This document shows, piece by piece, positions 1-64,000 of a stretch of 64,000 nt of DNA. The notes under the pieces were generated by a model that saw nothing but the letters and a program-made list of their open reading frames with translations, had not been told where the DNA came from and did not search any database. Each line of letters opens with the position of its first letter. Within the stretch, counting starts at the first letter, position 1. The position numbers and the translations under genes were made by a program. The DNA comes from a virus (taxonomy: Duplodnaviria; Heunggongvirae; Uroviricota; Caudoviricetes), in IMG/VR virus record IMGVR_UViG_3300015177_000008, positions 1 through 64,000 of that record. One strand, 5' to 3'.

Positions 1-1651
1 CGCCTGTCATATTAATTTCAAGCGTTTGTGTATCAATATACGCATCACCAAGAAAAGTTGTTGCGCTACCGTCATATTTATCAAACCGGATACGCAACCT
101 TACCTGCAGTTCTGTTTTAAAACGACATGAGGTTGTCACGTATTTATTATCGCCTGAGACATCAACTGACTTTGTTGCAGCAATTGATGCCATATTAATG
201 GCTGAGGTTTGCCCAATCAGAGAATCGTTACAGACAAACTTTCCATAGGTAAAACCAAAACTATCCGTCCCGGTTTCGGGAACATCCATATTTGACGATC
301 GCCCCCAACTGGCAGGGTTTTCCGAATTGAGCATGTAGTTCGTTCTTTGCCCCTCAATAAGCAGGCCATCACGTTCAAACCGTGGCTCGTCAATGGCAGC
401 CTCTGTCAGCACACCAGATTTATTAATATAGGTTGCTTTCGATGCGCGTTTAAACTTAACAACCTTGTCACCAGGCATCGTTATTTCGTCGTCACCAATA
501 ACAATCTTTTTATATGATGGCGAAAAGCCCGTAATCATATCCAGTGAATCGTTAAACGGTATCCACACATCAGGCAGTGGCTGTAAGACATATTTATACG
601 GCTCTGCTGCCTGACTTGCATACTCTCTGGCTGCGTCTTCACTTGCTTTAGCTGCTGTCTGGCTTGCTGCCGATGCTTGCGCCGAGTTCGCCGCCGCAGT
701 CTCGCTCGCCTTTGCGTTGGTTTCACTGGTTTTTGCTGCTTTTTGACTGTTAGCTGATGCAGTGGCAGAAGCAGCCGCCGCGCTTGCAGAACTGGCTGCG
801 GCACTCTCGCTTTGGGCCGCTGCATCCTGACTGCTTTTCGCCGCAGTTTCGCTGGCTTTAGCATTCGTTTCGCTGGTCTTCGCTGCCGTCTGGCTGGACT
901 TTGCGTTAGTTTCGCTCGTCTTCGCGGCTTTCTGGCTGTTAGCCGCAGCAGTTGCTGATCCAGCTGCTGAAGTCGCAGAACCAGCTGCAGCACTCTCGCT
1001 TTCGGCTGCTGCATCCTGGCTGTTTTTTGCTGCGGTAGCGGAGTTGGCGGCAGCACTCTGACTCGATTTTGCAGCTACCTCGCTATTTTTCGCATTAGTT
1101 TCGCTGGTCTTTGAAGCTGTCTCACTCGCTTTTGAGTTAGTTTCTGATTTTTTGGCCGCTGTTGCGCTCGCTGCCGCCTCTTTAGCTTTTTGTGCAGCGG
1201 TGTTAATTATGGGAGTATTTTCTTTATACCATTCTAGGTTCTCATTGTGCTCATTAACGATCTGCGTAAGGGATTTTACGGTTAATTCCGTGCCATCTTC
1301 ACGCTCAATTGTTATTTCATCCACAGCAGTCAGCCAACTACGCATCATTTTTGAATCGGCTGACATGCGAGACATAAGCGCAGTAAAACGAGCACTAAAT
1401 TGGGTCAAATCACCTTCATAGGTCGTAATTATTCTGCACGGAACATTTGTTTGGGTGCTGCCACCGTAGGCTTCAACAAGAGTTAACGAAGTGTCACTCT
1501 CGATTGATTTTATTTCATATAACTTATTATCGGGGCCAATCAATATCATACCTGGAAGGACGCCGTTCGCCGTCACTCCCCAGGCTGTGCCTGTTCCCAC
1601 TACAGTTTTATTTCCTTTAGTGAGATTTATTGTACCTTCCCTGTACCACAT
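1..1651 (-). CDS. side tail fibre protein (Stf-like), N-terminal ~550 aa; gene continues beyond window start
   Basis: Open frame read by eye from ATG at 1649-1651 (MWYREGTINLTKGNKTVVGTG...) through position 2 with no stop; Ala/Ser-rich AAKTSETNAK-type repeats typical of lambda-family Stf; lies downstream of J. Absent from ORF track because it is truncated by the window edge. Confidence 0.6.
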   Translation of the reverse strand, partial: MWYREGTINLTKGNKTVVGTGTAWGVTANGVLPGMILIGPDNKLYEIKSIESDTSLTLVEAYGGSTQTNVPCRIITTYEGDLTQFSARFTALMSRMSADSKMMRSWLTAVDEITIEREDGTELTVKSLTQIVNEHNENLEWYKENTPIINTAAQKAKEAAASATAAKKSETNSKASETASKTSETNAKNSEVAAKSSQSAAANSATAAKNSQDAAAESESAAAGSATSAAGSATAAANSQKAAKTSETNAKSSQTAAKTSETNAKASETAAKSSQDAAAQSESAAASSASAAAASATASANSQKAAKTSETNAKASETAAANSAQASAASQTAAKASEDAAREYASQAAEPYKYVLQPLPDVWIPFNDSLDMITGFSPSYKKIVIGDDEITMPGDKVVKFKRASKATYINKSGVLTEAAIDEPRFERDGLLIEGQRTNYMLNSENPASWGRSSNMDVPETGTDSFGFTYGKFVCNDSLIGQTSAINMASIAATKSVDVSGDNKYVTTSCRFKTELQVRLRIRFDKYDGSATTFLGDAYIDTQTLEINMTG

Positions 1652-1744
1652 TTATCCTTTGCTCCTAGATATGGTGGGCGTTCCATGCCCACCATTAAGT
1701 TAGTACCTACCTATTTTTACAGAAATGATTATTTTTTTCCACAA

Positions 1745-4700
1745 TCAAAGCTGACCAATCCTAACTCGAAGGACATTATTGTCATCATAAACGTCAATCC
1801 TCTGACCATTTATAACCAATCTCCCATTGCCGCCACTATTGCTGTTGATCTCAAGCGTTCCATTTTTACCAAATCGCCATCCGGCTCGTCCGCTTACGAA
1901 GTTTGTTGATTGCAAGTCACCTACCTTTGCATTTGTGATAGTACCATCCTTAATATACGCACCATTCATGTATGCAACGCTGTTTTCGATAACAAATGGT
2001 GTGGTGATCTTTCCGTTAACTGAGTTGACTAGACCAAATCGATCTGCTTGCACCAAAAACTGGGAAAGCCCCGTGGTGTCAATTCCAAGCGCAATACCTG
2101 CGACATATTTTTGCCCACCACTTGTTGACGTTTCCATCTTCAACGTCCACGCGGTTGAAACCTTTTTGTTAGTATCAGCAATAGCAGTTGCCTGCTCTTG
2201 AATTGTCGCTGTATTTCCATCAACTGATGCTTTTAAGGTGTCAATTCGTCCACTTAGAGCATTGTCGGCGTTTGTGCGCACAGTCGCCTCAGACGTAATC
2301 GCGGCATTAATATCTTTGCTCGTTTGCGCCTGTAGATTAGTGATACTAGAAGCCAAAGCCGAATCAGCGTCAGTTCTGGCTTTCGTCTCTTCTGCTACAG
2401 CCGCCTTAATATCTTTACCCGTCTGGCTCTTCAATGTGGTTATCTGTTGTGCTAAAGATTCATCAGCAGTTGCTCGGGCAATTTTTTCTTCAGATATAGC
2501 TGCACTAATATCGCCTTCAATTTTGGCTTGTAACGATAGTATTTCTTTTGAAAGTGCTTCATCGGCACTAGCTCGTGCCTCTTGTTCACTCACAATTGCG
2601 GCAGAAATATCATCGTTAATCTTTGATTCAAGTTTGGTGATTCTGCTTGCAATAGCATTATCAGCATCTACACGAGCCGTTGTTTCTTCAGTGATTGAAG
2701 CTCTGATATCCTCATTTATTTCAGCGCGAATTTCTTCCATTTTCGTAGCCATTGCAGATATATCGTCTGCAAAAGCCTTCTGAGTTGTGGTGATCTTCGC
2801 ATTACTCACCATCTGCTTGTGCTGATCTTCATCCTGACGCAAAGCAAGATCGATGTTTGTTTTAGCCAATGCCTCAATGTTTGTCGTAACTTCGGCACTA
2901 GAACGTTCAACTTCAGCCACGGTTTTTTTCATTTCTTCAATGGTGGCTAAACTGCTATCTACAGTTGACTTCATCGCCTCGATTTCTTTCGCGTTTGCCA
3001 AGTCACCCTCAACTCGTGCTTCACGCTCCTCCGCAATTAAAGCCGATGAATTGTCAAGTGCTGCATTTGCCGCCTCAACAGCTCCAGCTACAGCTTTACC
3101 CTGCTCTGATACAGTTTCCTGCAACTGAATTAAGGCAGCGTTAGAGTTTGCAACCTCCTTAAGTGCGTCTTCCACCTTGCTTACAGTACTGGAAACATCC
3201 GTTTTAAGATCGTTTTGAGCTTCTTCAAGCCGCCGATCTGTCTCTGTAAACTTGTCATCAAGGCTTTTCAGACTTTCATCCATCTGTTCATAGATGGAAT
3301 CCACCGCCTCCTGAGATACTTTTGAGTCGATTTCCTCAAGTAAAGCCTGGCCAAGTTCAGAAGACGTAATTTTGCCTGTCAGGAACGACAGTACATCGCG
3401 AGTTGTCGCCTCTGTCCCCAAGTTTGAGTTCGGAGGACTTAACATACCTCGCTTGTTCGATGCTCGAACCCAGTAATACCACGTTTCGCTATCCCCAAGA
3501 CCAGCATGTGTAAAGGTGGTGCTTGCAGACTCTGCGATCAGTTTCGCTGTATCCAGATTGTTGGTCTGGGATGCGTAAACATTAATGTGATCAAGGTCTA
3601 CCGAATCTGGATTAACCCAATTCAGTATCACATTACGATAGTCCCCAACGGCCGTTAATGACGTTGGGGCATCCGGCGGTGTCATTGTGCCCAGCACCTG
3701 ATAAACGGTACTGATAATCTCTGTTTTTTTACCGTTGAATGAAACCGCATACAGCTGGAAGTCGTAGCGTCCATTCTCCGCAACATTAACGATTTCGTAT
3801 TGCTCTTCGGTTACACGCGCCGATTGCCAGTTCGATACATTGTTTTCATCAGAACGTCGCCAACTGATCCAATACTCTGGAGATTTCCCTTCCCATGTTG
3901 CAGTCAGTTTTACTGACAGGTTGCCAGGGCTTGAGAGATAAGTCCCTTCGGTGATTTGCAAATTAGACGGCTTGGAGTAAGTCGGGTCCAATACCGTCGT
4001 ATTTTGCGGGATAAGCGTTGCACCATTGTCGATCGCCTCATATTTAGACGGATTGTTCTCAACAGCGGTGATGTCAAAGCTACCCGGCGTTTCCCCCTGC
4101 GCGATGTTAACGATGCGAACGCGCATAGGTTCGAGGTCTGGTTCTGTAATAGTCCAGACGCCGTTCAAAACAGGCGTTTCAGCCGAAGACAGGGCTTTTG
4201 AAAACGTAACTTTTGTTATATTTTCGCCAGTTTCAAGAACATCGCGTTCAACGATTTTGCCTTCCTGATTCAGTATTCGAATAAAGCAGCCGCCTTTGGC
4301 TAACGACACAGGCGCATCGAGTGTGACGCTGTTTTTGGTAAACGCCACAATTCGACCTGAGTTACGTTTGCCTGCGCGATATTTGTTCTGAATCAGAACG
4401 GTTTCACCAGGCATCAGAAATGACGCGTCTAAGCCGGCAGTAAATGTAATTACATCCGACTCCATTCTGGCGGTATATAAAAGCCACAAACCAACTCGGT
4501 GAGCCTGCCCTCGGCTTGTACAGCCAAATGCTACGACTTCTGTTTTACGCTCACCATAACGGCGCATTGCGTCCTGATCTTCGACGTACTCGATGTTTTG
4601 CTTATAACCGTCCTCCTTGTTGTTGTAGGTTACGAGCGCAACGGATGGGCGATCTTTACGCGCAGAACCTTTATAGGTAAACAATCCATCTTTGACGTTG

Positions 4701-5911
4701 GAGTTGGTAAACATCATTACCGGATCTGATGGGCTATCCTGCATGATGTTAACCATCCCACCAGCCCAAAACACCATGCCGCGGAATGCTCCAGCAATAT
4801 CCTGAATTAGCCGGTATGCGTCCTGTCGACTGGTGATCTGCGTATTGATTACAAAGCGTTTCTCTTTGCCACCAAAGCCATCATCGACCTCTTCGTCACA
4901 ATATCGACCAATCTGGTACAACTGGCCAAGGTCAATCATAGATTCCGACACATACTGACCAAGGCCATATCGAGCATTGGTCAGCAAATCAAAGAGAATC
5001 CACGCGGGGTTCGAAGAAGACAACAGCTTAAAAGTACCATCCCATACCCCAGCGTAAGTGTTACTTGACTCGTTATAGTTTGAAGGTACTCGAATTTTTA
5101 GGCCACGCACCAGATAAGAGCGAGATGGCATGGTGCTGCCGAATTGCTCAGAGTTTACCTTCAATCCAACCAAAACAGAGTTTGGATAGTTCATCGGTGT
5201 ATCGACAATTTCCCCGATTGAATCCACCCATGTATCGTTATAGAGATACTGGCTACTGTTATCATCGGTAATACGGACTACACGAACCTTGTATGCGCGT
5301 CCAGGCTTAGGCAGCTTCAGCTCGTAGCTACGGTAATAAACGCCGGTCTTCTTTGCTGTTAGCTTAATGCCAACGCTTTTTTCACCTTCCGCGACCACAT
5401 CTACAAATGTTGAGTCGCCATTTGCTATCTGGAACTTGTACTCAACAGTCGTACCGTTCGTGTCACCAGTTTTTTTATCTATGCTTCGCAAAGAAGGAAA
5501 CTTCATGATGACACGAACCCGATCAGCTTCATCGTTATCGATTGAAACCGTTACATAATGTGTTTTTTTTAACTGGATATTGACGGATTTAGGCGTTTCA
5601 ACGAAATCAAAGCCAGACATTGGAGTCTGGTCTTGTGAACCGTCGCGAAAATCCCATGTGATTCCGCTGAAGTTGGAGGAACCGTCTTCATTTACAATCG
5701 GCAGATCGTCGATAAAAATAGATCTTGCGCCATTTACTAAGCCGCCAATTACCCCTTCCCCAAGAAGATCGAGGATAGCGGCCATTGCACGAGAATTTAC
5801 GGTATCGTCGGCTTCAACCGGTGTACGACTGGAGCTTTTGCTGCTTTTTTTACCACCCGCACCGGCAATAAACAGCGGTAGCTTTTTCTTCTTGAACTGT
5901 TCCATGTTCAA
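1745..5911 (-). CDS. tail tip / host specificity protein (lambda J-like central tail fibre)
   Basis: 1388 aa, matches my recollection of lambda J family; C-terminal coiled-coil repeats; position after the I/K/L/M genes. Confidence 0.85.
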   Translation of the reverse strand: MNMEQFKKKKLPLFIAGAGGKKSSKSSSRTPVEADDTVNSRAMAAILDLLGEGVIGGLVNGARSIFIDDLPIVNEDGSSNFSGITWDFRDGSQDQTPMSGFDFVETPKSVNIQLKKTHYVTVSIDNDEADRVRVIMKFPSLRSIDKKTGDTNGTTVEYKFQIANGDSTFVDVVAEGEKSVGIKLTAKKTGVYYRSYELKLPKPGRAYKVRVVRITDDNSSQYLYNDTWVDSIGEIVDTPMNYPNSVLVGLKVNSEQFGSTMPSRSYLVRGLKIRVPSNYNESSNTYAGVWDGTFKLLSSSNPAWILFDLLTNARYGLGQYVSESMIDLGQLYQIGRYCDEEVDDGFGGKEKRFVINTQITSRQDAYRLIQDIAGAFRGMVFWAGGMVNIMQDSPSDPVMMFTNSNVKDGLFTYKGSARKDRPSVALVTYNNKEDGYKQNIEYVEDQDAMRRYGERKTEVVAFGCTSRGQAHRVGLWLLYTARMESDVITFTAGLDASFLMPGETVLIQNKYRAGKRNSGRIVAFTKNSVTLDAPVSLAKGGCFIRILNQEGKIVERDVLETGENITKVTFSKALSSAETPVLNGVWTITEPDLEPMRVRIVNIAQGETPGSFDITAVENNPSKYEAIDNGATLIPQNTTVLDPTYSKPSNLQITEGTYLSSPGNLSVKLTATWEGKSPEYWISWRRSDENNVSNWQSARVTEEQYEIVNVAENGRYDFQLYAVSFNGKKTEIISTVYQVLGTMTPPDAPTSLTAVGDYRNVILNWVNPDSVDLDHINVYASQTNNLDTAKLIAESASTTFTHAGLGDSETWYYWVRASNKRGMLSPPNSNLGTEATTRDVLSFLTGKITSSELGQALLEEIDSKVSQEAVDSIYEQMDESLKSLDDKFTETDRRLEEAQNDLKTDVSSTVSKVEDALKEVANSNAALIQLQETVSEQGKAVAGAVEAANAALDNSSALIAEEREARVEGDLANAKEIEAMKSTVDSSLATIEEMKKTVAEVERSSAEVTTNIEALAKTNIDLALRQDEDQHKQMVSNAKITTTQKAFADDISAMATKMEEIRAEINEDIRASITEETTARVDADNAIASRITKLESKINDDISAAIVSEQEARASADEALSKEILSLQAKIEGDISAAISEEKIARATADESLAQQITTLKSQTGKDIKAAVAEETKARTDADSALASSITNLQAQTSKDINAAITSEATVRTNADNALSGRIDTLKASVDGNTATIQEQATAIADTNKKVSTAWTLKMETSTSGGQKYVAGIALGIDTTGLSQFLVQADRFGLVNSVNGKITTPFVIENSVAYMNGAYIKDGTITNAKVGDLQSTNFVSGRAGWRFGKNGTLEINSNSGGNGRLVINGQRIDVYDDNNVLRVRIGQL

Positions 5912-5922
5912 AAAATCCTTGT

Positions 5923-6516
5923 TTACATTAGCTGGTCAATCGTGATTGAAGAACTCACAACCTGTGAGCCAACCAGAATTTCCTCGCCATAGATAAGTTG
6001 TACTGGGTTGCCCTGGTTTTCTGTATTTTGAGGGCCGTCGAAATAATAAGAGTTCGAGTTATCTGCCTGTCTCACACTTTCGTTAGTGGCTTGCGGCGAT
6101 ATGATTTGTGATATGCCGCCCATCATCAGTGACAAACCGAGAGGTGCTAAAGCAGGCATCACTACCGCCGATACAACCAACAAAGCGGCCCCTACTACCG
6201 TCTGAAACCACCCAAAAGCAGATCCACCGCTTCCTCGCGGAACAGGTGTAATGCGGATTTTGGCAATGTTGTCAGACTGCCCCATCATCTGATATTCACT
6301 TTCGTCAACAGACCACTTGTGGCCCTGTTTATTGGTGATCTGGATGTGGTAACTGTCATAGGTTTTGATATTGCGCTTCATCCATGCTTTAAACCCAGGC
6401 TTGTTGGCTTCAATTAAATCCAGAGCCTGTTTTGTATTGCGCACCTTTAGATGCCAGTGGCGACCAAAATGTTTAGCCATAGGTCCGCCAAGCTGCACAT
6501 GAACTAACTCAGACAC
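5923..6516 (-). CDS. tail assembly protein I-like
   Basis: 197 aa, hydrophobic C-terminal segment; synteny between K and J. Confidence 0.65.
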   Translation of the reverse strand: MSELVHVQLGGPMAKHFGRHWHLKVRNTKQALDLIEANKPGFKAWMKRNIKTYDSYHIQITNKQGHKWSVDESEYQMMGQSDNIAKIRITPVPRGSGGSAFGWFQTVVGAALLVVSAVVMPALAPLGLSLMMGGISQIISPQATNESVRQADNSNSYYFDGPQNTENQGNPVQLIYGEEILVGSQVVSSSITIDQLM

Positions 6517-7328
6517 GTCTCATCTCCCTTGAGCAAGTCTCTGTGACGCAAGTGATGCGTCGTATGTTTCTGATACATTCCGCCGTAATAAGCACGACAA
6601 CTAAGACGGTCGATCTGGTGATGAAGAATCATTCCATCGCCGATATAAACCGCGCAGTGATCTGGCATTTTCCCGTATTGAATAAAGAAGACGTCCCCAC
6701 GTTGAGGCTCTGTTCCAGGCGCAAGCCGTACCAACCCTTCGTTTCGGTAGTTCTGGTCGAGAATGTCGTTATCGCCGGTGTACCACGATGGAATATGCAG
6801 GTGTGCGTTCGGGTTAAGCTCGACGTTAAACTCACGCTTCAAATAGTCCCGACACAACATCCAGCAATCGAATACGCCAAATACATACGGTCTACCCAGG
6901 TATGGCATTTCGAAACCATCAGGTGTGATCACATTCATCTCGCTAAAATGGAAAGGGGCATCTCCCTCAACATTCTTGCGAATAGCCAGAATCATCCACG
7001 GAACTTCCGTCGCTTCACAGCCTGCACGATCGGCATCAGATGCTTCTGCTGATTCATCAGTATGTGAATGCCAGATTGCGATAACATCACCCGCATCCTC
7101 TGCCGCCATAATGTCGTCAACGTGCATTACAAAAGTGTTCTGCGGGTTCTCCGATACATTCCGCGCTTCCATAAAGCGATATTTGTCGCCATTAGTTCTA
7201 ACCAGAAAGCCACACGCTTCATTAGGGTAGCGATTTATGGCGCAGAGATAGATTTGCTGCATAACGTCAGAGCCAAGCTCAGGGATTGCTTTATTACCCA
7301 TATCGCGTAGCTCCAATAAACCCGCCAA
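6504..7328 (-). CDS. tail assembly protein K-like (JAB/MPN plus NlpC/P60-type domains)
   Basis: HSH..D metal-site and C/H peptidase-like motifs (AIWHSHT, NEACGF); synteny; true start may be the internal Met at about 7262. Confidence 0.65.
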   Translation of the reverse strand: MAGLLELRDMGNKAIPELGSDVMQQIYLCAINRYPNEACGFLVRTNGDKYRFMEARNVSENPQNTFVMHVDDIMAAEDAGDVIAIWHSHTDESAEASDADRAGCEATEVPWMILAIRKNVEGDAPFHFSEMNVITPDGFEMPYLGRPYVFGVFDCWMLCRDYLKREFNVELNPNAHLHIPSWYTGDNDILDQNYRNEGLVRLAPGTEPQRGDVFFIQYGKMPDHCAVYIGDGMILHHQIDRLSCRAYYGGMYQKHTTHHLRHRDLLKGDETCLS

Positions 7329-8025
7329 AATGGATCACTCCGTTGGCAAAATAATTCCGACGCGCATTACAGGCGTCATAACGTTTTGTGCAGTAATCAG
7401 CACCAGACATAGACGTCTGCTGGTTATTTTTGTCGAAATATGGACCGGTATAGCCGCATTCTGGCCCTCGGTATTTCCACGGGCAGGTGTTTTTAATGAT
7501 CTGACGATACGGCAGTTGCACCCCCATCAAATCGAACACACTGGACAATTCAAACTCGACAACCTGATGAGTTTCGAGAGTTTTCTGTTCGATAAACCAC
7601 ATTTCATCCGGGAAATGTTGGTTTGGATCTGCTGTTGGGTTGCCGTCTTTAAAATTAACGGCATCGAGGAAGCGAGCCAGCGTCATCTTGCGAATAATGC
7701 GGCAGCCAACAAGATCGTCGTTTGCCTGAACTTCCGCAGAGACGGTTCCGGCAAAGTTCGACACCTGAATTTTTGGACGTGGCAACGTTCCCTGGCCCGT
7801 TTTGTCAAAACCTGATGCTTTGATTGGCCACGGCTCATATGTCACTCCTTGCCAGACGACCGGTTGCATCAGTTCGTTTGTTCCGGCGTGGAAGAATAGC
7901 TTCCCCCCTGAAGTTGTGTTCGACATATCCAGTACGAACAACTCAATGAGTGCAGAGGGAGATAAGCTCTGAATATCAGCTTTAATTCCCATTGTTTCAT
8001 CCTTGAAATAAGTAGGCGCTAACAT
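7294..8025 (-). CDS. minor tail protein L
   Basis: Matches lambda L from memory (VTWQG..Y.P.PI..SGF, NTC.W.YRG.ECGY); synteny. Confidence 0.8.
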   Translation of the reverse strand: MLAPTYFKDETMGIKADIQSLSPSALIELFVLDMSNTTSGGKLFFHAGTNELMQPVVWQGVTYEPWPIKASGFDKTGQGTLPRPKIQVSNFAGTVSAEVQANDDLVGCRIIRKMTLARFLDAVNFKDGNPTADPNQHFPDEMWFIEQKTLETHQVVEFELSSVFDLMGVQLPYRQIIKNTCPWKYRGPECGYTGPYFDKNNQQTSMSGADYCTKRYDACNARRNYFANGVIHFGGFIGATRYG

Positions 8026-8074
8026 CCTGTCAGCGCCACAATAATAGTAAATTAGTACTTACTTATCAAGGTGC

Positions 8075-8410
8075 TTAAGCCTCAAATACTTGTCTGAATG
8101 GAGCGGTTAATACTGCGTACCCTTGATATCGCTTGACCGTATGACTGTCGCATACAACTACAATCCGTTTTCCTCTTGGATTAACCCAATAGAACGACTC
8201 AACACCTGCTCGCTCAGTCAGGAAGTCATCGATTGCATTAATTTCGTTGTATGATCTGGTAAAGGTTAACGACCATTCTTCTTTAATACGATTAAGACCT
8301 TGAGCCTGTCGCTGCTCGTAGTCATCACCAAAATTAAGTACCGTTACATTCGGTTTTACGCTTTTTTCAGATTCGTAATCTGGATACCAATTAAACGTTT
8401 GTCTTTCCAT
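8075..8410 (-). CDS. minor tail protein M
   Basis: 111 aa, lambda M-like size and position between tape measure and L. Confidence 0.7.
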   Translation of the reverse strand: MERQTFNWYPDYESEKSVKPNVTVLNFGDDYEQRQAQGLNRIKEEWSLTFTRSYNEINAIDDFLTERAGVESFYWVNPRGKRIVVVCDSHTVKRYQGYAVLTAPFRQVFEA

Positions 8411-8452
8411 CTCACATCCTTGTGAGACAGCCCCGACCGGGGCAGTCGATAG

Positions 8453-11400
8453 TTAGTTACGTTGAGTGTTTGGGTTGAGTGATCCGCCAGGGCGTTTTTC
8501 TTGAGCGATAGTCTCAAGTACGACGGCTTTCACCCGTTTAGCAGCATTGTTCCATATGCTTTCTGTATCGCCGGATTCTGTCGTGCTACCGTCACTATGG
8601 ACGTTGATCTCAATTGATACAGGAGAAAGAACATTTCCGCCTCCACTCATACCATCGGTACTGAGCGTTACAGGGATTGTTCGGCCATCAGGCAATGGAA
8701 CATACGCCTCATTCATAGAACCTTCCCCAAACAACGCTAATTGAGGCGAGTTAGCAATACCGCCTTTCTGGTATGCCCGGAGCGGGATCACGCCGTCTTT
8801 TCCGAATATTCCTCCATTTGCAAACTTCGGGATTGCAGGAATGCCTTTAGTTCCGTCAGCCACACTGCTAGTTGCGGTTTTAGCAGAGCTTGATGTCACG
8901 CTGTCGAAACCACCGCCAGCCCAAGCTGAAACAAGACCAGATGCAACCGTTGCTCCAAAACTCAACCACTTATTACCAGAGCCGGAAGCATTAGCTCCAA
9001 GCATTGCAAACGCGGCAGACAGCGCGCCGGTAACAGAGCTGAGGTTCTGCATCGAAAAGATGGAGTCCTTCACGGCTTTTGTCTCGGCATCTTTGGCTTC
9101 AGTGCTATCAAATAGCCCTGATACCCAGCTACCAATCGCATTTGTTGCAGTGCCAATTGCGCTGGTGGTCTGCTGTGTTGTTTGCCCCAATCCAGTTACC
9201 GAACTGGACGTCTCCTTCGTGGCTTCTCCTACCGACTTGTCGCCGTTAACAGTGTTGCCCATTCGTACCCCTTGATTGGCAACGGCGGAAGCAACCCCGG
9301 TCAGCAAATTACCACTCTGTGAACTACCAGCTGCGGTGGTTCCCATCCCCAACATGTTCATTAGAGGCAGCGTGATCTGCGACTTCACGACCATATTGGT
9401 GATATCTTTCAAAATGGACTGAGATAGGCTGGAGAAGCTCATCTTCCCGTTAATAACGAAATCAGTCAGGACATCAGTTAAGCCACTAAACAAATCAGTC
9501 CAGGTGCTTTCGATCTGCTCTGCCAAGTTTTCGTATTCCAGTGCCAACTTCTGCGTCGCAGTCCCCGTCTCTTTAATAAGCGCGGTATTGCCAGCAGCAA
9601 TCAGTTGATTGATTTTCTTTGTATAAAGCGCCACAACTTTAGGATCAGACGCCTCATCACGAAGTTCTATCAACGCTTTGAGATTGCGGTTGTAAGTGTC
9701 TTCGAAATCAGCAACTTTCTCTTCACGAGACGGCGTATAGCCAGCACTAATAATGGAATCCGCCTCCGGTGCCCAAGTGGAGATCATCTGCTCAACATTG
9801 CGGCGATTAAACATCTCGCGATATTCAGGTGTCGCATTTTTGAGGTCTTCAAGACGTTTTTTCGCCTTGTCGATCATCTCTTGAGTGATGAACTCGTTAG
9901 GAACCGCATTAGCCAAATCTGTCAGCGATTTCGTTGTATCGCGAAGAGACTGATCAAACGATACCGTAGCCTTAGAGCTTTCACCCATTTGCCCCATAAG
10001 CTGATCGGCTTTATCCAGAGACTTCTGATATCCGGCCGCCAGTTTCTGTTGCGCTGCCTGTTCTTTCTTGGCCGCACGCTGCGAGGCGTTAGCTGATCGT
10101 TGGGCTGCTTTCTCGGCAGCTGCTGCATCCTGTTCACGAGCTTTAGTCAGTGCAGCAATGGCTGCGGCACGCTCTTCATCGCTCATTTTCTCCAGAGAGC
10201 TGGCGCTGGATGCTTTCTGCAAATTAAGCTGCGTCTTGAGTTGTTTAGGCCCAATAATCGGCTTACCTTCGAAGTCCATCATCGGAGTGCCGTCAGGCAG
10301 AGTACGCTGATAAGTCGCAGAATCCATCTGGTTTCGCATATATTGCGCCAGCGCCTTCTGAGCTGCTTTATCAGTTGTACCTAACCCCAGAACATCTCCA
10401 TTGATTGACACTAAGCCATTACCACTTTTGGCCGCGTTATCCCTCTTAAACTCTGCCTGAGTCAGTTCCTGAGCAACGACTTCCAAATGCTCCTGATAGC
10501 CACGAATACTTCCTTGCAGTTTCTGAATCTGCTCGGTATTTCCTTCCTTTTTCGCTTTTTCAAGCTGATCATTAAGAGTCGCGATTTGCTTCTCGGTCGC
10601 ATTCTTACGAGAAGAAAGTGAATCAACCAGTTTTTGCGCAGGCTCCAGATAGCTTTTGTTTACCGTTTCACGTAACGGTGCCAATAGCTTGTTCTTTTCG
10701 TCATCCGAAAGTGAACCGTCATCCTTGATTTTCTGGATTTTCTCCAGAGCCTCCTGACGAGCTTTCACGAACGTTGCCGCAAAGTCTCTATTCTCTTCGA
10801 GTATTTTCTCTATCTGGGATTCTGCCGTCTCTTTTGCCAGACGTTTGGCTACAGCCAAATCCCCTCTGGCAATAGTTTCATTGGTTTCATCGCGTTTCTT
10901 ACGAAGTTCATTTAGCTCATTTTCTATTCGCTTACGTTCATCATGATTAATCTTTACTGTAGTTCCGGTCATACCCGGCCCATAAACCACCTTTTCGCCA
11001 GATTTTAACTCTTGTTCCTTTTGCGTGATTTGTTGCTCAAGACGCGCTTTATACTCGGCCATCTGTGCACGTTTAGCCGCCGTCATCGCTTCTGGTATTT
11101 TCCTAATCTCGTCAACGACCTTTGAAGTTTCGCTACGAAGCATGGTCATATACGTGATTAAGCCAGCAACAGCGGTCATTGCAGCAGTGAAAACAAAACC
11201 TATCGGATTCGCCGCAATAAACGCAGTCAGGCCAGCAAAAGCGCCTTTAAGCCCCGTAATCGCCCCACGGATGGCGAAAATAAGAGAGGGGATCGGAGCC
11301 AGCCCCATACGTGCCGCACGATTGAATCGAGTTACTGCTGTAGCGCCGAGGTTAAATGGAGTCTGTATGGCGGTCGCCATCGTGGCAAAGGTGCTAACCA

Positions 11401-13039
11401 TCTGGCTGCCAGCACCAACTACCCCCATGATCCCTGCTCGCATCAGTTTGAACGCAACCATCGCGGCCACGACCTTACCGAGATTAATTACCAGCTCTTG
11501 GTTCTTTGCTAACCATTGAGCAAGCTGACGCAACCCATCGATTGCCGTCGTTAACCCCGAACCTAAAGAATTGGCAAACGAGATCCCTTCGGCGCTATTC
11601 ATGATTGAAGCCAGTTCTTTCATCCCCTTTGATAGAGAATCCAGATATCCGGCCTGACCAACTCGATCAGCAAATAACGTGAATGACGTCTGAAGTTGCG
11701 CCAGCGCACCTGTGTAGGTTTGCATCATGTCTTTCGCTGCGTTCTCGTTCTCCGCACGCAGACCAACAAACATCAGAGACAACGCCTGCTTTGCCTCAAC
11801 CGTACCGCTGGCAACGGCTTTAGTCAGTTCCCCCATAGTGATGCCTGCGGCGTCTGCCATTGCCTGCATCGCGTTAGGAACGGCTTCACCTAATTGCTGA
11901 CGTAGCTCTTCCATTGACACAACGCCCTTACCGGACATCTGCTGAACGGCCACAGCCGCACGTTTCAACAGCTCACTATCACCACCAAAACGAGCAACGG
12001 AGTCCACCAGCGCCTTCAGAGAACCATCGGTTGGATCTAAGCCAGCAGAACGAAACTTCACGAAGGAGTCTGTTAACGCCTGCATCGCGAACGGCGCATT
12101 TTGAGCCATGTCTACGATGTACTTCATATCATCAGCGGCAGCCTGGCCAGGGTTGGACTTCTCCTTATTCAACCCTCGAAGCATCACCCGCATACGTTCC
12201 ATTTCGGCCGCAGCTTCAACAATAGGCTTCTGCCACCCAAACATGATGTCAGTAACCGTTCTGGCTGCATCTCCGATCTCGCCAAGCAGGAAAATGTTGC
12301 CACGAAGGCCAGAGAATATACCTCCTTCGTTATTTTTACCGCTGTGGCCAGAAGCGCCGCTACGCTGCCTGCTACCGCTACCACCATCACCACTTCCAGA
12401 TGTACGAACACGTACCGGCTTGCTAATCAGTTGCTGACGCCCGATAACTTCGTCCATCTGCTCACGAACCTTTTTCAGTCCCTCGGCAGCCTGAGTCGTT
12501 GTGACACCCCAATTACTGAGTCGCTTCGTCGTGGTATTAAGGCGCGTATTCATGCCACTCACGGACGCAGAGGCTTCTTTGACCTCCGTATCAAAGCGGC
12601 TTGCGCTTTTGCTTGCATAGGTCGCCCAATCAGAGAAATCATTTAGCTCTGATTGCACTTTACGTAATGACGCGGTGAGTTTATCTACTGAAGAAGTTGT
12701 CGTATCGACGCGCTCAATTAGGGCTTTAAGACCAGAATTGAGGCTGGTGATGTTGCCACGCATTTTACGCGTAGCATCTGAAGCAAGCTCAAAACCGGCA
12801 GCTACATCCTGTAGTTTATCTGCCGTAGAATCGAGCTTGCTTTCCAGAACGCCAATGATACGGGCGACCGAACCCAAAGAGCGTTCAAAGGTTTGGATTT
12901 TTTGAGCAGGCTTTGTTACCTGCTCACCAAATCGAGTAAGCAGTTTCCCCGCACGATCGATTGACGCTGTAAACTGTTTGTCTTCCAGCGACAGGATAAA
13001 CTCTACGTTTTGTGACATTCCCTTGTCATCCTCTGCCAA
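8453..13039 (-). CDS. tail tape measure protein
   Basis: 1528 aa, long coiled-coil central region, hydrophobic segments, Gly/Ser-rich C-terminus; position between G/T and M. Confidence 0.85.
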   Translation of the reverse strand: MAEDDKGMSQNVEFILSLEDKQFTASIDRAGKLLTRFGEQVTKPAQKIQTFERSLGSVARIIGVLESKLDSTADKLQDVAAGFELASDATRKMRGNITSLNSGLKALIERVDTTTSSVDKLTASLRKVQSELNDFSDWATYASKSASRFDTEVKEASASVSGMNTRLNTTTKRLSNWGVTTTQAAEGLKKVREQMDEVIGRQQLISKPVRVRTSGSGDGGSGSRQRSGASGHSGKNNEGGIFSGLRGNIFLLGEIGDAARTVTDIMFGWQKPIVEAAAEMERMRVMLRGLNKEKSNPGQAAADDMKYIVDMAQNAPFAMQALTDSFVKFRSAGLDPTDGSLKALVDSVARFGGDSELLKRAAVAVQQMSGKGVVSMEELRQQLGEAVPNAMQAMADAAGITMGELTKAVASGTVEAKQALSLMFVGLRAENENAAKDMMQTYTGALAQLQTSFTLFADRVGQAGYLDSLSKGMKELASIMNSAEGISFANSLGSGLTTAIDGLRQLAQWLAKNQELVINLGKVVAAMVAFKLMRAGIMGVVGAGSQMVSTFATMATAIQTPFNLGATAVTRFNRAARMGLAPIPSLIFAIRGAITGLKGAFAGLTAFIAANPIGFVFTAAMTAVAGLITYMTMLRSETSKVVDEIRKIPEAMTAAKRAQMAEYKARLEQQITQKEQELKSGEKVVYGPGMTGTTVKINHDERKRIENELNELRKKRDETNETIARGDLAVAKRLAKETAESQIEKILEENRDFAATFVKARQEALEKIQKIKDDGSLSDDEKNKLLAPLRETVNKSYLEPAQKLVDSLSSRKNATEKQIATLNDQLEKAKKEGNTEQIQKLQGSIRGYQEHLEVVAQELTQAEFKRDNAAKSGNGLVSINGDVLGLGTTDKAAQKALAQYMRNQMDSATYQRTLPDGTPMMDFEGKPIIGPKQLKTQLNLQKASSASSLEKMSDEERAAAIAALTKAREQDAAAAEKAAQRSANASQRAAKKEQAAQQKLAAGYQKSLDKADQLMGQMGESSKATVSFDQSLRDTTKSLTDLANAVPNEFITQEMIDKAKKRLEDLKNATPEYREMFNRRNVEQMISTWAPEADSIISAGYTPSREEKVADFEDTYNRNLKALIELRDEASDPKVVALYTKKINQLIAAGNTALIKETGTATQKLALEYENLAEQIESTWTDLFSGLTDVLTDFVINGKMSFSSLSQSILKDITNMVVKSQITLPLMNMLGMGTTAAGSSQSGNLLTGVASAVANQGVRMGNTVNGDKSVGEATKETSSSVTGLGQTTQQTTSAIGTATNAIGSWVSGLFDSTEAKDAETKAVKDSIFSMQNLSSVTGALSAAFAMLGANASGSGNKWLSFGATVASGLVSAWAGGGFDSVTSSSAKTATSSVADGTKGIPAIPKFANGGIFGKDGVIPLRAYQKGGIANSPQLALFGEGSMNEAYVPLPDGRTIPVTLSTDGMSGGGNVLSPVSIEINVHSDGSTTESGDTESIWNNAAKRVKAVVLETIAQEKRPGGSLNPNTQRN

Positions 13040-13412
13040 ATATTTGCATCAGTTGCTCTTTGGCGTCAGGGTCTGCCTTATCCTGGCTTGGATCGTAGAC
13101 TTTATCTGTTACGACTGGTCTTCCAATCCTGAGTTGCAAACCCTCCATGAACGCCTTCACAGCCTCGCCATCCGCCTGGGACGCACGAGCGACTTGTAAG
13201 TTGCGGACATCCTCTTCCGCACGCAGACGGTCTATATTGCGACTGAGCATCCAGAACATCGTGAGAGGGATGTTCAATAGCTCTAATGGCGACACAGCGT
13301 AGTGAGCAACTACACGACTGAAATAGAATCCGAGATCTATTGAAACGGTCCTTGTCCCGGATTCATCGCGGGAAATTACTTTGCCCCTTCGCCAGCCGCT
13401 TTTTCGTTTTCT
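13026..13412 (-). CDS. T-like -1 frame extension of the tail assembly chaperone (G-T fusion product)
   Basis: Frame is open from about 13412 (by my translation) and is -1 relative to the G-like ORF that stops at 13376; conserved G/GT arrangement immediately upstream of the tape measure gene. Confidence 0.45.
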   Translation of the reverse strand, partial: RKRKSGWRRGKVISRDESGTRTVSIDLGFYFSRVVAHYAVSPLELLNIPLTMFWMLSRNIDRLRAEEDVRNLQVARASQADGEAVKAFMEGLQLRIGRPVVTDKVYDPSQDKADPDAKEQLMQIFGRG

Positions 13413-13693
13413 TCATCAATCACTTCCATAGCGAAGGTGAAGATCTGCTGGAGTTGCGGAACAGTCAGTTTTTCAAGAACTTCGTCAGGTACTGAAGGGA
13501 TAACCTTACGAACCAGATCTGCATAAGCTGTCACTTGCTCAACAGGAGACATGTTCATGAGATCTTTTCCTTCCATCTGCTTGATGGAAACGAACAGACC
13601 TACCGTCATTTCAACGATGGGATATTCCTGACCGCCAAATTTGATGCTTTTCTTCGGAGGCAGAATGGAATCTAGATCGAGTAATTTGGTCAT
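13376..13693 (-). CDS. tail assembly chaperone (lambda G-like)
   Basis: 105 aa acidic protein between major tail protein and tape measure, with overlapping -1 frame ORF downstream. Confidence 0.55.
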   Translation of the reverse strand: MTKLLDLDSILPPKKSIKFGGQEYPIVEMTVGLFVSIKQMEGKDLMNMSPVEQVTAYADLVRKVIPSVPDEVLEKLTVPQLQQIFTFAMEVIDEENEKAAGEGAK

Positions 13694-13748
13694 TGGTTAA
13701 AATCCTTTTAAAAGAGAGGCTCATCCTGAGCCTCTGCTTAATTACTGA

Positions 13749-14495
13749 TTAATCTGCGGGGTTAATCGTTACTGACTTAGTTGCCTTCTTACCACCGCTA
13801 TTGCTGGTGAAGGAGATATTTGTAGAACCCTGCGCCACACCACGTACCAGACCCGTTTGATCTACCGTGGCCTTTTCCTGGTCTTCGGATTCCCAAACAC
13901 CGGTTTTGTCTGCGGCATCAGCTGGAGTGATTTCGGCTGTCAGTTGCACAGTTTCTCCAGCTTTTACGGTTGGAGATTCCGGTGAGATCGACACAGTTTT
14001 TACCGGTTTAGGACCGCTCATTTTGCCCAGAACGCCTTCATCATCCGGGTATGCGCTGAACTGAACAGAGAACACACGAACATCATCAGACTGGTAGGTC
14101 ATAGTGAAGTTGCCCGCGGTTGCCGCTTTCGGGATGGTCAACACATAGTCGGTGGTGTCCTGCGGAGTCAGAACCAGCTCCTTCGCCACATCAATCAGGT
14201 TAACGCCCTGTGCAGATGTGATCGTGACAGAGTTGTCATCTTCGCTCAGAGTAGAACCAGGCATCAGGTCAACCATGTTTTGGAGTACAGACTCAGCCAG
14301 AGGCGCGGTGATGGTAATGTTGCGCCCCTGAACTAATTCGGAAATTACGGTCTGCCCCAACTGATCGACGGTGACTTTCAGCGTTTCAGTGGCTACTTCA
14401 ACCTGAACACCACCTTTGGTGTAACCCAAATCCACACCACCAAACGACACCTTACAGGCACCAAGTTTGATGTTTTTTACATGGGTATTAGACAT
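13749..14495 (-). CDS. major tail protein with C-terminal Ig-like (Big_2) domain
   Basis: Start moved to internal ATG at 14493-14495 (AGGAG RBS 10 nt upstream; ORF track start 14531); C-terminal Big_2-like segment as in lambda V. Confidence 0.7.
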   Translation of the reverse strand: MSNTHVKNIKLGACKVSFGGVDLGYTKGGVQVEVATETLKVTVDQLGQTVISELVQGRNITITAPLAESVLQNMVDLMPGSTLSEDDNSVTITSAQGVNLIDVAKELVLTPQDTTDYVLTIPKAATAGNFTMTYQSDDVRVFSVQFSAYPDDEGVLGKMSGPKPVKTVSISPESPTVKAGETVQLTAEITPADAADKTGVWESEDQEKATVDQTGLVRGVAQGSTNISFTSNSGGKKATKSVTINPAD

Positions 14496-14569
14496 TGATG
14501 GAAAACTCCTTTTTCCGTTAATTCTACGCATTCATTGCGCTAATAGTAAGTATATACTTACTAATTGAG

Positions 14570-14926
14570 TTAATTCAATAAATAGCCAGCAAATTCAACA
14601 GGAATGCCTGCTTCTATTAATGCCCCATCATTTTTGGGATAAATGATTGGCATCGCCATCGGTCGTACAAGTCGAAAATAAACACCACCAGATTCCGTTT
14701 CCTCTACTGGAAACATCTCAATGATTTTATTGGCTTTCTCAACCGTCGTAGTAATTGACGAACCACGCACAATGATTGTGAATGATTCGTGATAAAAGCC
14801 CTGTAGCTCATGATCGATGCTGATACCGGTATTTGGGTTAATAAGCAGGACGCCAGATTTCACATTGGCAGGCAAGTAGTGACAGAAAATGTCAGTCCCG
14901 ACCGTGCCAATCTTTGCCTTCTGCAT
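14570..14926 (-). CDS. tail completion / terminator-position protein (hypothetical)
   Basis: Synteny only; start set at internal Met (MQKAKIGT..) to avoid 120-nt overlap with the upstream gene. Confidence 0.4.
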   Translation of the reverse strand: MQKAKIGTVGTDIFCHYLPANVKSGVLLINPNTGISIDHELQGFYHESFTIIVRGSSITTTVEKANKIIEMFPVEETESGGVYFRLVRPMAMPIIYPKNDGALIEAGIPVEFAGYLLN

Positions 14927-14954
14927 CAAACTTGCAAACGCTTCGATAAACACA

Positions 14955-15428
14955 TTAACCTCTCGTAAAACCGGCTTTTCTGGCAGCCTCAAGAATCGCT
15001 TCTGAGAACTGCTTCTCGCTAATTTCCACCGCTCTTTCCAGAAAGTGTGGCCCAACACGAGGTTTAACACCGACAATTGGTGGGTTTGTCACGTTCTTCA
15101 TTCGAGAAAGATAACCGAGTCGATATTTACCCAGCTCCATGTACTTAGCATAGTCACCTACTTCTACGCCCGGATGCCCCTGACGTGGTTTTGCTCCAGA
15201 CACAGAAAGCTCAATGCGCAGCCCTGAATAACCTTCTTTAATCACCCTGGCAAAGATAGCTGTCTCCAGAGATCCGGTTTCCAGCGGAGCCATTGCACGG
15301 CTGAGACGCTCAACCAAACGCGCCAGCTTTTCCATGTCCCGAATTAGATATCGCTTAAATGCTTTCTGGCTGTTGTTGAGTCTATTCCCCGCACGTTTGA
15401 ACTGATGCACATCGTATTTCAGACCCAT
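14955..15428 (-). CDS. HK97 gp10-like tail component protein
   Basis: 157 aa, family resemblance by eye; position in the head-tail joining block. Confidence 0.45.
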   Translation of the reverse strand: MGLKYDVHQFKRAGNRLNNSQKAFKRYLIRDMEKLARLVERLSRAMAPLETGSLETAIFARVIKEGYSGLRIELSVSGAKPRQGHPGVEVGDYAKYMELGKYRLGYLSRMKNVTNPPIVGVKPRVGPHFLERAVEISEKQFSEAILEAARKAGFTRG

Positions 15429-15763
15429 ATATTCGCCCCCACTTCAAGATGCCCAGGTCTTCCTCGTAGCCCCCAGCGGCGATGAACACTGGACACCTTT
15501 AATTTTTGACCTTCAAGGATCAGTACATCATCAAGTTGTACAGCCGCTTCCAAAGGGACAACTAACACAGCATCAAACAGCTCCAGACTCGCCTTACCAC
15601 GACTACCAGAGCTATCAGCACGAACTGACGATTTCTCATTACTCTGTTCGAACTTAACCACGCCGACATTCGTCTTCCTGACGAATTGTAATTGCGCCTC
15701 ACCGTAAACGTTCTTTGCGCCAAAGCGGTAGATCGCAATTTCTGTTTGCCATGAAATATTCAT
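15419..15763 (-). CDS. head-tail adaptor / head closure protein (hypothetical)
   Basis: Synteny; likely start at internal Met (MNISWQTE..). Confidence 0.35.
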   Translation of the reverse strand: MNISWQTEIAIYRFGAKNVYGEAQLQFVRKTNVGVVKFEQSNEKSSVRADSSGSRGKASLELFDAVLVVPLEAAVQLDDVLILEGQKLKVSSVHRRWGLRGRPGHLEVGANIWV

Positions 15764-15842
15764 GCTCTCTCCCTGTTGTTGTCGGTCGCTCTCATTACTG
15801 GCCAAAAACCCTTTAGACCAAAAGTAAATAATGCGACTGGCG

Positions 15843-16676
15843 TTACGCACGGCGAACAATCATACGGTTGTTGATGTAACTGACCAGCAAGCGCCAGGTA
15901 CTGCGAGCCACATGCACGTTTGCAGCTTTGCCGGTACGGTACATGTTGGTTGTTTCACCGATGGACTCTGACAAAATGCCATCTTCTCGTGCTGCGGCAA
16001 CATCATTGCCATTTGCGATCTCACACGCTTCGTTGACAACGGCAAGCATCAACGCTTCTTTGAAGTAGTCAGGGAACTCTTCAAACTTCTCCTGCGTCAT
16101 CTTTTCCCAATCGACTAAATCATGCCGATACGCTCCATCTGCTCCCCACGGAATGTCATACACATTCAGCATATTTTGAGGGCGATCGTATCGGTCAAAG
16201 TCGATACGTAGAATTTTGCGGATTGAGAACGGTAAAGTTTTAATTCGTCTGGTAGCCTCAATGAGACGCTTGCGCATTAAGCCTTCACCATCCGATAGCA
16301 AAGTGTCCCCATTCAGCATATCGATCGCCTGCATTTGAGCATCAGCGACAGTTGCAAACGACTGTTCTGGTATCGACAGTTCAAAACTATTCAGCAGAAC
16401 ATACATTTGCCGCTCTTCATGCGTCAGACCCGATGCAACAGCCTTCACAATGACGTACCGCAGATCGCGTTCTTTCTCAGAGAGCTGGTTATATTCAGCC
16501 GACACGACAACCGGAATCGACATTTGCCCGCTGGTAATTTCTAGCGGCTCGCCATCAACGAGAATAGCCCCGGTGCTGTCCTTTACTGTGTAGGTGGCAG
16601 ATTCGATATCCAGCACGTTGAAGGCAAATGAAAGAGAAACAGCTTCACCGCTACGATACGAGTCGATCTGCGCCAT
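15843..16676 (-). CDS. hypothetical phage head-tail joining protein
   Basis: 277-aa ORF in structural block, start/stop coupled to neighbours. Confidence 0.4.
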   Translation of the reverse strand: MAQIDSYRSGEAVSLSFAFNVLDIESATYTVKDSTGAILVDGEPLEITSGQMSIPVVVSAEYNQLSEKERDLRYVIVKAVASGLTHEERQMYVLLNSFELSIPEQSFATVADAQMQAIDMLNGDTLLSDGEGLMRKRLIEATRRIKTLPFSIRKILRIDFDRYDRPQNMLNVYDIPWGADGAYRHDLVDWEKMTQEKFEEFPDYFKEALMLAVVNEACEIANGNDVAAAREDGILSESIGETTNMYRTGKAANVHVARSTWRLLVSYINNRMIVRRA

Positions 16677-17110
16677 TACTCACCGCCTTGTGCTTTCAGG
16701 ATGCCTTCAATCATCTCGACAATTCCTTTCGCTTTAACACCAACCTGATTACCAATAACTCGTAGACCGGCAATACCTTCGTTGTCTGCAATGGACTCCA
16801 GCTCTTCTCGTGTGAAAGCCTGGATCTGTTTGGCCGGTTCATCTGGTGTTCCACGTTTCATTGGCACAATGTCAGGCGCTGCTGGCTCGGTAATCAGGTC
16901 TGCTGTCAATTCACCACGAGCACTGTATGCGGCAGACGGAGAGACATTTTTGCCCTCTACTGTTGACGCTCGCATTGAAGCACAAATCCTCTGCTGATCG
17001 ATAAAAGGCAACTCCGCTACAGATACCCCGTTCTCGAACTGAACGCCGCACAGCATTCCCGAATAACCGGAAAATTGCGGTTCTAATAAAACAATTTTTG
17101 CTGGTTTCAT
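16676..17110 (-). CDS. hypothetical phage structural protein
   Basis: 144-aa ORF, ATGA-type overlap with downstream gene. Confidence 0.4.
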   Translation of the reverse strand: MKPAKIVLLEPQFSGYSGMLCGVQFENGVSVAELPFIDQQRICASMRASTVEGKNVSPSAAYSARGELTADLITEPAAPDIVPMKRGTPDEPAKQIQAFTREELESIADNEGIAGLRVIGNQVGVKAKGIVEMIEGILKAQGGE

Positions 17111-17154
17111 AACGCTTTCTCTCCACTTGGGCGGCTTTCACCGCCCAATATCGG

Positions 17155-18075
17155 TTATTCCTGTACGGCAGTGACCTCTACGGTCGCTGTCGATTTGTGG
17201 CTACCATCTTGGGTAGTAACCTCGATTGTGGCAGTACCAGCCGCAACACCAGTTACAACACCGGTTTCGCTGTCCACCGTTGCAAACTCGGTATTTTTGG
17301 ATTCCCAAGTAACGGTTTTATTTGTGGCTCCTGCAGGCTCGACATTTGCGGTCAGCTGAACAGTTTTGTTTGCCTCAACGGTTGTGCTATTTGGGTCGAT
17401 TTCGACACCAGTAACAGCCACAACAGGCGCAGTTACTTCCACCGTTGCAGTTGCCTTTTTGCTGCCATCTTGGGAAACGATCTCAATCGTCGCAGTGCCA
17501 ACTTCTACACCAGTAACGTTCCCGCTCTGGTCTACCGTTGCCTTGTCTTCATTTTTAGAAGACCAGGTAACAGCCTTATTCGTCGCATTTGACGGCTGAA
17601 CATTCGCTTTCAGACTGACTGATTTCCCTTTCTCAACAGAGGTTGAGTCTGGCGTTACCGTTACGGATTGAACGGCTACCGGATTTACGGTGACTTCCAC
17701 TGAAGCGGAAAGCTGGGTTTCCTGATCAGTTGCAGTAATTTTTACTTTGCCTGGTGCTACGCCAGTTACTAATCCAGTGCCGTTAACGGTTGCAATTTGA
17801 TCATTGGCTGACTTCCAGGTGAATGAACTGGCACTCTTACCCATACTAATACCTGCACTAAGTTGAACAGTTTTCCCAACCAAAACTGACGGTGAAGCCG
17901 GGGTTATGTTTACGGATTGGGAGAGGGAAACCGCCTGCAAACAAGCAGATAGCTGACTTTGTTGCCGCTCGGTTAAAGGTTCATCGGAGATAGAATTGGT
18001 AAATCCGGCGCGGCACATATGCCCCGTAAAATCCGAAAATGCCTCTTCCGTAATCTTCATCTTTTGTTCTGGCAT
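17155..18075 (-). CDS. Ig-like domain (three Big_2 repeats) capsid decoration / head fibre protein
   Basis: Three tandem ~85-aa repeats (VTVTPDSTSV..ATVEVTA); directly downstream of the major capsid gene. Confidence 0.55.
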   Translation of the reverse strand: MPEQKMKITEEAFSDFTGHMCRAGFTNSISDEPLTERQQSQLSACLQAVSLSQSVNITPASPSVLVGKTVQLSAGISMGKSASSFTWKSANDQIATVNGTGLVTGVAPGKVKITATDQETQLSASVEVTVNPVAVQSVTVTPDSTSVEKGKSVSLKANVQPSNATNKAVTWSSKNEDKATVDQSGNVTGVEVGTATIEIVSQDGSKKATATVEVTAPVVAVTGVEIDPNSTTVEANKTVQLTANVEPAGATNKTVTWESKNTEFATVDSETGVVTGVAAGTATIEVTTQDGSHKSTATVEVTAVQE

Positions 18076-18085
18076 TTCTTGCTCC

Positions 18086-18116
18086 TACAAAAAGGGTGGG
18101 CGTATAGCCCACCCTT
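18086..18116 (-). terminator. intrinsic terminator after the major capsid gene
   Basis: GGGTGGGC-tatac-GCCCACCC hairpin followed by a U-tract on the minus strand. Confidence 0.5.
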
Positions 18117-18148
18117 AAACATAGATAATTACTTATCTACCGCACTGA

Positions 18149-19024
18149 TTAAATTTTTACATTGGTCAGTGCAGCGATAGCCTTATCGTGCTTATTCGCC
18201 AGAGAGCAGTACCACTTCACACGGGTACGTACTGCGTCTTTGTTCTGTACAGTACCAATGTTTTCAACAACGATACCTGCGTTATCGCCGCCATACAGAC
18301 CAGTAACGCCGTTCTCTTCTGACAGATGCAAGCAGTAGATGCTTGCTTTGCCAGCATCGGTCGGGATGAAGTCGTTGATGATGAACGGAACGCCGTTATG
18401 ACACAGCATCGGACGACCGAAGTTCTCCATCATGATTTCAGACGGACCTACATTTACTGTACGCAGCAGCGCACGGTAAGCACGAAGGTGCTCTGAACGC
18501 ATCATGATGCAGTCAGCACCAAGATCTTTCACCGCATCGACCAGTTCGTCGAACATAGAGAAAGTCATAGATGCACCGGCGATATCGATCTTCTGATCTG
18601 CGTGCATCAGGCGTGGAATACCGTCGAACGCTTTGTTGTTGGAGCTGGAGTCACCCAAAATCAGGTTGCGGCGGAACGCACGAGCCAGACCTTTAACTTT
18701 CTGACGAACCTGAATAGCCAACTGGTTATTGGTGTCGGCCATAGTGGTTGCCAGGAATTTATCAACGTCTACGTCACCAGCCAGAATACGCAGTTTCGCA
18801 ACGCATTCTTCGAAGGTTGCTGCACCTTCAGGGATGGTGTCGTTAACGTCGATGAAGGTAGCTTCACTCAGCGTTTTTTCACGGTTGTACAGATATGCCT
18901 TTGAATTAATTTTCATAAAAGGCAGGATGGCAAACAGGTCATCGCGATCGATGATAGTTTCGATCACACCCTGTTCAAGTTCGTTGTTAGACAGCTTTTC
19001 AGCTTCTTCACGCAGTAATGGCAT
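18149..19024 (-). CDS. major capsid protein
   Basis: 291 aa, between scaffold and decoration genes; followed by a terminator, as often seen after coat genes. Confidence 0.6.
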   Translation of the reverse strand: MPLLREEAEKLSNNELEQGVIETIIDRDDLFAILPFMKINSKAYLYNREKTLSEATFIDVNDTIPEGAATFEECVAKLRILAGDVDVDKFLATTMADTNNQLAIQVRQKVKGLARAFRRNLILGDSSSNNKAFDGIPRLMHADQKIDIAGASMTFSMFDELVDAVKDLGADCIMMRSEHLRAYRALLRTVNVGPSEIMMENFGRPMLCHNGVPFIINDFIPTDAGKASIYCLHLSEENGVTGLYGGDNAGIVVENIGTVQNKDAVRTRVKWYCSLANKHDKAIAALTNVKI

Positions 19025-19049
19025 CTATCAATTCCCTTTGATTTAGATG

Positions 19050-19937
19050 TTACTTAAGTCCAATTTTCCCCAGACCGGAGGCCAACTTATCCATAGTCGA
19101 CTTGTTCTTCGGTTGGGATATTGTGTAGGTTGATTTGGAATGTGAGCCTACACCCTGCTTGGCTTCGCTACGCATCAATGCGTCAGCTTCCGGATCTGCC
19201 CGCACAATGCGTTCAATCGCGGATTCAAACGGCAACGGCTTACCTTCACCGTCAACCAGAACAGCTCGTTCTTTATGACCTGCCGGTTTGTCATAACCCA
19301 CTACGCTACCGTCTTCACCCACTTCAAAATGAGAACCGTAGATCACGCGGGCTTTTGCCGGAGTCATCAGAACTTTGTCACGTAGGAAGAGAGAGTTACT
19401 GAAGGAAGCGCCCACGGTCATCTCGACTAATTGAGATTTCAGTGATGCGTTTTCACTTTCCAGTGCTGCATAACGTTCGTCACGCTGTGCCAGCTCTGCC
19501 TGGTGTGCTTCGATCATCTGTTTTTTAACAGCATCGAACTCACCACGACGCTCCAGTTCAGCTTGCTCCGCCTCACGACGTGCGTTTTCTGCGGCCTGTT
19601 CAGCTTCTAAAAGCTGGCGAGCACGCGCCGGGTCGATATCACCGTACTGAGCAAGCTGATCGGCCAATGTGCGCTCTTTCTCTTTGCGCTTCATGTTCTC
19701 TTTCAGCAGTTCAGCACCAGCTTTCTTGGTTTTGCGAAGTTCGGCCAGTAACTCTTCATGAGTCATGCCAGCGTATTCGTCATCACCCTTCGGCTGCTCT
19801 TTTTGTTCACCCTGTTTGTCAGGATCTTGTGTACTCTGCTCATTATCAGCAGCTACACCGCCAGCGCCTCCACGCTCATGCGCTTCAGCAACATCCATCA
19901 GACCACGACGGGCCAAAAGCATTTGCCACAGTTTCAT
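19050..19937 (-). CDS. capsid scaffolding protein
   Basis: 295 aa, highly charged, coiled-coil (ELERRGEFDAVKKQMIEAHQAELAQRDERYAALESENASLK); between portal and capsid. Confidence 0.5.
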   Translation of the reverse strand: MKLWQMLLARRGLMDVAEAHERGGAGGVAADNEQSTQDPDKQGEQKEQPKGDDEYAGMTHEELLAELRKTKKAGAELLKENMKRKEKERTLADQLAQYGDIDPARARQLLEAEQAAENARREAEQAELERRGEFDAVKKQMIEAHQAELAQRDERYAALESENASLKSQLVEMTVGASFSNSLFLRDKVLMTPAKARVIYGSHFEVGEDGSVVGYDKPAGHKERAVLVDGEGKPLPFESAIERIVRADPEADALMRSEAKQGVGSHSKSTYTISQPKNKSTMDKLASGLGKIGLK

Positions 19938-19958
19938 AAAAATTCCCTTTGTTACTTA

Positions 19959-21533
19959 TCACTCGTTCTCTTGAGTAGATGAGTCCCCATTCCCTCGGGG
20001 TTGATCTTGCCCGCTTTCTTGGGCTGCACCACGATCATAAGTAAGTACTGACTTATTTTCAAGGGTATTTAGATCATTTTTTGGCGGAAAATTCAAGAGA
20101 TCTTTATCAAATTCCTTTTTCATCGCCTCAGTAATGTTCGGGAAAATCTTCTCAATAAGCATTTCCATCTGGTGACGACGTACAGAGCCCGGTGCCTGAA
20201 GTAATGACAGTTTCTCGGCAACAGAAAATTCATCTGTAAGGCCACGAATATCGAAACTTTCTGGATACGCAATTAAAGAGTGGTCTTCGTCCAGATCTAC
20301 CCCCATCCATTTCGCAACCAGTAGCATGATTTGGCGTTCAGCCCTTTCCAGACGCTCTGCTTTTGTGACAAGCAAGCTATTTACACGCTGGAAGTCATAC
20401 ATTTTTGCGGCACCAGATGAGTTATCGATTCCCTGTGCGTTGTCCTGCTTCGTTCGCTCACCAGCTACACCAACTGAATGGTAGATTTCGTTAATCACCG
20501 TCTTAATCGTAGTGATGATCATCTGAGCTTGTTTCGGGTCTGGTGACAGATAAAACGGCTGGTTTCCACCTTCAGAATCGTAGGTGAAGACTCGCTTTGT
20601 GCCCATTTCAAGCACTTTAGTGTGGTTTTCATCACCAGGTAAAAGCGACTGTACCGGTATAGCCAACTGGCTAAATGTCTGATCCTGAATAATGGCATCA
20701 AGGTTTGACAGATAGTTTGCAACCGCACGATCAAGATAAGCGATATCATCGATCAACGATGGGCTGAAATACGGTGATTCACTTTCTCCAATACAATCAA
20801 CAGGAAACACAGGAACTACGCCGAGATTATGCTCACCGCTATCCTCTAAAATAACTTTTGCCTGACGGCGACCTGCTCCACCAGCGCCCTTCTTCACTTC
20901 CTCACGGAACAGATACCACTCGTTTTGTGTCCACAGACGATAACGTTGGTATTCCTGACCTGTAGAAGTAAAAGGATCTGCGTCATCACGAGCGACCTCC
21001 ACAATTAACGCCCACAACATATTCCCGTCGTCGTCCCATGCCACATCCAGCATTTGCTGAGGTGAAATCCAGTAGGCGTAGGCGCGAGCATCTTTCTTTT
21101 TCTCGTCAGCTACTGACTCAACATCACCACTCATCGTGCTATCGACAACAACCCATATGCGACCGTAAATAGACGACTGCAAATCAATAGCGGCCATAAA
21201 TGAGTCAATAGAGGCATTCTGGCGAGTCGCACGTTTCCAGAAATTGCGGATCTGCTCTGGTGCCTCTTCGATATTTCTATGAATGTCTTCTTTAAAGAGA
21301 TATTTGTTGATGAGGTTTACCACCTCACGAGTGTGGTTGAAGCGATAAGCACGCTCAACTCGCTCCTTAAACTCCTGATCTCCCTCTTTAAAGTAACGAA
21401 AGATATTGTCTGTAAACCAACCACGCCCGCCAGCGTAAGTGCTGGCGAGGAAGTCCCAATGTTCTTTTTTCTTTTCGTATTCCGGGTGGCGTCGCGCCAC
21501 CAGATCCTTAATTTGTTTATCGTTCAATTCCAT
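19959..21533 (-). CDS. portal protein
   Basis: 524 aa, position immediately after TerL, acidic C-terminus. Confidence 0.8.
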   Translation of the reverse strand: MELNDKQIKDLVARRHPEYEKKKEHWDFLASTYAGGRGWFTDNIFRYFKEGDQEFKERVERAYRFNHTREVVNLINKYLFKEDIHRNIEEAPEQIRNFWKRATRQNASIDSFMAAIDLQSSIYGRIWVVVDSTMSGDVESVADEKKKDARAYAYWISPQQMLDVAWDDDGNMLWALIVEVARDDADPFTSTGQEYQRYRLWTQNEWYLFREEVKKGAGGAGRRQAKVILEDSGEHNLGVVPVFPVDCIGESESPYFSPSLIDDIAYLDRAVANYLSNLDAIIQDQTFSQLAIPVQSLLPGDENHTKVLEMGTKRVFTYDSEGGNQPFYLSPDPKQAQMIITTIKTVINEIYHSVGVAGERTKQDNAQGIDNSSGAAKMYDFQRVNSLLVTKAERLERAERQIMLLVAKWMGVDLDEDHSLIAYPESFDIRGLTDEFSVAEKLSLLQAPGSVRRHQMEMLIEKIFPNITEAMKKEFDKDLLNFPPKNDLNTLENKSVLTYDRGAAQESGQDQPRGNGDSSTQENE

Positions 21534-21559
21534 TTGAATAACCTTAGATAATTACCTAC

Positions 21560-22816
21560 CTATCGAGAACCACCAAGAATAACACGGTTTTTGACTGGAT
21601 ACCTACGATGTACTGGATAGCCCAATGCGTCTGCACTATGCTCAATGCCACCTGTCTTATCCATATCTCGTGTTCCAGGCTTGTAGATGACTTTTTCCAG
21701 TGAATCAATCAAATGCTTGCACTTCGGATCGATATACAACCGGATATCTCCAGATGCGGTCATCAGCATTCGGTTAACAGCATTAACACGATCCGCAATT
21801 GGCGGGTGCTTTTTCGAATAATCGACACGTAAGAATCCCTTCTCTTTGAAAATGTCGACGTCAGACTCCCCGCGAGCATGTTGGCGATAAGCACCTGCCG
21901 GATCTGGAAATACCGTTATCTGTGATTTCCAGCGCCAGAAGCGTCTCTCAAGCTCATCACAAACCTCTGCCGTGTTAGAGGAAAAGAGCACCAATTCATC
22001 AATTGCCCATAGCTCACCATTTGGCTGAGGTTGCAAAATTACTGAAGACATCGGGTCAATGTTGAAGTCCTGCCCTACCCATATAGGCAACCGAGGGTTG
22101 AACTGAAGCGGTTTTACATGCACGTTACGATCGAACGGGTAGTAAACGCGCCCGGACATGTTCTCAAAGCTCGCCAGGTACTCCTGAGCGAACGATTTCG
22201 GGTCCATATCGTTCTTAGCAGCTTCAATTTCCGCCGTAGGCACAAACGGAGAATCGGCAGTTACAAACTGCCAGCTCTTCCACTGTCCCTTTCTTTGCAG
22301 CTCTACGTTCTGGCCTATAGTCCACAGTTTGTGAAATTCCGAGAAGCCTTTTGGCGTACCAATGATCAGTGCACCGCCGCGTGTCGATGAAAGAGTAGGT
22401 CGTAACACCTTGTACCAGGTGTCAGCCTTCATATCCTGAAATTCATCAAGCACTACAAAATGCAACGCTACGCCGCGCAGAGTGTCAGGCTTATCAGCAC
22501 CTTTGAGGGCGATCTCCGAACCGTTCTTCAACACGATTGTCATCGTGGTGTCGTTCTTTTTCCTAACCCACTTACGAGGCAGAACTTCCTGTAGATCGTC
22601 CCACAAAATCTGGCGAGCCATCTGGTAAGTAGGAGCGACATACCAGACCCTTTGCTTTTTTTCCTTTGCCGCCGCACGAATAATAGTGGAGATCGACAAC
22701 CGGGATTTTCCCCAGCGTCGACCAGCACAAACAACTTTAAATCGATGCGGAGACTGGAAGACTTTCATCTGTCCAGAATGCAGTTGCACAAGACTGAGCG
22801 AGGACGGGATTGCCAT
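21560..22816 (-). CDS. terminase large subunit
   Basis: Walker A GRRWGKS near N-terminus, Walker B VVLDEF, C-terminal nuclease-like acidic motifs. Confidence 0.85.
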   Translation of the reverse strand: MAIPSSLSLVQLHSGQMKVFQSPHRFKVVCAGRRWGKSRLSISTIIRAAAKEKKQRVWYVAPTYQMARQILWDDLQEVLPRKWVRKKNDTTMTIVLKNGSEIALKGADKPDTLRGVALHFVVLDEFQDMKADTWYKVLRPTLSSTRGGALIIGTPKGFSEFHKLWTIGQNVELQRKGQWKSWQFVTADSPFVPTAEIEAAKNDMDPKSFAQEYLASFENMSGRVYYPFDRNVHVKPLQFNPRLPIWVGQDFNIDPMSSVILQPQPNGELWAIDELVLFSSNTAEVCDELERRFWRWKSQITVFPDPAGAYRQHARGESDVDIFKEKGFLRVDYSKKHPPIADRVNAVNRMLMTASGDIRLYIDPKCKHLIDSLEKVIYKPGTRDMDKTGGIEHSADALGYPVHRRYPVKNRVILGGSR

Positions 22817-23448
22817 TATTCGTCCTCCCCTTCACTTCCATCATCTGTCGCATCAAATTCGCTTAGAGCTTCTTCTTCCAACGTCTCAAGCAATTCGTCA
22901 TCGATGATTTCAGGCTCGTCGTCTTCCTGACGTAATTTCGCCACCTGGGAAGGCGTAAGCTCACCAAATACCAGGTTCGGAATTTCTTCCTCGTCATTTT
23001 CCGCATGATCCATGCCCAATGCTTTGGACGAAACTTCAAAGCATTTTGCAAGGGTATTACTGGCTCTCTGTAAGCTCTTGAGAGAATCCTCAATCGCCCC
23101 TAAAGGCTTACCCTCACGTTTGGCCGTAGTGACTTCGACCATCACCATCTGCCCCAACGCATACGCCCAGCCGTCATAACGTGTACGACGTTCTTCTATC
23201 TTTTCCGCACGAGCTTTAGCGCGAAGCTCTGCGTCAGATTTAAGAGACTCACGAACCATCTTCCCAACAGAGTCCGCGCCTTTCTCTAATCCTCGCTTTT
23301 TGAAATGTCTGGAGAGTGTTTCACGACGAATGCCGTACTCTTCCTCCAGCTTTGAGAGTGTATATTCGCCTGACGTCCATTTGGCTTCAGCTTCGGCCCA
23401 CTCCGCTGGTGTCAGGCGAGTTTTTACCTCGTCTTTTTCGACCGTCAT
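22816..23448 (-). CDS. terminase small subunit
   Basis: 210 aa, N-terminal HTH-like segment, acidic C-terminus, stop overlaps TerL start. Confidence 0.6.
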   Translation of the reverse strand: MTVEKDEVKTRLTPAEWAEAEAKWTSGEYTLSKLEEEYGIRRETLSRHFKKRGLEKGADSVGKMVRESLKSDAELRAKARAEKIEERRTRYDGWAYALGQMVMVEVTTAKREGKPLGAIEDSLKSLQRASNTLAKCFEVSSKALGMDHAENDEEEIPNLVFGELTPSQVAKLRQEDDEPEIIDDELLETLEEEALSEFDATDDGSEGEDE

Positions 23449-23544
23449 AGATCCCTCTAAAACACACAGAGCGCGTCCATGCGCTCTAAAACAACTTGTT
23501 TACTGCGTATGCTAACCAACTTGTTTTCTGGGGTGTTTAATTAG

Positions 23545-23641
23545 GTCTGGGCATGTCTTACTAAGCCTGCTTCCGTATATATTTAATAAGTTACTTATTA
23601 TTTATATATACAGAAGCAGGTCTTTAAATAAGCTCCCAGAC
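23545..23641. repeat. ~97-bp composite imperfect palindrome upstream of terS (cos/pac or late-operon regulatory site candidate)
   Basis: Outer arms GGTCTGGG..CCCAGACC, inner arms CCTGCTTCCGTATATAT..ATATATACAGAAGCAGG, central AATAAGT/ACTTATT; shares an exact 22-mer with 57455-57476. Confidence 0.5.
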
Positions 23642-23644
23642 CGA

Positions 23645-23911
23645 TTACATCACCAGTAACTTCGCTTTGGCTCGACCTAAAGTGGTTAACCCAAGAGTCC
23701 GGCGGTGATAGCGATTGTCACTGCGTTGGCGCGTATGCCCTTTCTCCACCAGCCCCTTTTTTATCAGAGCGCGAATTGAGAACTGGATACTTTGCTTTGT
23801 TGTCTTGTACGGCAAAACTTCAAGCAATTCGTCCAGATCAAGTAGATGACCTCGCTCATAACCGAGATTGAGCGTTTTGATGATGTCCTTTTGTTTGTCG
23901 GTTAACGTCAT
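23645..23911 (-). CDS. small winged-helix-like DNA-binding protein (hypothetical)
   Basis: 88 aa, basic, helix-rich; last gene of the ParB operon before the palindrome. Confidence 0.35.
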   Translation of the reverse strand: MTLTDKQKDIIKTLNLGYERGHLLDLDELLEVLPYKTTKQSIQFSIRALIKKGLVEKGHTRQRSDNRYHRRTLGLTTLGRAKAKLLVM

Positions 23912-23920
23912 GGCAAATCC

Positions 23921-24811
23921 TTATGCCGGTAAAGCAATTTCTAACGGTTTATCCAAAGGTTGTTTGTCGAATGCCAGCAGTGGCAGCGTGTCAGGCAGTC
24001 GACGGCCAAAGTCAGGGTTTCGGTACACACCATACAACGGAGACGTAAAGCTCAGGTTGTGAATGTCCTTGAGCAGCTTCACAATGCTGGCCTCGTCCAC
24101 CAGACTGTCGGCAATGTCCTGAATCGTCGTGCCACGATTCCGCCCAGCTTTTGCCAGGGAACTGTTCTTGTGGTAGTCCGCCACCAGATCACGCAGTGCA
24201 CGGCGACGACGAGACTCGCTCATTGCGAACAACTCTTTGACGATCGCCTCGTTATCACCCGGGTCAGAACGGAAATGGCGCTGGAATACACGCAGTGCAC
24301 TTTCATAGCTCTTCGGTCGCTCAGGGCGGATGAACTTAAACCCTGCTTTCATGGCGAAGGGATTGTATTTGCTCATCGAGGACTGGATCTCAATGATTGG
24401 CCGGTCATGCATCCTGCTAACCAGGTTAATCATTCGATAAGAGACGCCTACGCCACGATACTGAGTATCCACAACTGAGCGACTGATCACCGCAAAGTTG
24501 TTATTCACGTACCGACCCCAGTACTGGTTAGCCACGGTGGTATTAGTGGTTGGTTTCAACTTAGGAAACATGCGGTGGCGAGGTGCCAACAGTAGTTTCG
24601 GGTAAGCCATAACCACGACGCCCACCAGACGGTCATCAAGTTCGCAGCGATAGTAAGTTGGCGCGAAAGGTTTGCCGTCTGTTTTGTAGTGAAGCGACTT
24701 AAGAGCGTGCCAGTCCTCTACAGTTCCCTTTGTAACAGTCATTCGCTCCAGAAAGTCCAGATGACGCGGAAACTCTTCAGGGCGGTAGCGTTTAATGATG
24801 ATGTCCGTCAT
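23921..24811 (-). CDS. GNAT-fold acetyl/acyltransferase domain protein with ~120-aa C-terminal extension
   Basis: GNAT motif A (VVDTQYRGVGVSYRMINL) followed by beta5-like NPFAMKAGFKFI; 4-nt overlap with upstream ATPase gene. Confidence 0.5.
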   Translation of the reverse strand: MTDIIIKRYRPEEFPRHLDFLERMTVTKGTVEDWHALKSLHYKTDGKPFAPTYYRCELDDRLVGVVVMAYPKLLLAPRHRMFPKLKPTTNTTVANQYWGRYVNNNFAVISRSVVDTQYRGVGVSYRMINLVSRMHDRPIIEIQSSMSKYNPFAMKAGFKFIRPERPKSYESALRVFQRHFRSDPGDNEAIVKELFAMSESRRRRALRDLVADYHKNSSLAKAGRNRGTTIQDIADSLVDEASIVKLLKDIHNLSFTSPLYGVYRNPDFGRRLPDTLPLLAFDKQPLDKPLEIALPA

Positions 24812-25473
24812 AAATGAACCTCATCATGACTACCATTGTGATATTCCACCTTCACGCGTTCTTTGTAGTGCTTGGTGATCTGCATATCCGGGCGCAGCGC
24901 GTTCTTCAGGTCTTCGTGAGTCGTCGCCACCATTACCGTCGCACCAACCTTTCGAGCGGCACGCTGGAGGTTAGATGCCACAACCTGAGCGGTTACACGG
25001 TCTAGAACAGCACCGAACTCGTCAGCAGCCCACACTTTAGCGCCTGACTCAATCAGTTTGGCAATCTTGAGACGATATTTCTGGCCGTCTGACATTTCAG
25101 AAGGCTTGCGAACAAACAGATATGCATCGTTCAGACCAGCCATAGATAACAACCCAAGCGCATCACTGGTCGTTTTGCCCAACTGATCGATGACGTTAAC
25201 CTCATTATCGAAGGTAAAATCATCGATGGAGGCTACAGAAAGCCCTTCATCCTTCATCTGGCGTTGCAACTCGCGCAGCACAACGGATTTGCCAGAACCG
25301 GATTGGCCGGTGATGTACACCACATCGCCCTGCTTCACTTCCAGCTCCAGATTGTCGTAAAGCGTCCACTCTTTTTCGTCCAGGCCAAGCCCGAACGACT
25401 CAGCGATTTCCAACGTGCGCGTGGTTTTATTTACGCGTGTCTGAAACGATACGTTGATGATGTATTTGCTCAT
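24808..25473 (-). CDS. stand-alone ABC-type ATPase
   Basis: Walker A GQSGSGKS, signature-like MSDGQKYRL, Walker B VWAADEF, H-loop ATTHEDL; no transmembrane domain. Confidence 0.6.
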   Translation of the reverse strand: MSKYIINVSFQTRVNKTTRTLEIAESFGLGLDEKEWTLYDNLELEVKQGDVVYITGQSGSGKSVVLRELQRQMKDEGLSVASIDDFTFDNEVNVIDQLGKTTSDALGLLSMAGLNDAYLFVRKPSEMSDGQKYRLKIAKLIESGAKVWAADEFGAVLDRVTAQVVASNLQRAARKVGATVMVATTHEDLKNALRPDMQITKHYKERVKVEYHNGSHDEVHL

Positions 25474-26138
25474 GCAGCCATCTCCCCGGAAGAGATCTTC
25501 TCCGCATATGCCACAAATGCGTCTACCCCGCTTTCTCCCGTCATTTCTTCCATGTGGGCAAGCAAATCACCAACAACAATGGCAGAGCCAGCAGGGAGCG
25601 TTTTAAAGCCCAATACGTCGACAACACGTACTTCTTCCGCTGCAACTTCACGACTGATCTCGGTGTGTTCATCCTTCTGTCGTTTAGTTTCTTCGCCAAG
25701 ATCGATAACTAGCGAATCGGTGTCCATTTCTTCTGTCATACTGCCAACGAGAACATTCAACTCACGCTCTTCAAAGCCGAAAACCTCGATATCGTCCAGA
25801 ACAAGCGACTCAAGCTCTTTCTGTAGCTTAATTGCATCGTAATCAATGCTGGCAAGTCGGTTATCTTCAAGGCGCTTCGCACGAACCTCGTCATCACTGA
25901 GATCATCGCGAACAATAACCGGTACGCGCTCAAGTCCAGCAAAAATTGCAGCCTCACGGCGGCCGTGGCCAGTAATAATTACGTCGTTCTTATCGACCGT
26001 AATTGGCTGGTCAAATCCGCGCTTTTTAATGGCTGCGGCCAGATCTCGGATCTGCTGTTCATCATGCTTTTTGGCATTCATCTCATAGGGAATAAGATCT
26101 GCCGGGTCGCGATATACGATTTCAAACTTTTTGGTCAT
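25470..26138 (-). CDS. ParB-like nuclease domain (ParB/Srx N-terminal domain) protein
   Basis: ITGHGRREAA motif; start moved to ATG at 26136-26138, which overlaps the stop of the upstream gene (TAATG). Confidence 0.6.
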   Translation of the reverse strand: MTKKFEIVYRDPADLIPYEMNAKKHDEQQIRDLAAAIKKRGFDQPITVDKNDVIITGHGRREAAIFAGLERVPVIVRDDLSDDEVRAKRLEDNRLASIDYDAIKLQKELESLVLDDIEVFGFEERELNVLVGSMTEEMDTDSLVIDLGEETKRQKDEHTEISREVAAEEVRVVDVLGFKTLPAGSAIVVGDLLAHMEEMTGESGVDAFVAYAEKISSGEMAA

Positions 26139-26836
26139 TACATACGCTCCTTGTAGTAGTCGACCAGCCACACCAGAGCCTCACCAGCGTTCTCCATTTC
26201 ATTACCGGTGTTAATAGCCTGCTCTTTGATGATGTTTTTTATGGTTTCTGCAACACGATCTGACGCATCGAAAGTTACTTTGAAGCGCATGGTCTGATGT
26301 TCCGCACCCACACGTTCGGTTTTCTCTCGTTTGTCGGTATCGACAGGCTCATCACTACCACGAGACAACGCCTCCAGTGCTTCAAGGTCGATTGCCGCCT
26401 CTTTTGCTAAAACCATCGAGATTTCGTCGTCATACGGGGCGATTTCAGACAGTTGATAGTCAAGTTCTGACTGAATTTCTTCAATGAAGCGTTGCAATGC
26501 GATTTGGTCGTCTTCACCGTATCGCTCGTTGTCCACCAGTGACATCTGTTTAGCTACGACATCGCTAATTTTGCCCACAGAAAGCACCGGAACCGTTGAA
26601 ATTCCTTGCTCAATAGCAGCACGCCAGCGATGTTCGCCGCCGAGGATTTCAAAAAATCCATCTTCAAGTTCACGAGCCAAAATTGGCTTAAAAAAGCCCA
26701 ATTTTTCGATAGAACCTTTCAGTTTTTCAAAATTCTGCGCACCAACCGAATTGGTGTTCCAGGTATTCGGGCGAAGGTTGGCAACATCAACCTGCAAAAT
26801 CGTGATTTTTACATCCATTTTATTGCTACAATCCAC
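26138..26836 (-). CDS. ParB-like nuclease domain protein (second paralogue)
   Basis: ILGGEHRWRAA motif; true start probably the internal Met at about 26818. Confidence 0.6.
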   Translation of the reverse strand: MDCSNKMDVKITILQVDVANLRPNTWNTNSVGAQNFEKLKGSIEKLGFFKPILARELEDGFFEILGGEHRWRAAIEQGISTVPVLSVGKISDVVAKQMSLVDNERYGEDDQIALQRFIEEIQSELDYQLSEIAPYDDEISMVLAKEAAIDLEALEALSRGSDEPVDTDKREKTERVGAEHQTMRFKVTFDASDRVAETIKNIIKEQAINTGNEMENAGEALVWLVDYYKERM

Positions 26837-26900
26837 TAAGTAATCACTTACTTATTATAATAGCCAAATAACATACAAAAGGCACTAAGGAAAGAGGTTT

Positions 26901-28460
26901 ATGACTGTTCGGATTGTATCTAACGCAGTAAATGCGCTTATTTCTGGCGCAGATGACAAGGTAAAGCAACTGGTGCAGCAAATGTTGAGCTACGAAGTCG
27001 AGACTGGCGACTGGAAGGGCACAAGCACGATGTTCAACTGGAGTAAAAACTCGTTCCCTGCTGGCTTTGCCAAGCCTGTAGCGGCGAACTTGAACAAGGC
27101 GGGCATCAAATGTGTTCATATCCGCAAAGACAAAGCCCCGGCGCTTGGAAAGCCAAATCCGGCGGTTAACCCATTCCCATACAATCCTGATTATGCATAT
27201 CAGGATCAGGCTGTGGAAACACTAGTTCGCGAGGGAATGATGATTGCCCAGATCGCTACTGGTGGTGGGAAATCTAACGTTGCCTGCAAAGCAGCTGCAC
27301 GTATCGGTCGAATGACATTATTTTTAACAACCCGCTCTGTTCTGATGTTTCAAATGGCCGAAAACTTCCAGAGATCCATCGACTACCGCGCCGAAAATGG
27401 CGAACCGTGGTTAAAGGACCAAAAGGTTGGAGTCATTGGCTCGGGTGAGTTCCAGGTATCACGACATATCAACGTCGCTACAGTTCAAACTCTTGCAAGT
27501 TTCCTCGAAGAACCACCACGCGATGCAACACCAGATAAGAAAAGCTACCACCTCAAACGTCGGGAGTTGGTGAAACGCTTCCTTTCAAGTGTCTCTCTTC
27601 TTATTCTGGAAGAGGCGCATGAGTCTTCAGGCTCAAATTTCTATGACATCGCCAGATTATGTGTGAACGCAGACTATCGTCTGGCGCTTACAGCCACGCC
27701 GTTCATGAAGGATTCGACGGAAGCCAACATGCGCCTGATGGCGGTGGCCGGGCGAATTGAAATTAAAGTCACAGAAAAGTACCTGATTGATAGAGGCATT
27801 CTGGCAAAACCATACTTCCTTTATCATAAAGTTGCCTACAAGCCGGACGAGGCCAGAATCAAGGCAGAACTTGCCAACAAATACCTCAATTTTAGAGTAG
27901 GTATGAGCACTGCCTACCAAAAGGCTTATCAGTTGGGGATCGTGTATAATTTGGGACGTAATGAGGCCATTGTTCGCGAAGCATTGCTCTATAAGCAACA
28001 TTCTCTCAATTGTATGACTCTGGTTCGTCTTAAACGCCACGGGCAAATCCTGATGGAAATGATGAAAGAGTCCGGCCTTAGAGTTGACTTCATTTATGGG
28101 GAATCGAACCAGTCGACAAGGCAAGCAAAGCTGAACAGTTTAGCGTCTGGCGACATAGATGTTTTAATAGGCTCGACTATTCTGGATGTCGGTGTTGATG
28201 TGCCAAGCGTTGGTGCGGTCATTCTGGCTGGTGGTGGGAAAGCAGAAGTTGAAATGAGGCAGCGTGTCGGTCGTGGCTTACGAGCCAAGAAGAATCAGGC
28301 AAACGTGTGTTTTATCACTGATTTCATTGACACTAGCAACAAATACCTGTTGTCTCACTCTTATGAGCGAAAACACATCATCGACACCACACCTGGCTTT
28401 GCGGAAGGTGTATTGCCTGTTGATGGCGCATTCGATTTTGGAATTCTGAAACGAGATTAG
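26901..28460 (+). CDS. SF2 DEAD/DEAH-box helicase (ResIII-like plus helicase C-terminal domain)
   Basis: Walker A ATGGGKS, DExH ILEEAH, motif III LTATP, motif VI QRVGRGLR; TATAAT -10 at about 26856 overlapped by a TAAGTAA-tcac-TTACTTA palindrome. Confidence 0.8.
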   Translation: MTVRIVSNAVNALISGADDKVKQLVQQMLSYEVETGDWKGTSTMFNWSKNSFPAGFAKPVAANLNKAGIKCVHIRKDKAPALGKPNPAVNPFPYNPDYAYQDQAVETLVREGMMIAQIATGGGKSNVACKAAARIGRMTLFLTTRSVLMFQMAENFQRSIDYRAENGEPWLKDQKVGVIGSGEFQVSRHINVATVQTLASFLEEPPRDATPDKKSYHLKRRELVKRFLSSVSLLILEEAHESSGSNFYDIARLCVNADYRLALTATPFMKDSTEANMRLMAVAGRIEIKVTEKYLIDRGILAKPYFLYHKVAYKPDEARIKAELANKYLNFRVGMSTAYQKAYQLGIVYNLGRNEAIVREALLYKQHSLNCMTLVRLKRHGQILMEMMKESGLRVDFIYGESNQSTRQAKLNSLASGDIDVLIGSTILDVGVDVPSVGAVILAGGGKAEVEMRQRVGRGLRAKKNQANVCFITDFIDTSNKYLLSHSYERKHIIDTTPGFAEGVLPVDGAFDFGILKRD

Positions 28461-28462
28461 TT

Positions 28463-28741
28463 ATGAGCGAAAAAAAAACAACTTATTGCCAAGTGGCATT
28501 GTCTGATAAGGCCAATGAAAAACTTGGAAAATTTCAAATAAAACTCAAAGAGAAAAAAATCAAGATGTCTAAGGCTGAAGTTATCAATGCCATTCTGGAG
28601 ACGATGACTATGGCTGAATTTGACAAAGTCACATCTGCCGTTGGGGTTTCCGCTAAGACGCGTGAGAAAATCATGCGCATCTATGAAAACTCCAATATGA
28701 CAAAAAAAGATTTAGAGGAAATACTGAGCAGGTTGCCGTAA
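28463..28741 (+). CDS. small basic protein, possible ribbon-helix-helix regulator
   Basis: 92 aa, starts 3 nt after the helicase stop. Confidence 0.35.
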   Translation: MSEKKTTYCQVALSDKANEKLGKFQIKLKEKKIKMSKAEVINAILETMTMAEFDKVTSAVGVSAKTREKIMRIYENSNMTKKDLEEILSRLP

Positions 28742-28806
28742 CATTTCATATTTACCCCCTATCTACTAATTCTATGATGTGCTCACTTGTTAGAAAGGAG
28801 CACATC

Positions 28807-29373
28807 ATGAGTTGGTTAAAAGAATTATCATTTGTTGACACCACTGGCGCTAAGAAAAATCATTCTTTCTGGAAAGTCAGCGATCCTTCTGATTTTCTTG
28901 TTGGCGCTAATGCTGCTTTTGAATTGCTTAACTTTTATCAACGTTATCCTGAAATGAAACACAGTCCACTCCTGTACAGAATAACAAACGATATGAATAG
29001 GTCTGGTTTATTATCAAGTGAGTCAGCGAAAGGCTTTTTTAGCAAAATTACGCCACACATATCATTCGATGCAGCAAACGAAATTGATTATCTATCCACG
29101 AAACCTCAAGAACAATTATCTGTACCACCTGAGAAAAAAGAAAGACGAATTGCCAGCATTGAAAATATATCGAAAGAGCTTCGCACAACAACGTTGAGGC
29201 TGCTGAACTTTCTTACGCTACTTAATTGGATAGATGATCAAACATTGATTCCATCAACCGATGCGTTGGATAACAGAGTCCTTCGTCTAAACAAAAAATC
29301 GCAATTTGGTTTTGTGTTCACCAAAAAAGGTGAAGATTTAATCAAAAGAAAATATAGATTATTGAATGATTAA
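28807..29373 (+). CDS. hypothetical protein (AT-rich moron)
   Basis: Start set at ATG 28807 preceded by AGGAG; low GC. Confidence 0.4.
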   Translation: MSWLKELSFVDTTGAKKNHSFWKVSDPSDFLVGANAAFELLNFYQRYPEMKHSPLLYRITNDMNRSGLLSSESAKGFFSKITPHISFDAANEIDYLSTKPQEQLSVPPEKKERRIASIENISKELRTTTLRLLNFLTLLNWIDDQTLIPSTDALDNRVLRLNKKSQFGFVFTKKGEDLIKRKYRLLND

Positions 29374-29380
29374 TAGTCTA

Positions 29381-29428
29381 CATGCAGGTGTATGAGAGCA
29401 CCTGCATGTGACATTCGTCACATTTTTT
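29381..29428 (+). terminator. hairpin terminator
   Basis: CATGCAGGTG..CACCTGCATG stem, second short hairpin and T-run. Confidence 0.4.
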
Positions 29429-29513
29429 GAAATGTACACCTCCGGCTGAAAAAATTTCTTGATTGGCTGAACGATATTTGTAGGCTCCGCCTCCGAAGAA
29501 ATTCGGAGGATAT

Positions 29514-30647
29514 ATGCGTCAATTTATAAAAACGTGTGACCTAAGAAATATAATAGATGATATTGCATGTGATGAAAAATTATCCTTGATAAAACCGGCA
29601 GGTATATCAACGAATAATAATATAAACCTTTATTATTTACAATTAAAGAAAACTTCTCAACAGCACCCCATCATTATAAAAAAGAATGGGCCTAGAACGA
29701 AATCCTCTAACGGTCTGGTGACGAATCCGTATCCAATATTGACAGTCTTTAAAATGCTGGATGAAATAAACAATCAGCTTGGCGACCAAGAGGTTATTCC
29801 TGAAATTGTAGAAGCTTCAACCTGGGCAGGTGCAACCATTAACCTGACTGACGACGAAAATCTGAAAGAGTTCTTTAGCGAAAACGAGTTGAGAAAGAAA
29901 GTCGGCTATTCCTTTTCATTCAAAAGTAAAAAATCTATAGAACATTTTCTTCGTGTGTTAATTCAATATATAGAATCAGGGATTATCTCACAAGTAGAGA
30001 GCAGAAAGTTCTTTAGAACAAACAAAAAAAATGTCAAATTAAAAGAGATTTACAATCTTGCTCTAAAATCACAACATTCAAGAGGGCAAAACAGTGCTGA
30101 TGCTCTCAAATCACCTTTCTCGTTGAATAAGAAAGAGATTCATGCAGTCTCAGCCAAAGCAGAAGACAACGTAACTCAAGAAGAAATCAGCTACGACCTC
30201 CAGAAAGAAGAAGTTGAGGAATATATAGAGGGCGAAACAAGATTAATCCAGTCGCAACATCGTAGCCGCGTATCCGGGTTAAGGAATGACGTTCTGGCAA
30301 ACGCAGACTACAGGTGTCAACTATGTTGCAGAACGATGTCGGAAATATACGGCAAGGAAATTGACGGTAAAGAAACGAAAACGCTGCTACACGCTCACCA
30401 CATCATCCCACTTTCACAAGGCGAAGGTGCACGAAGCGTGAACCCAAAAACAGATCTGATTGCCGTCTGCCCTAGCTGTCACGCAATACTTCACATCAGC
30501 GGCAACAAGGAAGCTATACCACGCGAGCGATTTTATGAATTGCGCCAAAAAATTGTCGGCAACCTTCAAAAACAAGAAAACATAGACATAATGAACCTTG
30601 CATGTGATGAAATTAGCAAAAAAGAGAAGAACGAAAACGCCAATTAA
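29514..30647 (+). CDS. HNH endonuclease domain protein with unknown N-terminal domain
   Basis: C-terminal CxxC...HAHHIIP...N...CPSCH HNH/zinc-finger motif; GGAGG RBS; AT-rich. Confidence 0.7.
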   Translation: MRQFIKTCDLRNIIDDIACDEKLSLIKPAGISTNNNINLYYLQLKKTSQQHPIIIKKNGPRTKSSNGLVTNPYPILTVFKMLDEINNQLGDQEVIPEIVEASTWAGATINLTDDENLKEFFSENELRKKVGYSFSFKSKKSIEHFLRVLIQYIESGIISQVESRKFFRTNKKNVKLKEIYNLALKSQHSRGQNSADALKSPFSLNKKEIHAVSAKAEDNVTQEEISYDLQKEEVEEYIEGETRLIQSQHRSRVSGLRNDVLANADYRCQLCCRTMSEIYGKEIDGKETKTLLHAHHIIPLSQGEGARSVNPKTDLIAVCPSCHAILHISGNKEAIPRERFYELRQKIVGNLQKQENIDIMNLACDEISKKEKNENAN

Positions 30648-30769
30648 CGCTATCTACCTATAAATGTGAAACATGCCCTCGACAATACCAGAAAGATTTG
30701 TCGAGGGCATAGGACTTTCCCTATGTCTGAACGATTAAATGTTAACAGCAATTAAATATTTTGTATATG

Positions 30770-31570
30770 TTATTCTTCTGGTGGCACGACAAAATCATCG
30801 AGCTTATTCTTTTCGTCTCGAAGCAACTTGATTTCTTCTTCTGTTATGCATTTGTCATAATCTGTTTGTTCAGAATGGCACAGTGTAACCGCGAATGGAT
30901 AGCCGGTGTAAGACAGTCCTCTAACAGGTTCTAGTTCACCGTTATCTTTTTTCCTAAATTTGTAAAAGTCAGGAGTGTCATAATTGGTGACGCTAACAAG
31001 AGCATATTTATCATTTTCTCTTGCATACACTTCACTAACACCTCTCGATTCGCCCAACTCTCTACTCACATATGTCGAATCACTTGCAGCATCAAACACA
31101 GCCTGACCTAATGGAGTTTTTTTTAAATCATCTATTTTCTCTTTTTCCTTCCTGATATTAGATTCGTTTTCCAGATAAAGTTTCACACCATTTTCTTTAC
31201 ATGCTAGATTTTGGCGTTCAAAACGTAATCGTTCTCTTGCCGAGTTGGTATTTTTATCCATTGCAACGAATACAATCGGGTTACGTTCACGAACATCAAA
31301 GATGTGTGCATTGAATGCGGTCGCACCTGTATAGGCGTTCAAGACGTTTTTGCCATTCACCTCTCCACATACCATATATGAATAGCTATTTTCACCTAAC
31401 TGAATAGCTCGCATATTCGTGAACCGACCAGCATCAGGATCTAGCAGTGTAGAGCGAATATCCTTCTCGACCAGATTTATGGCTCGCTCTTCATCAGAAT
31501 CACAACCTGTTAATAGTAAAGCCGCTATTAACAATGCTAATGAGTATTTTTTATTCACCCCATTCTTCAT
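30770..31570 (-). CDS. lipoprotein (unknown function)
   Basis: Signal peptide with lipobox LLLTGC; AT-rich. Confidence 0.65.
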   Translation of the reverse strand: MKNGVNKKYSLALLIAALLLTGCDSDEERAINLVEKDIRSTLLDPDAGRFTNMRAIQLGENSYSYMVCGEVNGKNVLNAYTGATAFNAHIFDVRERNPIVFVAMDKNTNSARERLRFERQNLACKENGVKLYLENESNIRKEKEKIDDLKKTPLGQAVFDAASDSTYVSRELGESRGVSEVYARENDKYALVSVTNYDTPDFYKFRKKDNGELEPVRGLSYTGYPFAVTLCHSEQTDYDKCITEEEIKLLRDEKNKLDDFVVPPEE

Positions 31571-31672
31571 GAAACTTGTTCCATAATCAATTTTTGTTGG
31601 AATGTACGGTTAGTCTGTCTACGCATCATAGAGATGTATATAATGACCAAAAAAGACTTAAAAAGGTAGACT

Positions 31673-32194
31673 ATGGTTAAAGACATCACCTACGGCATTC
31701 CAGCAGAAGTCTGGCCACGAGACTACGAACATGCTGAAAACATACTTATGTTCTGGCGGAAAAACAACATTCCTGTAAGAGTCACGCTTGAAGACGGTCA
31801 GGTGTTTTGCATGTACGTTCAGGGGACAATGCCTTCCCGCAATAAGCTAGATTTATGCCCGCTTCCATATGATAAAGAAAATCGTATAAGACTCCCACTT
31901 GAGCGCATTAGCACAATTGAATCAGGTGTAATCGATGGCATTGCTCGCGAGTTCAAAGGTAGGCTAACAATACATCCAGACTATGTTGACAATCAGCCAT
32001 CACGTCGTGACTTTTTTAAGATATGTCGTCAGGCTTACCAAAACGGCAAATCTATAAGGGTCTACATGGCAGACGGTCGTGAAATAGAAGGGATATCAAG
32101 AGGCGTTGATGCTTGCCAGGTCACTCTTAAGTTAGAAGACGGCAGAAAAACACTTGTATTCTTCGATTGGGTTGAACGAATTTTACCGTTTTGA
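31673..32194 (+). CDS. hypothetical protein with two internally similar halves
   Basis: 173-aa ORF; repeated V-T-L-EDG-type segments. Confidence 0.4.
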   Translation: MVKDITYGIPAEVWPRDYEHAENILMFWRKNNIPVRVTLEDGQVFCMYVQGTMPSRNKLDLCPLPYDKENRIRLPLERISTIESGVIDGIAREFKGRLTIHPDYVDNQPSRRDFFKICRQAYQNGKSIRVYMADGREIEGISRGVDACQVTLKLEDGRKTLVFFDWVERILPF

Positions 32195-32197
32195 GTT

Positions 32198-32494
32198 ATG
32201 AAATCGATACTATTGACATCTTTATTTTTAGTTTACTCAATTTCGGCCAATGCAAAGGATGATATCGCAATTATTCAGTCGCTGATGAATGACGTATGCT
32301 CAACGTCTCAGAATGTACCAGTTTGCATGTTTAAACTTTCAGCAGCTGTAAAATTAGGGATAAACATTGGTAAGACCGCTCAACTATGTGAACAAGTGGA
32401 AAATTATGAACCATGTGAATCGAACAACTCTTCTGTGCAGTTCGTTGATGCGTTATTTGACACCAATCGTAAGGCTGTAGAGTCAGTCCGATAA
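32198..32494 (+). CDS. small secreted Cys-containing protein
   Basis: N-terminal signal peptide MKSILLTSLFLVYSISANA; 4 Cys. Confidence 0.5.
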   Translation: MKSILLTSLFLVYSISANAKDDIAIIQSLMNDVCSTSQNVPVCMFKLSAAVKLGINIGKTAQLCEQVENYEPCESNNSSVQFVDALFDTNRKAVESVR

Positions 32495-32685
32495 ATGTAT
32501 AAGGGTAATAACCGGCTAAGTCCGGTTATTTTTTTAAATGCCATTTATTAAATACACCTCCAATTCTACTCCGTATAAACATATAAGGTTATAAGCCGGA
32601 ATTAATTATTTATTTAGGGAACACCTTCGACGATCTCGCTTTTATTTCTAGGACTTTCGTCCCTGCAAAAAACTAAAAAAAACAC

Positions 32686-32713
32686 TTGCAATCTTTTTTT
32701 GCGTATCGATAAT
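32686..32713 (+). promoter_or_regulatory. sigma70-type promoter (TTGCAA-16 nt-GATAAT)
   Basis: Near-consensus hexamers about 70 nt upstream of ATG 32788. Confidence 0.4.
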
Positions 32714-32787
32714 TGAACTCGTCGAAAGCGAACTGGCTAACGACAGTAAAAAATAAATTCATTTTAATTTTTGTAAGGAATAAAACC

Positions 32788-33438
32788 ATGACCAATATTA
32801 TCTTATCTAAAAAATCCATCGTTGAAGCTGCGCGTGTTGTAACAAATGAATTAAAAGAAAAAGCAGATCTGGCAACTCAAACATATAACGAATATTATAA
32901 AAATGGTACGCACACCAAAGCAGATAAAGCAAATATGCAAGCTGCTACCACTAAACTTGCTTACTTCATCAACAACGTTGTAAACGCTGTTGAAGACGAA
33001 AAATTATGCTCTGTTTTCTACTATGCGATTAAAGCAAGCAAACAAGCGCCAGAAGTATTTTTCCGTGATGCAATGACTAATAGTTATTCACTGGAAAAAC
33101 TGGTTTATCTGGTTAAATCCATTAAAGCTGGTAAATGCGTTTATTCCGTCGCTGATATGTCAGGATCTCGTGTATTCGCTTTAATCGATATGATTAACGA
33201 CGAGATCGACACGTTCACTAATGGCGCTGTTTTCGATTTAATGAATGAAGCTAAAAAAGCGTGCGAAATTAAATTGGACGCTGGCTATACTCAAGCCAAC
33301 CAGTTGATCAATCTTTGCGAACGTCTTGGACTTGTTGAGAAAGTCAAAGGAATGGGAAGCGCAAAAGCTGGTACGCAGCAATATCGCTTTATTAAAAATG
33401 ATTTCTATAACTATCTGGCTGATGCTTTCAAAGCGTAA
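32788..33438 (+). CDS. hypothetical protein (moron with own promoter and terminator)
   Basis: Start set at ATG 32788 with AAGGA RBS; strong promoter upstream, terminator downstream. Confidence 0.5.
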   Translation: MTNIILSKKSIVEAARVVTNELKEKADLATQTYNEYYKNGTHTKADKANMQAATTKLAYFINNVVNAVEDEKLCSVFYYAIKASKQAPEVFFRDAMTNSYSLEKLVYLVKSIKAGKCVYSVADMSGSRVFALIDMINDEIDTFTNGAVFDLMNEAKKACEIKLDAGYTQANQLINLCERLGLVEKVKGMGSAKAGTQQYRFIKNDFYNYLADAFKA

Positions 33439-33450
33439 TTAATGGAATCT

Positions 33451-33473
33451 GGCGCCCACTATGGGCGCTTTTA
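33451..33473 (+). terminator. intrinsic terminator
   Basis: GCGCCCA-cta-TGGGCGC hairpin plus TTTT. Confidence 0.55.
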
Positions 33474-33485
33474 AGGAGCTTAATC

Positions 33486-33716
33486 ATGTTTATGATTATC
33501 GCTGGCGTTAACGTGCGCAATGAATATTTTGTTAATCGCATCGCTGGGATCGCTGGTTACGCTGGGCGCGCAGTCGAGCTTATAGATGAAACGACGCGCA
33601 AAATTGACTTATTGAGCGACCAGGAGCGAAAAAAAGCAGACGTGAATGACGCTGATATATTTTTAATGTTAAAAGCGTTTGTAGAAATGGGATTTGAAAT
33701 CAGTTTACATAAATAA
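33486..33716 (+). CDS. hypothetical 76-aa protein
   Basis: ORF between two near-identical terminators. Confidence 0.35.
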   Translation: MFMIIAGVNVRNEYFVNRIAGIAGYAGRAVELIDETTRKIDLLSDQERKKADVNDADIFLMLKAFVEMGFEISLHK

Positions 33717-33720
33717 AATC

Positions 33721-33746
33721 GAGCGCCCACTATGGGCGCTTTTTTC
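33721..33746 (+). terminator. intrinsic terminator (duplicate of the 33451 hairpin)
   Basis: GCGCCCACTATGGGCGC plus TTTTTT. Confidence 0.55.
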
Positions 33747-33767
33747 GTTTCCAATACTTCCACCATA

Positions 33768-33793
33768 ACGCGCCAATGATGGCGCTTTTTTTT
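33768..33793 (+). terminator. intrinsic terminator
   Basis: GCGCCA-atga-TGGCGC plus T8. Confidence 0.5.
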
Positions 33794-34199
33794 ATTGTCT
33801 TTGACTCACTCCAACAACATAAAAATAAGCGCAAAAATAACGCCATAGACGAGCTTTTATATCCTTACCAGCATATACCCATTACTTAGCGCATTAACGC
33901 GCTTAAAACGCGTTATATTGCGTTATGGTGTATGGTTAATCATTGGCTTTTAGTCTTGCTTTATGATCCGCGTTTATTTGTCGGCGCGGATCGGCATTTT
34001 GTTTTGTTCCGTATCCGCTCGCGTATTATGTGCGCGTGATTTTTCACATAATCACACCACTTAATCACGTATGTGATTACGCTACGAAAGAAATCTGGAT
34101 GTCTCAGGCGACGAAAGTCATCATGATTTCCCCGCTCACCTGTCCGACAACCGCTGGTTGGATTCCACCAGCTTCCCGATGTTTTTTCTACATAAAGGC

Positions 34200-34325
34200 G
34201 AATGCAGCCGTTTCCCGAAAAAATCCTGGCCGTTTCCCGTCGGCTCATGAATACGTTCCTCGCCGTTTCTGAAAATTTCCCTGCGGCAGCTGGTGGCTAT
34301 AGAGAAAGGGCCGTTTCTGGCCCTC
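34200..34325. repeat. iteron-like direct repeats (GCCGTTTCCCGAAAA-type, 4 copies)
   Basis: Copies at about 34206, 34228, 34261 and 34309, spaced ~20-45 bp apart. Confidence 0.4.
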
Positions 34326-34332
34326 TTCTCAG

Positions 34333-34815
34333 TTACACGCCATCAAGGATGTGGATGCGGTTGCTTGCGTATACATTCAACATAAAGTTAGCGCAAAACA
34401 GTTTCCATGTATCAACGCCAGCGGCATACGTAATGTTTTTGCATTTTATTGCATTGTTGGCGATCCGCATCCCCTGCGATACTGCTTTATCGTCGGAAAA
34501 TTTGAACGACGATTGAGTTTTAATCCAGACAGAAATCTGCGTAGCGAACTCAATCAGCTTGGACTGGCAGAATCGCCCGGAGCGCACCGGAAAGACGAAC
34601 GTTCCGAATCCAGAATTTACCACATACGCTTTCTCAAATACCCGCGAGTAACGACGATTGCCAATGATGTCGCGTGCAATAATGCATTTTTCTTGTGCTG
34701 ACAGTTCTACCGTCTCATTGTCGCGCCATGCACCAAGTACTCGTTTTTCAATGTCAGAGAACGTTACAGCGATATTGCCATGTGCGGGTGCGTTTACAGT
34801 AGCGATAAAATTCAT
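34333..34815 (-). CDS. hypothetical protein
   Basis: 160-aa ORF preceded by conserved promoter/leader. Confidence 0.45.
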   Translation of the reverse strand: MNFIATVNAPAHGNIAVTFSDIEKRVLGAWRDNETVELSAQEKCIIARDIIGNRRYSRVFEKAYVVNSGFGTFVFPVRSGRFCQSKLIEFATQISVWIKTQSSFKFSDDKAVSQGMRIANNAIKCKNITYAAGVDTWKLFCANFMLNVYASNRIHILDGV

Positions 34816-35018
34816 GATTAATTCCTTATCGTAAATAACAAATTGTTTTCTTGTTGGTGTTAATTATCGTTGTACGAATAAGGCGTCAAAGTGGAAAGTT
34901 GCGGTAGCCGGACGGGAACAGGTGGGTTTGTCGGTTGCCTGGAGGTAAGAGGTTGGTGTTTTTAGCCTGCGGGGAACAGGATGGTCATTTAAGGCCACCA
35001 CTGCTGGTGGCCTTGTTT

Positions 35019-35951
35019 TCAACTGGAATAAGAATAATCTGTATTGATGAGTAAAGGCGCATCATCCACTAATCCTGACAGAAACCAGCGAGCAGTCCCG
35101 TAAAGTTCAAGGGCGTCAAGATAGCCTTCATGCAGTGCACCAACCCCAAACACATCATTATCAGCCATAGCTACCGCATCTACGGCCAGATACTCTATGA
35201 GTTCTTCCATGCTTTTTATATTTATATCGTCTAAATTCTCCAGTTTGTTCTCAATCTCATTGAAAGGGATATCCGGCATCGAATGCACTATGATTTTTGG
35301 CACATCATTCTCATTATTTACCTCCACAATAACAATTCCATACTCTGTAAAAAGAGAACTAAAGAATCTATTAAACTCTAAATTAACAAAAGATGCCGAA
35401 CCATTTAAACGCTCAACATATGGGGAACGAAAAGCTGAATGTAAATTATTTTTTCTACTTTCCTTGCCATATTCTATAATCAACTCTTTATTTTTGATCT
35501 TCTCGAGTATTCCACCTAGCTCCTCTACAATTAAAGCGCCAGTGTTTTCTCTTTCTTTTGATACTATAGTTGAAAGACTGATCAAGGCTTCTGTTATACT
35601 GTTATTAGAAACGATCAGATGAAATAGCTCCAGCATAGCCAATCGACCACTATCAGTGAACGTAACAAAGTTTATTGCATCTATTTCATTTTTAATCGCA
35701 AGAAACTCACATTTATTTTTGATGTTTTCCCGAATTGACATCTCCACACGCTGTCTTATTCTCAACACCTGCTTAAAGTAAGTATTTTCAAAACATTCGA
35801 CAGAAAATGTCTTCTTACCATCATTCACAATAGCCAATCTGTATTCATATTCAAGACCATTAAGTTCAAGGCAATCACTGTCATATTGGGACCCATCTTT
35901 AACTGAAAACAATTCACTAATGTCAATTTGTCCCAAAAATACTGGTTTCAT
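35019..35951 (-). CDS. hypothetical protein (AT-rich)
   Basis: 310-aa ORF, low GC; followed by conserved GGCCACC..GGTGGCC hairpin. Confidence 0.5.
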   Translation of the reverse strand: MKPVFLGQIDISELFSVKDGSQYDSDCLELNGLEYEYRLAIVNDGKKTFSVECFENTYFKQVLRIRQRVEMSIRENIKNKCEFLAIKNEIDAINFVTFTDSGRLAMLELFHLIVSNNSITEALISLSTIVSKERENTGALIVEELGGILEKIKNKELIIEYGKESRKNNLHSAFRSPYVERLNGSASFVNLEFNRFFSSLFTEYGIVIVEVNNENDVPKIIVHSMPDIPFNEIENKLENLDDINIKSMEELIEYLAVDAVAMADNDVFGVGALHEGYLDALELYGTARWFLSGLVDDAPLLINTDYSYSS

Positions 35952-36088
35952 TTTTAATTCCTCGTTTGTTTTCGATGTGATAATTATCGCTGAATGAAAT
36001 AGGCTAAAAAGAAGATTTGTAAGGCAACTATCTGGAAGTAAGGCAAAGGGTGGTCATTTAAGGCCACCAGCATTGGTGACCTTATTCT

Positions 36089-36370
36089 TCAGTGGAGCAG
36101 ACCGATGTCGATGGTATCCCCTGAATCATCCACACGGATCATCAGCATGGCAAAGGCGTTTAGTGGATAGCTTGCGTGCCATTCAGGGAAGCGGTCATCT
36201 CGCATGAAGTCGGCAATGTCATAAACGCATCCCTCAAAGTGGAAGAATCGCGTGCTTACCTGCTCGTCATAATCCACATGATCCATTTCTTGCTGTTCTT
36301 TTTCCGGCAAATCCAGCCATGATTCAAGGAATACATTTTGTGCTTTAGTGGTAATGGTGAAGTCAGTCAT
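36089..36370 (-). CDS. small acidic protein (hypothetical)
   Basis: 93 aa, D/E-rich; conserved hairpin after stop. Confidence 0.45.
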   Translation of the reverse strand: MTDFTITTKAQNVFLESWLDLPEKEQQEMDHVDYDEQVSTRFFHFEGCVYDIADFMRDDRFPEWHASYPLNAFAMLMIRVDDSGDTIDIGLLH

Positions 36371-36373
36371 TCT

Positions 36374-36514
36374 TCACCTCCATTTTGATAGAAAATCATC
36401 CATCTCAAGATAGCCATTAAGCTCCTGCTCTGACATGATGATGTTTTCCATGCTTCTGATAGCCTCAAGTAACGACTCCCGATCTGACGAAGCGACAGTA
36501 ACAATGTATTCCAT
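36374..36514 (-). CDS. 46-aa small ORF translationally coupled to the downstream acidic gene
   Basis: MEYIVTVASSDRESLLEAIRSMENIIMSEQELNGYLEMDDFLSKWR by my translation; its stop lies 3 nt before the next ATG, within GGAGGTGA. Confidence 0.25.
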   Translation of the reverse strand: MEYIVTVASSDRESLLEAIRSMENIIMSEQELNGYLEMDDFLSKWR

Positions 36515-36641
36515 ATTATTTCACCACCTAATAAACACGTTGTTTTCTTGTTGTTGTAATTATCGCGGTGTAGATAAGGCAGAAAACAAATTGTTATCGG
36601 GTATAAGAAAATGGCGCGGTTTACGCGCCATTCAAAGAGGA

Positions 36642-37037
36642 TTAAGCGAATACGCTTTCAGGGATTAAGGTGTCAGCAGGAATGCCGGATGTAATGCGCA
36701 GACCATACTGACCAATCCAGGTGGTGCTGGTGTTCAGGCTGGAGGTGAATACGGAATTAACCATATTCATCATGGTTTCAAACACCTCTTCATCAACCTG
36801 GCGGAAGTAGTTCTCGATTTTCAGCAGCAGCGGGTCAGTTGCATCGAGAATGGACTGGTATTGAGTCGCGTACTCGCCGCCGGAGGCATCACCTTTACGC
36901 ACGATCGTACTGGCCTGTACTTCGGCACCAGTTTCGGTGTTGTACGTAACAACGGTGATTTTTGCCACATTCTTACCTTCGGCGGTTTCAGAGGCATAGT
37001 AAACATCAACTGTCAGTTTTTCGCGTTTAACGGTCAT
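36642..37037 (-). CDS. hypothetical protein
   Basis: 131-aa ORF; TATAAAAT -10-like box preceded by GTAAGTA-tg-TACTTAC palindrome. Confidence 0.45.
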   Translation of the reverse strand: MTVKREKLTVDVYYASETAEGKNVAKITVVTYNTETGAEVQASTIVRKGDASGGEYATQYQSILDATDPLLLKIENYFRQVDEEVFETMMNMVNSVFTSSLNTSTTWIGQYGLRITSGIPADTLIPESVFA

Positions 37038-37163
37038 TTCACTCTCCGTAGTGTCTTGATTATTTTTCTATTTTATAGCCGTAAGTATGTACTTACAATA
37101 CAAAAAAGCCCCGTAAGGATGGCGGGGCTGTCGTACTGTCGACTAATTACCACTTGCACATTA

Positions 37164-37475
37164 TCAGGCTATTGCCATCACTGATGCTCTCTGAATTTCT
37201 TGCTGGGCCACGCGGTTAACTTCCATCAAAGCCAGTTCGAGCTGATGTTCCGGCCACATTCTTTGAAATGCCACCCAGCCTTTTCCACGCTGGCGACGAA
37301 CATTCATTACATAACGAGTAAAGGTGTTTTTATCGAAAGACACCGCTGTTTCACGGAACAGACGAATAGAGGTCCCATTGGCAACGATGTCCAGCAAAGT
37401 TAATTGAGCAACCAGTGCAGGCTTCTCTTTTCTCTTCTGGTCTTTGTCCAGACCAAGAACCAATGATTTTTTCAT
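37164..37475 (-). CDS. hypothetical basic protein
   Basis: Start at internal Met (MKKSLVLGL); conserved leader upstream. Confidence 0.4.
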   Translation of the reverse strand: MKKSLVLGLDKDQKRKEKPALVAQLTLLDIVANGTSIRLFRETAVSFDKNTFTRYVMNVRRQRGKGWVAFQRMWPEHQLELALMEVNRVAQQEIQRASVMAIA

Positions 37476-37628
37476 CACAACTCCGTAAACAACTTGTTTT
37501 CTCAATGGCGTAAATAATACCAGTAAGAAAACGGCTACAAAGCATATTGATCAGGCGCATGAGCGATATGCAGGTTCTTCCCTGCGGCTATAGAGAAATT
37601 AAGCCAGCAATGCTGGCTTTGGTTGGGG

Positions 37629-37958
37629 TTACTCGAATACTTCAAGAAACTCCTGAACGTCCCAATGCTGGACGAGGTGAAGATAGACCTTAGAAATCAC
37701 GTCATTTTCGCTATCGCATGTGAAGTAGTACTTCTGGCTGCGGTTGTATGTGTCCACACAAAATTCGCTCATATCCATAAAGTCAGCATCTTCACCCATG
37801 TCGCAAATCATCAAAGCAGGTGCGTCATCACGAGTCATCAGCTCCAGCACCCATCTTGAATTGATCAGAGTGGAAGACCAACCTTCTAACTCATAAAACT
37901 GATCAAACTCTTTTTGAGTTAATTTCTTGATTTGGTTGATGTCGATATTTGTAAACAT
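37629..37958 (-). CDS. small acidic protein (hypothetical)
   Basis: Start at ATG 37956-37958 with AAGGA RBS; conserved leader upstream. Confidence 0.4.
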   Translation of the reverse strand: MFTNIDINQIKKLTQKEFDQFYELEGWSSTLINSRWVLELMTRDDAPALMICDMGEDADFMDMSEFCVDTYNRSQKYYFTCDSENDVISKVYLHLVQHWDVQEFLEVFE

Positions 37959-38096
37959 AAAGCAATCCTTAAACATGTTGTTTTCTGAATTGCGTAAACA
38001 ATACCAGTAAGAAAACGGCCACAAAGTATATCGTTACGGTGTTGCGCTGCCCGGAGGTTAATAGCGACAAAAGCCACCGTGCTGGTGGCCTCACTC

Positions 38097-38315
38097 TTAA
38101 TCTTCGTCGCCCGGGAACTCGCTGTGTACCGCGTCCACCAGCTCCCGCTTTTCATCTTCACTCAGCAGGTGCCAGATATCCTTCCCCTTGGGCGGTTCCC
38201 CTTCTGCCGGGACGAACGACCACAACTTGCGGTACAACTCCGGCCCCACTGCATCCAGACACTCAGCCAGGGAATCCACGCCCCACACCTCAACCGTCAC
38301 AGGCATCTTAATCAT
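38097..38315 (-). CDS. small acidic protein (hypothetical)
   Basis: 72 aa, acidic C-terminus; conserved leader and hairpin. Confidence 0.4.
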   Translation of the reverse strand: MIKMPVTVEVWGVDSLAECLDAVGPELYRKLWSFVPAEGEPPKGKDIWHLLSEDEKRELVDAVHSEFPGDED

Positions 38316-38689
38316 CTCTTCATCCTCACTTCGTTTATATAACGTCTAAACATGTTGTTTACTTGTTGGTGTTATTATCGCAATAAGACAAAGGCGGAAA
38401 AGGATTTTATGTCGGGAAAGCCAGGCGGGTAGTGAGTATCCGGGAACGACACGGGAACCAGTATTTACGATATTCTGCTCTACGCGCGCCGCAGGGCTGG
38501 TGGGCAGAATTTTCTTCTCCCCGAAAACCTACTGAAATCGATTGTGACCCGCTGACTGTCTGGCACAATTACGCTGTAGCTGGGCATTCAGAGGGAATCC
38601 AGCGGTAAGCAAGTCCGCCTACGTGAGCGCCTCTCTTCTTCCCGCACATTACAGGTGGGTAGCCGCAACTCTCCCTCTCGCTATACCGG

Positions 38690-38830
38690 TACGCCGCCGT
38701 TCCTGAACCGGCATCGAGCCTTTTCCCGAAATCCACACAGGCAACTCAACCGTTTCCCTGAAAATCCCCAGCCGTTCCCCGAAGGCAACCCAGCCGTTTT
38801 TGTAGCGGGATGCAGCCTTTTCCCTGTATG
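38690..38830. repeat. iteron-like direct repeats (GCCGTTTCCCGAAAA-type, about 6 copies)
   Basis: CGCCGTTCCTGAA, AGCCTTTTCCCGAAA, AACCGTTTCCCTGAAAA, AGCCGTTCCCCGAAGG, AGCCGTTTTTG, AGCCTTTTCCCTG. Confidence 0.4.
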
Positions 38831-38939
38831 GACCGAAGGCTGACCGTAGGGGTGTTACGGGGGATAAAATCAGGAGTTGAATAAATACGAAAAAGGAGGC
38901 GACACCCCTCCTTCCCTCCCCACTTATACATACCTGGCT

Positions 38940-39800
38940 TCTTCGCTATACATGTTGTGTTTTATCTGTCTCAACCTCTCTATAGGCGTTAATGCTCACT
39001 CCTTCCAGAATGTTCTATACGGCGACTATTTCTGTTGGTGAATTGGGTGTGTTGTTTTCTCTGTCGGTGTATGTGGTTTCGTTCGTTTTGCGGTGGTTCT
39101 TCTATGGGGTGTTCTCGTCGTTTTGGTGATTGTTCTTCTCCGTGTATGGAGTAATGGCAGGTGGGCGATTCCTTTCGTTGTTGTGTTTGAGTTGTTTGTC
39201 TGGAGTGTGTGAAAGGCTTTTGTAGTTATTCGTGTATTGGGTAATGGCGTTTCCCGTGATTGTTCTGTTTCGTGTCTTTTGGGATTGAGAGAAACCTTGC
39301 GGTTACAGGCTTCGTTGGGGTTTCAGTGATTCTGGTGTTTCTTCGCTGTTTGGGGAATGGCGTGTCGTGGGTATCGCGCGTATGAATGTTTTCGGATTGC
39401 CTGTGAAAGTTAGGTTGGTTGTCCGGTAGCCTGGGAAGAAGAGGTGGGTCTTTTCGGTAGCCTGCCATAAAGAGGTTGGTTGTTTTTGGTAATGGCATAT
39501 GTGTTATTTAGTTGTTTTGTTATACCTGAAAATAAGTTGTTTATATGGTTGTGTAACGCAACGGGAGCGATTTTGAGCGTGTGTTTTTGTTGGTAGTGTG
39601 TTTGGTCGTCTGCGGTGAAAATTGGACGCTGTGGCGCTGTCTGCTGCGTAGAATTACGGGTATAAGCAGTGATGTGTGAAAACGTCAATTTTTTAGACCA
39701 AATCGGGTGAAAGCGTTGATGTTTCGTTGATCTGTTATTCAGTTGTTTTCTTGATTGTATAAACAACCATAACTTATTGATATTTAAGGATATGATTGCG
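38940..39800. repeat. GT-rich (minus strand CA-rich) ORF-free region with ~100-bp degenerate repeats
   Basis: Repeated GG(G/A)GTAATGGC(G/A) cores at about 39150, 39245, 39355 and 39490; strong strand compositional bias; contains copies of the conserved leader motif. Confidence 0.35.
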
Positions 39801-39897
39801 GGTATGGAAGGGGAGTAGTGGCGATCAACGGATTCTTATAGAAAAGAATCAAATTGTGACCGCCATTATCAACTGATTGATTTGTTTACTTGTGTAG

Positions 39898-40296
39898 TCA
39901 GTTCTCGAAATGAATAGGGTCAACGTAATGCCGCTCACCGCTTTTACCATTACACAGCACTGTAACTTTCGCCTTTTCACTCCAGGCTGAGTATAGAAAG
40001 TTCCCATCAGGTTGAACATGGTAACGAGAGAAGTAAACATCGCCGACTGAGGCGTCGAACATGTTCCTATCTTTTTCACTTTGGGCAAGCGAGATGGATA
40101 TCACCGAATTCCCATTTGGGGAAACGATTTTAAATTTATTCCCTATATCCATAACAATATTGTAACCAGGTAATTGCTTGTGTGTTTCCGGATCTATTTT
40201 CATGCATCGTGGGTACACGATAGTGTTAGGCTCTTCAACTGGCGTGGCATTAGCAGAAAGCACAAAAAATATTAGTGCCAATGGTGCATATTTCAT
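39898..40296 (-). CDS. secreted protein (unknown function)
   Basis: Signal peptide MKYAPLALIFFVLSANA. Confidence 0.5.
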   Translation of the reverse strand: MKYAPLALIFFVLSANATPVEEPNTIVYPRCMKIDPETHKQLPGYNIVMDIGNKFKIVSPNGNSVISISLAQSEKDRNMFDASVGDVYFSRYHVQPDGNFLYSAWSEKAKVTVLCNGKSGERHYVDPIHFEN

Positions 40297-40590
40297 TTAT
40301 CCCTCACAATTTCCAATTTTCCAGACCATCTTCTATTTCAGCGTCAGGGTGGAATTGTACCGCATCAAATCCTACATCGAGCACCTTTCGAATGTTCTTG
40401 ATGGTTTGCTATGTGACACCGTAATCACGCAGCTTTTCTTCCCTCCCCTGACTCCCCCATACTCCGTTTCTGTACCCAATTGAGTCCGAGATCGTATGGT
40501 GCTCGAAACAGATATTTGGTAGACACTCAGAGTCATGCTGTGTAACGAGGGTAGGGCTACTAACTGTCGTCTTATACAATTTGGTGAGTT

Positions 40591-40839
40591 TCAGCATTTT
40601 ACCACCCCGTTCGGAAACAACTCATTCGCCGTAGTTGATATAACCTCCCAATTAACGCCGACATCAGCGTTATGGCATTGTCTGATTTTTTGCATCACCT
40701 GTACGCATTGTTCATCAGTGAGATCTGTCCTTACTTCAGCAATATCTTCTTTGTGCCACATAACCATGAGTAAGGGTTCGTCTTCTGGATAGTTTTTCAG
40801 TTTCTCGATGATTTCTTTTGCTGTTCCAAACATCTTCAT
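40591..40839 (-). CDS. small acidic protein (hypothetical)
   Basis: 82-aa ORF with inverted pair of leader motifs upstream. Confidence 0.4.
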   Translation of the reverse strand: MKMFGTAKEIIEKLKNYPEDEPLLMVMWHKEDIAEVRTDLTDEQCVQVMQKIRQCHNADVGVNWEVISTTANELFPNGVVKC

Positions 40840-40940
40840 CTCCTAAATAATTTGTTTTCTTATGTGGCTTATTATCTCAATCAACAAAAGGTAGAAAACA
40901 AATTGTTTTAGGGCTTGTGTAAATTAGGAGGGATTGTGTC

Positions 40941-40970
40941 TATATGAAAATGCCCAGCGTGTTGCCGGGC
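40941..40970 (-). terminator. metG intrinsic terminator
   Basis: AATGCCC..GGGCATT hairpin plus U-tract just after the metG stop. Confidence 0.5.
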
Positions 40971-40992
40971 ATTGTGAAGAATGGTTGTTTAG

Positions 40993-43026
40993 TTACTTAA
41001 CTTGGTGGCCTGGTTTAGCACCGGCATCCGGGCTTAGCAGGAAAATATCTTTCCCGCCAGGACCGGCAGCCATCACCATGCCTTCGGAGATGCCAAAGCG
41101 CATTTTACGCGGAGCCAGGTTAGCCACCATAATGGTGTGACGACCAATCAGTGCCTGTGGGTCTGGATAAGCAGAACGGATGCCTGAGAAGACATTACGC
41201 TTTTCACCACCGAGATCCAGTGTCAGACGCAGCAGTTTGTCAGAACCTTCTACAAACTCTGCATTTTCAATCAGCGCCACGCGCAGGTCAACTTTGGCGA
41301 AGTCGTCAAAGGTGATAGTTTCCTGAATCGGGTCGTCAGCCAGTGGGCCAGTTACCGGTACGGCTGTGGCTTTCACTTCTTCTTTGGATGCTTCCACCAG
41401 TGCTTCAACCTGCTTCATATCGATGCGGTTATACAGTGCCTTGAACGGATTCACTTTATGGCCCAGCAGCGGTTGCTGGATACCATCCCAGGTCAGTTCC
41501 GTATTGAGGAATGCTTCCGCACGTTCAGTCAGTTTCGGCAGTACCGGTTTCAGGTACGTCATCAGCACGCGGAACAGGTTAATGCCCATAGAGCAAATCG
41601 CTTGCAGATCGGCATCGCGGCCTTCCTGCTTCGCCACCACCCACGGAGCCTGTTCATCGACATAGCGGTTAGCCAGGTCAGCCAATGCCATGATTTCACG
41701 AATCGCTTTACCAAATTCGCGGCTTTCCCATGCTTCACCAATCACTTCAGCGGCATCAGTAAAGGTTTTGTACAGTTGCGGGTCAGCCAGTTCGCCTGCC
41801 AGCACACCGTCAAAACGCTTATTGATAAAGCCCGCGTTACGGGACGCCAGATTCACCACTTTGTTCACGATATCGGCATTCACGCGCTGAACGAAATCCT
41901 CCAGGTTGAGATCGATATCATCAATGCGCGAAGAGAGTTTCGCAGTGTAGTAGTAACGCAGGCTGTCAGCGTCAAAATGATTCAGCCAGGTGCTGGCTTT
42001 AATAAAGGTGCCGCGAGACTTGGACATCTTCGCACCGTTCACCGTCACATAGCCATGAACAAACAGGTTGGTCGGCTTGCGGAAGTTGCTGCCTTCCAGC
42101 ATGGCAGGCCAGAACAGGCTGTGGAAGTAAACGATATCTTTACCGATGAAGTGGTACAGCTCGGCGGTGGAGTCTTTCTTCCAGTATTCGTCGAAGCTGG
42201 TAGTGTCGCCGCGTTTGTCGCACAGATTCTTGAAGGAACCCATGTAGCCAATCGGCGCGTCCAGCCAGACGTAGAAATATTTGCCCGGCGCGTTCGGAAT
42301 TTCAAAACCGAAGTAAGGCGCATCGCGGGAGATATCCCACTGTTGCAGGCCGGATTCAAACCATTCCTGCATTTTGTTCGCCACCTGCTCCTGCAACGCG
42401 CCGCTGCGGGTCCATGCCTGCAACATTTCGCTGAAAGAGGGCAGATCAAAGAAGAAGTGTTCGGAATCACGCATTACCGGGGTAGCGCCAGAAACCACCG
42501 ATTTCGGCTCGATCAATTCAGTCGGGCTATATGTTGCGCCGCAGACTTCACAGTTATCGCCGTATTGATCTGGCGCTTTACATTTCGGGCAGGTGCCTTT
42601 CACAAAACGATCCGGCAGGAACATGCCTTTTTCCGGGTCGTACAACTGAGAGATAGTGCGGTTTTTAATAAAACCGTTCTCTTTCAGGCGAGTATAGATA
42701 AGTTCTGACAACTGGCGGTTCTCTTCGCTGTGCGTCGAGTGATAGTTGTCATAGCTGATGTTAAAGCCTGCGAAATCAGTCTGGTGTTCCTGACTCATTT
42801 CGCCAATCATCTGCTCCGGTGTGATACCAAGCTGCTGTGCTTTCAGCATGATTGGCGTACCGTGGGCATCGTCGGCACAGATGAAATTAACCTCGTGGCC
42901 GCGCATTCGCTGGTAACGAACCCAGACATCAGCCTGGATGTGCTCCAGCATATGGCCGAGGTGGATTGAGCCGTTAGCGTACGGCAGCGCGCACGTCACC
43001 AGAATTTTCTTCGCGACTTGGGTCAT
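40993..43026 (-). CDS. metG: methionine--tRNA ligase
   Basis: Near-identical to my recollection of E. coli MetG ([30 protein letters not shown]); start set at ATG 43024-43026 (677 aa) rather than the upstream TTG of the ORF track. Confidence 0.95.
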
Positions 43027-43183
43027 AGTAGGCATTACTTCTTTGTAGTGAAAAGGGGCTTGATAGTAACAAAATGGCCTTATGTCTGCCATGTGATAAC
43101 AGCATTTCTCATAAATGATTAAATGTCGTAGCTGGAGTACACTACAAGGCGACAATTGCGCAAATTAAAATAAAGGAGACGGG

Positions 43184-44284
43184 ATGAGCGAGTCCAAATC
43201 GCCGGATGCCCTAAGAGCAATGGTAGCCGGTACGTTGGCTAATTTTCAGCACCCAACCCTGAAACACAACCTGACTACGCTTAAAGCGTTACACCATGTT
43301 GCGTTGATGGATGACACACTGCATGTCGAACTAATCATGCCTTTCGTGTGGAATAAGCCTTTTGAAGACCTGAAAGAGCAATGTAGTGGTGATCTGCTCC
43401 GTATCACTGGCGCAAAGGCTATCGACTGGAAGCTGTCGTACAATATTGCCACGCTTAAGCGCGTCAAAAACCAACCAGGCATTAATGGCGTTAAGAACAT
43501 TATCGCCGTCAGCTCAGGCAAGGGCGGCGTGGGTAAATCCTCCACAGCGGTAAACCTGGCACTGGCTTTGGCTGCTGAAGGTGCGAAAGTTGGTATTTTG
43601 GATGCCGATATCTATGGTCCATCAATTCCAACCATGCTGGGCGCGGAAAACCAACGTCCAACCTCACCGGACGGTACTCACATGTCACCTATCATGTCTC
43701 ATGGCCTGGCAACCAACTCTATTGGTTATCTGGTCACCGACGACAATGCAATGGTGTGGCGTGGACCGATGGCCAGCAAGGCGCTGATGCAGATGTTGCA
43801 GGAAACACTGTGGCCTGATCTGGACTATCTCGTTCTCGATATGCCACCGGGCACTGGTGATATTCAATTGACGCTGGCGCAGAACATTCCTGTAACTGGT
43901 GCGGTTGTGGTAACTACGCCGCAAGACATCGCGCTGATCGATGCGAAGAAAGGCATTGTGATGTTCGAAAAAGTCGAAGTGCCGGTACTGGGTATCGTCG
44001 AAAACATGAGTGTGCATATTTGCAGTAACTGCGGTCATCACGAACCAATTTTTGGCACCGGTGGCGCACAGAAACTGGCCGAGAAATACAACACGCAGTT
44101 GTTAGGCCAAATGCCACTTCATATCTCTCTTCGTGAAGATCTGGATAACGGAACACCAACCGTTATTAGTCGTCCAGATAGCGAATTTACGGCTATTTAT
44201 CGTGACCTCGCAGATCGCGTTGCTGCCCAAATGTATTGGCAAGGTGAAGTAATACCTGGCGAAATCGCATTCCGCGCAGTGTGA
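43184..44284 (+). CDS. apbC: Fe-S cluster carrier P-loop ATPase Mrp/ApbC
   Basis: Deviant Walker A SGKGGVGKSS, CxxC; divergent from metG as in E. coli. Confidence 0.95.
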   Translation: MSESKSPDALRAMVAGTLANFQHPTLKHNLTTLKALHHVALMDDTLHVELIMPFVWNKPFEDLKEQCSGDLLRITGAKAIDWKLSYNIATLKRVKNQPGINGVKNIIAVSSGKGGVGKSSTAVNLALALAAEGAKVGILDADIYGPSIPTMLGAENQRPTSPDGTHMSPIMSHGLATNSIGYLVTDDNAMVWRGPMASKALMQMLQETLWPDLDYLVLDMPPGTGDIQLTLAQNIPVTGAVVVTTPQDIALIDAKKGIVMFEKVEVPVLGIVENMSVHICSNCGHHEPIFGTGGAQKLAEKYNTQLLGQMPLHISLREDLDNGTPTVISRPDSEFTAIYRDLADRVAAQMYWQGEVIPGEIAFRAV

Positions 44285-44321
44285 TAAAAAGGCGGTGCAA
44301 TGCACCGCCTAATCAGTTCTC

Positions 44322-44633
44322 CTACATCACGGGACAATCATCAAACTCGCCACTTCTTACGTCGTTGATAATGTGAGTGATCACACCAAACACGGCATTG
44401 CTGCCCGTGCATCCATCGTCATCCTTTGGCAATGCTTCCTTCTTACCGGTTCTTAAATCCTCCAGATGCTGACGTGGATACTTCCGGTATCTTTTTACGC
44501 GATATTCCTCATCCCGAGCACATACAAGAAGAGATCCATCAACAGGAGTGAGTGAGGAATCGACCACCAGCAATGCACCCAGCAATATTCCCTCACGATG
44601 ATGGCTATCCGCCACAGAAGAAGGGAAGCCCAT
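44322..44633 (-). pseudogene. UmuD-like (S24 peptidase family) remnant lacking the catalytic Ser segment
   Basis: GFPSSVAD N-terminus and LLVVDSSLTPVDGSLLVCARDEEYRVKRY core resemble UmuD, but the SGDSM region is missing. Confidence 0.35.
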
Positions 44634-44810
44634 AGCATTTTACCTTATGCATACAGAACAAGCTCAATGTATGCAACAGCGCAATGTCTGGCGGGTAAAA
44701 AAAGACCTTCTTTCCGAAATCCAAGATAGGGAGATCGAATTCGTTAATGAGAAATGTAGTACACATGATTGACCACCTCCAGAGGAGGTGGCCGTTACTA
44801 ATTTATTTAA

Positions 44811-47800
44811 CTACTTTGTTCCTTTCTCTACATCAGCCTTTTTGGCATGAATAGTCACTGTTTTTGACTCAGTTTCGTACCCTCCATATGTAAGGGCAGT
44901 GAATTTCAGTTTATAAACCCCCTCAACAGTGGTACTGAATGTACGAGAACTTTTGCCACTAATGAAATGGGTTATTTTAGCAGGAAGAATTTTGTACATA
45001 TCATCACTCACCCCTTCCGGCGCCTCAACGTCAACCCAAACAGTCCCACCAACGGTATTGTCTCCTTCCATTAAAGTAAGGTTGATCGTTGCAGTTGTGT
45101 TCCCATCAGCCACCAGTTCAGTTACATCAGGAGATACTGTAAGAACCGCATTTTTTTCATCTGCAACGAATTTAGCTTCGGCAGTTTTCGTCGATACCTG
45201 ACTGTTGGTCCGATTAACTGTTGCTGTTAATACATATGTATTGGCTTTCGTTGTGGTAGCAGTGAAAACAGCAATCCCCTGCTCATCGGTTGTTACCTCC
45301 CCATTCGGAGACAGGTTTAACCCCTCTGGACTTGCACTCAAGGTTACCTCACTCCCTCTCAGGAGGTTGTTATTGGCGTCAACAACCTTGATTCTGTAGG
45401 TTTGTTTAGCCTTCCCGTCTGCTAAAGCATAGTTATTTGCTACCGCAATGTCGGCAATGGTTGCTGTAGCTTTATCAGCCACAAACTCGATACTCTGCGT
45501 CGTCGAAGGCTGATTATCTCTTGCTGTAGCTGTGATTTCGTACGTTCCGGCAATCACGGAAACCACCTGCAGTTCAGCTTCCCCACGATCATTGGTTTTA
45601 ATCCAGACATTATCACCAGTAATCGGTTTAACCCCTCTGGGTAAATTAAAGGTAACCAATGTTCCAGGAACCAAGTTGCCGTTTTGATCCTTAACAATCG
45701 CCGTCAACGTAAAGGCATCTGCTCCATTTGCCGCTTTAGGATTGTTGGTATCAACCTGTAGACTTGCATGTCCGGTCCCTGCATCCGCATTGAATTTCAC
45801 TGTCACTGACTTCTGATTGCCATTTACAGAAAACGTAATATTGCGCTCTCCGGCAACAGTTGACATCAGCTCTATATCAGCTTTACCCGCCGCATTGGTT
45901 GTTACAGTATTGCCCGTCTTGCTGGTTACACCTTCAGGCAAAGTCAGCGTAACATTTTGCCCCTGTAACGGGTTGCCATAGGAGTCCACAACGGTCAGTG
46001 TTACCTTGTTAGCTGACTGTCCATTCGCCAGTTGGTTATCCACCTCGACTGAAATGTCGTTGATATTTGCTTCGGTGGTATTACCCACAACCTCCAGCAG
46101 TAAAGGTTTTGAAGCAGCATCTCTGCCGTCTACCCTTGGCCAGATGACTAACTGCCCCGCAGCAGAACCTAAAGTTAATGTAGTAACATAGGTGCCATCG
46201 CTCTGCTCTTTCCATTCGCCTACCGAAGGTTTTTCTGTTCCAGCATTGGCTACACCACTAAATTCTGGTGTCTCAGGTTTCAGGCCACTAATAGGATTAC
46301 CCTTCGCATCCTTCGCCGTATATGTCAGTTTGGTCGTTGTTTTGACTATTGGCGTTCCATTATCCGCAACAAGCGTGGAATTAGTTAATGATATATCCCG
46401 GGCGATAACGGTCAAAATCGCTGCTTCTGAGGCGGCGGGCTGACCATTTATAAGCGGCATAATGCTAATCTCACCCGTTTTTACACCAGCGGTAAGCGTA
46501 GCAATATAGGTGCCGCCGTTTTCCTCAGCCCAATTTGAAATGTTCGCCCCTTCAGCTGCGGCCCCCGTCAGAGTTGCCGATAGAGAAAGACCGCTGATTG
46601 CATTACCATGTGCATCTTTTGCTACCAGCGTCACTATCGTGCTGTCTCCTGCTTTCACTTTATCTGAAGCAACAGAAACCTTCGACTGACCTGAAGATAA
46701 AGCGTCAGCCACAACGATAACTTTAGCTGCATTAGCCGCCGCATCCTGTCCATTGAGTTTCGGCATAACAACTAATTCGCCCACCGTAGTACCCAGAGAA
46801 ATCTGCGCGGTCCATGTTCCATCACCATTATCCGTCCAGCCTGAGACTGAAGAACCCGCAGCGGCTGCACCTGATAATGACGGCGCTTCTGGGGTGATGC
46901 CTGTTACTGGGTTGTTATAAGCATCTTTTGCTGACCAGATTGCCGTAAGCGTACCACCAACCACCGGTTTATCAGGATTCAGAGTGATGGACGAATGTGC
47001 TGCATCAAGCGGCCCGGCAACAAACTTCAGCGTTTGTTGCAATGTGCCCAACTGATACTGATCACTAAAGGCACGCACAACAATGTTTCCGGCACGGGTC
47101 GAAGAAACCGTGGCGCTATAGACCCCCGGCTTTATCTCCGAAATGCTGCCAATGGTAACACCGCTGTTGTCCTGTGGAACAAAGCGCAAACGGCTGGCTT
47201 CTCCCTCCACCGGGTTGCCATCGGTATCCACCGCAGTAAGCGTCAACGTGTAAGATTTCTGACCATCGGCAATCACATCACCTGACGTCTCATTCACACT
47301 CAGAGTCGATTTTGTCACATCCATCATAGTGGTACGCAGTTCAGCCGTGACGGTTTTGCTCATGCCATCAACGCTCACAGTAATGGTTGCTTCACCTGAT
47401 TGCGTACCGGTGGTGAAGACAGACTTGTACACTCCGGCTTCTGTTTCGGTGATCTCACCCAGTGTTGGCTGTGCCTGTGATTTAGCGGACTTAAAGGCCC
47501 GCGTTACGATGTTTCCGGCAGGTTTAAACGTCAGTTCAGTTTTGATCTGATCTTTCATTCCCGTGATTGGCTGTCCCTCGGCGTCTCGCAGAGACAGAAC
47601 CAGCGGCTTTTGCGCACTCCCGTTAGCAAGCATTTGGATACGGCTCTGGCCATCAAGCGTTAACGTAGTACGATCGGCGCTCATACCTGCTCCGGTAATG
47701 ACCACCGCAGTCTGCACACGTTTCGAGGCATTGCCTTTGTTATCGTATGCAACCGCAGAGATCGCGTAATAATTGTCTTTGCCTGCACGATAAGCCGGGA

Positions 47801-49061
47801 GCGTTACTTGCCACTGGTTACCCTGACCGGTAATTTTACCGCCTGCGGCCAGCAAAGACGGTGCTTCCCATTGCACATTTTTCAGGCCGTGAGTTGCTTT
47901 GCTGACCACGAGGCCAAGAGACACCGTCTGCCCGCCCTTACCTTCAATACGGTCTGGCAAGGCAATACGGATCACCTCAGCTTTGCGATACTCAAGAACT
48001 ATATTGTTATTACGTTCAACCAGATCATATCGGCTGCCTGCCAGTACCCGACGCTCGCGAATGCTGTCTGTATCGAGTTGTTTCTCCAGAGGCTCGCCAA
48101 TCCGGTAGTTAACTTCCAGGCCAAAGCGAGTGTCATTCTGACCGCTCTTGCCCTGTTTGTGCTCTGCACTCAGTGTCAGAAGAGGCACTGGCGTGTAATT
48201 CACTTCAGCGGTAATCGCATGTGGATCTTTCTGGCGTTTATCTTTACCAAACAGCCCAACTTCATCGCCATAATACTGTTCATACATCAGGCTTGCGCCA
48301 AGCTGCGGCCAGGCAGGTAAATAACCCTCAGCACGAATATCCCAGCCATTCGCCGGGCGTTCCTGATAATCCTCAACATCCGGTGATTTTTTCCAGCCAG
48401 AAGCCCGGATATAACCATTGGCGCTCAGCTTAAGATAATCACGCCAGTATTCCGTACCAATACCAATGCGGGTATGACTACGAGATAAATCATGGTCAAT
48501 AAAGGTATTCACCCCCGCCATCCAGTCATTACCTGAAAAATGACGCCAGCCAAAACCAATATTTGACTGAGTGCGATCGTCAGTGCGATGTATTGCCCCC
48601 TGAGTGAACAGCATATTTGTCGGCGTGTCATATATCGGATAAAGCATTTCCAGCGAAGAATCCTTCAGCGAGAAATCTTTATCGGCATTCAGTTTGACGC
48701 GCGCGGTGCCATATTTCCCGAGCCACTCCTGGATTTCCTGGGTGGCCTTAGCCGTAGCCATTCCGGTAACAAAGTTGCGAGTCGTATCGCTATCCGGCTG
48801 ACTGCTTAAAAATTTACCGGCATTCGCGGCAACCGACGCGATATTTTTTTCTGTATTATTGTCAGTAGCAACCGCAGTATTTTCCGTACTTAGACGTGGC
48901 AAAGCCGCATTATGCGCTTGAGCTGTCATTGACGGTGTAAAAGTGACAGCTAATGGGAAAAGAACCTGAACAGAGATGTTTGCCCATGCCACACATCTAG
49001 CCAAGGCGGAATAGCGGAAACGTTGTTGTTTATAGGTTTTATTTAAACGTAACATTGACAT
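44811..49061 (-). CDS. invasin/intimin-family inverse autotransporter adhesin with multiple Big_1 Ig-like repeats
   Basis: N-terminal beta-barrel region (GYLPAWPQLGASLMYEQYYGDEVGLF) followed by >10 Ig-like repeats; 1416 aa. Confidence 0.85.
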   Translation of the reverse strand: MSMLRLNKTYKQQRFRYSALARCVAWANISVQVLFPLAVTFTPSMTAQAHNAALPRLSTENTAVATDNNTEKNIASVAANAGKFLSSQPDSDTTRNFVTGMATAKATQEIQEWLGKYGTARVKLNADKDFSLKDSSLEMLYPIYDTPTNMLFTQGAIHRTDDRTQSNIGFGWRHFSGNDWMAGVNTFIDHDLSRSHTRIGIGTEYWRDYLKLSANGYIRASGWKKSPDVEDYQERPANGWDIRAEGYLPAWPQLGASLMYEQYYGDEVGLFGKDKRQKDPHAITAEVNYTPVPLLTLSAEHKQGKSGQNDTRFGLEVNYRIGEPLEKQLDTDSIRERRVLAGSRYDLVERNNNIVLEYRKAEVIRIALPDRIEGKGGQTVSLGLVVSKATHGLKNVQWEAPSLLAAGGKITGQGNQWQVTLPAYRAGKDNYYAISAVAYDNKGNASKRVQTAVVITGAGMSADRTTLTLDGQSRIQMLANGSAQKPLVLSLRDAEGQPITGMKDQIKTELTFKPAGNIVTRAFKSAKSQAQPTLGEITETEAGVYKSVFTTGTQSGEATITVSVDGMSKTVTAELRTTMMDVTKSTLSVNETSGDVIADGQKSYTLTLTAVDTDGNPVEGEASRLRFVPQDNSGVTIGSISEIKPGVYSATVSSTRAGNIVVRAFSDQYQLGTLQQTLKFVAGPLDAAHSSITLNPDKPVVGGTLTAIWSAKDAYNNPVTGITPEAPSLSGAAAAGSSVSGWTDNGDGTWTAQISLGTTVGELVVMPKLNGQDAAANAAKVIVVADALSSGQSKVSVASDKVKAGDSTIVTLVAKDAHGNAISGLSLSATLTGAAAEGANISNWAEENGGTYIATLTAGVKTGEISIMPLINGQPAASEAAILTVIARDISLTNSTLVADNGTPIVKTTTKLTYTAKDAKGNPISGLKPETPEFSGVANAGTEKPSVGEWKEQSDGTYVTTLTLGSAAGQLVIWPRVDGRDAASKPLLLEVVGNTTEANINDISVEVDNQLANGQSANKVTLTVVDSYGNPLQGQNVTLTLPEGVTSKTGNTVTTNAAGKADIELMSTVAGERNITFSVNGNQKSVTVKFNADAGTGHASLQVDTNNPKAANGADAFTLTAIVKDQNGNLVPGTLVTFNLPRGVKPITGDNVWIKTNDRGEAELQVVSVIAGTYEITATARDNQPSTTQSIEFVADKATATIADIAVANNYALADGKAKQTYRIKVVDANNNLLRGSEVTLSASPEGLNLSPNGEVTTDEQGIAVFTATTTKANTYVLTATVNRTNSQVSTKTAEAKFVADEKNAVLTVSPDVTELVADGNTTATINLTLMEGDNTVGGTVWVDVEAPEGVSDDMYKILPAKITHFISGKSSRTFSTTVEGVYKLKFTALTYGGYETESKTVTIHAKKADVEKGTK

Positions 49062-49596
49062 AATTTCTTAATGAACGAGTTAACGAACATTTGCAACTGC
49101 GAGTAAAAGCATTTGCTTCCAGAAATATTTAGATTGGAGTGTCTATGCCCCCAACAGGGCCGCGAATGCTATCACAAACGAAAAAGTGCAACAACACATG
49201 AATTAACTGAGATTTAATGATTGTTAGGCATCTATAACCAAAATGTTGCAACAACTTAAAATCAATGTTACTTGATAATGTATCCCAAATAACAGGAGGA
49301 GCTATTTCAGTACATGAGAGGATGATTATTCTAACAACATGGGAAGTAAAACATTTTTATTATTACATGATCCATAAATTAGAAATAAATGACCTAAGTC
49401 GTGAATAAAGCCTTTTAAGAAATAAAGTCAGCTCTATATCCAAAAAATAACTTTGAGATAATGAACACTATATCACATACCACATCAATTAATAACAACC
49501 TTCTACTTATATAACTTAGAAGTTGGTAGTTATTTATATAAATGCATTATAGTTTGCAAGTGTTTTTAAATGTTCATTTAACGATACTCATGATTT

Positions 49597-64000: not shown

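What the first reader, a model, noticed from the sequence alone, without database searches (positions are those of the whole stretch)
1696..26854. Dispersed TAAGTA..TACTTA palindrome family at intergenic and promoter positions across the prophage
Related inverted repeats recur at gene junctions: 1696-1714, 8051-8066, 14544-14563 (perfect 20-bp palindrome TAGTAAGTATATACTTACTA), 18122-18139 (TAGATAA-ttac-TTATCTA), 19035-19046, 19943-19955, 20037-20056, 21544-21560, 23585-23599, 26837-26854 (TAAGTAA-tcac-TTACTTA, overlapping the -35/spacer of the helicase TATAAT promoter), and outside the late region at 37081-37096 (just upstream of a TATAAAAT box), about 55895-55915 and 63638-63656 (14-mer TAAGTAATCACTTA identical to 26837-26850). 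With two ParB-like proteins encoded nearby, this resembles the KorB/ParB paradigm of a global regulator binding operators scattered over a replicon; alternatively they are sites for a phage late activator or repressor.
Basis: seen in the sequence. Interest (0 to 1): 0.7.

Follow-up and report, generated by a model that had tools for sequence, protein, structure and literature searches.

The report
Dispersed operator palindromes of a phage-plasmid
An SSU5-type phage-plasmid carries about 25 copies of a conserved 18-bp palindrome (TARGTA-N6-TACYTA) at the boundaries of its lytic gene blocks; these are most likely binding sites for one still-unidentified plasmid-encoded regulator that controls the whole lytic programme.

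Summary
The window is an SSU5/pHCM2/pMT1-type phage-plasmid of E. coli, not an integrated prophage. The repeat is TARGTA-N6-TACYTA (18 bp). A nested or alternative 14-bp form is TARGTA-N2-TACYTA. With at most one mismatch, no spacer other than 2 or 6 occurs in the window's intergenic DNA. That DNA holds 22 hits against about 0.2 expected from dinucleotide shuffles. A 100-kb E. coli K-12 control has 2 hits.

There are 13 loci in the window and about 25 per genome, almost all intergenic. They lie in late, lysis, replication, recombination and nucleotide-metabolism modules, so they are not specific to late genes. The same junctions carry the motif in Klebsiella, Salmonella, Yersinia, Kluyvera, Xenorhabdus and Morganella relatives, and in a contig with only about 50% protein identity.

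Mismatches show no RNA-strand bias, which points to a DNA-level protein site. Several sites sit inside conserved sigma70-type promoters; others have no promoter.

Best reading: operators of one conserved, element-encoded regulator. The binder is unknown. Candidates are a ParB-N protein with an RHH-like tail, an 88-aa winged-helix-like protein and a 92-aa RHH-like protein. The KorB analogy is only partly supported. I found no description of the motif in the literature I could search.

The parts
1696..1713 (.). Family site TAAGTTAGTACCTACCTA, between the TipJ stop and the head-spike fibre start; followed by the GGTGGGC..GCCCACC hairpin
   Evidence: spacer 6, 1 mismatch; SSU5 orthologue TAAGTAGGTACTTACTTA is perfect
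8048..8065 (.). Family site TAAATTAGTACTTACTTA (nested 14-mer 8052-8065), tail M | tail L junction, inside the spacer of a sigma70-like promoter
   Evidence: Klebsiella and SSU5 orthologues TAGATAAGTAAGTACTTATCTA / TAGATAAGTAAGCACTTATTTA
14544..14563 (.). Perfect 20-bp palindrome TAGTAAGTATATACTTACTA (central perfect 14-mer 14547-14560), minor capsid | Ig-like tail protein junction
   Evidence: conserved in Kluyvera, Yersinia, SSU5; Xenorhabdus and Morganella have TAAGTA-AGGGAA-TACTTA there
18122..18139 (.). Family site TAGATAATTACTTATCTA after the major capsid gene, just upstream of an intrinsic-terminator-like hairpin
   Evidence: Klebsiella orthologue is the perfect 18-mer TAGGTAAGTACTTACCTA
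20038..20055 (.). Family site TAAGTAAGTACTGACTTA inside the 3' end of the portal gene, in the spacer of the promoter-like TTGAAA-N17-TATGAT
   Evidence: -35 and -10 conserved in 8 relatives, including Xenorhabdus and Morganella
21545..21562 (.). Family site TAGATAATTACCTACCTA at the TerL | portal junction; its last 3 nt are the TerL stop codon
   Evidence: motif present at this junction in every relative, including the distant contig L037
26837..26854 (.). Family site TAAGTAATCACTTACTTA in the 82-bp divergent region, 18 nt upstream of parB1 and abutting the helicase -10 TATAAT (26856-26861)
37081..37096 (.). 16-bp palindrome GTAAGTATGTACTTAC (spacer-2 type only), after a terminator and 4 nt upstream of TATAAAAT, before hyp 36642-37037
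   Evidence: conserved in Klebsiella and SSU5
50919..50936 (.).
   Evidence: orthologues in Klebsiella and SSU5
55890..55907 (.). Family site TAGGTAAACACTTACTTA overlapping the rnhA stop codon
   Evidence: perfect arms, spacer 6; conserved in Klebsiella and SSU5
58019..58036 (.).
   Evidence: perfect arms
63640..63653 (.). Family site TAAGTAATCACTTA (spacer 2), 16 nt upstream of the thyA start
63773..63790 (.). Family site TAGATAGATAACTACCTA at the stop of the pyrophosphohydrolase gene
8041..8069 (-). sigma70-like promoter TTGATA-N17-TATTAT enclosing site 8048-8065; followed by a hairpin that keeps pairing through compensatory changes in Klebsiella
20034..20062 (-). sigma70-like promoter TTGAAA-N17-TATGAT enclosing site 20038-20055; upstream of the scaffold-like and major capsid genes
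37070..37098 (-). sigma70-like promoter TTGTAA-N17-TAAAAT enclosing site 37081-37096
26138..26818 (-). Candidate binder ParB1: ParB/Srx N-domain, disordered acidic linker, C-terminal RHH-like domain whose strand QTMRFKV is almost unchanged in all relatives (R178 becomes K in the most distant one)
23645..23911 (-). Candidate binder: 88-aa winged-helix-like protein (CYRAN_123 orthologue), last gene before the late-operon control region
28463..28741 (+). Weaker candidate binder: 92-aa RHH-like protein (CYRAN_117 orthologue) downstream of the helicase, expressed in the Cyrano lysogen

Best explanation
The palindromes are double-stranded-DNA binding sites (operators) for one conserved regulator encoded by the phage-plasmid itself. 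This regulator ties about 25 lytic transcription units into a single regulon covering head, tail, lysis, replication, recombination, nucleotide metabolism, Dam and RNase H.

Each site has two 6-bp arms (TARGTA / TACYTA), each itself a TA-nn-TA pseudo-palindrome. The arms are 6 bp apart, or 2 bp apart. That fits a dimer-of-dimers or flexibly linked dimer.

At several units the site fills the spacer or -35 region of a conserved sigma70-type promoter, so occupancy must decide whether RNA polymerase can use it. At other units the site has no promoter and lies on the upstream stop codon or 12-18 nt before the next start. There it would act as a loading site or a roadblock.

Shown: non-randomness, strict spacing, intergenic placement, positional conservation down to about 50% protein identity, absence of RNA-strand bias, and overlap with conserved promoter hexamers.

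Inferred: the binder comes from the adjacent parB-like operon, either ParB1 through its RHH-like C-terminal domain or the 88-aa winged-helix-like protein. Because that operon is silent in the lysogen, the regulator would work as a switch during lytic development (KorB/VirB-like or Lpa-like) and not as the lysogeny repressor. The sign of regulation is not resolved.
For: - Enrichment and spacing specificity.
- Plasmid-wide distribution, 33 of 36 hits intergenic, 25 loci at unit boundaries.
- The same motif at the same junctions in Klebsiella, SSU5, Kluyvera, Yersinia, Xenorhabdus and Morganella and in a contig with only 49-54% MCP/portal/TerL identity.
- The arm R/Y position varies semi-independently, and G:U-type mismatches equal A:C-type mismatches in the sense strand (15 vs 16; 36 vs 31). 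This indicates protein reading of duplex DNA, not an RNA hairpin.
- Flanks extend the palindrome symmetrically: ATNA-...-TNAT.
- Conserved sigma70 hexamers bracket the palindrome at the portal-3' site, the tail M|L junction, the RuvC|nrdA junction and site 37082. The helicase site has only a conserved -10 abutting the palindrome. Scores >=9/12 occur in 9 of 24 sites in minus (gene-sense) orientation, 10 counting the plus-strand helicase promoter. They occur in 5 of 24 in plus orientation, two of which are themselves gene-sense, leaving 3 antisense.
- 88-aa protein: the putative recognition helix LPYKTTKQSMQFSIRALIKKG is virtually identical in Xenorhabdus and Morganella, and TK..IQF..R is kept in the distant contig. 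It was annotated as DNA-binding by the Cyrano authors.
- The lytic units flanked by sites are at background in the Cyrano lysogen.
Against: - No binding data exist, and the binder is not identified.
- Two arm spacings (2 and 6 bp, about 137 degrees apart in helical phase) are awkward for one rigid dimer.
- The distance from palindrome centre to the -10 varies from 7.5 to 13.5 bp. Some sites have no promoter at all (TerL|portal, Dam, thyA, the replication-operon start). No single promoter-centred mechanism therefore fits all sites.
- Near-consensus promoters with the palindrome in the spacer are silent in the lysogen although the parB-like operon is also silent. This is more easily explained by a lysogeny-expressed repressor or by H-NS than by a lytic-phase factor.
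- The flanking -10-like TNAT is symmetric on both sides, so part of the promoter likeness may simply be the palindrome itself.
Confidence: 0.6

Rival explanations
1. The sites are lysogeny-maintenance operators or roadblocks. A repressor made in the plasmid-prophage state sits on all about 25 sites, occluding internal sigma70 promoters and stopping read-through. This is the logic of mycobacteriophage L5 stoperators, phiC31 conserved inverted repeats or P1 C1 operators (the comparisons come from my own knowledge). The binder would be a lysogeny-expressed protein such as the 92-aa RHH-like CYRAN_117 orthologue. Its operon promoter carries site 26837-26854.
For: - Promoters that look strong by sequence (TTGAAA-N17-TATGAT, 10/12) have the palindrome in the spacer.
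- The genes downstream of them (scaffold, MCP) are at background in the Cyrano lysogen.
- Sites without promoters fit roadblocks.
- CYRAN_117 is 12-fold over background and the helicase about 5-fold in the lysogen.
- The 92-aa protein reads as beta-alpha-alpha, with a helix B (MSKAEVINAILE) typical of RHH proteins (reading by eye).
Against: - The beta-strand of the 92-aa protein is not conserved in Xenorhabdus (TYCQVALS vs KVVQFRAT), and the Morganella copy lacks the strand, yet the arms are the same there.
- The annotated master repressor (CYRAN_45-type HTH) is absent from both SSU5 records. It is only 55% identical in Klebsiella, where the motif is unchanged.
- SSU5 keeps 38 hits without that repressor.
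Confidence: 0.22
2. The sites are a phage-specific promoter element of the P1 late-promoter type. A -10 hexamer plus a palindrome centred near -22 to -24 would be recognised by an RNA-polymerase-associated activator made early in lytic growth. The palindrome would replace the -35 element.
For: - The helicase promoter has a conserved TATAAT/TATAGT with no usable -35, and the palindrome centre lies 10.5 bp upstream of the -10.
- Site 37082 is followed after 4 nt by TATAAAAT.
- Many sites are followed by TATNAT.
- The 88-aa DNA-binding-like gene sits immediately upstream of the late operon, as late activators often do.
[quoted passage not shown] The -22 palindrome of P1 late promoters is from my own knowledge.
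Against: - The centre-to-(-10) distance is not fixed: 7.5 to 13.5 bp.
- Several sites lie 12-18 nt from the start codon or on a stop codon, with no room for a promoter.
- The TNAT flank is symmetric on both sides.
- Some promoters already have good -35 boxes.
- The sites are not restricted to late genes.
- No Lpa-like family was hit among the roughly 30 proteins scanned.
Confidence: 0.12
3. The sites have a non-transcriptional role. They could be centromere-like or condensation sites (as for the dispersed SopB sites of N15), packaging or replication signals, or conserved boundary sequences that promote modular recombination.
For: - The sites are dispersed at a mean spacing of about 4.5 kb, and ParB-family genes are present.
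- The N15 precedent of dispersed partition sites in a phage-plasmid is from my own knowledge.
- The sites lie at module boundaries.
Against: - The plasmid's own parA promoter region has no TARGTA site and carries a different palindrome.
- The sites are nearly absent from the 22-kb accessory region, which has the longest intergenic spaces.
- The parB-like operon is silent in the lysogen, when partition is needed.
- Site positions relative to promoter hexamers are conserved.
Confidence: 0.05
4. The sites are a by-product. They could be AT-rich, stop-codon-rich junction sequence (TAAGTAA carries stops in two frames), an RNA hairpin in the polycistronic mRNA, or chance.
For: - TAR of the motif doubles as the upstream stop codon at TerL, rnhA and others.
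- The hexamer alone is not enriched.
Against: - Strict spacing and shuffles restricted to intergenic DNA argue against composition or chance.
- The E. coli control is nearly empty.
- Two-fold symmetry is conserved at about 50% protein identity.
- There is no sense-strand G:U bias.
- The arms alone would give only a short (6-bp) A/U-rich stem (sequence; no folding energy was computed).
Confidence: 0.01

Closest known systems
KorB operators (OB) of IncP plasmid RK2, and related ParB-CTPase regulators (Noc, VirB)
   Same: A short palindrome occurs in a dozen or more copies across one replicon, at variable positions relative to promoters. A ParB-family gene sits next to one of the sites. ParB1 has the ParB/Srx N-domain fold, with KorB, Noc and ParB as structural matches.
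   Different: ParB1 and ParB2 lack the central HTH domain that reads OB or parS. Any DNA reading would be by a C-terminal RHH-like domain. The operon is silent in the plasmid state, unlike korB. The sequence and the 6-N6-6 architecture differ from the 13-bp OB. Binding is not shown.
Mycobacteriophage L5/Bxb1 stoperators and Streptomyces phiC31 conserved inverted repeats (own knowledge)
   Same: About 20-30 copies of a 13-18-bp site lie in short intergenic gaps of both early and late operons of a temperate phage. Some overlap promoters and some lie between co-directional genes.
   Different: Stoperators are asymmetric and orientation-dependent, whereas these sites are palindromic. In those phages the binder is the immunity repressor. 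Here the annotated repressor is excluded, and the best candidates are not expressed in lysogeny.
P1 Lpa-dependent late promoters (also a phage-plasmid)
   Same: A -10 hexamer is preceded by a palindrome centred near -22, with many copies over the genome. The helicase and 37082 sites have this layout.
   Different: The distance to the -10 is not fixed, many sites lack a promoter, the sites also serve replication and nucleotide genes, and no Lpa homologue was detected.
P22 Arc/Mnt and other RHH tetramer operators (own knowledge)
   Same: Two pseudo-symmetric sub-sites lie about one helical turn apart (centre-to-centre 12 bp here), each suited to one RHH dimer. Two candidate binders look RHH-like.
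   Different: The sequences are unrelated, there are 25 sites instead of one or two, and the RHH fold of the candidates is inferred, not demonstrated.

Membership tests
KorB/ParB-type global regulator with dispersed operators | ParB-family protein with the CTP-binding ParB/Srx N-terminal domain encoded on the replicon | tested here: met
KorB/ParB-type global regulator with dispersed operators | Central helix-turn-helix domain that reads the palindromic parS/OB site | tested here: not met
   The AF2 model has the N-domain, then a disordered acidic linker (127-174), then a 50-aa beta-alpha-alpha-like tail. Structural alignments cover only about 120 N-terminal residues.
KorB/ParB-type global regulator with dispersed operators | Multiple copies of one palindrome spread over the replicon, at and away from promoters | tested here: met
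   25 loci per 112.6 kb.
KorB/ParB-type global regulator with dispersed operators | The protein binds the palindrome and represses | not testable with these tools
   Needs EMSA, ChIP or reporter assays.
N15-type dispersed centromere sites | The sites match the centromere or operator of the plasmid's own partition operon | tested here: not met
   The parA upstream region has AAACAAGTTGTTT (motif B) and no TARGTA site.
P1 Lpa-type late promoters | -10 hexamer with the palindrome at a fixed position (about -22) and no -35 | tested here: inconclusive
   Fits the helicase and 37082 sites. The distance varies from 7.5 to 13.5 bp, and several sites have no -10 or have a good -35.
P1 Lpa-type late promoters | Restricted to late (morphogenesis/lysis) operons | tested here: not met
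   Sites lie upstream of the replication, recombination, nrd, thyA, Dam and rnhA units.
Mycobacteriophage stoperators | Asymmetric site in one orientation relative to transcription | tested here: not met
   The arms and flanks are two-fold symmetric.
Mycobacteriophage stoperators | Many copies in short intergenic gaps of early and late operons | tested here: met
Mycobacteriophage stoperators / P1 C1 / phiC31 CIR | Bound by the immunity repressor | tested here: not met
   The only annotated immunity repressor (CYRAN_45 type) is absent from SSU5 and only 55% identical in Klebsiella, while the motif is unchanged. Other lysogeny-expressed binders are not excluded.
Structured RNA / intergenic mRNA hairpin | Pairing maintained with G:U tolerated on the transcribed strand only | tested here: not met
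   G:U(sense) 15 vs A:C 16 (spacer 6); 36 vs 31 (spacer 2).
Host-type intergenic repeats (REP-like) or generic AT-rich DNA | Similar density in E. coli chromosomal or prophage intergenic DNA | tested here: not met
   0 perfect and 2 one-mismatch hits in 100 kb of K-12 including DLP12. Only 100 kb was sampled.

The most novel reading that the evidence does not exclude
A ParB-CTPase-fold protein that has swapped the usual HTH for a ribbon-helix-helix DNA-reading tail (ParB1, possibly with its paralogue ParB2 and the adjacent ABC-type ATPase) loads at about 25 TARGTA-N6-TACYTA sites when the phage-plasmid leaves lysogeny. From these sites it switches on, or re-times, every lytic transcription unit. 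It would be a KorB/VirB-like clamp used as the master lytic switch of a very widespread phage-plasmid family (pMT1 of Y. pestis, pHCM2 of S. Typhi, Klebsiella and E. coli phage-plasmids).
Probability: 0.2. Interest if true: 0.8.

Novelty: new member of a known kind. Interest (0 to 1): 0.55.

Why it matters
SSU5-type phage-plasmids are common in clinical Enterobacterales: 797 PLSDB plasmids match this window. They include Y. pestis pMT1-like and Salmonella pHCM2-like elements and carry resistance genes such as dfrA51, which is in this window. How they keep about 70 kb of lytic genes silent, and how they switch them on, is essentially unknown.

A single conserved operator at the head of nearly every lytic unit gives a direct experimental handle. 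One oligonucleotide can be used for pull-down or DAP-seq to find the regulator. One motif predicts the regulon in any relative. Mutating the sites should uncouple modules.

Tried and rejected
- Hexamer enrichment alone. TAAGTA/TACTTA are at chance level window-wide; the signal is in the pairing and the spacing.
- Stop-codon artefact. Rejected by shuffles restricted to intergenic DNA and by the spacing specificity.
- RNA hairpin. Rejected by the symmetric G:U vs A:C counts.
- Master repressor CYRAN_45-type HTH as binder. Rejected on phyletic pattern, although GGTAAGTGCTTACC lies upstream of it.
- The 187-aa 'HTH regulator'. This is HicB with its own TGTTGACAnnTGTCAACG palindrome.
- Host-factor ideas from memory (SlmA GTGAGTACTCAC, Fur, TyrR, LexA, TrpR). 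The central AGTACT that resembles SlmA sites is not conserved in Xenorhabdus or Morganella, and none of these match the arms. I dropped them without a genome-wide host test.
- Pfam and PHROGs scans of about 30 plasmid proteins found no sigma, Lpa, MotA or other activator family.
- The first AF2 run on ParB1 with a shallow alignment was unusable (pLDDT 38).
- Profile search of the ParB1 C-domain against PDB and Pfam found nothing.
- Literature searches for the sequences and for SSU5 regulation found no description. A 2026 bioRxiv preprint on phage-plasmid heteroresistance could not be opened.
- Unrelated 41%-GC viral contigs with long (TAAG)n(CTTA)n palindromes share no genes with this element. 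I set them aside as probable coincidence.
- The genome-contig scan returned only 8 loci. Covariation between motif variants and protein variants could therefore not be done properly.

Full report
**What the window is.** Megablast places the window in the SSU5/pHCM2/pLF82(Cyrano)/pMT1 group of phage-plasmids. It is 98-99% identical to E. coli and E. albertii plasmids of about 110 kb. It is about 79-81% identical to Klebsiella phage-plasmids and Salmonella phage SSU5. Positions 30000-54000 are 100% identical to plasmid NZ_JBTZOT010000003.1. I used that record's annotation, after correcting small offsets, to build a gene map. I also built a 112.6-kb composite genome from the window plus the rest of that plasmid. 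The 'prophage' is therefore an extrachromosomal phage-plasmid. The structural genes run leftwards from about 26.8 kb. The remainder encodes a T4-like replication, recombination and nucleotide-metabolism set plus accessory genes.

**Checking the observation.** The hexamers TAAGTA and TACTTA are not over-represented in the window (13 and 19 copies). However, 17 of the 32 lie in the 15% of sequence that is intergenic, against 5.6 expected from a Markov model.

The decisive feature is the pairing. With at most one mismatch, TAAGTA...TACTTA occurs only with spacers of 2 bp (8 hits) or 6 bp (4 hits) among spacers 0-12. Local dinucleotide shuffles give about 0.1 per spacer. The tool's own test gives 20 matches to TAAGTANNTACTTA (<=2 mismatches) against 1.65 expected, with a maximum of 5. 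I then shuffled only the intergenic DNA, which controls for its AT-richness and stop-codon content. The arms TARGTA/TACYTA (<=1 mismatch) give 14 hits at spacer 2 and 8 at spacer 6, against means of 0.10 and 0.12 (maximum 2 in 500 shuffles). All other spacers give 0 hits against 0.98 expected.

One hundred kilobases of E. coli K-12, including the AT-rich DLP12 prophage, contain no perfect site and two one-mismatch hits. The window has 6 and 25.

Ten of the 13 listed sites are members. 19035 is not. 19943 is a lone half-site. 23585 is the centre of a separate 55-bp palindrome. The sites at 50919, 58019 and 63773 were missed.

**Anatomy.** Many E. coli-type sites are 18-mers such as TAGGTAAGTACTTACCTA. 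Because the centre is AGTACT, they contain two overlapping 14-mers offset by 4 bp.

Relatives show which architecture is primary. In the Xenorhabdus and Morganella plasmids (portal 68-72% identical) the centre is not conserved: TTTTAA, TTTAAA, AGGGAA, AGTGAA, TGTAAA. Spacer 6 dominates there, with 5 and 4 perfect sites against 1 each at spacer 2. A few sites are spacer-2-only in all relatives examined (37082, and the one upstream of thyA).

A position-frequency matrix of 58 spacer-6 sites, oriented by transcription, shows that the palindrome extends symmetrically to ATNA-TARGTA-N6-TACYTA-TNAT. Each arm is itself TA-nn-TA.

At the R/Y arm position the two halves vary largely independently. G:T mismatches (G:U in the mRNA sense) are as frequent as A:C mismatches: 15 vs 16 for spacer 6, and 36 vs 31 for spacer 2. 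There is therefore no sign of selection on an RNA hairpin. The pattern is what a protein reading two half-sites on duplex DNA would leave.

**Distribution.** The rest of the plasmid has 17 matches against 1.2 expected. On the composite genome 33 of 36 hits are intergenic, and they collapse to 25 loci.

The loci sit at the heads of lytic units:
- TipJ|fibre, tail M|L, minor capsid|tail, MCP|Ig, inside the portal 3' end, TerL|portal, and parB1|helicase;
- upstream of the holin, of the replication operon, and of the genes after primase and ligase;
- CobT|AAA, UvsY, SSB, RecA, RuvC|nrdA, thyA, Dam, rnhA and the DUF4942 methylase.

The 22-kb accessory region (28-50 kb) has the longest intergenic spaces but only one site (37082). 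Typical positions are 0-23 nt after the stop codon of the upstream gene, with the motif's TAR often being that stop codon, or 12-18 nt before the next start.

**Conservation.**
- Klebsiella phage pJN2-26 has 17 matches against 0.65 expected, at the same junctions and often as perfect 18-mers.
- SSU5 has 19+19 matches against 0.45+0.72 expected.
- A scan of viral contigs with the 18-mer recovered many SSU5-like contigs. It also recovered a 103-kb contig whose MCP, portal and TerL are only 49-54% identical, yet which keeps the motif at TerL|portal, upstream of TerS and elsewhere.
- Junction alignments show the motif at TerL|portal in every relative, while the surrounding intergenic sequence is free to change.

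**Relation to promoters.** The simple sigma70 scan ranks TTGATA-N17-TATTAT (8069-8041, minus strand) first in the first 20 kb. TTGAAA-N17-TATGAT (20062-20034) is among the top hits in the next 20 kb. Both have the palindrome in the spacer, and 37098-37070 is similar.

The portal-3' promoter hexamers are conserved in E. coli, Klebsiella, SSU5, Kluyvera, Yersinia, Xenorhabdus, Morganella and MAG L087. This holds even though the coding context differs; in Xenorhabdus the portal ends inside the motif. Tail M|L keeps T(T/A)GATA-N17-TATTAT, followed by a hairpin whose stem changes by compensatory substitutions in Klebsiella. RuvC|nrdA keeps TTGATA-N17-TAATAT/TAACAT.

The helicase promoter has a -10 (TATAAT or TATAGT) abutting the palindrome in most relatives, weaker in Klebsiella (TATTCT) and MAG L087, and no usable -35.

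Overall, 9 of 24 sites score >=9/12 as promoters in minus (gene-sense) orientation, or 10 counting the plus-strand helicase promoter. Five of 24 do so in plus orientation. Two of those five (the helicase site and the divergent 83748 region) are themselves gene-sense, which leaves 3 antisense.

The distance from palindrome centre to the -10 varies from 7.5 to 13.5 bp. TerL|portal, Dam, thyA and the replication-operon start have no room for a promoter. The sites are thus operator-like but heterogeneous: some lie in promoter cores, others between genes.

**Who binds?**
- **CYRAN_45-type HTH (annotated master repressor).** Excluded. It is absent from both SSU5 records and only 55% identical in Klebsiella, where the motif is unchanged.
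- **The 187-aa 'HTH regulator'.** This is HicB, with its own palindrome.
- **The 88-aa protein just upstream of the late control region.** The Cyrano authors annotated it as DNA-binding. It gives a sub-threshold full-length LexA_DNA_bind match (E = 0.07). Its putative recognition helix is virtually identical in Xenorhabdus and Morganella and recognisable in the distant contig.
- **The 92-aa protein after the helicase.** It looks RHH-like by eye. But its strand differs in Xenorhabdus and its N-terminus is missing in Morganella.

**Expression evidence.** In the Cyrano lysogen (PMC9928086, S1 table) the background median is 9.8.
- The parB-like operon, including the 88-aa gene, is at background (5-9.5).
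- The late, replication and nucleotide-metabolism units are also at background.
- The helicase reads 46, CYRAN_117 reads 114 and the repressor reads 96.

The two best-conserved candidate readers are therefore lytic-phase products. This favours a switch acting during lytic development. The silence of near-consensus promoters in the lysogen favours a lysogeny repressor (or H-NS). I cannot resolve the sign.

**Verdict.** The finding is a real, deeply conserved family of dispersed operators. I found no description of it in the searchable literature. It works like known dispersed-operator systems (KorB OB sites, L5 stoperators, phiC31 CIRs, P1 C1 and Lpa sites). It is not a demonstrable member of any of them. 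The regulator and the direction of control remain to be found. I rate it a new member of a known kind, of moderate-to-good interest, with a more novel ParB-N/RHH reading not excluded.

Noticed in passing
window ~23488-23527 (two copies), 37487-37500, 40895-40909, 54269-54282, 54997-55011; also upstream of parA, DnaB and others in L006: A second, statistically stronger intergenic palindrome family, GAAAACAAnnTTGTTTTC (GAAAACAA occurs 13 times against 1.07 expected in intergenic DNA). It lies just upstream of the ribosome-binding sites of many accessory genes, twice upstream of TerS, and in the parA promoter. It is probably the operator of another global regulator, perhaps the small partition protein.
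   Followed up: partly
window 23566-23620 and 57421-57477; third copy in L006 ~6948-7002: A ~55-bp palindrome, CCTGCTTCCGTATATA..TAAGTnACTTA..TATATACAGAAGCAGG, occurs in three copies: upstream of TerS, near Dam, and upstream of the replication operon. The deposited linear ends of SSU5 and Cyrano fall inside copy 1 (window ~23583). It could be a pac/cos site, an origin or a major control element. It is conserved in Klebsiella, Kluyvera, Yersinia and MAG L087.
   Followed up: partly
window 26138-26818 (-): ParB1 has an unusual architecture: a ParB/Srx CTPase-type N-domain (GGEHRWRAA), a ~50-aa acidic disordered linker, and a C-terminal RHH-like domain with the almost invariant strand QTMRFKV. 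There is no HTH. The paralogue ParB2 (25470-26138), an ABC-type ATPase and a TmcA-like ATPase/acetyltransferase follow in the same operon, which is conserved down to ~40% identity.
   Followed up: partly
window 7993-8040, 1660-1695, 18076-18120, 14496-14543: GC-rich hairpins lie between the palindrome and the next Shine-Dalgarno sequence. The tail M|L hairpin keeps its pairing through compensatory changes in Klebsiella. Two junctions (1652-1744 and 18076-18148) share the cassette GGTGGGC...GCCCACC + TAGGAGCAA. These may be 5'-terminal mRNA stabilisers or terminators.
   Followed up: no
L006 17905-17925 (rest of the plasmid, upstream of the CYRAN_45-type repressor): A 14-bp palindrome GGTAAGTGCTTACC (the inner part of the 18-mer, with the outer TA pairs lost) lies about 30 nt upstream of the putative master repressor gene.
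   Followed up: no
L006 28610-28640: The palindrome TGTTGACATCTGTCAACG lies in the divergent HicAB / UvsY-like promoter region. It is probably the HicB operator. RefSeq calls HicB a generic HTH regulator.
   Followed up: no
window 59218-64000 and 1-1650: The window is not identical to its best database match. It lacks the IS3 insertion that splits the AAA-ATPase gene in NZ_JBTZOT010000003.1. It has a different head-spike/tail-fibre allele with no nucleotide match. Minor tail L, which RefSeq marks as frameshifted in that record, reads as intact here (single stop codon), while the DUF4942 and Dam genes still contain internal stop codons.
   Followed up: partly
window 61632-62108 (-): A trimethoprim-resistant dihydrofolate reductase gene, dfrA51, lies within the thyA-HAD-dfr nucleotide-metabolism operon. 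The head of that operon carries a family site (63640-63653).
   Followed up: no
loci L012, L083, L072, L057, L080 (IMG/VR contigs, ~41% GC): An unrelated group of viral contigs carries long perfect palindromes built from the same tetranucleotide, (TAAG)n(CTTA)n and TAAGTAAGTAGTTAGTTATATAACTAACTACTTACTTA. tblastn with the SSU5-type plasmid proteins found no match in the members tested (L012, L083, L080).
   Followed up: partly
window 19938-19961 (-): A lone half-site TGATAAGTAAC lies directly after the portal stop codon. It is conserved in E. coli, Klebsiella, SSU5, Kluyvera and Yersinia but has no partner arm.
   Followed up: no

What the first reader, a model, noticed from the sequence alone, without database searches (positions are those of the whole stretch)
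13026..13693. G/T-type tail chaperone pair with a non-canonical slippery region
The T-like frame is -1 relative to the G-like ORF and, by my translation, opens only about 36 nt before the G stop, consistent with programmed -1 frameshifting. The canonical lambda heptamer GGGAAAG is absent; the candidate sites are GAAAAAG and GGGGCAAAG near 13380-13405, neither in canonical X-XXY-YYZ register.
Basis: partly seen in the sequence, partly recalled or inferred. Interest (0 to 1): 0.4.

Follow-up and report, generated by a model that had tools for sequence, protein, structure and literature searches.

The report
Tail chaperone frameshift at last codon
This SSU5-like phage-plasmid most likely makes its longer tail-assembly chaperone by a small fraction of ribosomes slipping back one base on the last lysine codon (A_AAG) just before the stop codon; this is an ordinary, well-known phage strategy, but no public record I looked at annotates it for this family.

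Summary
On the minus strand a 105-codon G-like ORF (13693-13376) lies between the major tail protein and tape-measure genes. It is overlapped by a -1 frame that opens at 13412 and runs 118 codons from the slip codon to a stop at 13028-13026.

Comparing about 170 related loci resolves the shift site.
- GAAAAAG is not the conserved site. It is lost in relatives at 70% identity or less, and in 47 of 104 loci a -1-frame TGA cuts it off from the T frame.
- N_G[C/T]A_AAG followed at once by TAA or TAG is kept in every locus.
- The terminal Lys codon is AAG in 12 of 12 lineages, although synonymous sites elsewhere are nearly saturated.
- The T frame is under purifying selection from its second codon (dN/dS 0.12-0.25). 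It has no conserved start codon or Shine-Dalgarno sequence upstream of its invariant segment.
- The G model resembles annotated tail assembly chaperones.

Best reading: a lambda G/GT-type pair expressed by low-level -1 slippage of tRNA-Lys on A_AAG next to the stop. This is the tetranucleotide class known from IS3, IS1222 and B. subtilis cdd. It would give a 222-aa GT fusion.

Verdict: a new, unannotated member of a known kind; modest interest. Nothing here is experimentally shown.

The parts
13749..14531 (-). Major tail protein gene (260 aa) with a C-terminal Big_2 Ig-like domain fused in frame
   Evidence: ORF list. Pfam Big_2 E 5.8e-26. PHROG major-tail and Ig families.
13376..13693 (-). 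G-like tail assembly chaperone ORF: 105 aa, 11.7 kDa, stop TAA 13378-13376
13379..13385 (-). Proposed -1 shift site G_GCA_AAG. The operative part is the tetramer A_AAG at 13382-13379, the last sense codon of G.
   Evidence: N_G[C/T]A_AAG_TA[A/G] is kept in 104/104 loci and in 63 of 65 complete metagenome loci, the other two being indel-disrupted but still carrying the motif. A -1-frame TGA two codons upstream in 47/104 loci leaves no other site. The terminal Lys codon is AAG in 12/12 lineages and the preceding third base is always A.
13376..13378 (-). G stop codon TAA, immediately 3' of the shift tetramer (a possible 'shifty stop')
   Evidence: The stop is always adjacent, and always TAA or TAG, in all loci.
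13026..13382 (-). T-like -1 frame: AAA 13382-13380 through 118 codons to TGA 13028-13026. The predicted GT fusion is G residues 1-105 followed by VISRDESG..., 222 aa, 24.9 kDa.
   Evidence: dN/dS is 0.12-0.25 for codons 2-43 in the diverged pairs, and up to 0.33 in the two closest pairs, which have only 12-16 differences; this matches the rest of T. There are in-frame 3-nt indels. The only conserved in-frame ATG is codon 45 (13250), and it has no Shine-Dalgarno sequence. PHROG 1131, 'unknown function'.
13399..13405 (-).
   Evidence: It is replaced by GAA GCC in relatives at 70% identity or less. In 47/104 loci a -1-frame TGA separates it from the T frame. A_AA.A is a poor tetramer in E. coli (PMC4066793).
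13357..13364 (-). 5' arm (GAAUCCGG) of a conserved RNA stem downstream of the shift site. In the window it extends to 13355.
   Evidence: It pairs with 13333-13326. All cells are paired in 17 distinct sequences, with one compensatory U-A to G-C change and nine wobble-preserving single changes. It is also kept in the Klebsiella lineage L103. It starts 14 nt after AAG, which is longer than the usual 5-9 nt spacer.
13326..13333 (-). 3' arm (UCGGAUUC) of the conserved stem. In the window it extends to 13335.
8453..13018 (-). Tape measure protein gene (1521 aa), starting 7 nt after the T-frame stop
   Evidence: Pfam TMP_3 E 4.3e-27 and Tape_meas_lam_C E 6.1e-13. ORF list.

Best explanation
ORFs 13693-13376 and 13382-13026 (minus strand) are the tail assembly chaperone pair of an SSU5-like siphovirus phage-plasmid. 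They are functional analogues of lambda gpG and gpGT.

Most ribosomes terminate at TAA 13378-13376 and release the 105-aa G protein. A small fraction slip back one base when the single E. coli tRNA-Lys (anticodon mnm5s2UUU) sits on the last sense codon AAG (13381-13379) and re-pairs with AAA (13382-13380). Those ribosomes then read GUA AUU UCC ... and make a 222-aa G-T fusion with the junction ...AAGEGAK-VISRDESG...

The site belongs to the tetranucleotide or hexanucleotide class (NNA_AAG). It is not a tandem X_XXY_YYZ heptamer.
- The preceding codon is always GCA or GUA.
- The 0-frame stop always follows directly. It may promote slippage of peptidyl-tRNA-Lys while the A site waits for a release factor.
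- A conserved 8-10 bp stem 14 nt downstream may contribute.

Shown here: the geometry, the conservation, the exclusion of other sites, selection on the T frame, the absence of an independent start, and a chaperone-like fold for G.

Inferred: the slippage itself, its efficiency (expected at the per-cent level or lower), whether the lysyl-tRNA slips in the A or the P site, any role of the stop codon or the stem, and the lambda-like roles of the two parts (in lambda the G part binds the tape measure and the T part recruits the major tail protein; PMC5009743).
For: 1. Position. The pair lies between the major tail protein gene and the tape measure gene, and this order is kept in all relatives examined.

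2. Shift-site mapping.
- 104/104 loci end G with N_G[C/T]A_AAG_TA[A/G] and carry a 118-120-codon -1 frame. The one exception is an error-ridden contig, L099.
- 63 of 65 complete metagenome loci do the same.
- In 47/104 loci a -1-frame TGA lies two codons upstream of the AAA, so the shift can only occur within GAN-GNA-AAG.
- GAAAAAG is absent from relatives at 70% identity or less.

3. Synonymous-site conservation across 12 lineages.
- Only 4 of 29 amino-acid-invariant degenerate columns keep one codon, and only 8 of 104 columns keep their third base.
- The last two codons keep A and G in all 12 lineages.
- The three other invariant Lys columns are mixed and mostly AAA; the terminal Lys is AAG in 12 of 12.
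- The penultimate codon switches Ala to Val (GCA to GUA) while keeping the third-position A.

4. The T frame is coding from the junction.
- dN/dS is 0.12-0.25 for codons 2-43 in the diverged pairs (up to 0.33 in the two closest pairs, which have few differences), against 0.08-0.16 for the rest of T.
- Indels are in frame.
- The invariant block SID[LF]GFYFSRV lies upstream of every conserved start codon.

5. No independent start.
- The only universally conserved in-frame ATG is codon 45, with anti-SD duplex energy of 0.7 to -1.5 kcal/mol.
- Public gene calls for T begin at many different places, giving products of 69-116 aa.
- Contrast: the only other A_AAG-stop in the window followed by a long -1 ORF (59706-59703) is a GTGA start/stop overlap with a strong AAGGAG Shine-Dalgarno sequence.

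6. The G model matches annotated tail assembly chaperones (Foldseek BFVD top hit E 2.8e-4, TM 0.64).

7. The same design recurs in the lineage. In relatives the major tail protein gene ends in C_CCA_AAG plus a stop, with the Ig-like domain in the -1 frame.

8. Literature.
- A_AA.G is by far the most shift-prone -1 tetramer in E. coli (5.6% with the IS3 pseudoknot) and is used by IS elements (PMC4066793).
- NNA_AAG sites operate in B. subtilis cdd and in IS1222, and work best when the 5' codon's tRNA has high wobble propensity (PMC5009743).
- From my own knowledge: GCA, GUA and CCA are all read by tRNAs carrying cmo5U34 in E. coli.
Against: - There is no direct evidence for the fusion protein.
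- Without a stimulator, A_AA.G tetramers were barely above background in reporter assays (about 0.15% against 0.11%; PMC4066793). A stimulator is probably needed, and none is established here.
- The conserved stem begins 14 nt after the motif, outside the usual 5-9 nt range. Its energy is not exceptional (z = -0.34 for the 86-nt region). Its conservation is partly confounded by coding constraint.
- No conserved Shine-Dalgarno-like element lies at a stimulatory distance upstream (sequences).
- The base after the stop is U in most loci (UAA-U or UAG-U). From my own knowledge this is an efficient termination context in E. coli, which argues against a slow stop.
- Neither G nor T has sequence-family support as a chaperone. 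There is no Pfam hit, and PHROGs 893 and 1131 are 'unknown function'.
- The fold search with the T model was uninformative.
Confidence: 0.77

Rival explanations
1. The shift occurs mainly at GAAAAAG (13405-13399). Peptidyl- or aminoacyl-tRNA-Lys on AAA (13402-13400) would slip to AAA (13403-13401), giving a fusion with eight different junction residues (KSGWRRGK in place of KAAGEGAK).
For: In this window and in 53/104 loci the -1 frame is open back to 13412, so the product would be viable. A_AAA is in register. It lies 8 codons before the stop, a distance at which collisions with a terminating ribosome raised -1 shifting about two-fold in reporters (PMC6815119).
Against: In 47/104 loci, including SSU5 itself, a -1-frame TGA lies between this site and the T frame. 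The motif is replaced by GAA GCC in relatives at 70% identity or less, while the T frame is retained. A_AA.A is the weakest of the six active tetramers in E. coli (0.26% even with a pseudoknot).
Confidence: 0.05
2. There is no frameshift. T is made as a separate small protein (74-89 aa) from an internal start, as public records annotate it: GTG 13295, ATG 13259 or ATG 13250.
For: All annotated relatives list it this way. An ATG at T codon 45 is conserved in all lineages.
Against: No Shine-Dalgarno sequence precedes any candidate start. GTG 13295 and ATG 13259 are not conserved. The 42 codons upstream are under the same purifying selection as the rest, contain the invariant SIDLGFYFSRV block, have only in-frame indels, and contain no stop in about 170 loci. 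Gene callers disagree on the start.
Confidence: 0.08
3. Termination-reinitiation: ribosomes that finish G at TAA scan locally and restart in the -1 frame at a non-canonical codon near the stop (for example AUU 13376-13374). This would give a full-length T that is not fused to G.
For: The T frame is conserved right up to the stop codon, which fits any mechanism that starts translation there. AUU overlaps the stop in most loci.
Against: The AUU is replaced by AUC, GUU, GUA or GAA in other lineages. No Shine-Dalgarno sequence is conserved upstream. This model does not explain strict conservation of the AAG codon and of the preceding third-position A. In the known G/GT systems the G moiety of the fusion is functionally required (PMC5009743).
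Confidence: 0.04
4. Transcriptional slippage: RNA polymerase adds or drops an A in an A-run, producing a subpopulation of mRNAs in which G and T are in frame.
For: A-runs are present: AAAAA at 13404-13400 and AAA at 13382-13380.
Against: The conserved run is only 3 A. From my own knowledge, productive slippage in bacteria generally needs about 7-9 identical bases. The 5-A run is not conserved.
Confidence: 0.02

Closest known systems
Phage lambda gpG/gpGT tail assembly chaperones (-1 frameshift at G_GGA_AAG)
   Same: Both are a small acidic ORF directly between the major tail and tape-measure genes. In both, a -1 frame extension of about 120-145 codons lacks its own start and ends at the tape-measure start. 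In both, the A-site-type codon is AAG slipping to AAA, followed by a GU-starting Val codon (lambda sequence read). Low-level shifting is expected in both.
   Different: The heptamer is G_GCA_AAG or N_GUA_AAG, so the first tRNA cannot re-pair. The stop codon follows immediately, whereas in lambda it lies five codons downstream. There is no detectable sequence similarity to lambda G or T (BLASTP E 0.75 and 4.4) and no Pfam family.
A_AAG tetranucleotide / NNA_AAG hexanucleotide -1 sites: IS3, IS1222 (G_CGA_AAG), B. subtilis cdd (A_CGA_AAG)
   Same: In all of them the only re-pairing tRNA is tRNA-Lys on A_AAG. In all of them the 5' codon ends in A and is read by a tRNA with extended wobble. E. coli data rank A_AA.G as the best tetramer (PMC4066793, PMC5009743).
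   Different: IS3 relies on a pseudoknot a few nucleotides downstream. Here the only conserved structure is a simple stem 14 nt away, and the 0-frame stop is adjacent. The 5' codons are GCA or GUA rather than CGA. The biological context is a phage tail chaperone, not a transposase or cytidine deaminase.
Structurally characterised tail assembly chaperones (for example HK97, PDB 2ob9) and proteins annotated as such in BFVD
Ig-like domains appended to phage structural proteins by programmed frameshift
   Same: In relatives of this element the major tail protein gene ends in C_CCA_AAG plus a stop, and the Big_2 domain lies in the -1 frame. This is the same slip-at-the-last-Lys-codon design.
   Different: That site is a canonical heptamer and lies in a different gene. 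In this window the Ig domain is fused in frame, so no shift is needed.

Membership tests
G/GT-type frameshifted tail assembly chaperone pair of long-tailed phages | The two ORFs lie directly between the major tail protein gene and the tape measure gene | tested here: met
   Major tail protein 13749-14531, G 13376-13693, T frame 13026-13382, tape measure 8453-13018, all on the minus strand. The same order is seen in relatives.
G/GT-type frameshifted tail assembly chaperone pair of long-tailed phages | The downstream ORF overlaps the 3' end of the upstream ORF in another frame and lacks its own translation start | tested here: met
   -1 frame with a 34-nt overlap. No conserved start or Shine-Dalgarno sequence upstream of the conserved block. 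Purifying selection acts from codon 2.
G/GT-type frameshifted tail assembly chaperone pair of long-tailed phages | A slippery sequence lies in the overlap and is conserved among relatives | tested here: met
   A_AAG in register, kept in 104/104 plus 63/65 loci, with synonymous-site conservation.
G/GT-type frameshifted tail assembly chaperone pair of long-tailed phages | A G-T fusion protein is made at a low ratio to G and is required for tail assembly | not testable with these tools
   This needs a Western blot or mass spectrometry, plus genetics.
G/GT-type frameshifted tail assembly chaperone pair of long-tailed phages | The upstream protein has a tail-assembly-chaperone fold | tested here: inconclusive
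Lambda gpG / gpT sequence families | Significant sequence or profile similarity to lambda G and T | tested here: not met
   No Pfam-A family at E up to 0.01 for either part. BLASTP against lambda G gives E 0.75 and against lambda T E 4.4.
Canonical tandem-slippage heptamer X_XXY_YYZ | Both triplets are homopolymeric, so both P- and A-site tRNAs can re-pair in the -1 frame | tested here: not met
   The first triplet is GGC, AGC, CGC, AGU or CGU across loci. Only the second triplet (AAA) qualifies.
Z_ZZN tetranucleotide -1 shift sites (A_AAG class) | A_AAG with AAG as a 0-frame codon, inside the two-frame overlap | tested here: met
   AAG 13381-13379 is the last G codon, and the preceding base is A in all loci.
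Z_ZZN tetranucleotide -1 shift sites (A_AAG class) | A stimulatory element (downstream structure, upstream SD-like sequence or slow A-site codon) raises shifting above background | tested here: inconclusive
   An adjacent stop is always present. A conserved 8-bp stem with one compensatory change exists, but it lies 14 nt downstream. There is no conserved SD-like element. No Rfam match was found.

The most novel reading that the evidence does not exclude
SSU5-like phage-plasmids may use a compact, reusable 'slip on the last lysine codon' cassette: NNA_AAG immediately followed by the stop, with the 5' codon read by a cmo5U tRNA. In relatives the cassette appears at two tail genes, G/GT and major-tail-protein/Ig-domain. 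At the G/GT site the adjacent stop codon, together with a conserved stem at an unusually long 14-nt spacing, would replace the classical heptamer plus closely spaced structure. That would be a natural, conserved -1 'shifty stop' signal, with peptidyl-tRNA slippage in the P site, in a phage structural module.
Probability: 0.25. Interest if true: 0.5.

Novelty: new member of a known kind. Interest (0 to 1): 0.33.

Why it matters
- Annotation. SSU5-like phage-plasmids are common in Escherichia, Salmonella, Klebsiella, Kluyvera and Cronobacter, and a Yersinia pestis contig also carries one. In the four annotated records I opened (SSU5, Cyrano, ST13-OXA48phi12.3, PhiR41_1), G and T are two 'hypothetical proteins' and no frameshift is marked. 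Across the protein database, the homologues of T are all unnamed or 'hypothetical' and begin at many different start positions. Recognising the frameshift assigns both ORFs a function and a correct product: join 13693..13379 with 13379..13026 on the minus strand.
- Mechanism. The family offers a clean, naturally conserved example of a tetranucleotide A_AAG shift site abutting a stop codon in a phage. It could be used to test how much an adjacent stop and a distant stem contribute to -1 slippage.
- Tools. Frameshift predictors that require XXXYYYZ would miss it.
- Limit. It does not change the understanding of tail assembly.

Tried and rejected
- Pfam on G and on the T frame: no family.
- PHROGs: only 'unknown function' families 893 and 1131.
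- Rfam over the whole window: no match.
- tRNA scan: no phage tRNA that could modulate Lys decoding.
- Small hairpin CCCG...CGGG, 6 nt after the slip site (13372-13356): rejected, because it is broken in the Photorhabdus, L095 and L103 lineages.
- Outer helix CGCGAU/GUCGUG proposed by RNAalifold on close relatives: not kept in the L092, L095, L098 and L100 lineages.
- Downstream partner for the invariant CCCGCG (a possible pseudoknot): none found within about 185 nt downstream in any lineage.
- Upstream SD-like stimulator: the window's GAAGGGG is replaced by GAAGAAG, GAAGACG or GACGACG elsewhere, and the conserved GGNGA lies only 6 nt from the tetramer, not 10-14 nt (sequences).
- GAAAAAG as the conserved site: rejected.
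- Fold search with the T-domain model (pLDDT 67): only one uncharacterised homologue was found, so it was uninformative.
- Literature: no held paper links SSU5 to a tail chaperone frameshift. The hexanucleotide-motif paper (Licznar et al. 2003) is not held, so I relied on its summary in PMC5009743.
Full report
**What is there**

The window is an SSU5-like phage-plasmid. The 901 bases around the finding are 99% identical to Escherichia phages Cyrano and CMS-2020a and 89% identical to Salmonella phage SSU5.

All relevant genes are on the minus strand:
- a major tail protein gene with a C-terminal Big_2 Ig-like domain (14531-13749; Pfam E 5.8e-26);
- a 105-codon ORF, 'G' (ATG 13693 to TAA 13378-13376);
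- a -1 frame, 'T';
- a 1521-codon tape measure gene starting at ATG 13018 (TMP_3 and Tape_meas_lam_C).

The T frame opens after two TGA codons (13418-13413). Its first sense codon is at 13412, and it runs to TGA 13028-13026.

- The frames overlap by 34 nt of sense codons, or 37 nt with the stop.
- GGGAAAG is absent.
- GAAAAAG (13405-13399) and GGGGCAAAG (13387-13379) are present.
- One correction: G_GCA_AAG (13385-13379) has its A_AAG half in exactly the canonical register and differs from lambda's G_GGA_AAG by a single base.

**Is it a chaperone pair?**

Sequence families give no help. Neither part has a Pfam hit. PHROGs 893 and 1131 are 'unknown function'. Neither part resembles lambda G or T by BLASTP.

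The four annotated relatives that I opened list two separate 'hypothetical proteins' and no ribosomal slippage. Database homologues of T are all unnamed or 'hypothetical' and begin at many different positions, giving products of 69-116 aa. That is the usual sign of an ORF without a real start.

The positive evidence is positional and structural.
- The major tail protein, G, T, tape measure order is the defining arrangement of the G/GT system.
- An AlphaFold model of G (pLDDT 72) has as its best match in the viral structure library a protein annotated as a tail assembly chaperone (E 2.8e-4, TM 0.64). At least ten more so-named proteins are in the top 50.
- The T model was of low confidence and matched nothing informative.

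**Where does the shift occur?**

I collected relatives from four sources:
- the viral collection (80 loci);
- reference genomes (7 loci, including Yersinia pestis, Kluyvera and Photorhabdus);
- contigs encoding divergent G or T homologues;
- metagenomes (68 loci).

G identity to the window goes down to 56%.

In 104 of 104 loci from the first three sources, G ends with N_G[C/T]A_AAG_TA[A/G], and the -1 frame then runs 118-120 codons. The single exception is an error-ridden contig. 63 of 65 complete metagenome loci do the same. The other two have indel-disrupted G ORFs but still carry the motif.

- GAA AAA G is replaced by GAA GCC in every lineage at 70% identity or less.
- In 47 of 104 loci, including SSU5 itself, a synonymous GGC to GGT change creates a -1-frame TGA only two codons before the AAA. 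A shift at GAAAAAG would then terminate at once.

In those genomes the only place a ribosome can change frame and reach T is within the last three codons of G. Of those codons, only AAG to AAA allows cognate re-pairing. The GGGG run is not conserved either; relatives have GAGG, GAAG or GACG.

**Is the conservation more than amino-acid constraint?**

Yes. Across 12 lineages synonymous sites are close to saturation (dS about 1-2).
- Only 4 of 29 amino-acid-invariant degenerate columns keep a single codon.
- Only 8 of 104 columns keep their third base.
- The last two codons keep A and G throughout.
- The three other invariant Lys positions are mixed and mostly AAA, whereas the terminal Lys is AAG in 12 of 12.
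- The penultimate residue changes between Ala and Val while its codon stays GNA.
- In the window only 3 of 190 open frames of at least 80 codons end in A_AAG plus a stop.

**Is T translated from the junction?**

- The 42 T-frame codons between the junction and the first widely shared ATG have dN/dS of 0.12-0.25 in the diverged pairs. In the two closest pairs, which have only 12-16 differences, it reaches 0.33. The rest of T gives 0.08-0.16.
- Those 42 codons contain the invariant block SID[LF]GFYFSRV.
- They show only in-frame indels.
- GTG 13295 and ATG 13259, the starts used in public annotation, are not conserved.
- The only universal ATG (T codon 45, 13250) has no Shine-Dalgarno complementarity.
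- As an internal control, the one other place in the window where an ORF ends in A_AAG plus a stop and a long -1 ORF follows (59706-59703) is a plain GTGA start/stop overlap preceded by AAGGAG. That is ordinary translational coupling.

**Mechanism**

The site belongs to the tetranucleotide (Z_ZZN) or hexanucleotide (NNA_AAG) class.
- In E. coli, A_AA.G is by far the most shift-prone -1 tetramer. It reaches 5.6% with the IS3 pseudoknot but only about 0.15% without a stimulator, and it is used by IS elements (PMC4066793).
- NNA_AAG sites operate in B. subtilis cdd (A_CGA_AAG) and in IS1222 (G_CGA_AAG).
- Their efficiency rises when the 5' codon is read by a tRNA with high wobble propensity (PMC5009743).
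- From my own knowledge, GCA and GUA (here) and CCA (see below) are all read by cmo5U34 tRNAs in E. coli. That fits the strict GCA/GUA alternation.

I cannot tell whether lysyl-tRNA slips in the A site, with Ala- or Val-tRNA mispaired in the P site, or as peptidyl-tRNA in the P site while the stop codon awaits a release factor. Both routes give the same product: G(1-105)-VISRDESG..., 222 aa, 24.9 kDa, against 11.7 kDa for G.

The invariably adjacent TAA or TAG suggests a contribution from the stop. However, most loci have U after the stop. From my own knowledge that is an efficient termination context, and it would keep the shift rare, as the lambda system requires (G:GT about 30:1; PMC5009743).

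**Possible stimulators**

- No conserved SD-like element lies at a stimulatory distance.
- Rfam finds nothing.
- A stem GAAUCCGG/UCGGAUUC (13364-13357 with 13333-13326; 10 bp in the window) is fully paired in 17 distinct sequences. It shows one compensatory U-A to G-C change in Photorhabdus and nine wobble-preserving single changes, and it clearly beats slid controls. It persists in the 56%-identity Klebsiella lineage, with G·U changed to A-U.
- Against a role for the stem: it starts 14 nt after the motif, beyond the usual 5-9 nt. Its folding energy is unremarkable (z = -0.34). Both arms encode conserved residues. I therefore treat it as a candidate only.
- A closer hairpin and an outer helix were not conserved.

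**Supporting parallel**

In the more distant relatives (L092, L095, L098, L100, L103) the major tail protein gene stops after ...GCC/AGC CCA AAG, and the Big_2 Ig-like domain lies in the -1 frame. That is a canonical C_CCA_AAG heptamer, again directly followed by the stop, and it has a predicted long-range stem starting 6 nt downstream. In the window the Ig domain is fused in frame. So this lineage uses 'slip on the terminal AAG' at a second tail gene, which makes the same reading of the G/T junction more credible.

**Rivals**

- A shift at GAAAAAG can be at most an auxiliary route in lineages, such as this one, where the -1 frame is open that far. It happens to lie 8 codons before the stop, a spacing at which ribosome collisions raised -1 shifting about two-fold in reporters (PMC6815119).
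- Independent initiation of T, termination-reinitiation and transcriptional slippage each fail to explain one or more of three observations: the conserved AAG and preceding A, selection on the linker, and the lack of a start signal.

**Verdict**

It is a G/GT-type programmed -1 frameshift. Its site can be placed on the last sense codon of G (A_AAG, 13382-13379) next to the stop.

Frameshifted tail chaperones are near-universal in long-tailed phages. Many lack the canonical heptamer (PMC10885494), and A_AAG sites are well studied. This is therefore a new, so far unannotated member of a known kind, not a new mechanism.

I found no paper linking SSU5-like elements to this frameshift in the held library. 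All mechanistic steps beyond the sequence and comparative evidence remain to be tested.

Noticed in passing
L092:1685, L095:1686, L098:1678, L100:1676, L103:1852 (relatives); the corresponding window region is about 14010-13990 (-): In distant relatives the major tail protein gene ends in C_CCA_AAG plus a stop (TAA, TAG or TGA), and the Big_2 Ig-like domain lies in the -1 frame (PKV[KSA]VTGVTV...). RNAalifold predicts a long-range stem (UGACGGG...CCCCGUCA) starting 6 nt downstream. This looks like a second programmed -1 frameshift. In the window the Ig domain is fused in frame (…GGT CCT AAA CCG GTA AAA…).
   Followed up: partly
window 13735-13710 (-): Between the major tail protein gene and G lies a 9-bp GC-rich hairpin (AGAGGCUCA-GGA-UGAGCCUCU) followed by CUUUU. 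Its energy is -17.8 kcal/mol (z = -3.5). The stem shows clear covariation across lineages (GAGGCUC/GAGCCUC, GAGGGUC/GACCCUC, GGCCCA/UGGGCC, UAUGGCUC/GAGCCGUA). It is probably a partial intrinsic terminator or an mRNA-stabilising hairpin that sets the ratio of major tail protein to downstream genes. The consensus terminator scan did not list it.
   Followed up: partly
window 59706-59703 (-), ORFs 60497-59703 and 59706-59158: This is the only other ORF in the window that ends in A_AAG plus a stop and has a long -1 ORF behind it. It is an ordinary GTGA start/stop overlap with a strong AAGGAG Shine-Dalgarno sequence 7 nt upstream. By its N-terminal motif (my reading, not tested) the downstream 182-aa protein looks like a DnaQ-type exonuclease. 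It served as a negative control.
   Followed up: yes
window 13380-13375 with 13310-13305 (-): RNAalifold on 13 lineages pairs the end of the slip site plus the stop codon (AGUAAU) with GUUGCU about 70 nt downstream, enclosing the conserved stem. L103 shows a matching A-U to G-C change (UAG stop with GCUGCU). This might sequester the slip site, or it may be chance. It was not tested further.
   Followed up: no
L086 (Yersinia pestis NCTC5923 contig), L087-L088 (Kluyvera), L090-L091 and L094 (Photorhabdus), L103-L104 (Klebsiella): The same G/T module, with the same slip site, occurs on contigs of about 100-110 kb in several enterobacterial genera. This is consistent with the wide spread of SSU5-like phage-plasmids. 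Two contigs labelled as Bacillota or 'Fimivivens' MAGs (L085, L089) also carry it, which probably reflects binning contamination.
   Followed up: no
Homologues of the T frame in the protein database: Gene callers give T homologues many different N-termini (69, 74, 77, 83, 86, 89, 108, 109 and 116 aa), and every source leaves them unnamed or calls them 'hypothetical protein'. PHROGs 893 and 1131 could be re-labelled as tail assembly chaperone G and T parts.
   Followed up: partly

What the first reader, a model, noticed from the sequence alone, without database searches (positions are those of the whole stretch)
23921..26836. Translationally coupled operon of two ParB-like proteins, an ABC-type ATPase and a GNAT protein directly upstream of terS
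Four genes with overlapping stop/start codons (TAATG at 26138, 4-nt overlaps at 25470/25473 and 24808/24811) head the minus-strand transcription unit that continues into terS and terL. The domain set (two ParB/Srx N-terminal domains with GxxRxxA motifs, a complete soluble ABC ATPase, a GNAT acyltransferase with a C-terminal extension) is not a standard lambdoid late-region module and does not match any named packaging, partition or defence system I can recall. Possible roles: DNA hypermodification before packaging (a Mom-like acyltransferase chemistry), a nuclease accessory to terminase (as HNH proteins are in HK97-type phages), or a moron-encoded defence or anti-defence module.
Basis: partly seen in the sequence, partly recalled or inferred. 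Interest (0 to 1): 0.75.

Follow-up and report, generated by a model that had tools for sequence, protein, structure and literature searches.

The report
Phage ParB–ABC–GNAT putative DNA-acylation cassette
The four overlapping genes are real and form a conserved core cassette of SSU5-type phage-plasmids, whose ATPase and acyltransferase belong to a widespread virus family already predicted, but never shown, to put an acyl mark on phage DNA.

Summary
Four minus-strand genes (two ParB/Srx-domain proteins, a complete soluble ABC ATPase, a GNAT-fold protein) overlap as described. The context was misread. The element is an E. coli SSU5-like phage-plasmid, not a lambdoid prophage. A fifth conserved gene (88-aa wHTH) and a 196-bp spacer separate the cassette from the putative terS.

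The ABC and GNAT genes are a split form of a family that is usually one fused protein (COG2401, "ABC-type ATPase fused to acetyltransferase"). It occurs in tailed viruses of Archaea, Proteobacteria, Actinobacteria, Firmicutes and Bacteroidetes. It recurs next to ParB and next to terminase genes. In other lineages it is followed by a dedicated formyltransferase, by PanD plus a CoA-transferase, or by an ASCH protein.

Iyer and Aravind predicted this GNAT–ABC family to acylate a DNA base, and no experiment was found. The best reading is ParB-assisted, ATP-dependent acylation of progeny DNA before packaging, probably for restriction evasion (confidence about 0.5). Partition and moron readings are disfavoured. 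A terminase-accessory role is not excluded.

This is a member of a known predicted kind, untested, in a tractable E. coli host.

The parts
26138..26836 (-). ParB1: a ParB/Srx N-terminal-domain protein of 226 aa (from ATG 26818) or 232 aa (from GTG 26836). It carries the motifs GEHRWRA and DNERYGED.
   Evidence: Pfam ParB_N E 3e-13 and phrog_723 E 2e-79. Conserved as the first gene of the cassette in SSU5-like loci. Gordonia phage Mariokart gp1, next to a fused ABC-GNAT, belongs to the same PHROG.
25470..26138 (-). ParB2: a 222-aa ParB/Srx N-terminal-domain protein with an invariant GHGR motif. It has an acidic linker and a small C-terminal helical bundle, and no recognisable HTH DNA-binding domain.
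   Evidence: Pfam ParB_N and phrog_930 E 1e-112. The next-best PHROGs include phrog_498, the N-terminus of ParB-methyltransferase fusions (E 5e-32). AF2 pLDDT 78; Foldseek hits to Noc, ParB-CDP and KorB cover the N-domain only. The PDB profile hits only residues ~5-93. Single ParBs beside fused ABC-GNAT in Pmp13, L159 and L162 match this paralogue best.
24808..25473 (-). Soluble ABC-type ATPase of 221 aa with intact Walker A, signature, Walker B-Glu, D-loop and H-loop. It is the N-terminal half of the COG2401 family.
   Evidence: Pfam ABC_tran E 6e-13; phrog_293 E 6e-59; phrog_11143 E 6e-24. The same motifs are invariant in the fused homologues. No adjacent permease gene.
23921..24811 (-). GNAT-fold acyltransferase-like protein of 296 aa. 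The GNAT core spans about residues 20-165, with motif A R119-x-x-G122-x-S124, followed by a conserved C-terminal extension. It is the C-terminal half of the COG2401 family.
23645..23911 (-). Fifth cassette gene: an 88-aa putative winged-helix DNA-binding protein, starting 9 nt after the GNAT stop.
   Evidence: phrog_900 E 2e-45. Weak Sta1/Lrs14/LexA wHTH hits. Found directly after the GNAT gene in nearly all SSU5-like loci that cover this position.
23449..23644 (.). Spacer between the cassette and the putative terS. It holds an AT-rich 16-nt inverted repeat (23576-23608), two AAACAAGTTG(G/T)TT palindromes (23489-23530) and a G+C hairpin (23467-23488).
   Evidence: The SSU5 and Cyrano GenBank records are both linearised at a point equal to window ~23583. 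The spacer is poorly conserved among relatives.
22816..23448 (-). Putative small terminase subunit (210 aa), with an N-terminal HTH-like segment and an acidic tail. Its stop overlaps the TerL start by 1 nt.
   Evidence: Assigned by position only. phrog_867 'DNA binding domain' E 2e-100; no Pfam hit.
21560..22816 (-). Large terminase subunit (418 aa), followed by the portal gene (19959-21533).
   Evidence: Pfam Terminase_6N and Terminase_6C; PHROG terminase large subunit; PGAP annotation.
26901..28460 (+). Divergently transcribed UvsW-like DEAD/ResIII helicase. It is a conserved neighbour of the cassette in the SSU5-like lineage only.
   Evidence: Pfam ResIII, DEAD and Helicase_C. Synteny.
26837..26900 (.). 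Short divergent intergenic region. It has a perfect TATAAT (26859-26854, minus strand) without a good -35 element.
   Evidence: Read. The promoter scan did not call it, and promoter-like sites are not enriched (12 found versus 9.5 expected).

Best explanation
The cassette is a late-expressed DNA-modification module.

Proposed roles:
- The GNAT protein is the catalyst. It would transfer an acyl group, most simply acetyl from acetyl-CoA, to an exocyclic amine of a base in double-stranded phage DNA. An aminoacyl-tRNA donor, as Mom uses, is not excluded.
- The ABC ATPase works with the GNAT protein as one enzyme, since the two are a single polypeptide in most lineages. It would use ATP-driven dimerisation to clamp or open the duplex and present the base, much as the ATPase domain of TmcA does for ac4C in tRNA.
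- The two ParB/Srx proteins have a nucleotide-binding N-domain and a small C-terminal helical domain, with no HTH. They would load on DNA and recruit or activate the enzyme, as ParB does for ParB-dependent phage thymine dioxygenases.
- The 88-aa wHTH protein would supply regulation or sequence targeting.

Because the cassette sits next to the terminase genes, progeny DNA would be marked shortly before or during packaging and so be protected from host nucleases on the next infection.

Shown here: gene structure, folds, family membership, fusions, synteny and core status.

Inferred: that DNA is the substrate, the chemistry, the timing and the biological benefit.
For: 1. ABC and GNAT act as one enzyme.
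- Distant homologues are ABC(N-terminal)-GNAT(C-terminal) fusions with the same motifs.
- hhalign gives 100% probability (E 7e-46) between the fused families and 94% to the window's GNAT family.

2. Links to DNA.
- The adjacent ParB-domain partner recurs in unrelated phages: Pasteurella Pmp13, Gordonia Sourvirus phages, Jace, Arthrobacter EastWest, Streptococcus 315.4 and MismyG, and loci L159 and L162.
- There is a ParB-ABC-GNAT triple fusion (L116) and a PolB-ABC-GNAT fusion (L092, P0204).
- ParB2-type domains resemble the N-termini of ParB-DNA-methyltransferase fusions (phrog_498 and PADLOC MTase_II).

3. Small-molecule partners that suit a modification pathway rather than a packaging motor.
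- A dedicated Formyl_trans_N protein lies directly downstream in Gordonia, Burkholderia, Pseudomonas and Porphyromonas phages.
- All 14 tblastn hits of that formyltransferase in the phage collection lie directly after an ABC-GNAT gene.
- Jace has PanD plus a CoA-transferase III.
- Prophage 315.4 has an ASCH protein. ASCH YqfB hydrolyses N4-acylcytosines (PMC6972931).

4. In Mu-like phiE255 and Komp_PAO1_1 the pair follows the tail-fibre genes, where Mu carries mom (the Mu map is from memory).

5. Among viral structure models, Mom is the second-best match to the GNAT model.

6. Precedents.
- Phage ParB lacking a DNA-binding domain activates a DNA dioxygenase on dsDNA (PMC13229309).
- Mom is a GNAT that modifies dsDNA (PMC13219725).

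7. Prior prediction of exactly this family.
- PMC7824862, section 3.4.7, names Tenacibaculum phage pT24.
- pT24 is hit by the fused homologues (E 7e-10 and 6e-34).

8. The cassette is core and syntenic, not a moron.
Against: - No experiment on any member was found, and no modified base is reported for SSU5-like phages.
- The window's cassette has no formyltransferase, PanD or ASCH partner, so pathway clues from other lineages may not transfer.
- The most consistent neighbour across lineages is the terminase, which equally fits a packaging role.
- The Mom paper reports that simple acyl groups on N6-adenine are chemically unstable (PMC13219725).
- The ParB CTP-motif arginines are only partly kept: GHGRRE in ParB2 and GEHRWR in ParB1.
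Confidence: 0.5

Rival explanations
1. Terminase accessory. The ParB-like proteins act as nucleases or as pac/cos-site binding factors, and the ABC-GNAT enzyme regulates or assists initiation of DNA packaging. This would parallel the role of HNH proteins with HK97-type terminases.
For: - ABC-GNAT lies within 0-3 genes of TerL or terS in SSU5-like phages, Pmp13, Gordonia Sourvirus phages, prophage 315.4, SL25, L116 and L162. In many archaeal contigs it lies immediately after TerL.
- In Gordonia phage AnClar, gene 1 is an HNH endonuclease where its relatives have ParB.
- The spacer next to the cassette may hold the genome terminus.
Against: - The module also occurs away from terminase genes: pT24, Jace, EastWest, phiE255, Komp_PAO1_1.
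- It travels with a formyltransferase, PanD plus a CoA-transferase, or an ASCH protein. None of these has an obvious role in DNA cutting.
- A PolB fusion exists.
- A GNAT acyl-transfer site conserved from Archaea to Bacteria is hard to place in a packaging motor.
- DNA-modifying genes such as ParB-methylases and TET/JBP also cluster with terminases (PMC13229309: terminases in 19% of neighbourhoods).
Confidence: 0.15
2. The GNAT acylates something other than DNA. Candidates are a DNA-bound protein (nucleoid protein, terminase, portal), an RNA or tRNA, or a small molecule. ParB and the ABC ATPase would serve as scaffold or regulator.
For: - The best PDB matches are protein and small-molecule GNATs such as RimI, Naa10 and diamine acetyltransferases.
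- ASCH proteins and TmcA act on RNA ac4C (PMC13219725).
- SSU5-like phages carry tRNA genes.
- ParB/Srx folds include small-molecule kinases (SerK, SbnI).
Against: - The recurrent ParB partner, the PolB fusion and the ParB-methylase-like N-domain all point to DNA.
- The family was found only in viral or proviral contexts in the samples examined.
Confidence: 0.2
3. Plasmid partition module of the phage-plasmid. This is how the two ParB copies were read in earlier comparative work (PMC7969092).
For: - Two ParB_N proteins and an ATPase sit on a low-copy plasmid prophage.
- PGAP names one of them 'ParB/RepB/Spo0J family partition protein'.
Against: - The ATPase is ABC-type, not ParA.
- The ParBs lack an HTH DNA-binding domain.
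- The same plasmid has a separate ParA/MipZ-like locus and RepB elsewhere.
- The identical cassette is present in an apparently chromosomally integrated prophage (L003), in phages such as nickie and the Rhizobium phages, in Gordonia phages and in archaeal proviruses.
- ABC-GNAT occurs without any ParB.
Confidence: 0.03
4. Defence or anti-defence cargo acting by a route other than marking phage DNA. Examples would be acylating or depleting a host immune signal, or excluding other phages.
For: - GNAT and ABC ATPase domains occur in defence systems, and there are weak PADLOC hits of the ABC protein to mad3, mad8 and PtuA.
- In phiE255, Komp_PAO1_1 and the Porphyromonas phages the pair sits at a typical cargo position after the tail genes.
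Against: - The PADLOC hits are generic P-loop matches, and the GNAT and ParB proteins hit no defence model.
- The cassette is core, syntenic at 40% identity, and as frequent as TerL in E. coli.
Confidence: 0.07

Closest known systems
GNAT-ABC ATPase family (COG2401 'ABC-type ATPase fused to a predicted acetyltransferase domain'; PHROGs 293, 886, 11143), predicted by Iyer, Zhang, Burroughs and Aravind (NAR 2013; restated in Viruses 2021, PMC7824862) to acylate a DNA nucleobase
   Same: Same family by sequence profile, motifs and architecture. The published example phage pT24 is hit by the fused homologues.
   Different: In the window the enzyme is split into two overlapping genes. The GNAT half carries a long C-terminal extension. 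There are two ParB paralogues and a wHTH gene. The activity of the family is itself only a prediction. The 2013 paper could not be read here.
ParB-dependent phage thymine dioxygenases (5mYOX176 with ParB176; PNAS 2026, PMC13229309)
   Same: A phage ParB with a nucleotide-binding N-domain and a C-terminal domain but no DNA-binding domain, encoded beside a DNA-modifying enzyme and often near terminase genes.
   Different: The partner enzyme here is ABC-GNAT, not an Fe/2OG dioxygenase. No activation has been shown, and two ParBs are present.
Mom of phage Mu (GNAT superfamily; Gly-tRNA-dependent N6-adenine modification; PMC13219725)
   Same: A GNAT fold in a late phage gene, and structural similarity in the viral model library. 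In Mu-like phiE255 the ABC-GNAT pair lies where Mu has mom.
   Different: No sequence-level membership in the Mom family. Mom needs no ATPase or ParB. The donor and target base here are unknown.
TmcA/NAT10 (ATPase domain plus GNAT; ATP- and acetyl-CoA-dependent N4-acetylation of cytidine in RNA)
   Same: The logic of coupling an NTPase to a GNAT in order to acylate an aromatic amine of a nucleobase within a folded nucleic acid.
   Different: The ATPase there is helicase-type, not ABC. The substrate is RNA. There is no homology beyond the GNAT fold. This comparison is an analogy only.
ParB-DNA methyltransferase fusions of phages (phrog_498; PADLOC MTase_II)
   Same: The ParB2-type N-domain is closely similar to the N-terminus of these methylases (E 5e-32 to 6e-53). 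They also tend to sit by terminase genes.
   Different: No methyltransferase domain is present. The modifying enzyme would be ABC-GNAT, encoded in trans.
ParABS plasmid or chromosome partition
   Same: The ParB_N domain and the GxxRxxA motif.
   Different: No ParA, no HTH domain and no parS evidence. The cassette is present in non-plasmid viruses.

Membership tests
GNAT-ABC ATPase (COG2401) predicted DNA-base acyltransferase family | ABC-type ATPase domain with Walker A, signature, Walker B and H-loop | tested here: met
   Pfam ABC_tran E 6e-13. The motifs can be read in the sequence and are invariant in the fused homologues.
GNAT-ABC ATPase (COG2401) predicted DNA-base acyltransferase family | GNAT-fold domain immediately C-terminal to, or encoded directly after, the ATPase | tested here: met
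GNAT-ABC ATPase (COG2401) predicted DNA-base acyltransferase family | Sequence homology to the fused family, including the published example (Tenacibaculum phage pT24) | tested here: met
   The profile search retrieves the fusions. hhalign gives 100% and 94% probability. pT24 is hit at E 7e-10 and 6e-34.
GNAT-ABC ATPase (COG2401) predicted DNA-base acyltransferase family | Acyl transfer to a DNA base | not testable with these tools
   This is only a published prediction. No experimental paper was found.
Canonical ParB (ParABS, Noc, KorB CTPase clamps) | ParB/Srx N-terminal nucleotide-binding domain with GxxRxxA | tested here: met
   Pfam ParB_N for both proteins. Foldseek matches to Noc, ParB-CDP and KorB.
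Canonical ParB (ParABS, Noc, KorB CTPase clamps) | Central HTH DNA-binding domain | tested here: not met
   PDB profile and Foldseek matches stop after the N-domain, at about residues 5-135. The rest is an acidic linker plus a small helical bundle. Only ParB2 was modelled.
Canonical ParB (ParABS, Noc, KorB CTPase clamps) | Partner ParA ATPase and confinement to replicons that need segregation | tested here: not met
   The adjacent ATPase is ABC-type. A ParA/MipZ-like gene lies elsewhere on the plasmid. The cassette occurs in an apparently chromosomal prophage and in phages whose records give no sign of plasmid maintenance.
ParB-activated DNA-modification pairs (5mYOX-ParB type) | ParB with N-terminal and C-terminal domains but no DNA-binding domain, encoded next to the modifying enzyme | tested here: met
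   ParB2 model. ParB is adjacent to ABC-GNAT in at least 6 unrelated lineages.
ParB-activated DNA-modification pairs (5mYOX-ParB type) | ParB required for enzyme activity on dsDNA | not testable with these tools
   Requires in vivo or in vitro assays.
Mom family | Specific sequence or structure membership in the Mom clade of GNATs | tested here: inconclusive
Known anti-phage defence systems (PADLOC) | Significant match of the component proteins to defence-system models | tested here: not met
   Only generic P-loop hits for the ABC protein and methylase-N-terminus hits for the ParBs. Nothing for the GNAT protein.

The most novel reading that the evidence does not exclude
The cassette writes a DNA mark of a type not yet seen in any virus: an ATP-dependent, ParB-guided acylation of a base, with N4-acylcytosine as the most attractive candidate given the ASCH neighbour in streptococcal prophages. 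The mark would be placed on the genome of a phage-plasmid carried by about 4-5% of complete E. coli genomes, and the same enzyme family would do so in tailed viruses of both Archaea and Bacteria.
Probability: 0.35. Interest if true: 0.85.

Novelty: new member of a known kind. Interest (0 to 1): 0.5.

Why it matters
If the prediction is right, this would be only the second GNAT-type DNA-modifying system after Mom. It would be the first to couple an ABC ATPase and ParB proteins to base acylation.

The family reaches from Bathyarchaeota proviruses to streptococcal, actinobacterial and enterobacterial phages. A new base modification would therefore affect restriction evasion, sequencing artefacts and phage engineering widely.

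SSU5-like phage-plasmids spread resistance genes in E. coli, Klebsiella and Salmonella and can be grown as phages. That gives an unusually tractable system for testing a 2013 computational prediction that is still open.

It would also correct the routine annotation of these genes as 'ABC transporter' and 'partition protein'.

Tried and rejected
- **Over-reaching HMMs.** My first iterated HMMs merged ABC and GNAT hits and wrongly labelled L103 and L111 as ParB fusions. Clean domain HMMs support only L116 as a ParB-ABC-GNAT fusion.
- **Proteins preceding ABC-GNAT.** I suspected that the 553-1035-aa proteins before ABC-GNAT in some archaeal contigs were TerL with inteins, or PolB. Pfam shows they are tail or baseplate proteins.
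- **ParB2 homologue search.** The word-indexed search returned only orthologues, so it did not test the link to methylase fusions. That link rests on the PHROG and PADLOC hits.
- **Spacer repeats.** The repeats upstream of terS are not conserved beyond close relatives, so I do not build on them.
- **Promoter and terminator scan.** It shows no enrichment over shuffles.
- **Apparent GNAT-wHTH fusions.** The cases in L126, L133 and L138 are artefacts of my ORF caller.
- **ASCH homologues.** None were found in the other loci.
- **Unavailable resources.** The afdb50 structure library was unavailable, and the key 2013 paper is not in the held library.
- **Literature.** Searches for COG2401, or for ABC-GNAT together with terminase, found no experimental work.
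- **Genome scan.** The genome-contig scan used only a Walker-A pattern, so hits below L190 are generic ABC ATPases and were ignored.


Full report
**What is there**

- Gene 1 and gene 2 meet at TAATG. Gene 2 starts at the ATG at 26138, which is where its PHROG alignment begins.
- Genes 2/3 overlap by ATGA at 25473-25470, and genes 3/4 by ATGA at 24811-24808.

Both of the first two proteins hit Pfam ParB_N. They carry the GxxRxxA motifs GEHRWRA and GHGRREA, and they are 33% identical over their first ~115 residues.

The third protein is a complete soluble ABC ATPase. It has Walker A G56-K62-S63, signature S128-G130-Q131, Walker B D151-E152 and H186, and there is no permease gene nearby.

- A fifth gene, an 88-aa putative winged-helix protein at 23645-23911, starts 9 nt after the GNAT stop. 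It is conserved in nearly all SSU5-like relatives that cover this position.
- A 196-bp spacer containing an AT-rich inverted repeat, two palindromes and a hairpin separates the cassette from the next gene.
- That next gene is called terS on position alone.

**Where it comes from**

The region is 99.5% identical to Escherichia phage Cyrano and 85% identical to Salmonella phage SSU5. It occurs in 248 of 5,426 complete E. coli genomes, always on plasmids of about 110 kb.

So this is an SSU5-type phage-plasmid, not a lambdoid prophage. The window is collinear with plasmid NZ_JBTZOT010000003.

**Is it a cassette?**

Yes. In all 107 SSU5-like loci fetched, the order is: helicase (divergent), ParB, ParB, ABC, GNAT, wHTH, terS-like, TerL, portal, wherever the locus covers those positions.

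The same order holds at 40-45% protein identity in:
- an Ectothiorhodospira contig and a 3.3-Mb metagenomic chromosome contig;
- Pseudomonas phage nickie and the Rhizobium phages.

In E. coli the cassette is as frequent as TerL plus portal: 248 versus 237 genomes. It is therefore core, not cargo.

The tight ABC/GNAT overlap is not universal. Relatives carry an unrelated 84-aa or ~183-aa ORF, a thioredoxin, or several small genes at that junction.

**What the ABC and GNAT proteins are**

A profile of the GNAT family searched against 1.84 billion representative proteins gave 908 hits. Many are 450-500-aa proteins with an N-terminal ABC_tran domain and the GNAT-like domain at the C-terminus.

Other variants seen:
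- an intein in the ABC domain (P0166);
- fusion to a family-B DNA polymerase (P0204; L092);
- fusion to an N-terminal ParB domain (L116).

JGI and GenBank already label members 'ABC-type ATPase with/fused to a predicted acetyltransferase domain', which is COG2401.

Profile-profile comparison ties together three groups:
- the short fused forms of about 360-400 aa (phrog_11143);
- the long fused forms of about 480-510 aa, from Bathyarchaeota and Thaumarchaeota proviruses;
- the window's split pair.

The two fused groups align at 100% probability (E 7e-46). The short forms align to the window's GNAT family at 94%.

**Prior knowledge**

Iyer et al. [quoted passage not shown] They cite their NAR 2013 paper and name Tenacibaculum phage pT24.

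pT24 is hit by the fused homologues across the ABC-GNAT junction. The window's genes therefore belong to that predicted family.

I could not read the 2013 paper and found no experimental study of any member. Pfeifer et al. 2021 read the duplicated ParB genes of related phage-plasmids as partition genes.

**Context in other lineages**

*ParB.* A ParB_N protein lies directly upstream of ABC-GNAT, usually overlapping it, in:
- Pasteurella phage Pmp13;
- ten Gordonia Sourvirus-type phages;
- Jace and Arthrobacter phage EastWest;
- Streptococcus prophage 315.4 and its relatives, including MismyG, where PGAP names the trio ABC, GNAT and ParB/Srx;
- metagenomic loci L159 and L162.

Some of these ParBs are ParB2-like and some are ParB1-like. 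The ParB2 type closely resembles the N-terminus of ParB-DNA-methyltransferase fusions.

*Terminase.*
- The module sits just upstream of terS or TerL in SSU5-like phages, Pmp13, the Gordonia phages, 315.4, SL25, L116 and L162.
- In about twenty archaeal viral contigs the fused gene immediately follows TerL.
- This is not universal. In pT24, Jace, EastWest, phiE255 and Komp_PAO1_1 no terminase gene is adjacent.

*Enzymes of small-molecule chemistry.*
- A Formyl_trans_N protein directly follows ABC-GNAT in Gordonia, Burkholderia (phiE255), Pseudomonas (Komp_PAO1_1) and Porphyromonas phages.
- All 14 tblastn hits of that formyltransferase in 50,697 phage records lie immediately after an ABC-GNAT gene.
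- In Jace the next two genes are aspartate decarboxylase (PanD, E 2e-33) and a family-III CoA-transferase. This pair could make a beta-alanyl-CoA donor, which is an inference.
- In prophage 315.4 an ASCH-domain protein follows. The ASCH protein YqfB is an N4-acylcytosine amidohydrolase (PMC6972931). In 315.4 itself the GNAT half looks disrupted.

*Position in Mu-like phages.* In phiE255 and Komp_PAO1_1 the pair follows the tail-fibre genes. That is where Mu carries com-mom, according to the Mu map as I remember it.

**The ParB proteins**

The ParB2 model (pLDDT 78) has three parts:
- a confident ParB/Srx N-domain matching CTP-binding Noc, ParB and KorB;
- a low-confidence acidic helical linker;
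- a confident C-terminal helical bundle.

No HTH domain is recognised. This is the architecture reported for the ParB that activates a phage thymine dioxygenase on dsDNA (PMC13229309).

The plasmid has its own ParA/MipZ-like locus and RepB elsewhere.

**Interpretation**

The fusions show that ABC and GNAT are one enzyme and that ParB is a frequent third component. Four things point to DNA as the substrate:
- the ParB partner;
- the PolB fusion;
- the methylase-like ParB subtype;
- the restriction of the family to viruses and proviruses in the samples examined.

The formyltransferase, the PanD/CoA-transferase pair and the ASCH neighbour point to acyl-group chemistry rather than to mechanics of packaging. 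Among viral structure models, Mom is the second-best match.

It is an ATP-dependent, ParB-assisted acylation of phage DNA made late, next to the packaging genes, to protect progeny DNA.

TmcA, an ATPase plus GNAT that makes ac4C in tRNA, is the closest mechanistic analogue (PMC13219725, discussion).

I put this reading at about 0.5, for four reasons:
- nothing has been tested;
- the window's cassette lacks the auxiliary enzymes seen elsewhere;
- the GNAT resemblance to Mom is not specific;
- the terminase association fits a packaging-accessory role equally well.

The rivals:

| Reading | Confidence | Main evidence for or against |
|---|---|---|
| Packaging accessory | 0.15 | Terminase adjacency fits; auxiliary enzymes and non-terminase contexts do not |
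| Non-DNA acyl acceptor | 0.20 | Best PDB matches are protein and small-molecule GNATs; ParB and PolB links argue against |
| Other defence or anti-defence role | 0.07 | Core status and the PADLOC result argue against |
| Plasmid partition | 0.03 | Contradicted by ATPase type, missing HTH, a separate Par locus, and presence in non-plasmid viruses |

**Novelty**

The locus is a member, in split-gene form with two ParBs and a wHTH protein, of a family that is already described computationally and annotated by COG name. It is not a new kind.

Its value is that the family is still uncharacterised, is far more widespread than the published note suggests, and is present here in a cultivable E. coli phage-plasmid.

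Noticed in passing
window 23449-23644: The spacer between the wHTH gene and the putative terS holds an AT-rich 16-nt inverted repeat (23576-23608), two AAACAAGTTG(G/T)TT palindromes (23489-23530) and a G+C hairpin (23467-23488). The GenBank records of SSU5 and Cyrano are both linearised at a point equal to window ~23583, inside the AT-rich palindrome. This could be cos/pac or only convention. The spacer is 41-576 bp long and poorly conserved in relatives.
   Followed up: partly
window 29514-30647: A 377-aa ORF with a C-terminal HNH motif lies in a low-GC (0.39) stretch. It is an insertion of about 1 kb relative to phage Cyrano, which has only 385 bp between the flanking genes. PGAP calls it an HNH endonuclease. 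It may be a homing or defence gene in a variable island.
   Followed up: partly
window 40993-49061: The phage-plasmid carries metG (methionine-tRNA ligase) and apbC, followed by a HumD fragment and a 1416-aa inverse-autotransporter (intimin/invasin-like) gene. It looks like a captured chromosomal segment plus an adhesin. metG and apbC being chromosomal neighbours in E. coli is from memory.
   Followed up: no
L018 7741-7995; L041 7453-8004; L127 6912-7220 (the junction equivalent to window 24808-24811): The ABC/GNAT gene junction is an insertion hot spot in relatives. It is a direct overlap in 21 loci, holds an 84-aa ORF in 32, a ~183-aa ORF in about 31, and a thioredoxin or other small genes in distant relatives.
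   Followed up: yes
L168 1799-2446; L173 5044-5661; L175 4849-5322; L216 5580-6194: A distinct Formyl_trans_N protein (phrog_9240) always lies directly downstream of fused ABC-GNAT genes in Gordonia, Pseudomonas, Porphyromonas and Burkholderia phages. All 14 of its tblastn hits in the phage collection are in that position. SEA-PHAGES records call it 'tRNA-methyltransferase'.
   Followed up: yes
L169 7125-8236 (Gordonia/Rhodococcus phage Jace gp87-gp88): ParB and ABC-GNAT are followed by aspartate decarboxylase (PanD) and a family-III CoA-transferase fragment. This suggests a phage-made beta-alanyl-CoA donor.
   Followed up: partly
L215 4001-6529 (Streptococcus pyogenes prophage 315.4): ParB, ABC and an apparently frameshifted GNAT remnant are followed by an ASCH-domain protein and then the terminase genes. 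ASCH proteins are known N4-acylcytosine amidohydrolases or ac4C erasers. No ASCH homologue was found in the other loci.
   Followed up: partly
L216 4301-6194 (Burkholderia phage phiE255) and L173 3786-5661 (Pseudomonas phage Komp_PAO1_1): In these Mu-like phages a tiny ORF, ABC-GNAT and the formyltransferase follow the tail-fibre assembly gene, the position of com-mom in Mu. The 54-aa gp28 has no Pfam hit.
   Followed up: partly
L180-L189 (Candidatus Bathyarchaeota archaeon A05DMB-2): One archaeal assembly carries fused ABC-GNAT genes on nine contigs, which implies many related proviruses or viral contigs binned with the genome.
   Followed up: no
L171 5873-8017 (same plasmid, outside the window): A TacA-GNAT (TacT-like) toxin-antitoxin pair sits next to the ParA/MipZ-like partition gene. 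This is a second, unrelated GNAT on the element.
   Followed up: no

What the first reader, a model, noticed from the sequence alone, without database searches (positions are those of the whole stretch)
26901..33793. Divergent helicase operon and AT-rich moron island encoding an HNH nuclease protein, a lipoprotein and secreted proteins
The SF2 helicase (26901..28460) is followed within 3 nt by a small basic RHH-like protein, then by low-GC genes: a 189-aa unknown (28807..29373), a 377-aa protein with a C-terminal HNH nuclease/zinc-finger motif (29514..30647), a 266-aa lipoprotein on the opposite strand, a secreted 98-aa Cys protein, and a gene (32788..33438) with a near-consensus promoter and duplicated terminators. 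The sharp GC drop and individual promoters and terminators indicate horizontally acquired cargo; a helicase plus HNH nuclease pairing is reminiscent of nuclease-helicase defence modules, and lipoproteins of this kind often mediate superinfection exclusion.
Basis: partly seen in the sequence, partly recalled or inferred. Interest (0 to 1): 0.6.

Follow-up and report, generated by a model that had tools for sequence, protein, structure and literature searches.

The report
Phage-plasmid accessory arm with rare nuclease
This stretch is the helicase-side arm of a common SSU5-type phage-plasmid of E. coli, in which conserved phage genes alternate with small swap-in slots; one slot holds a very rare DNA-cutting enzyme that is not partnered with the helicase, so the region is mostly ordinary.

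Summary
The window is an SSU5/pLF82(Cyrano)-type phage-plasmid, 100% identical to plasmid ECdb0033_p7 of E. coli UID2309220033.

The region is not one acquired island.
- **Variable genes.** The 188-aa protein (178 plasmids), the lipoprotein (61), the 98-aa secreted protein (246), the 76-aa protein and the HNH gene sit in slots with fixed junctions.

The HNH gene is full-length in 1 PLSDB plasmid and in 2 of 5426 complete E. coli genomes. pLF82-type relatives carry a 1035-bp in-frame deletion scar between two 15-bp repeats.

The HNH protein joins a McrA-type HNH/zinc-finger domain to a basic, hypervariable N-domain. That domain occurs only at this locus of SSU5-like elements and is usually a stand-alone protein.

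No helicase-nuclease system is supported. I read the HNH protein as a modular accessory nuclease, possibly used in conflict between mobile elements (inferred). Published RNA-seq shows the lipoprotein, FljA and helicase/92-aa orthologues are expressed in lysogens. Interest is modest.

The parts
26901..28460 (+). SF2 DNA helicase (519 aa), UvsW/dhlA-like phage helicase. Conserved core gene, transcribed divergently from the ParB-ParB-ABC ATPase operon.
   Evidence: Pfam ResIII, DEAD and Helicase_C. phrog_16, 2.8e-94. tblastn finds 1558 phage records and 1002 plasmids, 788 of them at 80% identity or more. Present in all helicase-anchored loci. The Cyrano orthologue is expressed at about 4.8x background in the lysogen.
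28463..28741 (+). 92-aa basic protein (pI 9.5), starting 2 nt after the helicase stop. Conserved partner of the helicase; function unknown.
   Evidence: phrog_1466, 1e-45. Found after the helicase in 91 loci at 36-100% identity. The orthologue CYRAN_117 is 12x above background in the LF82 lysogen. No RHH hit in Pfam or PDB profile searches.
28807..29373 (+). 188-aa protein (p189 family, phrog_13473). Variable gene that usually precedes an N-domain gene; function unknown.
   Evidence: 178 PLSDB plasmids. 31 of 91 loci carry it, and 24 of these also carry the N-domain family. No Pfam or PDB match. Strong SD AAGGAG before the ATG at 28807.
29380..29423 (+). Tandem hairpins and a U-run after the 188-aa gene (terminator).
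   Evidence: MFE -27.7 kcal/mol, z -5.6; terminator scan.
29490..29509 (+). Perfect 8-bp hairpin CCUCCGAA/UUCGGAGG that pairs the Shine-Dalgarno sequence of the HNH ORF.
   Evidence: strand folding z -2.2; sequence. The cassette junction at 29486/29487 lies just upstream.
29514..30173 (+). N-terminal domain of the HNH protein (about 220 aa, basic, pI 9.4). A hypervariable cassette specific to phage-plasmids, with a YgaC/YjbR-like alpha+beta fold.
30174..30647 (+). Linker plus McrA-type HNH (beta-beta-alpha-Me) nuclease domain with a CX2C...CX2C zinc site. All catalytic and zinc residues are invariant.
   Evidence: Pfam HNH, 3e-6. PDB sequence hit to EcoKMcrA 6ghc, E 0.008. Invariant C268, C271, H295, H296, N310, C319, C322, H323, H327. 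6320 distant relatives match this domain only.
29563..29577 (+). Left copy of the 15-bp direct repeat TTGCATGTGATGAAA. The right copy is at 30598-30612. Recombination between the two explains the 1035-bp in-frame deletion of the HNH gene in pLF82/Cyrano-type relatives.
   Evidence: Exact repeat search. blastn junctions against Cyrano, L026 and L030. Most of the 85 other matching E. coli genomes, including every one listed, cover only 32% of 29300-30800.
30673..30710 (.). 13-bp-stem hairpin between the convergent HNH and lipoprotein genes (shared terminator).
   Evidence: MFE -25.1 kcal/mol, z -4.6.
30770..31570 (-). 266-aa lipoprotein (lipobox LLTGC, Asp at +2). Variable gene that fills the 'exported protein' position just before the FljA-like gene.
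   Evidence: phrog_20234 and phrog_2320. 61 PLSDB plasmids. Relatives only on contigs of phage-plasmid size. Other elements have a different lipoprotein or secreted protein at this position. Orthologue CYRAN_115 rises from log2 4.8 (LB overnight) to 9.2-9.4 (DMEM, macrophage).
31673..32194 (+). 173-aa FljA-family protein ('repressor of phase-1 flagellin').
   Evidence: PF03614, 3e-82 over the full length; weak Hfq-like hit. 831 plasmids, including 341 Klebsiella and 62 Yersinia. Present in nearly all loci that extend far enough. Orthologue CYRAN_114 is expressed at log2 7-8 in growing lysogens.
32198..32494 (+). 98-aa secreted protein with 4 Cys. A 299-bp insertion/deletion directly after the FljA-like stop codon; not annotated in the RefSeq record.
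   Evidence: phrog_9536, 2.5e-30. Precise indel 32193-32491 relative to Cyrano and the Klebsiella-type loci. 246 plasmids at 47-100% identity. Absent from the PGAP annotation. A terminator follows at 32507-32530.
32788..33438 (+). 216-aa protein (phrog_1513). Conserved core gene of unknown function, silent in the Cyrano lysogen.
   Evidence: CYRAN_113 sits at the detection floor in LB. Promoter-like TTGCAA-16-GATAAT at 32686-32713.
33486..33716 (+). 76-aa protein (phrog_1585), variable. Followed by a repeated terminator hairpin at 33722-33741 and a further hairpin at 33770-33785.

Best explanation
**What the interval is (shown).** 26901-33793 is the helicase-side arm of an SSU5/pLF82-type phage-plasmid. 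It is not a single acquired island and not a helicase-nuclease system. It is a conserved scaffold interrupted by short replacement slots with fixed junctions.
- Scaffold: a UvsW-like SF2 helicase, a 92-aa protein that starts 2 nt after the helicase stop codon (translational coupling inferred), an FljA-family protein, a 216-aa protein and a 160-aa protein.
- Junctions: about 28711-28745, 29486/7, 30173/4, about 31680, and 32192/32492.
- Slot contents: genes specific to phage-plasmids. They are a 188-aa protein, an 'N-domain' gene, one exported protein (here the 266-aa lipoprotein), the 98-aa secreted protein and the 76-aa protein.

**The HNH protein (shown).** It is the rare 'armed' form of the N-domain gene. 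A basic, hypervariable N-domain with a YgaC/YjbR-like fold is fused through an acidic linker to an intact McrA-type HNH/zinc-finger nuclease. The gene has a terminator on each side and a hairpin that pairs its Shine-Dalgarno sequence. It is dispensable: nearly all relatives lack it, and pLF82-type elements lost it through a 1035-bp deletion between 15-bp repeats.

**How it probably works (inferred).**
- The N-domain supplies target recognition, most likely of nucleic acid.
- The HNH domain cuts DNA.
- The protein therefore acts as an accessory nuclease in conflict with other phages or plasmids, in the manner of prophage-encoded McrA.
- The helicase serves the element's own replication or recombination.
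- The lipoprotein and the other exported proteins are lysogen-expressed surface-conversion genes.
For: **Identity of the element.**: 100% identity to NZ_JBTZOT010000003.1 and about 95% to Cyrano/pLF82.

**Core versus variable.**
- tblastn matrix over 97 loci and slot architectures.
- PLSDB counts: helicase 1002, FljA-like 831, sec98 246, p189 178, lipoprotein 61, HNH 1.
- The HNH gene is in 2 of the 87 E. coli genomes that match this locus.

**Helicase.** It belongs to a phage helicase family (phrog_16; 1558 phage records).

**Junctions and deletion scar.**

**HNH domain intact and McrA-like.**

**N-domain.**
- All relatives lie in the same slot of SSU5-like elements.
- Stand-alone forms exist, and homology is confirmed by hhalign at 95.6% and 94.5% probability.
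- Fold. Basic pI.
- N- and C-terminal identities disagree: 36% against 97%, and 21% against 90%.

**Insulation of the gene.**

**Expression of orthologues in the LF82 lysogen.** PMC9928086 Table 1 and S1 Table.

**No known defence-system membership.**. A DefenseFinder survey of SSU5 phage-plasmids, as far as the searched passages go, mentions no HNH or helicase system (bioRxiv 10.1101/2025.09.12.675607).
Against: - No functional data exist for the HNH protein, the N-domain, the 188-aa protein or the lipoprotein.
- Expression of the HNH gene itself is unknown, because Cyrano lacks it.
- Its near-universal loss could mean it is neutral or harmful rather than useful.
- The full-length structural model is poor over the HNH part (pLDDT 55).
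- The loci that contain the HNH gene were found by searching with it, so frequencies rest on the unbiased sets.
Confidence: 0.6

Rival explanations
1. One reading: the helicase and the HNH nuclease form a two-gene nuclease-helicase anti-phage defence module acquired horizontally.
For: Both lie on the same strand within 1.1 kb. The helicase gives PADLOC hits to PbeA (5e-24) and a weak hit to TIGR04095 dnd_restrict_1. Every HNH homologue found lies downstream of this helicase.
Against: - The helicase is a core gene of about 1000 plasmids and a member of a phage helicase family, while the HNH is in one plasmid and in none of 86 helicase-anchored loci.
- Two genes and a strong terminator separate them.
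- The PADLOC and NCBIfam hits cover only the generic SF2 core and fall far below the family cut-off (61 bits against 600).
- The helicase sequence is the same (98% identity) with or without the HNH gene.
Confidence: 0.04
2. The HNH gene is a free-standing homing endonuclease that spreads by cutting HNH-less alleles of related phage-plasmids.
For: Sporadic presence in otherwise collinear genomes that are 95-98% identical. It is an independent transcription unit. PHROG hits to 'HNH endonuclease' families of phages.
Against: - HNH-less alleles are not clean empty sites. They keep the first 64 and last 50 bp of the ORF, joined at a 15-bp repeat, which indicates decay.
- The family occupies a single locus only, in both the E. 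coli-type and the Klebsiella-type clades.
- Its N-domain is homologous to stand-alone proteins at the same locus, which argues for diversification in place.
- The HNH is C-terminal and of McrA type. From my own knowledge, phage homing HNH enzymes usually have the opposite domain order.
- A frequency of 2 in 87 is low for an actively homing gene.
Confidence: 0.1
3. The N-domain proteins, with or without HNH, serve the phage-plasmid's own life cycle (for example as a DNA-binding regulator, or as a nuclease for host DNA degradation or recombination in the lytic cycle) rather than conflict between elements.
For: - The locus lies between the replication/recombination helicase and a conserved FljA-family regulator.
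- The N-domain is basic, with weak structural similarity to the DNA-binding double-wing domain of T4 MotA.
- The neighbouring p189 orthologue is only weakly expressed in the lysogen.
Against: - The gene is absent from about three quarters of the elements, and 11 loci have an empty slot.
- Extreme allelic divergence and cassette swapping are unusual for a housekeeping regulator.
- Losing the HNH part is compatible with a viable, inducible phage: Cyrano forms virions (PMC9928086).
Confidence: 0.2

Closest known systems
EcoKMcrA, the HNH type IV restriction endonuclease of the e14 prophage (PDB 6ghc)
   Same: A C-terminal beta-beta-alpha-Me HNH with a CX2C...CX2C zinc site. It is the only PDB sequence hit (E 0.008). 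A target-recognition domain sits N-terminal to the nuclease. It is encoded by a prophage-type element as a dispensable accessory gene (my own knowledge for e14).
Phage moron and accessory-gene hotspots, for example the lambdoid lom/bor and cor loci and the morons defined in LF82 prophages (PMC9928086)
   Same: Small AT-rich genes with their own terminators sit between conserved genes and vary between close relatives. Exported or lipoprotein products are expressed in the lysogen.
   Different: Here several of the AT-rich genes (92-aa, FljA-like, 216-aa) are themselves core genes. No homology to Cor, Llp, Bor or other characterised exclusion lipoproteins was found.
T4 UvsW and the SPO1/Twort-like dhlA phage SF2 helicases
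   Same: ResIII, DEAD and Helicase_C core; phrog_16; annotated as 'UvsW helicase' in Cyrano.
   Different: Only about 22-37% identity to those phage helicases. Here it is expressed in the plasmid (lysogenic) state and followed 2 nt later by a conserved 92-aa protein of unknown function.
Salmonella FljA, post-transcriptional repressor of phase-1 flagellin fliC (PF03614)
   Same: Full-length match to the Pfam family (274.9 bits).
   Different: It is conserved in phage-plasmids of Klebsiella and Yersinia pestis, hosts that make no flagella (my own knowledge), so its target here is probably not fliC. It is not linked to fljB or hin.

Membership tests
McrA-like type IV (modification-dependent) HNH restriction endonucleases | Beta-beta-alpha-Me HNH catalytic motif with a CX2C...CX2C zinc site | tested here: met
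   Pfam HNH 27.7 bits against a cut-off of 21.4. Aligns to the McrA 6ghc HNH. C268, C271, H295, H296, N310, C319, C322, H323 and H327 are invariant in 5 homologues.
McrA-like type IV (modification-dependent) HNH restriction endonucleases | An N-terminal domain homologous to a known reader of modified DNA (McrA-N, SRA, PUA-like) | tested here: not met
McrA-like type IV (modification-dependent) HNH restriction endonucleases | Cleavage that depends on DNA modification and restricts modified phage or plasmid DNA | not testable with these tools
   Needs biochemistry or plating assays.
Nuclease-helicase defence systems (PbeABCD/Dnd restriction, Hachiman, Gabija and similar) as modelled in PADLOC | Helicase and nuclease inherited together as one module | tested here: not met
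   Helicase in 1002 plasmids, HNH in 1. 0 of 86 helicase-anchored loci carry the HNH domain.
Nuclease-helicase defence systems (PbeABCD/Dnd restriction, Hachiman, Gabija and similar) as modelled in PADLOC | Full-length HMM matches of the components to system models | tested here: not met
   The PbeA hit covers only the SF2 core (profile positions 253-635 of 672). dnd_restrict_1 scores 61 bits against a cut-off of 600. Neighbouring genes have no significant hits.
Free-standing HNH homing endonucleases | Presence/absence polymorphism with an intact empty target site in endonuclease-less alleles | tested here: not met
   The polymorphism is present, but HNH-less alleles carry an internal-deletion scar that keeps both ends of the ORF.
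Free-standing HNH homing endonucleases | Family members scattered over different insertion sites and genomes | tested here: not met
   All five full-length clusters among 5.8 billion proteins lie in the same slot.
FljA / Flag1_repress (PF03614), for ORF 31673-32194 | Full-length match above the Pfam gathering score | tested here: met
   274.9 bits against a cut-off of 24, profile positions 1-170 of 170.
FljA / Flag1_repress (PF03614), for ORF 31673-32194 | Represses fliC translation | not tested
   Its conservation in phage-plasmids of Klebsiella and Y. pestis, hosts without flagella (my own knowledge), argues for another target.
Bacterial lipoproteins, and superinfection-exclusion lipoproteins (Cor, Llp), for ORF 30770-31570 | Signal peptide with a lipobox L-x-G/A-C | tested here: met
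   MKNGVNKKYSLALLIAALLLTGC|DSD, read directly from the sequence. No dedicated predictor was run.
Bacterial lipoproteins, and superinfection-exclusion lipoproteins (Cor, Llp), for ORF 30770-31570 | Homology to a characterised exclusion lipoprotein | tested here: not met
   No Pfam, NCBIfam or PADLOC hit. PHROG families 20234 and 2320 have unknown function. All homologues are 'hypothetical'.
Ribbon-helix-helix DNA-binding proteins, for ORF 28463-28741 | Detectable similarity to RHH families or structures | tested here: inconclusive
   No RHH family among the Pfam hits up to E 10 for 8 family members, and no RHH chain in a PDB profile search. No structure was predicted.

The most novel reading that the evidence does not exclude
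The N-domain family (fused and stand-alone forms; phrog_29155, 25050 and 31250) would be a previously undescribed recognition module, exclusive to phage-plasmids and kept as several deeply diverged alleles at one locus. In its rare 'armed' form it would direct a McrA-type HNH nuclease against specific competitors, meaning other phages or rival SSU5-like elements. In its common 'unarmed' form it would bind the same class of target without cutting. That would make it a new sensor fold for type IV-like or exclusion nucleases, with an armed/unarmed polymorphism.
Probability: 0.2. Interest if true: 0.6.

Novelty: new member of a known kind. Interest (0 to 1): 0.3.

Why it matters
- SSU5-type phage-plasmids are widespread in clinical Enterobacteriaceae: about 800-1000 plasmids in PLSDB, including pHCM2 of S. 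Typhi, pMT1 of Y. pestis and pLF82. Their accessory genes are almost entirely unannotated.
- This analysis separates the conserved genes from the replaceable ones around the helicase and gives exact slot junctions.
- It shows that low GC is a poor guide to recent acquisition in this family.
- It removes a tempting but wrong 'helicase plus nuclease defence system' call.
- It leaves three testable leads:
  - a rare modular HNH nuclease built on a hypervariable domain;
  - a position that always holds an exported protein and is expressed in lysogens and inside macrophages;
  - an FljA-family regulator conserved even where the host has no flagella.

Tried and rejected
- **Helicase-HNH system.** Rejected on distribution and on PADLOC/NCBIfam results.
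- **Homing endonuclease.** Disfavoured because of the deletion scar and the single-locus distribution.
- **Packaging-associated HNH (HK97 gp74-like).** Rejected because the gene is absent from more than 99% of relatives, lies on the opposite strand several kb from the terminase, and is much larger.
- **p189 as a specific partner or immunity protein of the N-domain.** Disfavoured: p189 stays 98% identical while the N-domain allele changes to 36% identity.
- **p189 with a KilAC/ANT-like C-terminus.** This was only my visual impression. Pfam scans of 10 family members and a PDB profile search gave nothing.
- **RHH fold for the 92-aa protein.** No support.
- **N-domain as an acidic DNA mimic or anti-restriction protein.** Rejected, because pI is 7.2-9.4.
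- **Rfam.** No RNA family anywhere in the window.
- **Repeats.** Repeats in the intergenic regions 32490-32800 and 33700-34340 showed nothing beyond the terminator hairpins.
- **Literature.** Searches linking fljA to phage-plasmids, and searches on YgaC/DUF2002 function, found nothing useful.

Full report
**Source and setting.** Megablast of 26901-33793 finds SSU5-like phage-plasmids. Escherichia phage Cyrano (pLF82) matches at 95.7% identity over 81% of the query, and 774 PLSDB plasmids from Klebsiella, Escherichia, Enterobacter, Yersinia and Salmonella also match. A search of complete E. coli genomes gives a 100% match to plasmid ECdb0033_p7 of E. coli UID2309220033 (blood isolate, Bangkok). 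Its PGAP annotation agrees with the ORFs listed here, except that it does not call the 98-aa gene. To the left, on the minus strand, lies an operon of two ParB_N proteins, an ABC-type ATPase and a 296-aa protein. It leads towards the terminase genes. The helicase is transcribed divergently from that operon across a 64-bp gap.

**Check of the observation.** All ORFs exist at the stated coordinates.
- The helicase has ResIII, DEAD and Helicase_C domains.
- The 92-aa ORF starts 2 nt after the helicase stop codon.
- The 377-aa protein has a C-terminal HNH motif with two CX2C pairs.
- The 266-aa protein has the lipobox LLTGC, and the 98-aa protein has a signal-peptide-like N-terminus and four cysteines.
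- GC of 28463-33793 is 0.384 against 0.458 for the window, the lowest 5.3-kb stretch.
- Terminator hairpins are real and partly duplicated.

Four corrections are needed.
- The '189-aa' protein is 188 aa.
- The promoter before 32788 matches 9 of 12 positions, and promoter-like sites are not enriched over shuffles.
- An RHH fold for the 92-aa protein finds no support.

**Core versus cargo.** I anchored 86 loci on the helicase (80 from IMG/VR, 6 from GTDB genomes), added 11 loci found through the HNH protein or by DNA similarity, and scored every protein by tblastn.
- Present in essentially all loci that extend far enough: the 296-aa protein, the ABC ATPase, both ParB proteins, the helicase (69-99% identity), the FljA-like protein (35-96%), the 216-aa protein and the 160-aa protein. 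The 92-aa protein is found in all but the five most distant loci (L092-L097).
- Patchy: the 188-aa protein, the lipoprotein, the 98-aa protein and the 76-aa protein.
- Essentially unique to this plasmid: a 310-aa protein at 35019-35951.

PLSDB counts agree:

| Gene | Plasmids with a match |
|---|---|
| Helicase | 1002 (788 at 80% identity or more, plus Acinetobacter phage-plasmids at about 42%) |
| FljA-like | 831 |
| 98-aa secreted | 246 |
| 188-aa | 178 |
| Lipoprotein | 61 |
| HNH, full length | 1 |

The helicase also belongs to a large family of phage helicases (phrog_16; 1558 phage records annotated as UvsW, dhlA or DNA helicase). The core genes for the 92-aa (GC 0.376), FljA-like (0.435) and 216-aa (0.372) proteins are AT-rich too. 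Low GC is therefore a property of this arm, not a mark of recent acquisition.

**Slots.** blastn against close and distant relatives shows sharp, recurring junctions.
- Homology stops at about 28711-28745 (end of the 92-aa gene) in elements that have only a small lipoprotein there.
- It stops at 29486/7 in two different alleles (L006 and L018).
- It resumes at 30173/4 (L006) or at about 31680 (start of the FljA-like gene).
- 32193-32491, the 98-aa gene, is a precise indel.

Clustering the ORFs between the helicase and the FljA-like gene in 91 loci gives one recurring order: the 92-aa gene, then optionally the 188-aa gene (31 loci), then optionally an N-domain gene (28 loci, 24 of them together with the 188-aa gene). 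In most loci one exported protein follows; 11 loci have only the 92-aa gene in this slot. That last position is filled by one of the following:
- a 145-154-aa lipoprotein (phrog_890; 42 loci);
- a 196-aa protein with a signal peptide (phrog_18942; 18 loci);
- the 266-aa lipoprotein found here (phrog_20234 and 2320; 11 loci);
- a 118-aa secreted protein that shares phrog_2320 (7 loci).

**The HNH protein.** A search of 5.8 billion proteins returns only five clusters. All are encoded in the same slot of SSU5-like elements of E. coli type or Klebsiella type.
- The C-terminal 150-odd residues are almost invariant and carry all zinc and catalytic residues.
- The only PDB sequence hit is EcoKMcrA.
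- 6320 distant relatives match the HNH domain only.
- The N-terminal part, about 220 aa, is very divergent and its similarity pattern disagrees with that of the C-terminal part:

| Pair | N-domain identity | C-terminal identity |
|---|---|---|
| window vs P0002 | 36% | 97% |
| P0003 vs P0004 | 21% | 90% |
| P0002 vs P0003 | 64% | 67% |

(All.) The N-domain is thus a swapped or long-maintained cassette.

The same domain exists as stand-alone proteins of 136-204 aa at the same position in 19 of the helicase-anchored loci. A profile search finds 17 further clusters, all 'hypothetical' and all from Enterobacteriaceae, most on contigs of phage-plasmid size. hhalign links the fused forms to the 191-204-aa forms (95.6% probability, E 1e-8) and those to the 162-aa forms (94.5%, E 8e-8). 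The direct comparison of fused with 162-aa forms is weak (23%).

**Loss of the gene.** Cyrano, L026 and L030 lack 29578-30597 but keep the first 64 and last 50 bp of the ORF. The junction is the 15-bp repeat TTGCATGTGATGAAA, present at 29563-29577 and 30598-30612. The two copies are 1035 bp apart, so the deletion is in frame. Of 5426 complete E. coli genomes, 87 match 29300-30800, all on plasmids. Only two carry the gene. Most of the others, including every one listed, cover 32% of the query, as expected for this scar. The gene is therefore ancestral in this sub-lineage, dispensable, and almost always lost.

**Gene signals.** A 12-bp-stem hairpin plus a second hairpin with a U-run follows the 188-aa gene (z -5.6). 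A weak promoter-like site (TTGAAA-17-AAAAAT with TG) lies at 29427-29455. An 8-bp perfect hairpin pairs the GGAGG Shine-Dalgarno sequence of the HNH ORF. A 13-bp-stem hairpin separates the convergent HNH and lipoprotein genes.

**Expression (published data).** In the LF82 lysogen (PMC9928086, Table 1 and S1 Table):
- the 92-aa orthologue CYRAN_117 is 12x above the prophage background and is listed as a moron;
- the helicase is at about 4.8x;
- the lipoprotein rises from log2 4.7-5.0 (LB overnight) to 9.2-9.4 (DMEM at 6 h, macrophage at 1 h);
- the FljA-like gene rises from 4.2 to about 8;
- the 188-aa gene is weak;
- the 216-aa, 76-aa and ParB genes sit at the detection floor.

So the helicase/92-aa operon, the lipoprotein and the FljA-like gene are active in the plasmid (lysogenic) state.

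**Interpretation.** The structure described above is shown by the data. The following points are inferred.
- The HNH protein is a modular nuclease whose N-domain sets the target and whose McrA-type domain cuts DNA. It is used as an accessory weapon against other mobile DNA. The precedent is McrA of prophage e14 (my own knowledge).
- The helicase works in the element's own replication or recombination.
- The exported proteins are surface-conversion genes. Superinfection exclusion is possible but untested.
- The FljA-like protein probably regulates an RNA other than fliC, because it is conserved in elements of Klebsiella and Y. pestis, hosts that make no flagella (my own knowledge).

No component belongs to a known defence system. 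In the passages I searched, a DefenseFinder survey of 1227 SSU5-type contigs mentions no HNH or helicase system.

**Verdict.** Variable accessory genes are present and some behave like morons. The region is not one acquired island, and no helicase-nuclease system is supported. The finding is a new member of a known kind: a prophage accessory HNH nuclease with an undescribed N-terminal domain, in an accessory-gene hotspot. Interest is modest at 0.3. The most novel reading not excluded is that the N-domain is a new recognition module with armed and unarmed alleles.

Noticed in passing
window 31673-32194 (+): A full-length FljA-family gene ('repressor of phase-1 flagellin', PF03614, 3e-82) is a core gene of SSU5-like phage-plasmids. 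It is found in 831 PLSDB plasmids, including 341 from Klebsiella and 62 from Yersinia, hosts that make no flagella (my own knowledge). Its target is therefore probably not fliC. It is expressed in the LF82 lysogen. No paper in the library links fljA to phage-plasmids.
   Followed up: partly
window 35019-35951 (-): A 310-aa, very acidic (pI 4.6), low-GC (0.359) protein with no Pfam, PHROG or PADLOC hit. Among 97 related loci it is found only in this plasmid; L010 has a 25%-identical 324-aa protein at the same position. This is another rare cargo slot, just outside the finding.
   Followed up: partly
window 32198-32494 (+): The 98-aa secreted Cys protein is not annotated in the RefSeq record of the identical plasmid. 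It is nonetheless conserved as a family (phrog_9536; 246 plasmids at 47-100% identity), so a gene was probably missed.
   Followed up: yes
window 23921-26836 (-): A conserved operon of two ParB_N-domain proteins, an ABC-type ATPase and a 296-aa protein (called 'ABC-type ATPase fused to acetyltransferase'-like in Cyrano). It runs divergently from the helicase and is silent in the LF82 lysogen. It has no ParA partner and no PADLOC system match. Its function is unknown.
   Followed up: partly
window 44811-49061 (-) and 49597-50085 (-): A 1416-aa inverse autotransporter of the invasin/intimin type (IAT_beta, 3.6e-109, with Invasin_D3 and Big_1 repeats) lies next to a very AT-rich stretch (GC 0.31-0.35) that encodes a MarR-family regulator. 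This is probably adhesin or virulence cargo of the phage-plasmid.
   Followed up: partly
window 39001-40000: A composition anomaly: GC skew +0.34 and AT skew -0.32 over 1 kb, with no long ORF at 39000-39900. A 132-aa signal-peptide protein follows at 39898-40296 on the minus strand. Not explained.
   Followed up: no
window 33452-33470, 33722-33741, 33770-33785: The same terminator hairpin (GGCGCCCACTATGGGCGC) is used after both the 216-aa and the 76-aa genes, and a third GC hairpin with a T-run follows. This suggests the 76-aa gene was inserted together with a copy of the terminator.
   Followed up: partly
L008 1-5344 (-): In one Klebsiella-type contig the gene call upstream of the helicase is a 2599-aa product that combines ParB_N with tail-tip (GpJ-like) domains. 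It is either a large deletion that fused the ParB gene to a tail gene, or a misassembly.
   Followed up: no
L018, L019, L022, L028, L037, L038 (about 12619-13107) and L069, L051 (about 12574-13188): Stand-alone N-domain proteins (162 aa and 191-204 aa; phrog_25050 and phrog_29155) occupy the HNH position in many E. coli-type and Klebsiella-type phage-plasmids, with no trace of an HNH remnant downstream.
   Followed up: yes

What the first reader, a model, noticed from the sequence alone, without database searches (positions are those of the whole stretch)
34200..38830. Two arrays of iteron-like GCCGTTTCCCGAAAA repeats
Four copies at 34200-34325 and about six at 38690-38830 of a degenerate 13-15-bp direct repeat with 20-45 bp spacing, both in ORF-free DNA next to inverted-repeat-rich segments (33900-34130). 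Arrays of this type are characteristic of replication origins or of cooperative regulator binding; no Rep-like protein is obvious nearby.
Basis: seen in the sequence. Interest (0 to 1): 0.5.

Follow-up and report, generated by a model that had tools for sequence, protein, structure and literature searches.

The report
Paired protein-binding repeat arrays, phage-plasmid
Two conserved arrays of short, evenly spaced DNA repeats bracket a cluster of small genes in an SSU5-type phage-plasmid; they look like docking sites for a phage DNA-binding protein, possibly a winged-helix protein encoded next door, and they are not the plasmid's replication origin.

Summary
Four copies (34207-34324) and six copies (38696-38829) of a core GCCGTTTCC(C/T)G lie on the + strand, mostly 22 bp apart. 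This clustering was never reached in simulations, and no other cluster occurs in the window or in about 106 kb of the close relative Cyrano.

The window is an SSU5/pHCM2-type phage-plasmid. Both arrays keep their place and orientation in relatives from Salmonella, Klebsiella, Enterobacter, Pectobacterium and more distant contigs. The repeat cores are better conserved than the spacers, and the DNA is non-coding.

The arrays are not the plasmid origin:
- The RepA gene and its unrelated 21-bp iterons lie elsewhere.
- No DnaA box or AT-rich unwinding element adjoins either array.
- Yersinia pMT1 lacks array 2 and still exists as a plasmid.

Its model has a C-terminal winged helix-turn-helix, and the predicted recognition helix stays invariant wherever the motif does.

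Best reading (about 0.4): cis-acting nucleoprotein arrays that bracket and control or insulate the small-gene cassette cluster. Main rival (about 0.25): a lytic origin plus enhancer pair like P4 ori/crr. The function is untested and I found no description in the literature library searched. Interest is moderate.

The parts
34207..34324 (+). Array 1: four copies of the GCCGTTTCC(C/T)G motif at 34207, 34229, 34262 and 34310. A further degenerate TTTCCCTGCGG lies at 34275-34285.
   Evidence: Copies 1 and 2 are nearly invariant in 59 unique relatives (anchored on those two copies). Core positions are 78% invariant against 58% for spacers.
38696..38829 (+). Array 2: six copies of the same motif at 38696, 38718, 38749, 38771, 38793 and 38815.
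   Evidence: Core positions are 74% invariant against 30% for spacers across five lineages.
32788..33438 (+). Gene for the 216-aa protein p216 (PHROG 1513): N-terminal helical domain plus C-terminal winged helix-turn-helix. It is the candidate array-binding protein.
34295..34330 (-). Terminator hairpin of the 160-aa gene. Its loop is motif copy 4.
   Evidence: Fold of -20 kcal/mol, z -2.5; the SSU5 version is followed by a U-tract. The stems differ between lineages while the loop CGTTTC is kept.
34333..38315 (-). Bracketed cluster of small genes of unknown function (160, 310, 93, 46, 131, 103, 109 and 72 aa). Each has a repeated promoter-like and leader cassette and a hairpin terminator.
   Evidence: The core set of 160, 93, 131, 103 and 72 aa is syntenic in distant relatives, although the 160-aa gene was not detected in one distant locus, L071.
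34905..34985 (-). Three 23-bp units (family D8) that are weak copies of the motif in the opposite orientation. They lie between the upstream terminator and the promoter-like cassette of the 160-aa gene.
37523..37537 (-). Weak opposite-orientation motif copy (TAGCCGTTTTCTTAC) inside the promoter-like cassette of the 103-aa gene. A paralogous copy lies at 38007-38021.
38890..38916 (-). Terminator-like hairpin just to the right of array 2. It is not conserved in SSU5.

Best explanation
The two arrays are cis-acting sets of helically phased, head-to-tail binding sites for a sequence-specific DNA-binding protein of the phage-plasmid. The best candidate is the adjacent 216-aa winged-helix protein p216.

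Proposed mechanism: protomers bind one face of the DNA at 22-bp steps and build a nucleoprotein complex at each end of the 1.5-4.5-kb cluster of small-gene cassettes. Weaker sites in the opposite orientation lie next to promoter-like sequences inside the cluster. The complexes most likely pair, loop or insulate the cluster and so control its transcription during phage development.

Shown:
- The arrays, their uniqueness, conservation, phasing and non-coding nature.
- That they are not the RepA origin.
- The winged-helix fold next door (from a predicted structure).

Inferred:
- That p216 is the binder.
- That the outcome is regulatory or architectural.
For: - The clustering is far beyond chance and unique in the genome.
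- Position, orientation and copy pattern are kept across lineages from Escherichia to Pectobacterium and an AT-rich relative.
- Cores are more conserved than spacers.
- Spacings in 84 unique arrays are 22 (131 times), 31-34 (58 times) and 44 (11 times), close to whole helical turns, which points to recognition on DNA rather than RNA. A further 18 spacings of 48-49 bp are about 4.5 turns, so out of phase.
- Its recognition helix YTQANQLI..CERLG is invariant at 33% overall identity, matching the invariance of the motif.
- It has fixed synteny with array 1.
- Weak motif-like sites inside the cluster's intergenic DNA number 6 on the - strand against 0.75 expected, and 0 on the + strand.
Against: - There is no binding data.
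- The fold matches are generic winged-helix hits (Foldseek E 0.02-0.2), and the model rests on 16 sequences.
- Co-occurrence of p216 with the arrays is confounded by conserved synteny within one phage family.
- Array 2 is about 290 bp from the nearest promoter-like cassette, and array 1 has none.
- Typical winged-helix repressors bind palindromes, not direct repeats.
- The Cyrano homologue of p216 (CYRAN_113) is at the detection floor in lysogen RNA-seq (PMC9928086, S1 Table). A role as lysogenic silencer is therefore unsupported and any role would be in lytic growth.
- Two of the weak internal sites are paralogous, so they are not independent.
Confidence: 0.4

Rival explanations
1. The arrays are a lytic-cycle replication origin, or an origin plus a cis enhancer. 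An origin-binding protein, p216 or another, binds the iteron-like repeats and recruits the phage DnaB-like helicase and primase, as with P4 ori/crr, SPP1 oriL/oriR or R6K gamma/alpha/beta.
For: - The anatomy is iteron-like: asymmetric direct repeats at 22-bp steps.
- A winged-helix protein is encoded next to array 1, in an operon that starts with a UvsW-type helicase.
- Array 2 sits in a conserved non-coding region of about 1.6 kb that is rich in other repeats.
- Eight of the window's 16 Chi sites lie in 34165-38503, which would fit a place where double-strand ends arise.
- No alternative iteron array was found beside the helicase and primase genes of Cyrano.
Against: - No AT-rich stretch (75% or more A+T over 40 bp) lies within about 420 bp of array 1 or about 650 bp of array 2, and no DnaA box adjoins either.
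- p216 matches no Rep or origin-binding family by sequence.
- The replication genes are not adjacent.
- The distance between the arrays varies from 1.5 to 4.5 kb.
Confidence: 0.25
2. The arrays bind a conserved host protein of Enterobacterales, such as a response regulator or nucleoid protein, rather than a phage protein.
For: The motif is nearly unchanged across hosts, from Escherichia to Pectobacterium, while the phage proteins diverge to 33-60% identity.
Against: I could recall no E. coli regulator consensus that matches; this is from memory and was not tested against a database. The motif clusters nowhere else in the window. The recognition helix of p216 is equally invariant.
Confidence: 0.08
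3. The arrays are a centromere-like or DNA-handling site, bound by a TubR- or AspA-like winged-helix protein that forms a filament for segregation, condensation or packaging.
For: TubR and AspA are among the closest folds to the p216 C-terminal domain. From my own knowledge, not checked here, tubC and parC centromeres are clustered direct repeats.
Against: - No partition NTPase operon is adjacent.
- In Cyrano the ParA gene lies elsewhere and has no motif nearby.
- The p216 homologue is not expressed in the plasmid state.
- pMT1 has lost array 2.
- The terminase genes are 11 kb away.
Confidence: 0.07
4. The repeats act in RNA, for example as a Rho-loading (rut) C-rich tract on + strand transcripts, or as decoy sites for the nearby FljA-like RNA-binding protein on - strand read-through transcripts.
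For: - The arrays are C-rich on the + strand and lie where transcription units converge or just past terminators.
- An FljA-like gene (PF03614, E 3e-82, with a weak Hfq-like hit) lies 2 kb upstream.
- FljA-type proteins block fliC mRNA translation (PMC2652032).
Against: - Spacing in near-whole helical turns has no meaning in RNA.
- There is no Rfam match.
- The 12-nt identity to the E. coli fliC leader is at chance level: shuffled leaders score a mean of 12.4 and a maximum of 16 against an observed 12.
- Two copies of array 1 lack the GGA that a CsrA-type site would need.
- No promoter that would transcribe the arrays was found.
Confidence: 0.07
5. The arrays are functionless relics of cassette duplication, or merely conserved flanks that guide homologous exchange of gene cassettes.
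For: The region is mosaic, with only 67-84% of the query covered in near relatives. Motif-like sequence follows another cassette terminator at 37572-37590. Chi sites are dense here.
Against: Cores are more conserved than spacers. Copy number, order and phasing are kept at 33-60% protein divergence. Relics would decay.
Confidence: 0.03

Closest known systems
Iterons of RepA-type plasmid origins (RepFIB of P307, P1 incC/incA, F, R6K)
   Same: Asymmetric direct repeats in one orientation, about 22 bp centre to centre, in two arrays that flank genes. A winged-helix protein is encoded nearby.
   Different: - The element's own RepA and its iterons are elsewhere and unrelated in sequence.
- There is no DnaA box or AT-rich unwinding element.
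- The arrays flank 1.5-4.5 kb of unrelated small genes rather than a rep gene.
- p216 has no sequence match to Rep families.
Satellite phage P4 ori and crr (alpha protein sites about 4.5 kb apart); SPP1 oriL/oriR bound by G38P
   Same: Two separate clusters of one short repeat, kilobases apart, bound by one protein and acting together in cis. This comparison is from my own knowledge of those systems.
   Different: No primase-helicase or G38P-like initiator is adjacent, replication function is untested, and the repeat sequence is unrelated.
Lambda OL/OR operator triplets with long-range looping; coliphage 186 flanking FL/FR sites
   Same: Two arrays of phased sites a few kilobases apart bracket a gene block and could cooperate by looping. 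This comparison is from my own knowledge.
   Different: Lambda operators are palindromes that overlap promoters and are bound by a repressor expressed in lysogens. Here the sites are asymmetric and mostly away from promoters, and the candidate binder is silent in the lysogen.
TubR-tubC and AspA centromere complexes
   Same: A winged-helix protein with a fold similar to p216's C-terminal domain. From my own knowledge, tubC is built of clustered direct repeats that a protein filament covers.
   Different: No TubZ- or ParA-type motor gene is adjacent. There are two arrays around an unrelated gene cluster, and array 2 is dispensable in pMT1.

Membership tests
Iteron-type theta origin (RepA/IncFIB-like) | Direct repeats of about 17-22 bp phased at about two helical turns | tested here: met
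   A core of 11-15 bp, with spacing of 22 bp in 131 of 234 intervals and most of the rest at 31-34 or 44-49 bp.
Iteron-type theta origin (RepA/IncFIB-like) | The repeats are the binding sites of the replicon's Rep initiator and lie next to its gene | tested here: not met
   RepA is not in the window. In Cyrano it lies at 60.6-61.7 kb, flanked by iterons of the form CTCTCTATAGTGGAT at 21-bp steps. The motif matrix finds nothing there.
Iteron-type theta origin (RepA/IncFIB-like) | Adjacent AT-rich unwinding element and DnaA boxes | tested here: not met
   No DnaA box with one mismatch or fewer lies near either array. The nearest 40-mers with 75% or more A+T are about 420 and 650 bp away.
Iteron-type theta origin (RepA/IncFIB-like) | Supports autonomous replication or exerts incompatibility | not testable with these tools
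   This needs cloning. Indirect evidence: pMT1 lacks array 2 and is a complete circular plasmid record.
Phage lytic origin with origin-binding protein (lambda ori/O, SPP1, P4 ori/crr) | Repeated binding sites for an initiator encoded at or next to the origin | tested here: inconclusive
   The repeats are present, and the adjacent p216 has a winged-helix domain. It has no sequence relation to known initiators.
Phage lytic origin with origin-binding protein (lambda ori/O, SPP1, P4 ori/crr) | Copy-number maximum or initiation at the site during lytic growth | not testable with these tools
Plasmid partition centromere (parC, parS, tubC) | Repeat array adjacent to an operon for an NTPase and a centromere-binding protein that is expressed in the plasmid state | tested here: not met
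   The ParA gene of Cyrano lies at 29.3 kb with no motif nearby. The MinD-like gene at 43184-44284 is 4.4 kb away. CYRAN_113 is at the floor in lysogen RNA-seq.
Operator arrays of a prophage repressor | Sites overlap or adjoin the regulated promoters; the repressor is expressed in lysogens; the sites are usually palindromic | tested here: inconclusive
   Only weak, oppositely oriented copies lie at the promoter-like cassettes. The arrays themselves lie about 290 bp or more from any cassette, the sites are asymmetric, and the candidate binder is not expressed in the lysogen.
Transposon or Mu/Tn7-type element ends | Arrays of transposase sites in inverted orientation at the two ends, with a transposase gene inside | tested here: not met
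   Both arrays are in the same orientation. No transposase is found among the enclosed proteins.
Repeat-containing protein-coding sequence | An open frame conserved across relatives, with indels in multiples of three | tested here: not met
   The spacers carry 1- and 2-nt indels. PGAP annotation calls no gene there in relatives. Only the depositor's SSU5_109 overlaps array 2.
Known RNA families (Rfam 15) | A match to a curated covariance model | tested here: not met
   Over 33000-41000 the only match with E up to 1 is a chance mir-190 hit at 40839-40915.

The most novel reading that the evidence does not exclude
The arrays together with p216 are the unidentified lytic replication origin and initiator of the SSU5/pHCM2/pMT1 phage-plasmid supercommunity. 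Two iteron clusters would cooperate over 1.5-4.5 kb as in P4 ori/crr, with a local Chi cluster protecting the rolling-circle tail. Alternatively, they are a new type of domain-boundary system that walls off an early gene island.
Probability: 0.2. Interest if true: 0.65.

Novelty: new variant of a known kind. Interest (0 to 1): 0.45.

Why it matters
SSU5-type phage-plasmids are very common in clinical Enterobacterales. The p216 gene was found in 815 plasmid records, mostly from Klebsiella, E. coli, Enterobacter, Yersinia and Salmonella. Those records include Y. pestis pMT1.

How these elements switch from plasmid maintenance to lytic growth, where lytic replication starts, and how their early gene island is controlled was not described in the papers I searched. 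A conserved pair of cis-elements with a candidate cognate protein gives a concrete handle for experiments, such as footprinting, deletion and titration. If the arrays titrate an essential phage factor, they could also be used to curb or engineer these elements.

The finding is not a surprise in kind, because phased repeat arrays are a familiar device.

Tried and rejected
1. **RepA iterons or the plasmid origin.** Rejected: the Cyrano iterons are unrelated and lie elsewhere.
2. **Hidden coding repeats.** Rejected. The stop-codon counts were uninformative for such short GC-rich stretches.
3. **Rfam RNA family.** No match.
4. **The basic 103-aa protein inside the cluster as the binder.** Its AF2 model (pLDDT 81) is a four-strand beta meander plus a long helix, with only weak COMM- and NTF2-like hits and no DNA-binding fold.
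5. **Mimicry of the fliC mRNA leader as a target of the FljA-like protein.** The minus strand of array 1 shares TGAGCCGACGGG with the E. coli K-12 fliC leader. The score is at the level of shuffled controls and is beaten elsewhere in the window.
6. **CsrA-type GGA sites on the minus strand.** Two copies of array 1 lack GGA.
7. **A conserved + strand promoter after array 2.** The spacing is not kept in SSU5 or Klebsiella.
8. **Transposon ends.** The orientation is wrong.
9. **An alternative iteron array beside the DnaB-like helicase and primase genes of Cyrano.** None found.
10. **Defence-system, Pfam or NCBIfam identities for the neighbouring and enclosed proteins.** None found, apart from FljA-like and PHROGs of unknown function.
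11. **Literature.** Searches of the paper library found no description of these repeats. One preprint listed in the search could not be opened.
12. **Promoter scan.** The sigma-70 consensus scan did not call the repeated promoter-like cassettes. Their -35-like and GATAAT hexamers are about 15 bp apart, so calling them promoters is my inference.


Full report
**What the window is.** The 5.8-kb stretch around the finding matches SSU5-type phage-plasmids. It is 95-96% identical to Escherichia phages Cyrano (pLF82), PhiR41_1 and CMS-2020a, and about 80% identical to Klebsiella relatives and Salmonella phage SSU5. It also matches 753 plasmid records, nearly all non-mobilizable; those fetched were mostly typed IncFIB. 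The window runs from the tail and head genes, through the terminase, two ParB-N-domain proteins and a UvsW-type helicase, into this region, and on to metG.

**The observation.**
- Array 1 has copies starting at 34207, 34229, 34262 and 34310.
- Array 2 has copies at 38696, 38718, 38749, 38771, 38793 and 38815.
- All copies are on the + strand, with core GCC(G/T)TT(T/C)CC(C/T)G.
- The strict 8-mer GCCGTTYC forms a same-strand cluster of 4 within 130 bp. None of 1000 first-order Markov simulations reached 4. A looser core gives 6, and none of 300 simulations exceeded 3.
- A weight matrix built from the copies is circular for the copies themselves, but it is informative elsewhere. It finds no other cluster in the 64-kb window or in about 106 kb of Cyrano.

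**Conservation.** Both arrays sit at the same places, in the same orientation, in:
- SSU5, two Klebsiella lineages, Enterobacter and a divergent E. coli lineage;
- dozens of IMG/VR contigs;
- a distant group with about 24-bp spacing, where the enclosed proteins are only 31-69% identical;
- a Klebsiella plasmid and a Pectobacterium plasmid, where the neighbouring p216 is 49% and 33% identical;
- in degenerate form, an AT-rich relative.

Core positions are invariant in 78% (array 1) and 74% (array 2) of columns, against 58% and 30% for the spacers. Spacers carry 1- and 2-nt indels, and the PGAP annotation pipeline calls no gene there, so the repeats are not coding. In 84 unique arrays the spacings are 22 bp (131 times), 31-34 bp (58 times), 44-49 bp (31 times) and 24 bp (8 times). 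Most are close to whole helical turns; these values are not phylogenetically independent. The arrays lie 1.5-4.5 kb apart, median 3.4 kb.

**Anatomy of the surroundings.**
- The arrays bracket a run of small minus-strand genes (160, 310, 93, 46, 131, 103, 109 and 72 aa) with no Pfam, NCBIfam or PADLOC identity. Most belong to PHROGs of unknown function.
- Each gene carries a repeated upstream cassette, with a GATAAT-type hexamer and a conserved CA-rich leader ACACCAACAAGAAAACAAC.TGTTTA, and ends in a hairpin. That these cassettes are promoters is my inference; the consensus scan did not call them.
- The core set of 160, 93, 131, 103 and 72 aa is syntenic in distant relatives, although the 160-aa gene was not detected in one distant locus, L071. 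The rest of the cluster varies.
- Array 1 lies in the 616-bp gap where the + strand operon (helicase, FljA-like protein, p216 and a 76-aa protein) converges on the cluster. Its fourth copy is the loop of the terminator hairpin of the 160-aa gene. The stem differs between lineages (GGGCC/GGCCC, GGGGC/GCCCC, GCG/CGC) while the loop keeps CGTTTC.
- Array 2 lies about 290 bp upstream, in the minus sense, of the first cassette, at the edge of a conserved non-coding region of about 1.6 kb.
- Inside the cluster, weak motif-like sites occur only in the opposite orientation in promoter-proximal intergenic DNA: 6 observed against 0.75 expected on the - strand, and 0 on the + strand. Two of the six are paralogous.

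**Not the plasmid origin.**
- The window has no RepA gene.
- In Cyrano, RepA sits at 60.6-61.7 kb, flanked by two sets of 21-bp iterons (CTCTCTATAGTGGAT) unrelated to this motif.
- No DnaA box or AT-rich element adjoins either array.
- Y. pestis pMT1 keeps p216, array 1 and the first two cluster genes, but an IS1541 insertion with a deletion has removed the rest of the cluster and array 2. Array 2 is therefore dispensable for plasmid life.

**A candidate binder.** The 216-aa product of 32788-33438 (PHROG 1513) is encoded 0.77 kb upstream of array 1.
- Its family is confined to SSU5-type elements: 102 clusters in one search, and only 23 representatives among 1.8 billion proteins in the other.
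- Its AF2 model (pLDDT 79, from 16 sequences) has a helical N-terminal domain and a C-terminal helix-strand-helix-helix-wing domain.
- The predicted recognition helix (Y/F)TQ.NQ.I..CERLG is invariant even at 33% overall identity, in parallel with the invariant DNA motif.
- In 61 of 61 SSU5-type loci with enough flank, p216 lies 527-1043 bp upstream of array 1 on the same strand. This last point is confounded by conserved synteny.
- The basic 103-aa protein inside the cluster was modelled as an alternative and shows no DNA-binding fold.

**Expression.** In the published LF82 lysogen RNA-seq, the p216 homologue CYRAN_113 and the 76-aa gene CYRAN_112 are at the detection floor in LB. They rise only in the macrophage 6-h samples. 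The cluster genes are low (6-25 on the table's scale, with CYRAN_109 at 58), against 133 for RepA and 96 for the putative repressor (PMC9928086, S1 Table). p216 is therefore not an evident lysogenic silencer, and any role is more likely during lytic development.

**Most likely mechanism.** My commitment, with confidence about 0.4:
1. p216, or less likely another factor, binds head to tail on one face of the helix at each array.
2. This forms two nucleoprotein complexes that bracket the cassette cluster.
3. Together with the weak opposite-orientation sites next to the internal promoter-like cassettes, the complexes loop, pair or insulate the cluster and so set its transcription, for example early-gene shut-off or protection from converging transcription.

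Steps shown: the arrays, their phasing, uniqueness and conservation, the absence of origin hallmarks, and the neighbouring winged-helix fold. Steps inferred: the identity of the binder and the regulatory outcome.

**Rivals.**
- **Lytic origin plus enhancer (0.25).** In favour are the iteron-like anatomy, the adjacent winged-helix gene in a helicase operon, the large repeat-rich non-coding region next to array 2, and a dense Chi cluster (8 of the window's 16 Chi sites lie in 34165-38503). Against it are the missing unwinding element and the lack of any initiator homology.
- **Weaker rivals.** A host factor (0.08), a centromere-like or packaging role (0.07), an RNA-level role (0.07) and functionless relics (0.03).

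**Comparison and novelty.**
- The arrays work like iterons or operator arrays, but they fail the membership tests for a RepA-type origin, a partition centromere, transposon ends and coding repeats.
- The nearest architectural precedents are P4 ori/crr and lambda OL/OR. Both comparisons come from my own knowledge of those systems.
- I found no description of these repeats in the paper library.
- I rate the finding a new variant of a known kind: a family-specific, paired cis-element with a probable cognate winged-helix protein, in a clinically widespread phage-plasmid family.
- Interest is moderate (0.45). It would rise if the arrays proved to be the lytic origin.

Noticed in passing
window 38316-39897: A non-coding region of about 1.6 kb conserved in all SSU5-type relatives. 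Positions 39000-39800 show extreme strand asymmetry (GC skew +0.35 to +0.52, AT skew -0.3 to -0.65), so a minus-strand transcript would be C/A-rich. The region holds repeated GTAATGGC units and TAGCCTG..AGGTGGGT units. A cassette-type promoter-like sequence near 39760 (-) and a hairpin at 38916-38890 (-) would bracket a non-coding RNA of about 850 nt, possibly an Hfq-type (ARN)n sponge or part of an origin. The ORF annotated as CYRAN_103 (39410-39766, -) looks spurious.
   Followed up: partly
window 34165-38503: A Chi (GCTGGTGG) cluster. The window has 16 sites against 1.2 expected from shuffles, and 8 of them fall in this 4.3 kb, in both orientations. Several form the stems of cassette terminators (35003, 36064, 38081). 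A similar concentration is seen in Cyrano, Klebsiella and Enterobacter relatives.
   Followed up: partly
window 34835-34891, 35977-36011, 36532-36587, 37482-37547, 37966-38031, 38347-38402, about 39730-39760, 40845-40905: A repeated promoter-like cassette with a conserved CA-rich 5' leader (ACACCAACAAGAAAACAAC.TGTTTA) stands in front of each small minus-strand gene. This suggests a modular island of exchangeable, individually expressed genes, possibly for host takeover or anti-defence. The sigma-70 consensus scan did not call these cassettes.
   Followed up: partly
window 35019-35951 (-): A 310-aa ORF with low GC (0.30-0.36), inserted in the cluster. It has no PHROG, Pfam, NCBIfam or PADLOC match and was not found at this position in the relatives examined. 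It is probably a recently acquired accessory gene.
   Followed up: partly
window 31673-32194 (+): An FljA-like protein (PF03614, repressor of phase-1 flagellin, E 3e-82) with a weak Hfq-like hit at residues 120-167. It is conserved in synteny in most relatives. It may be a lysogenic-conversion factor acting on host flagellin mRNA.
   Followed up: partly
window 34205-34255 (- strand) against the E. coli K-12 fliC leader (L112): The 12-nt identity TGAGCCGACGGG, followed by AAAC, between array 1 and the fliC 5' leader. The test showed it is no better than chance.
   Followed up: yes
window 29514-30647 (+): A 377-aa ORF with weak PADLOC hits to HNH and type IV methyl-directed restriction enzyme models (E 2e-5 and 3e-5). 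No gene is annotated at the matching position in the relatives whose annotation I read, so it may be an inserted nuclease.
   Followed up: no
window 33800-34190: Conserved non-coding DNA between the + operon terminators and array 1. It holds repeated (A/T)AACGCG and GCGCGTTTTA boxes, TAATCAC(A/G) repeats at 34040-34080, and hairpins with T-runs at 33964-33993 and 34020-34036. It could be a small RNA gene or a second set of protein sites.
   Followed up: no
L107 (Y. pestis pMT1, NC_004838.1 4307-20954): pMT1 keeps the helicase, the FljA-like gene, p216, array 1 and the 160- and 93-aa genes. An IS1541 insertion with a deletion has removed the rest of the cluster and array 2.
   Followed up: yes
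window 44811-49061 (-): A 1416-aa ORF with no PADLOC match. Cyrano's annotation shows no gene of this size at the corresponding place, next to the S24 peptidase gene. It was not examined further.
   Followed up: no
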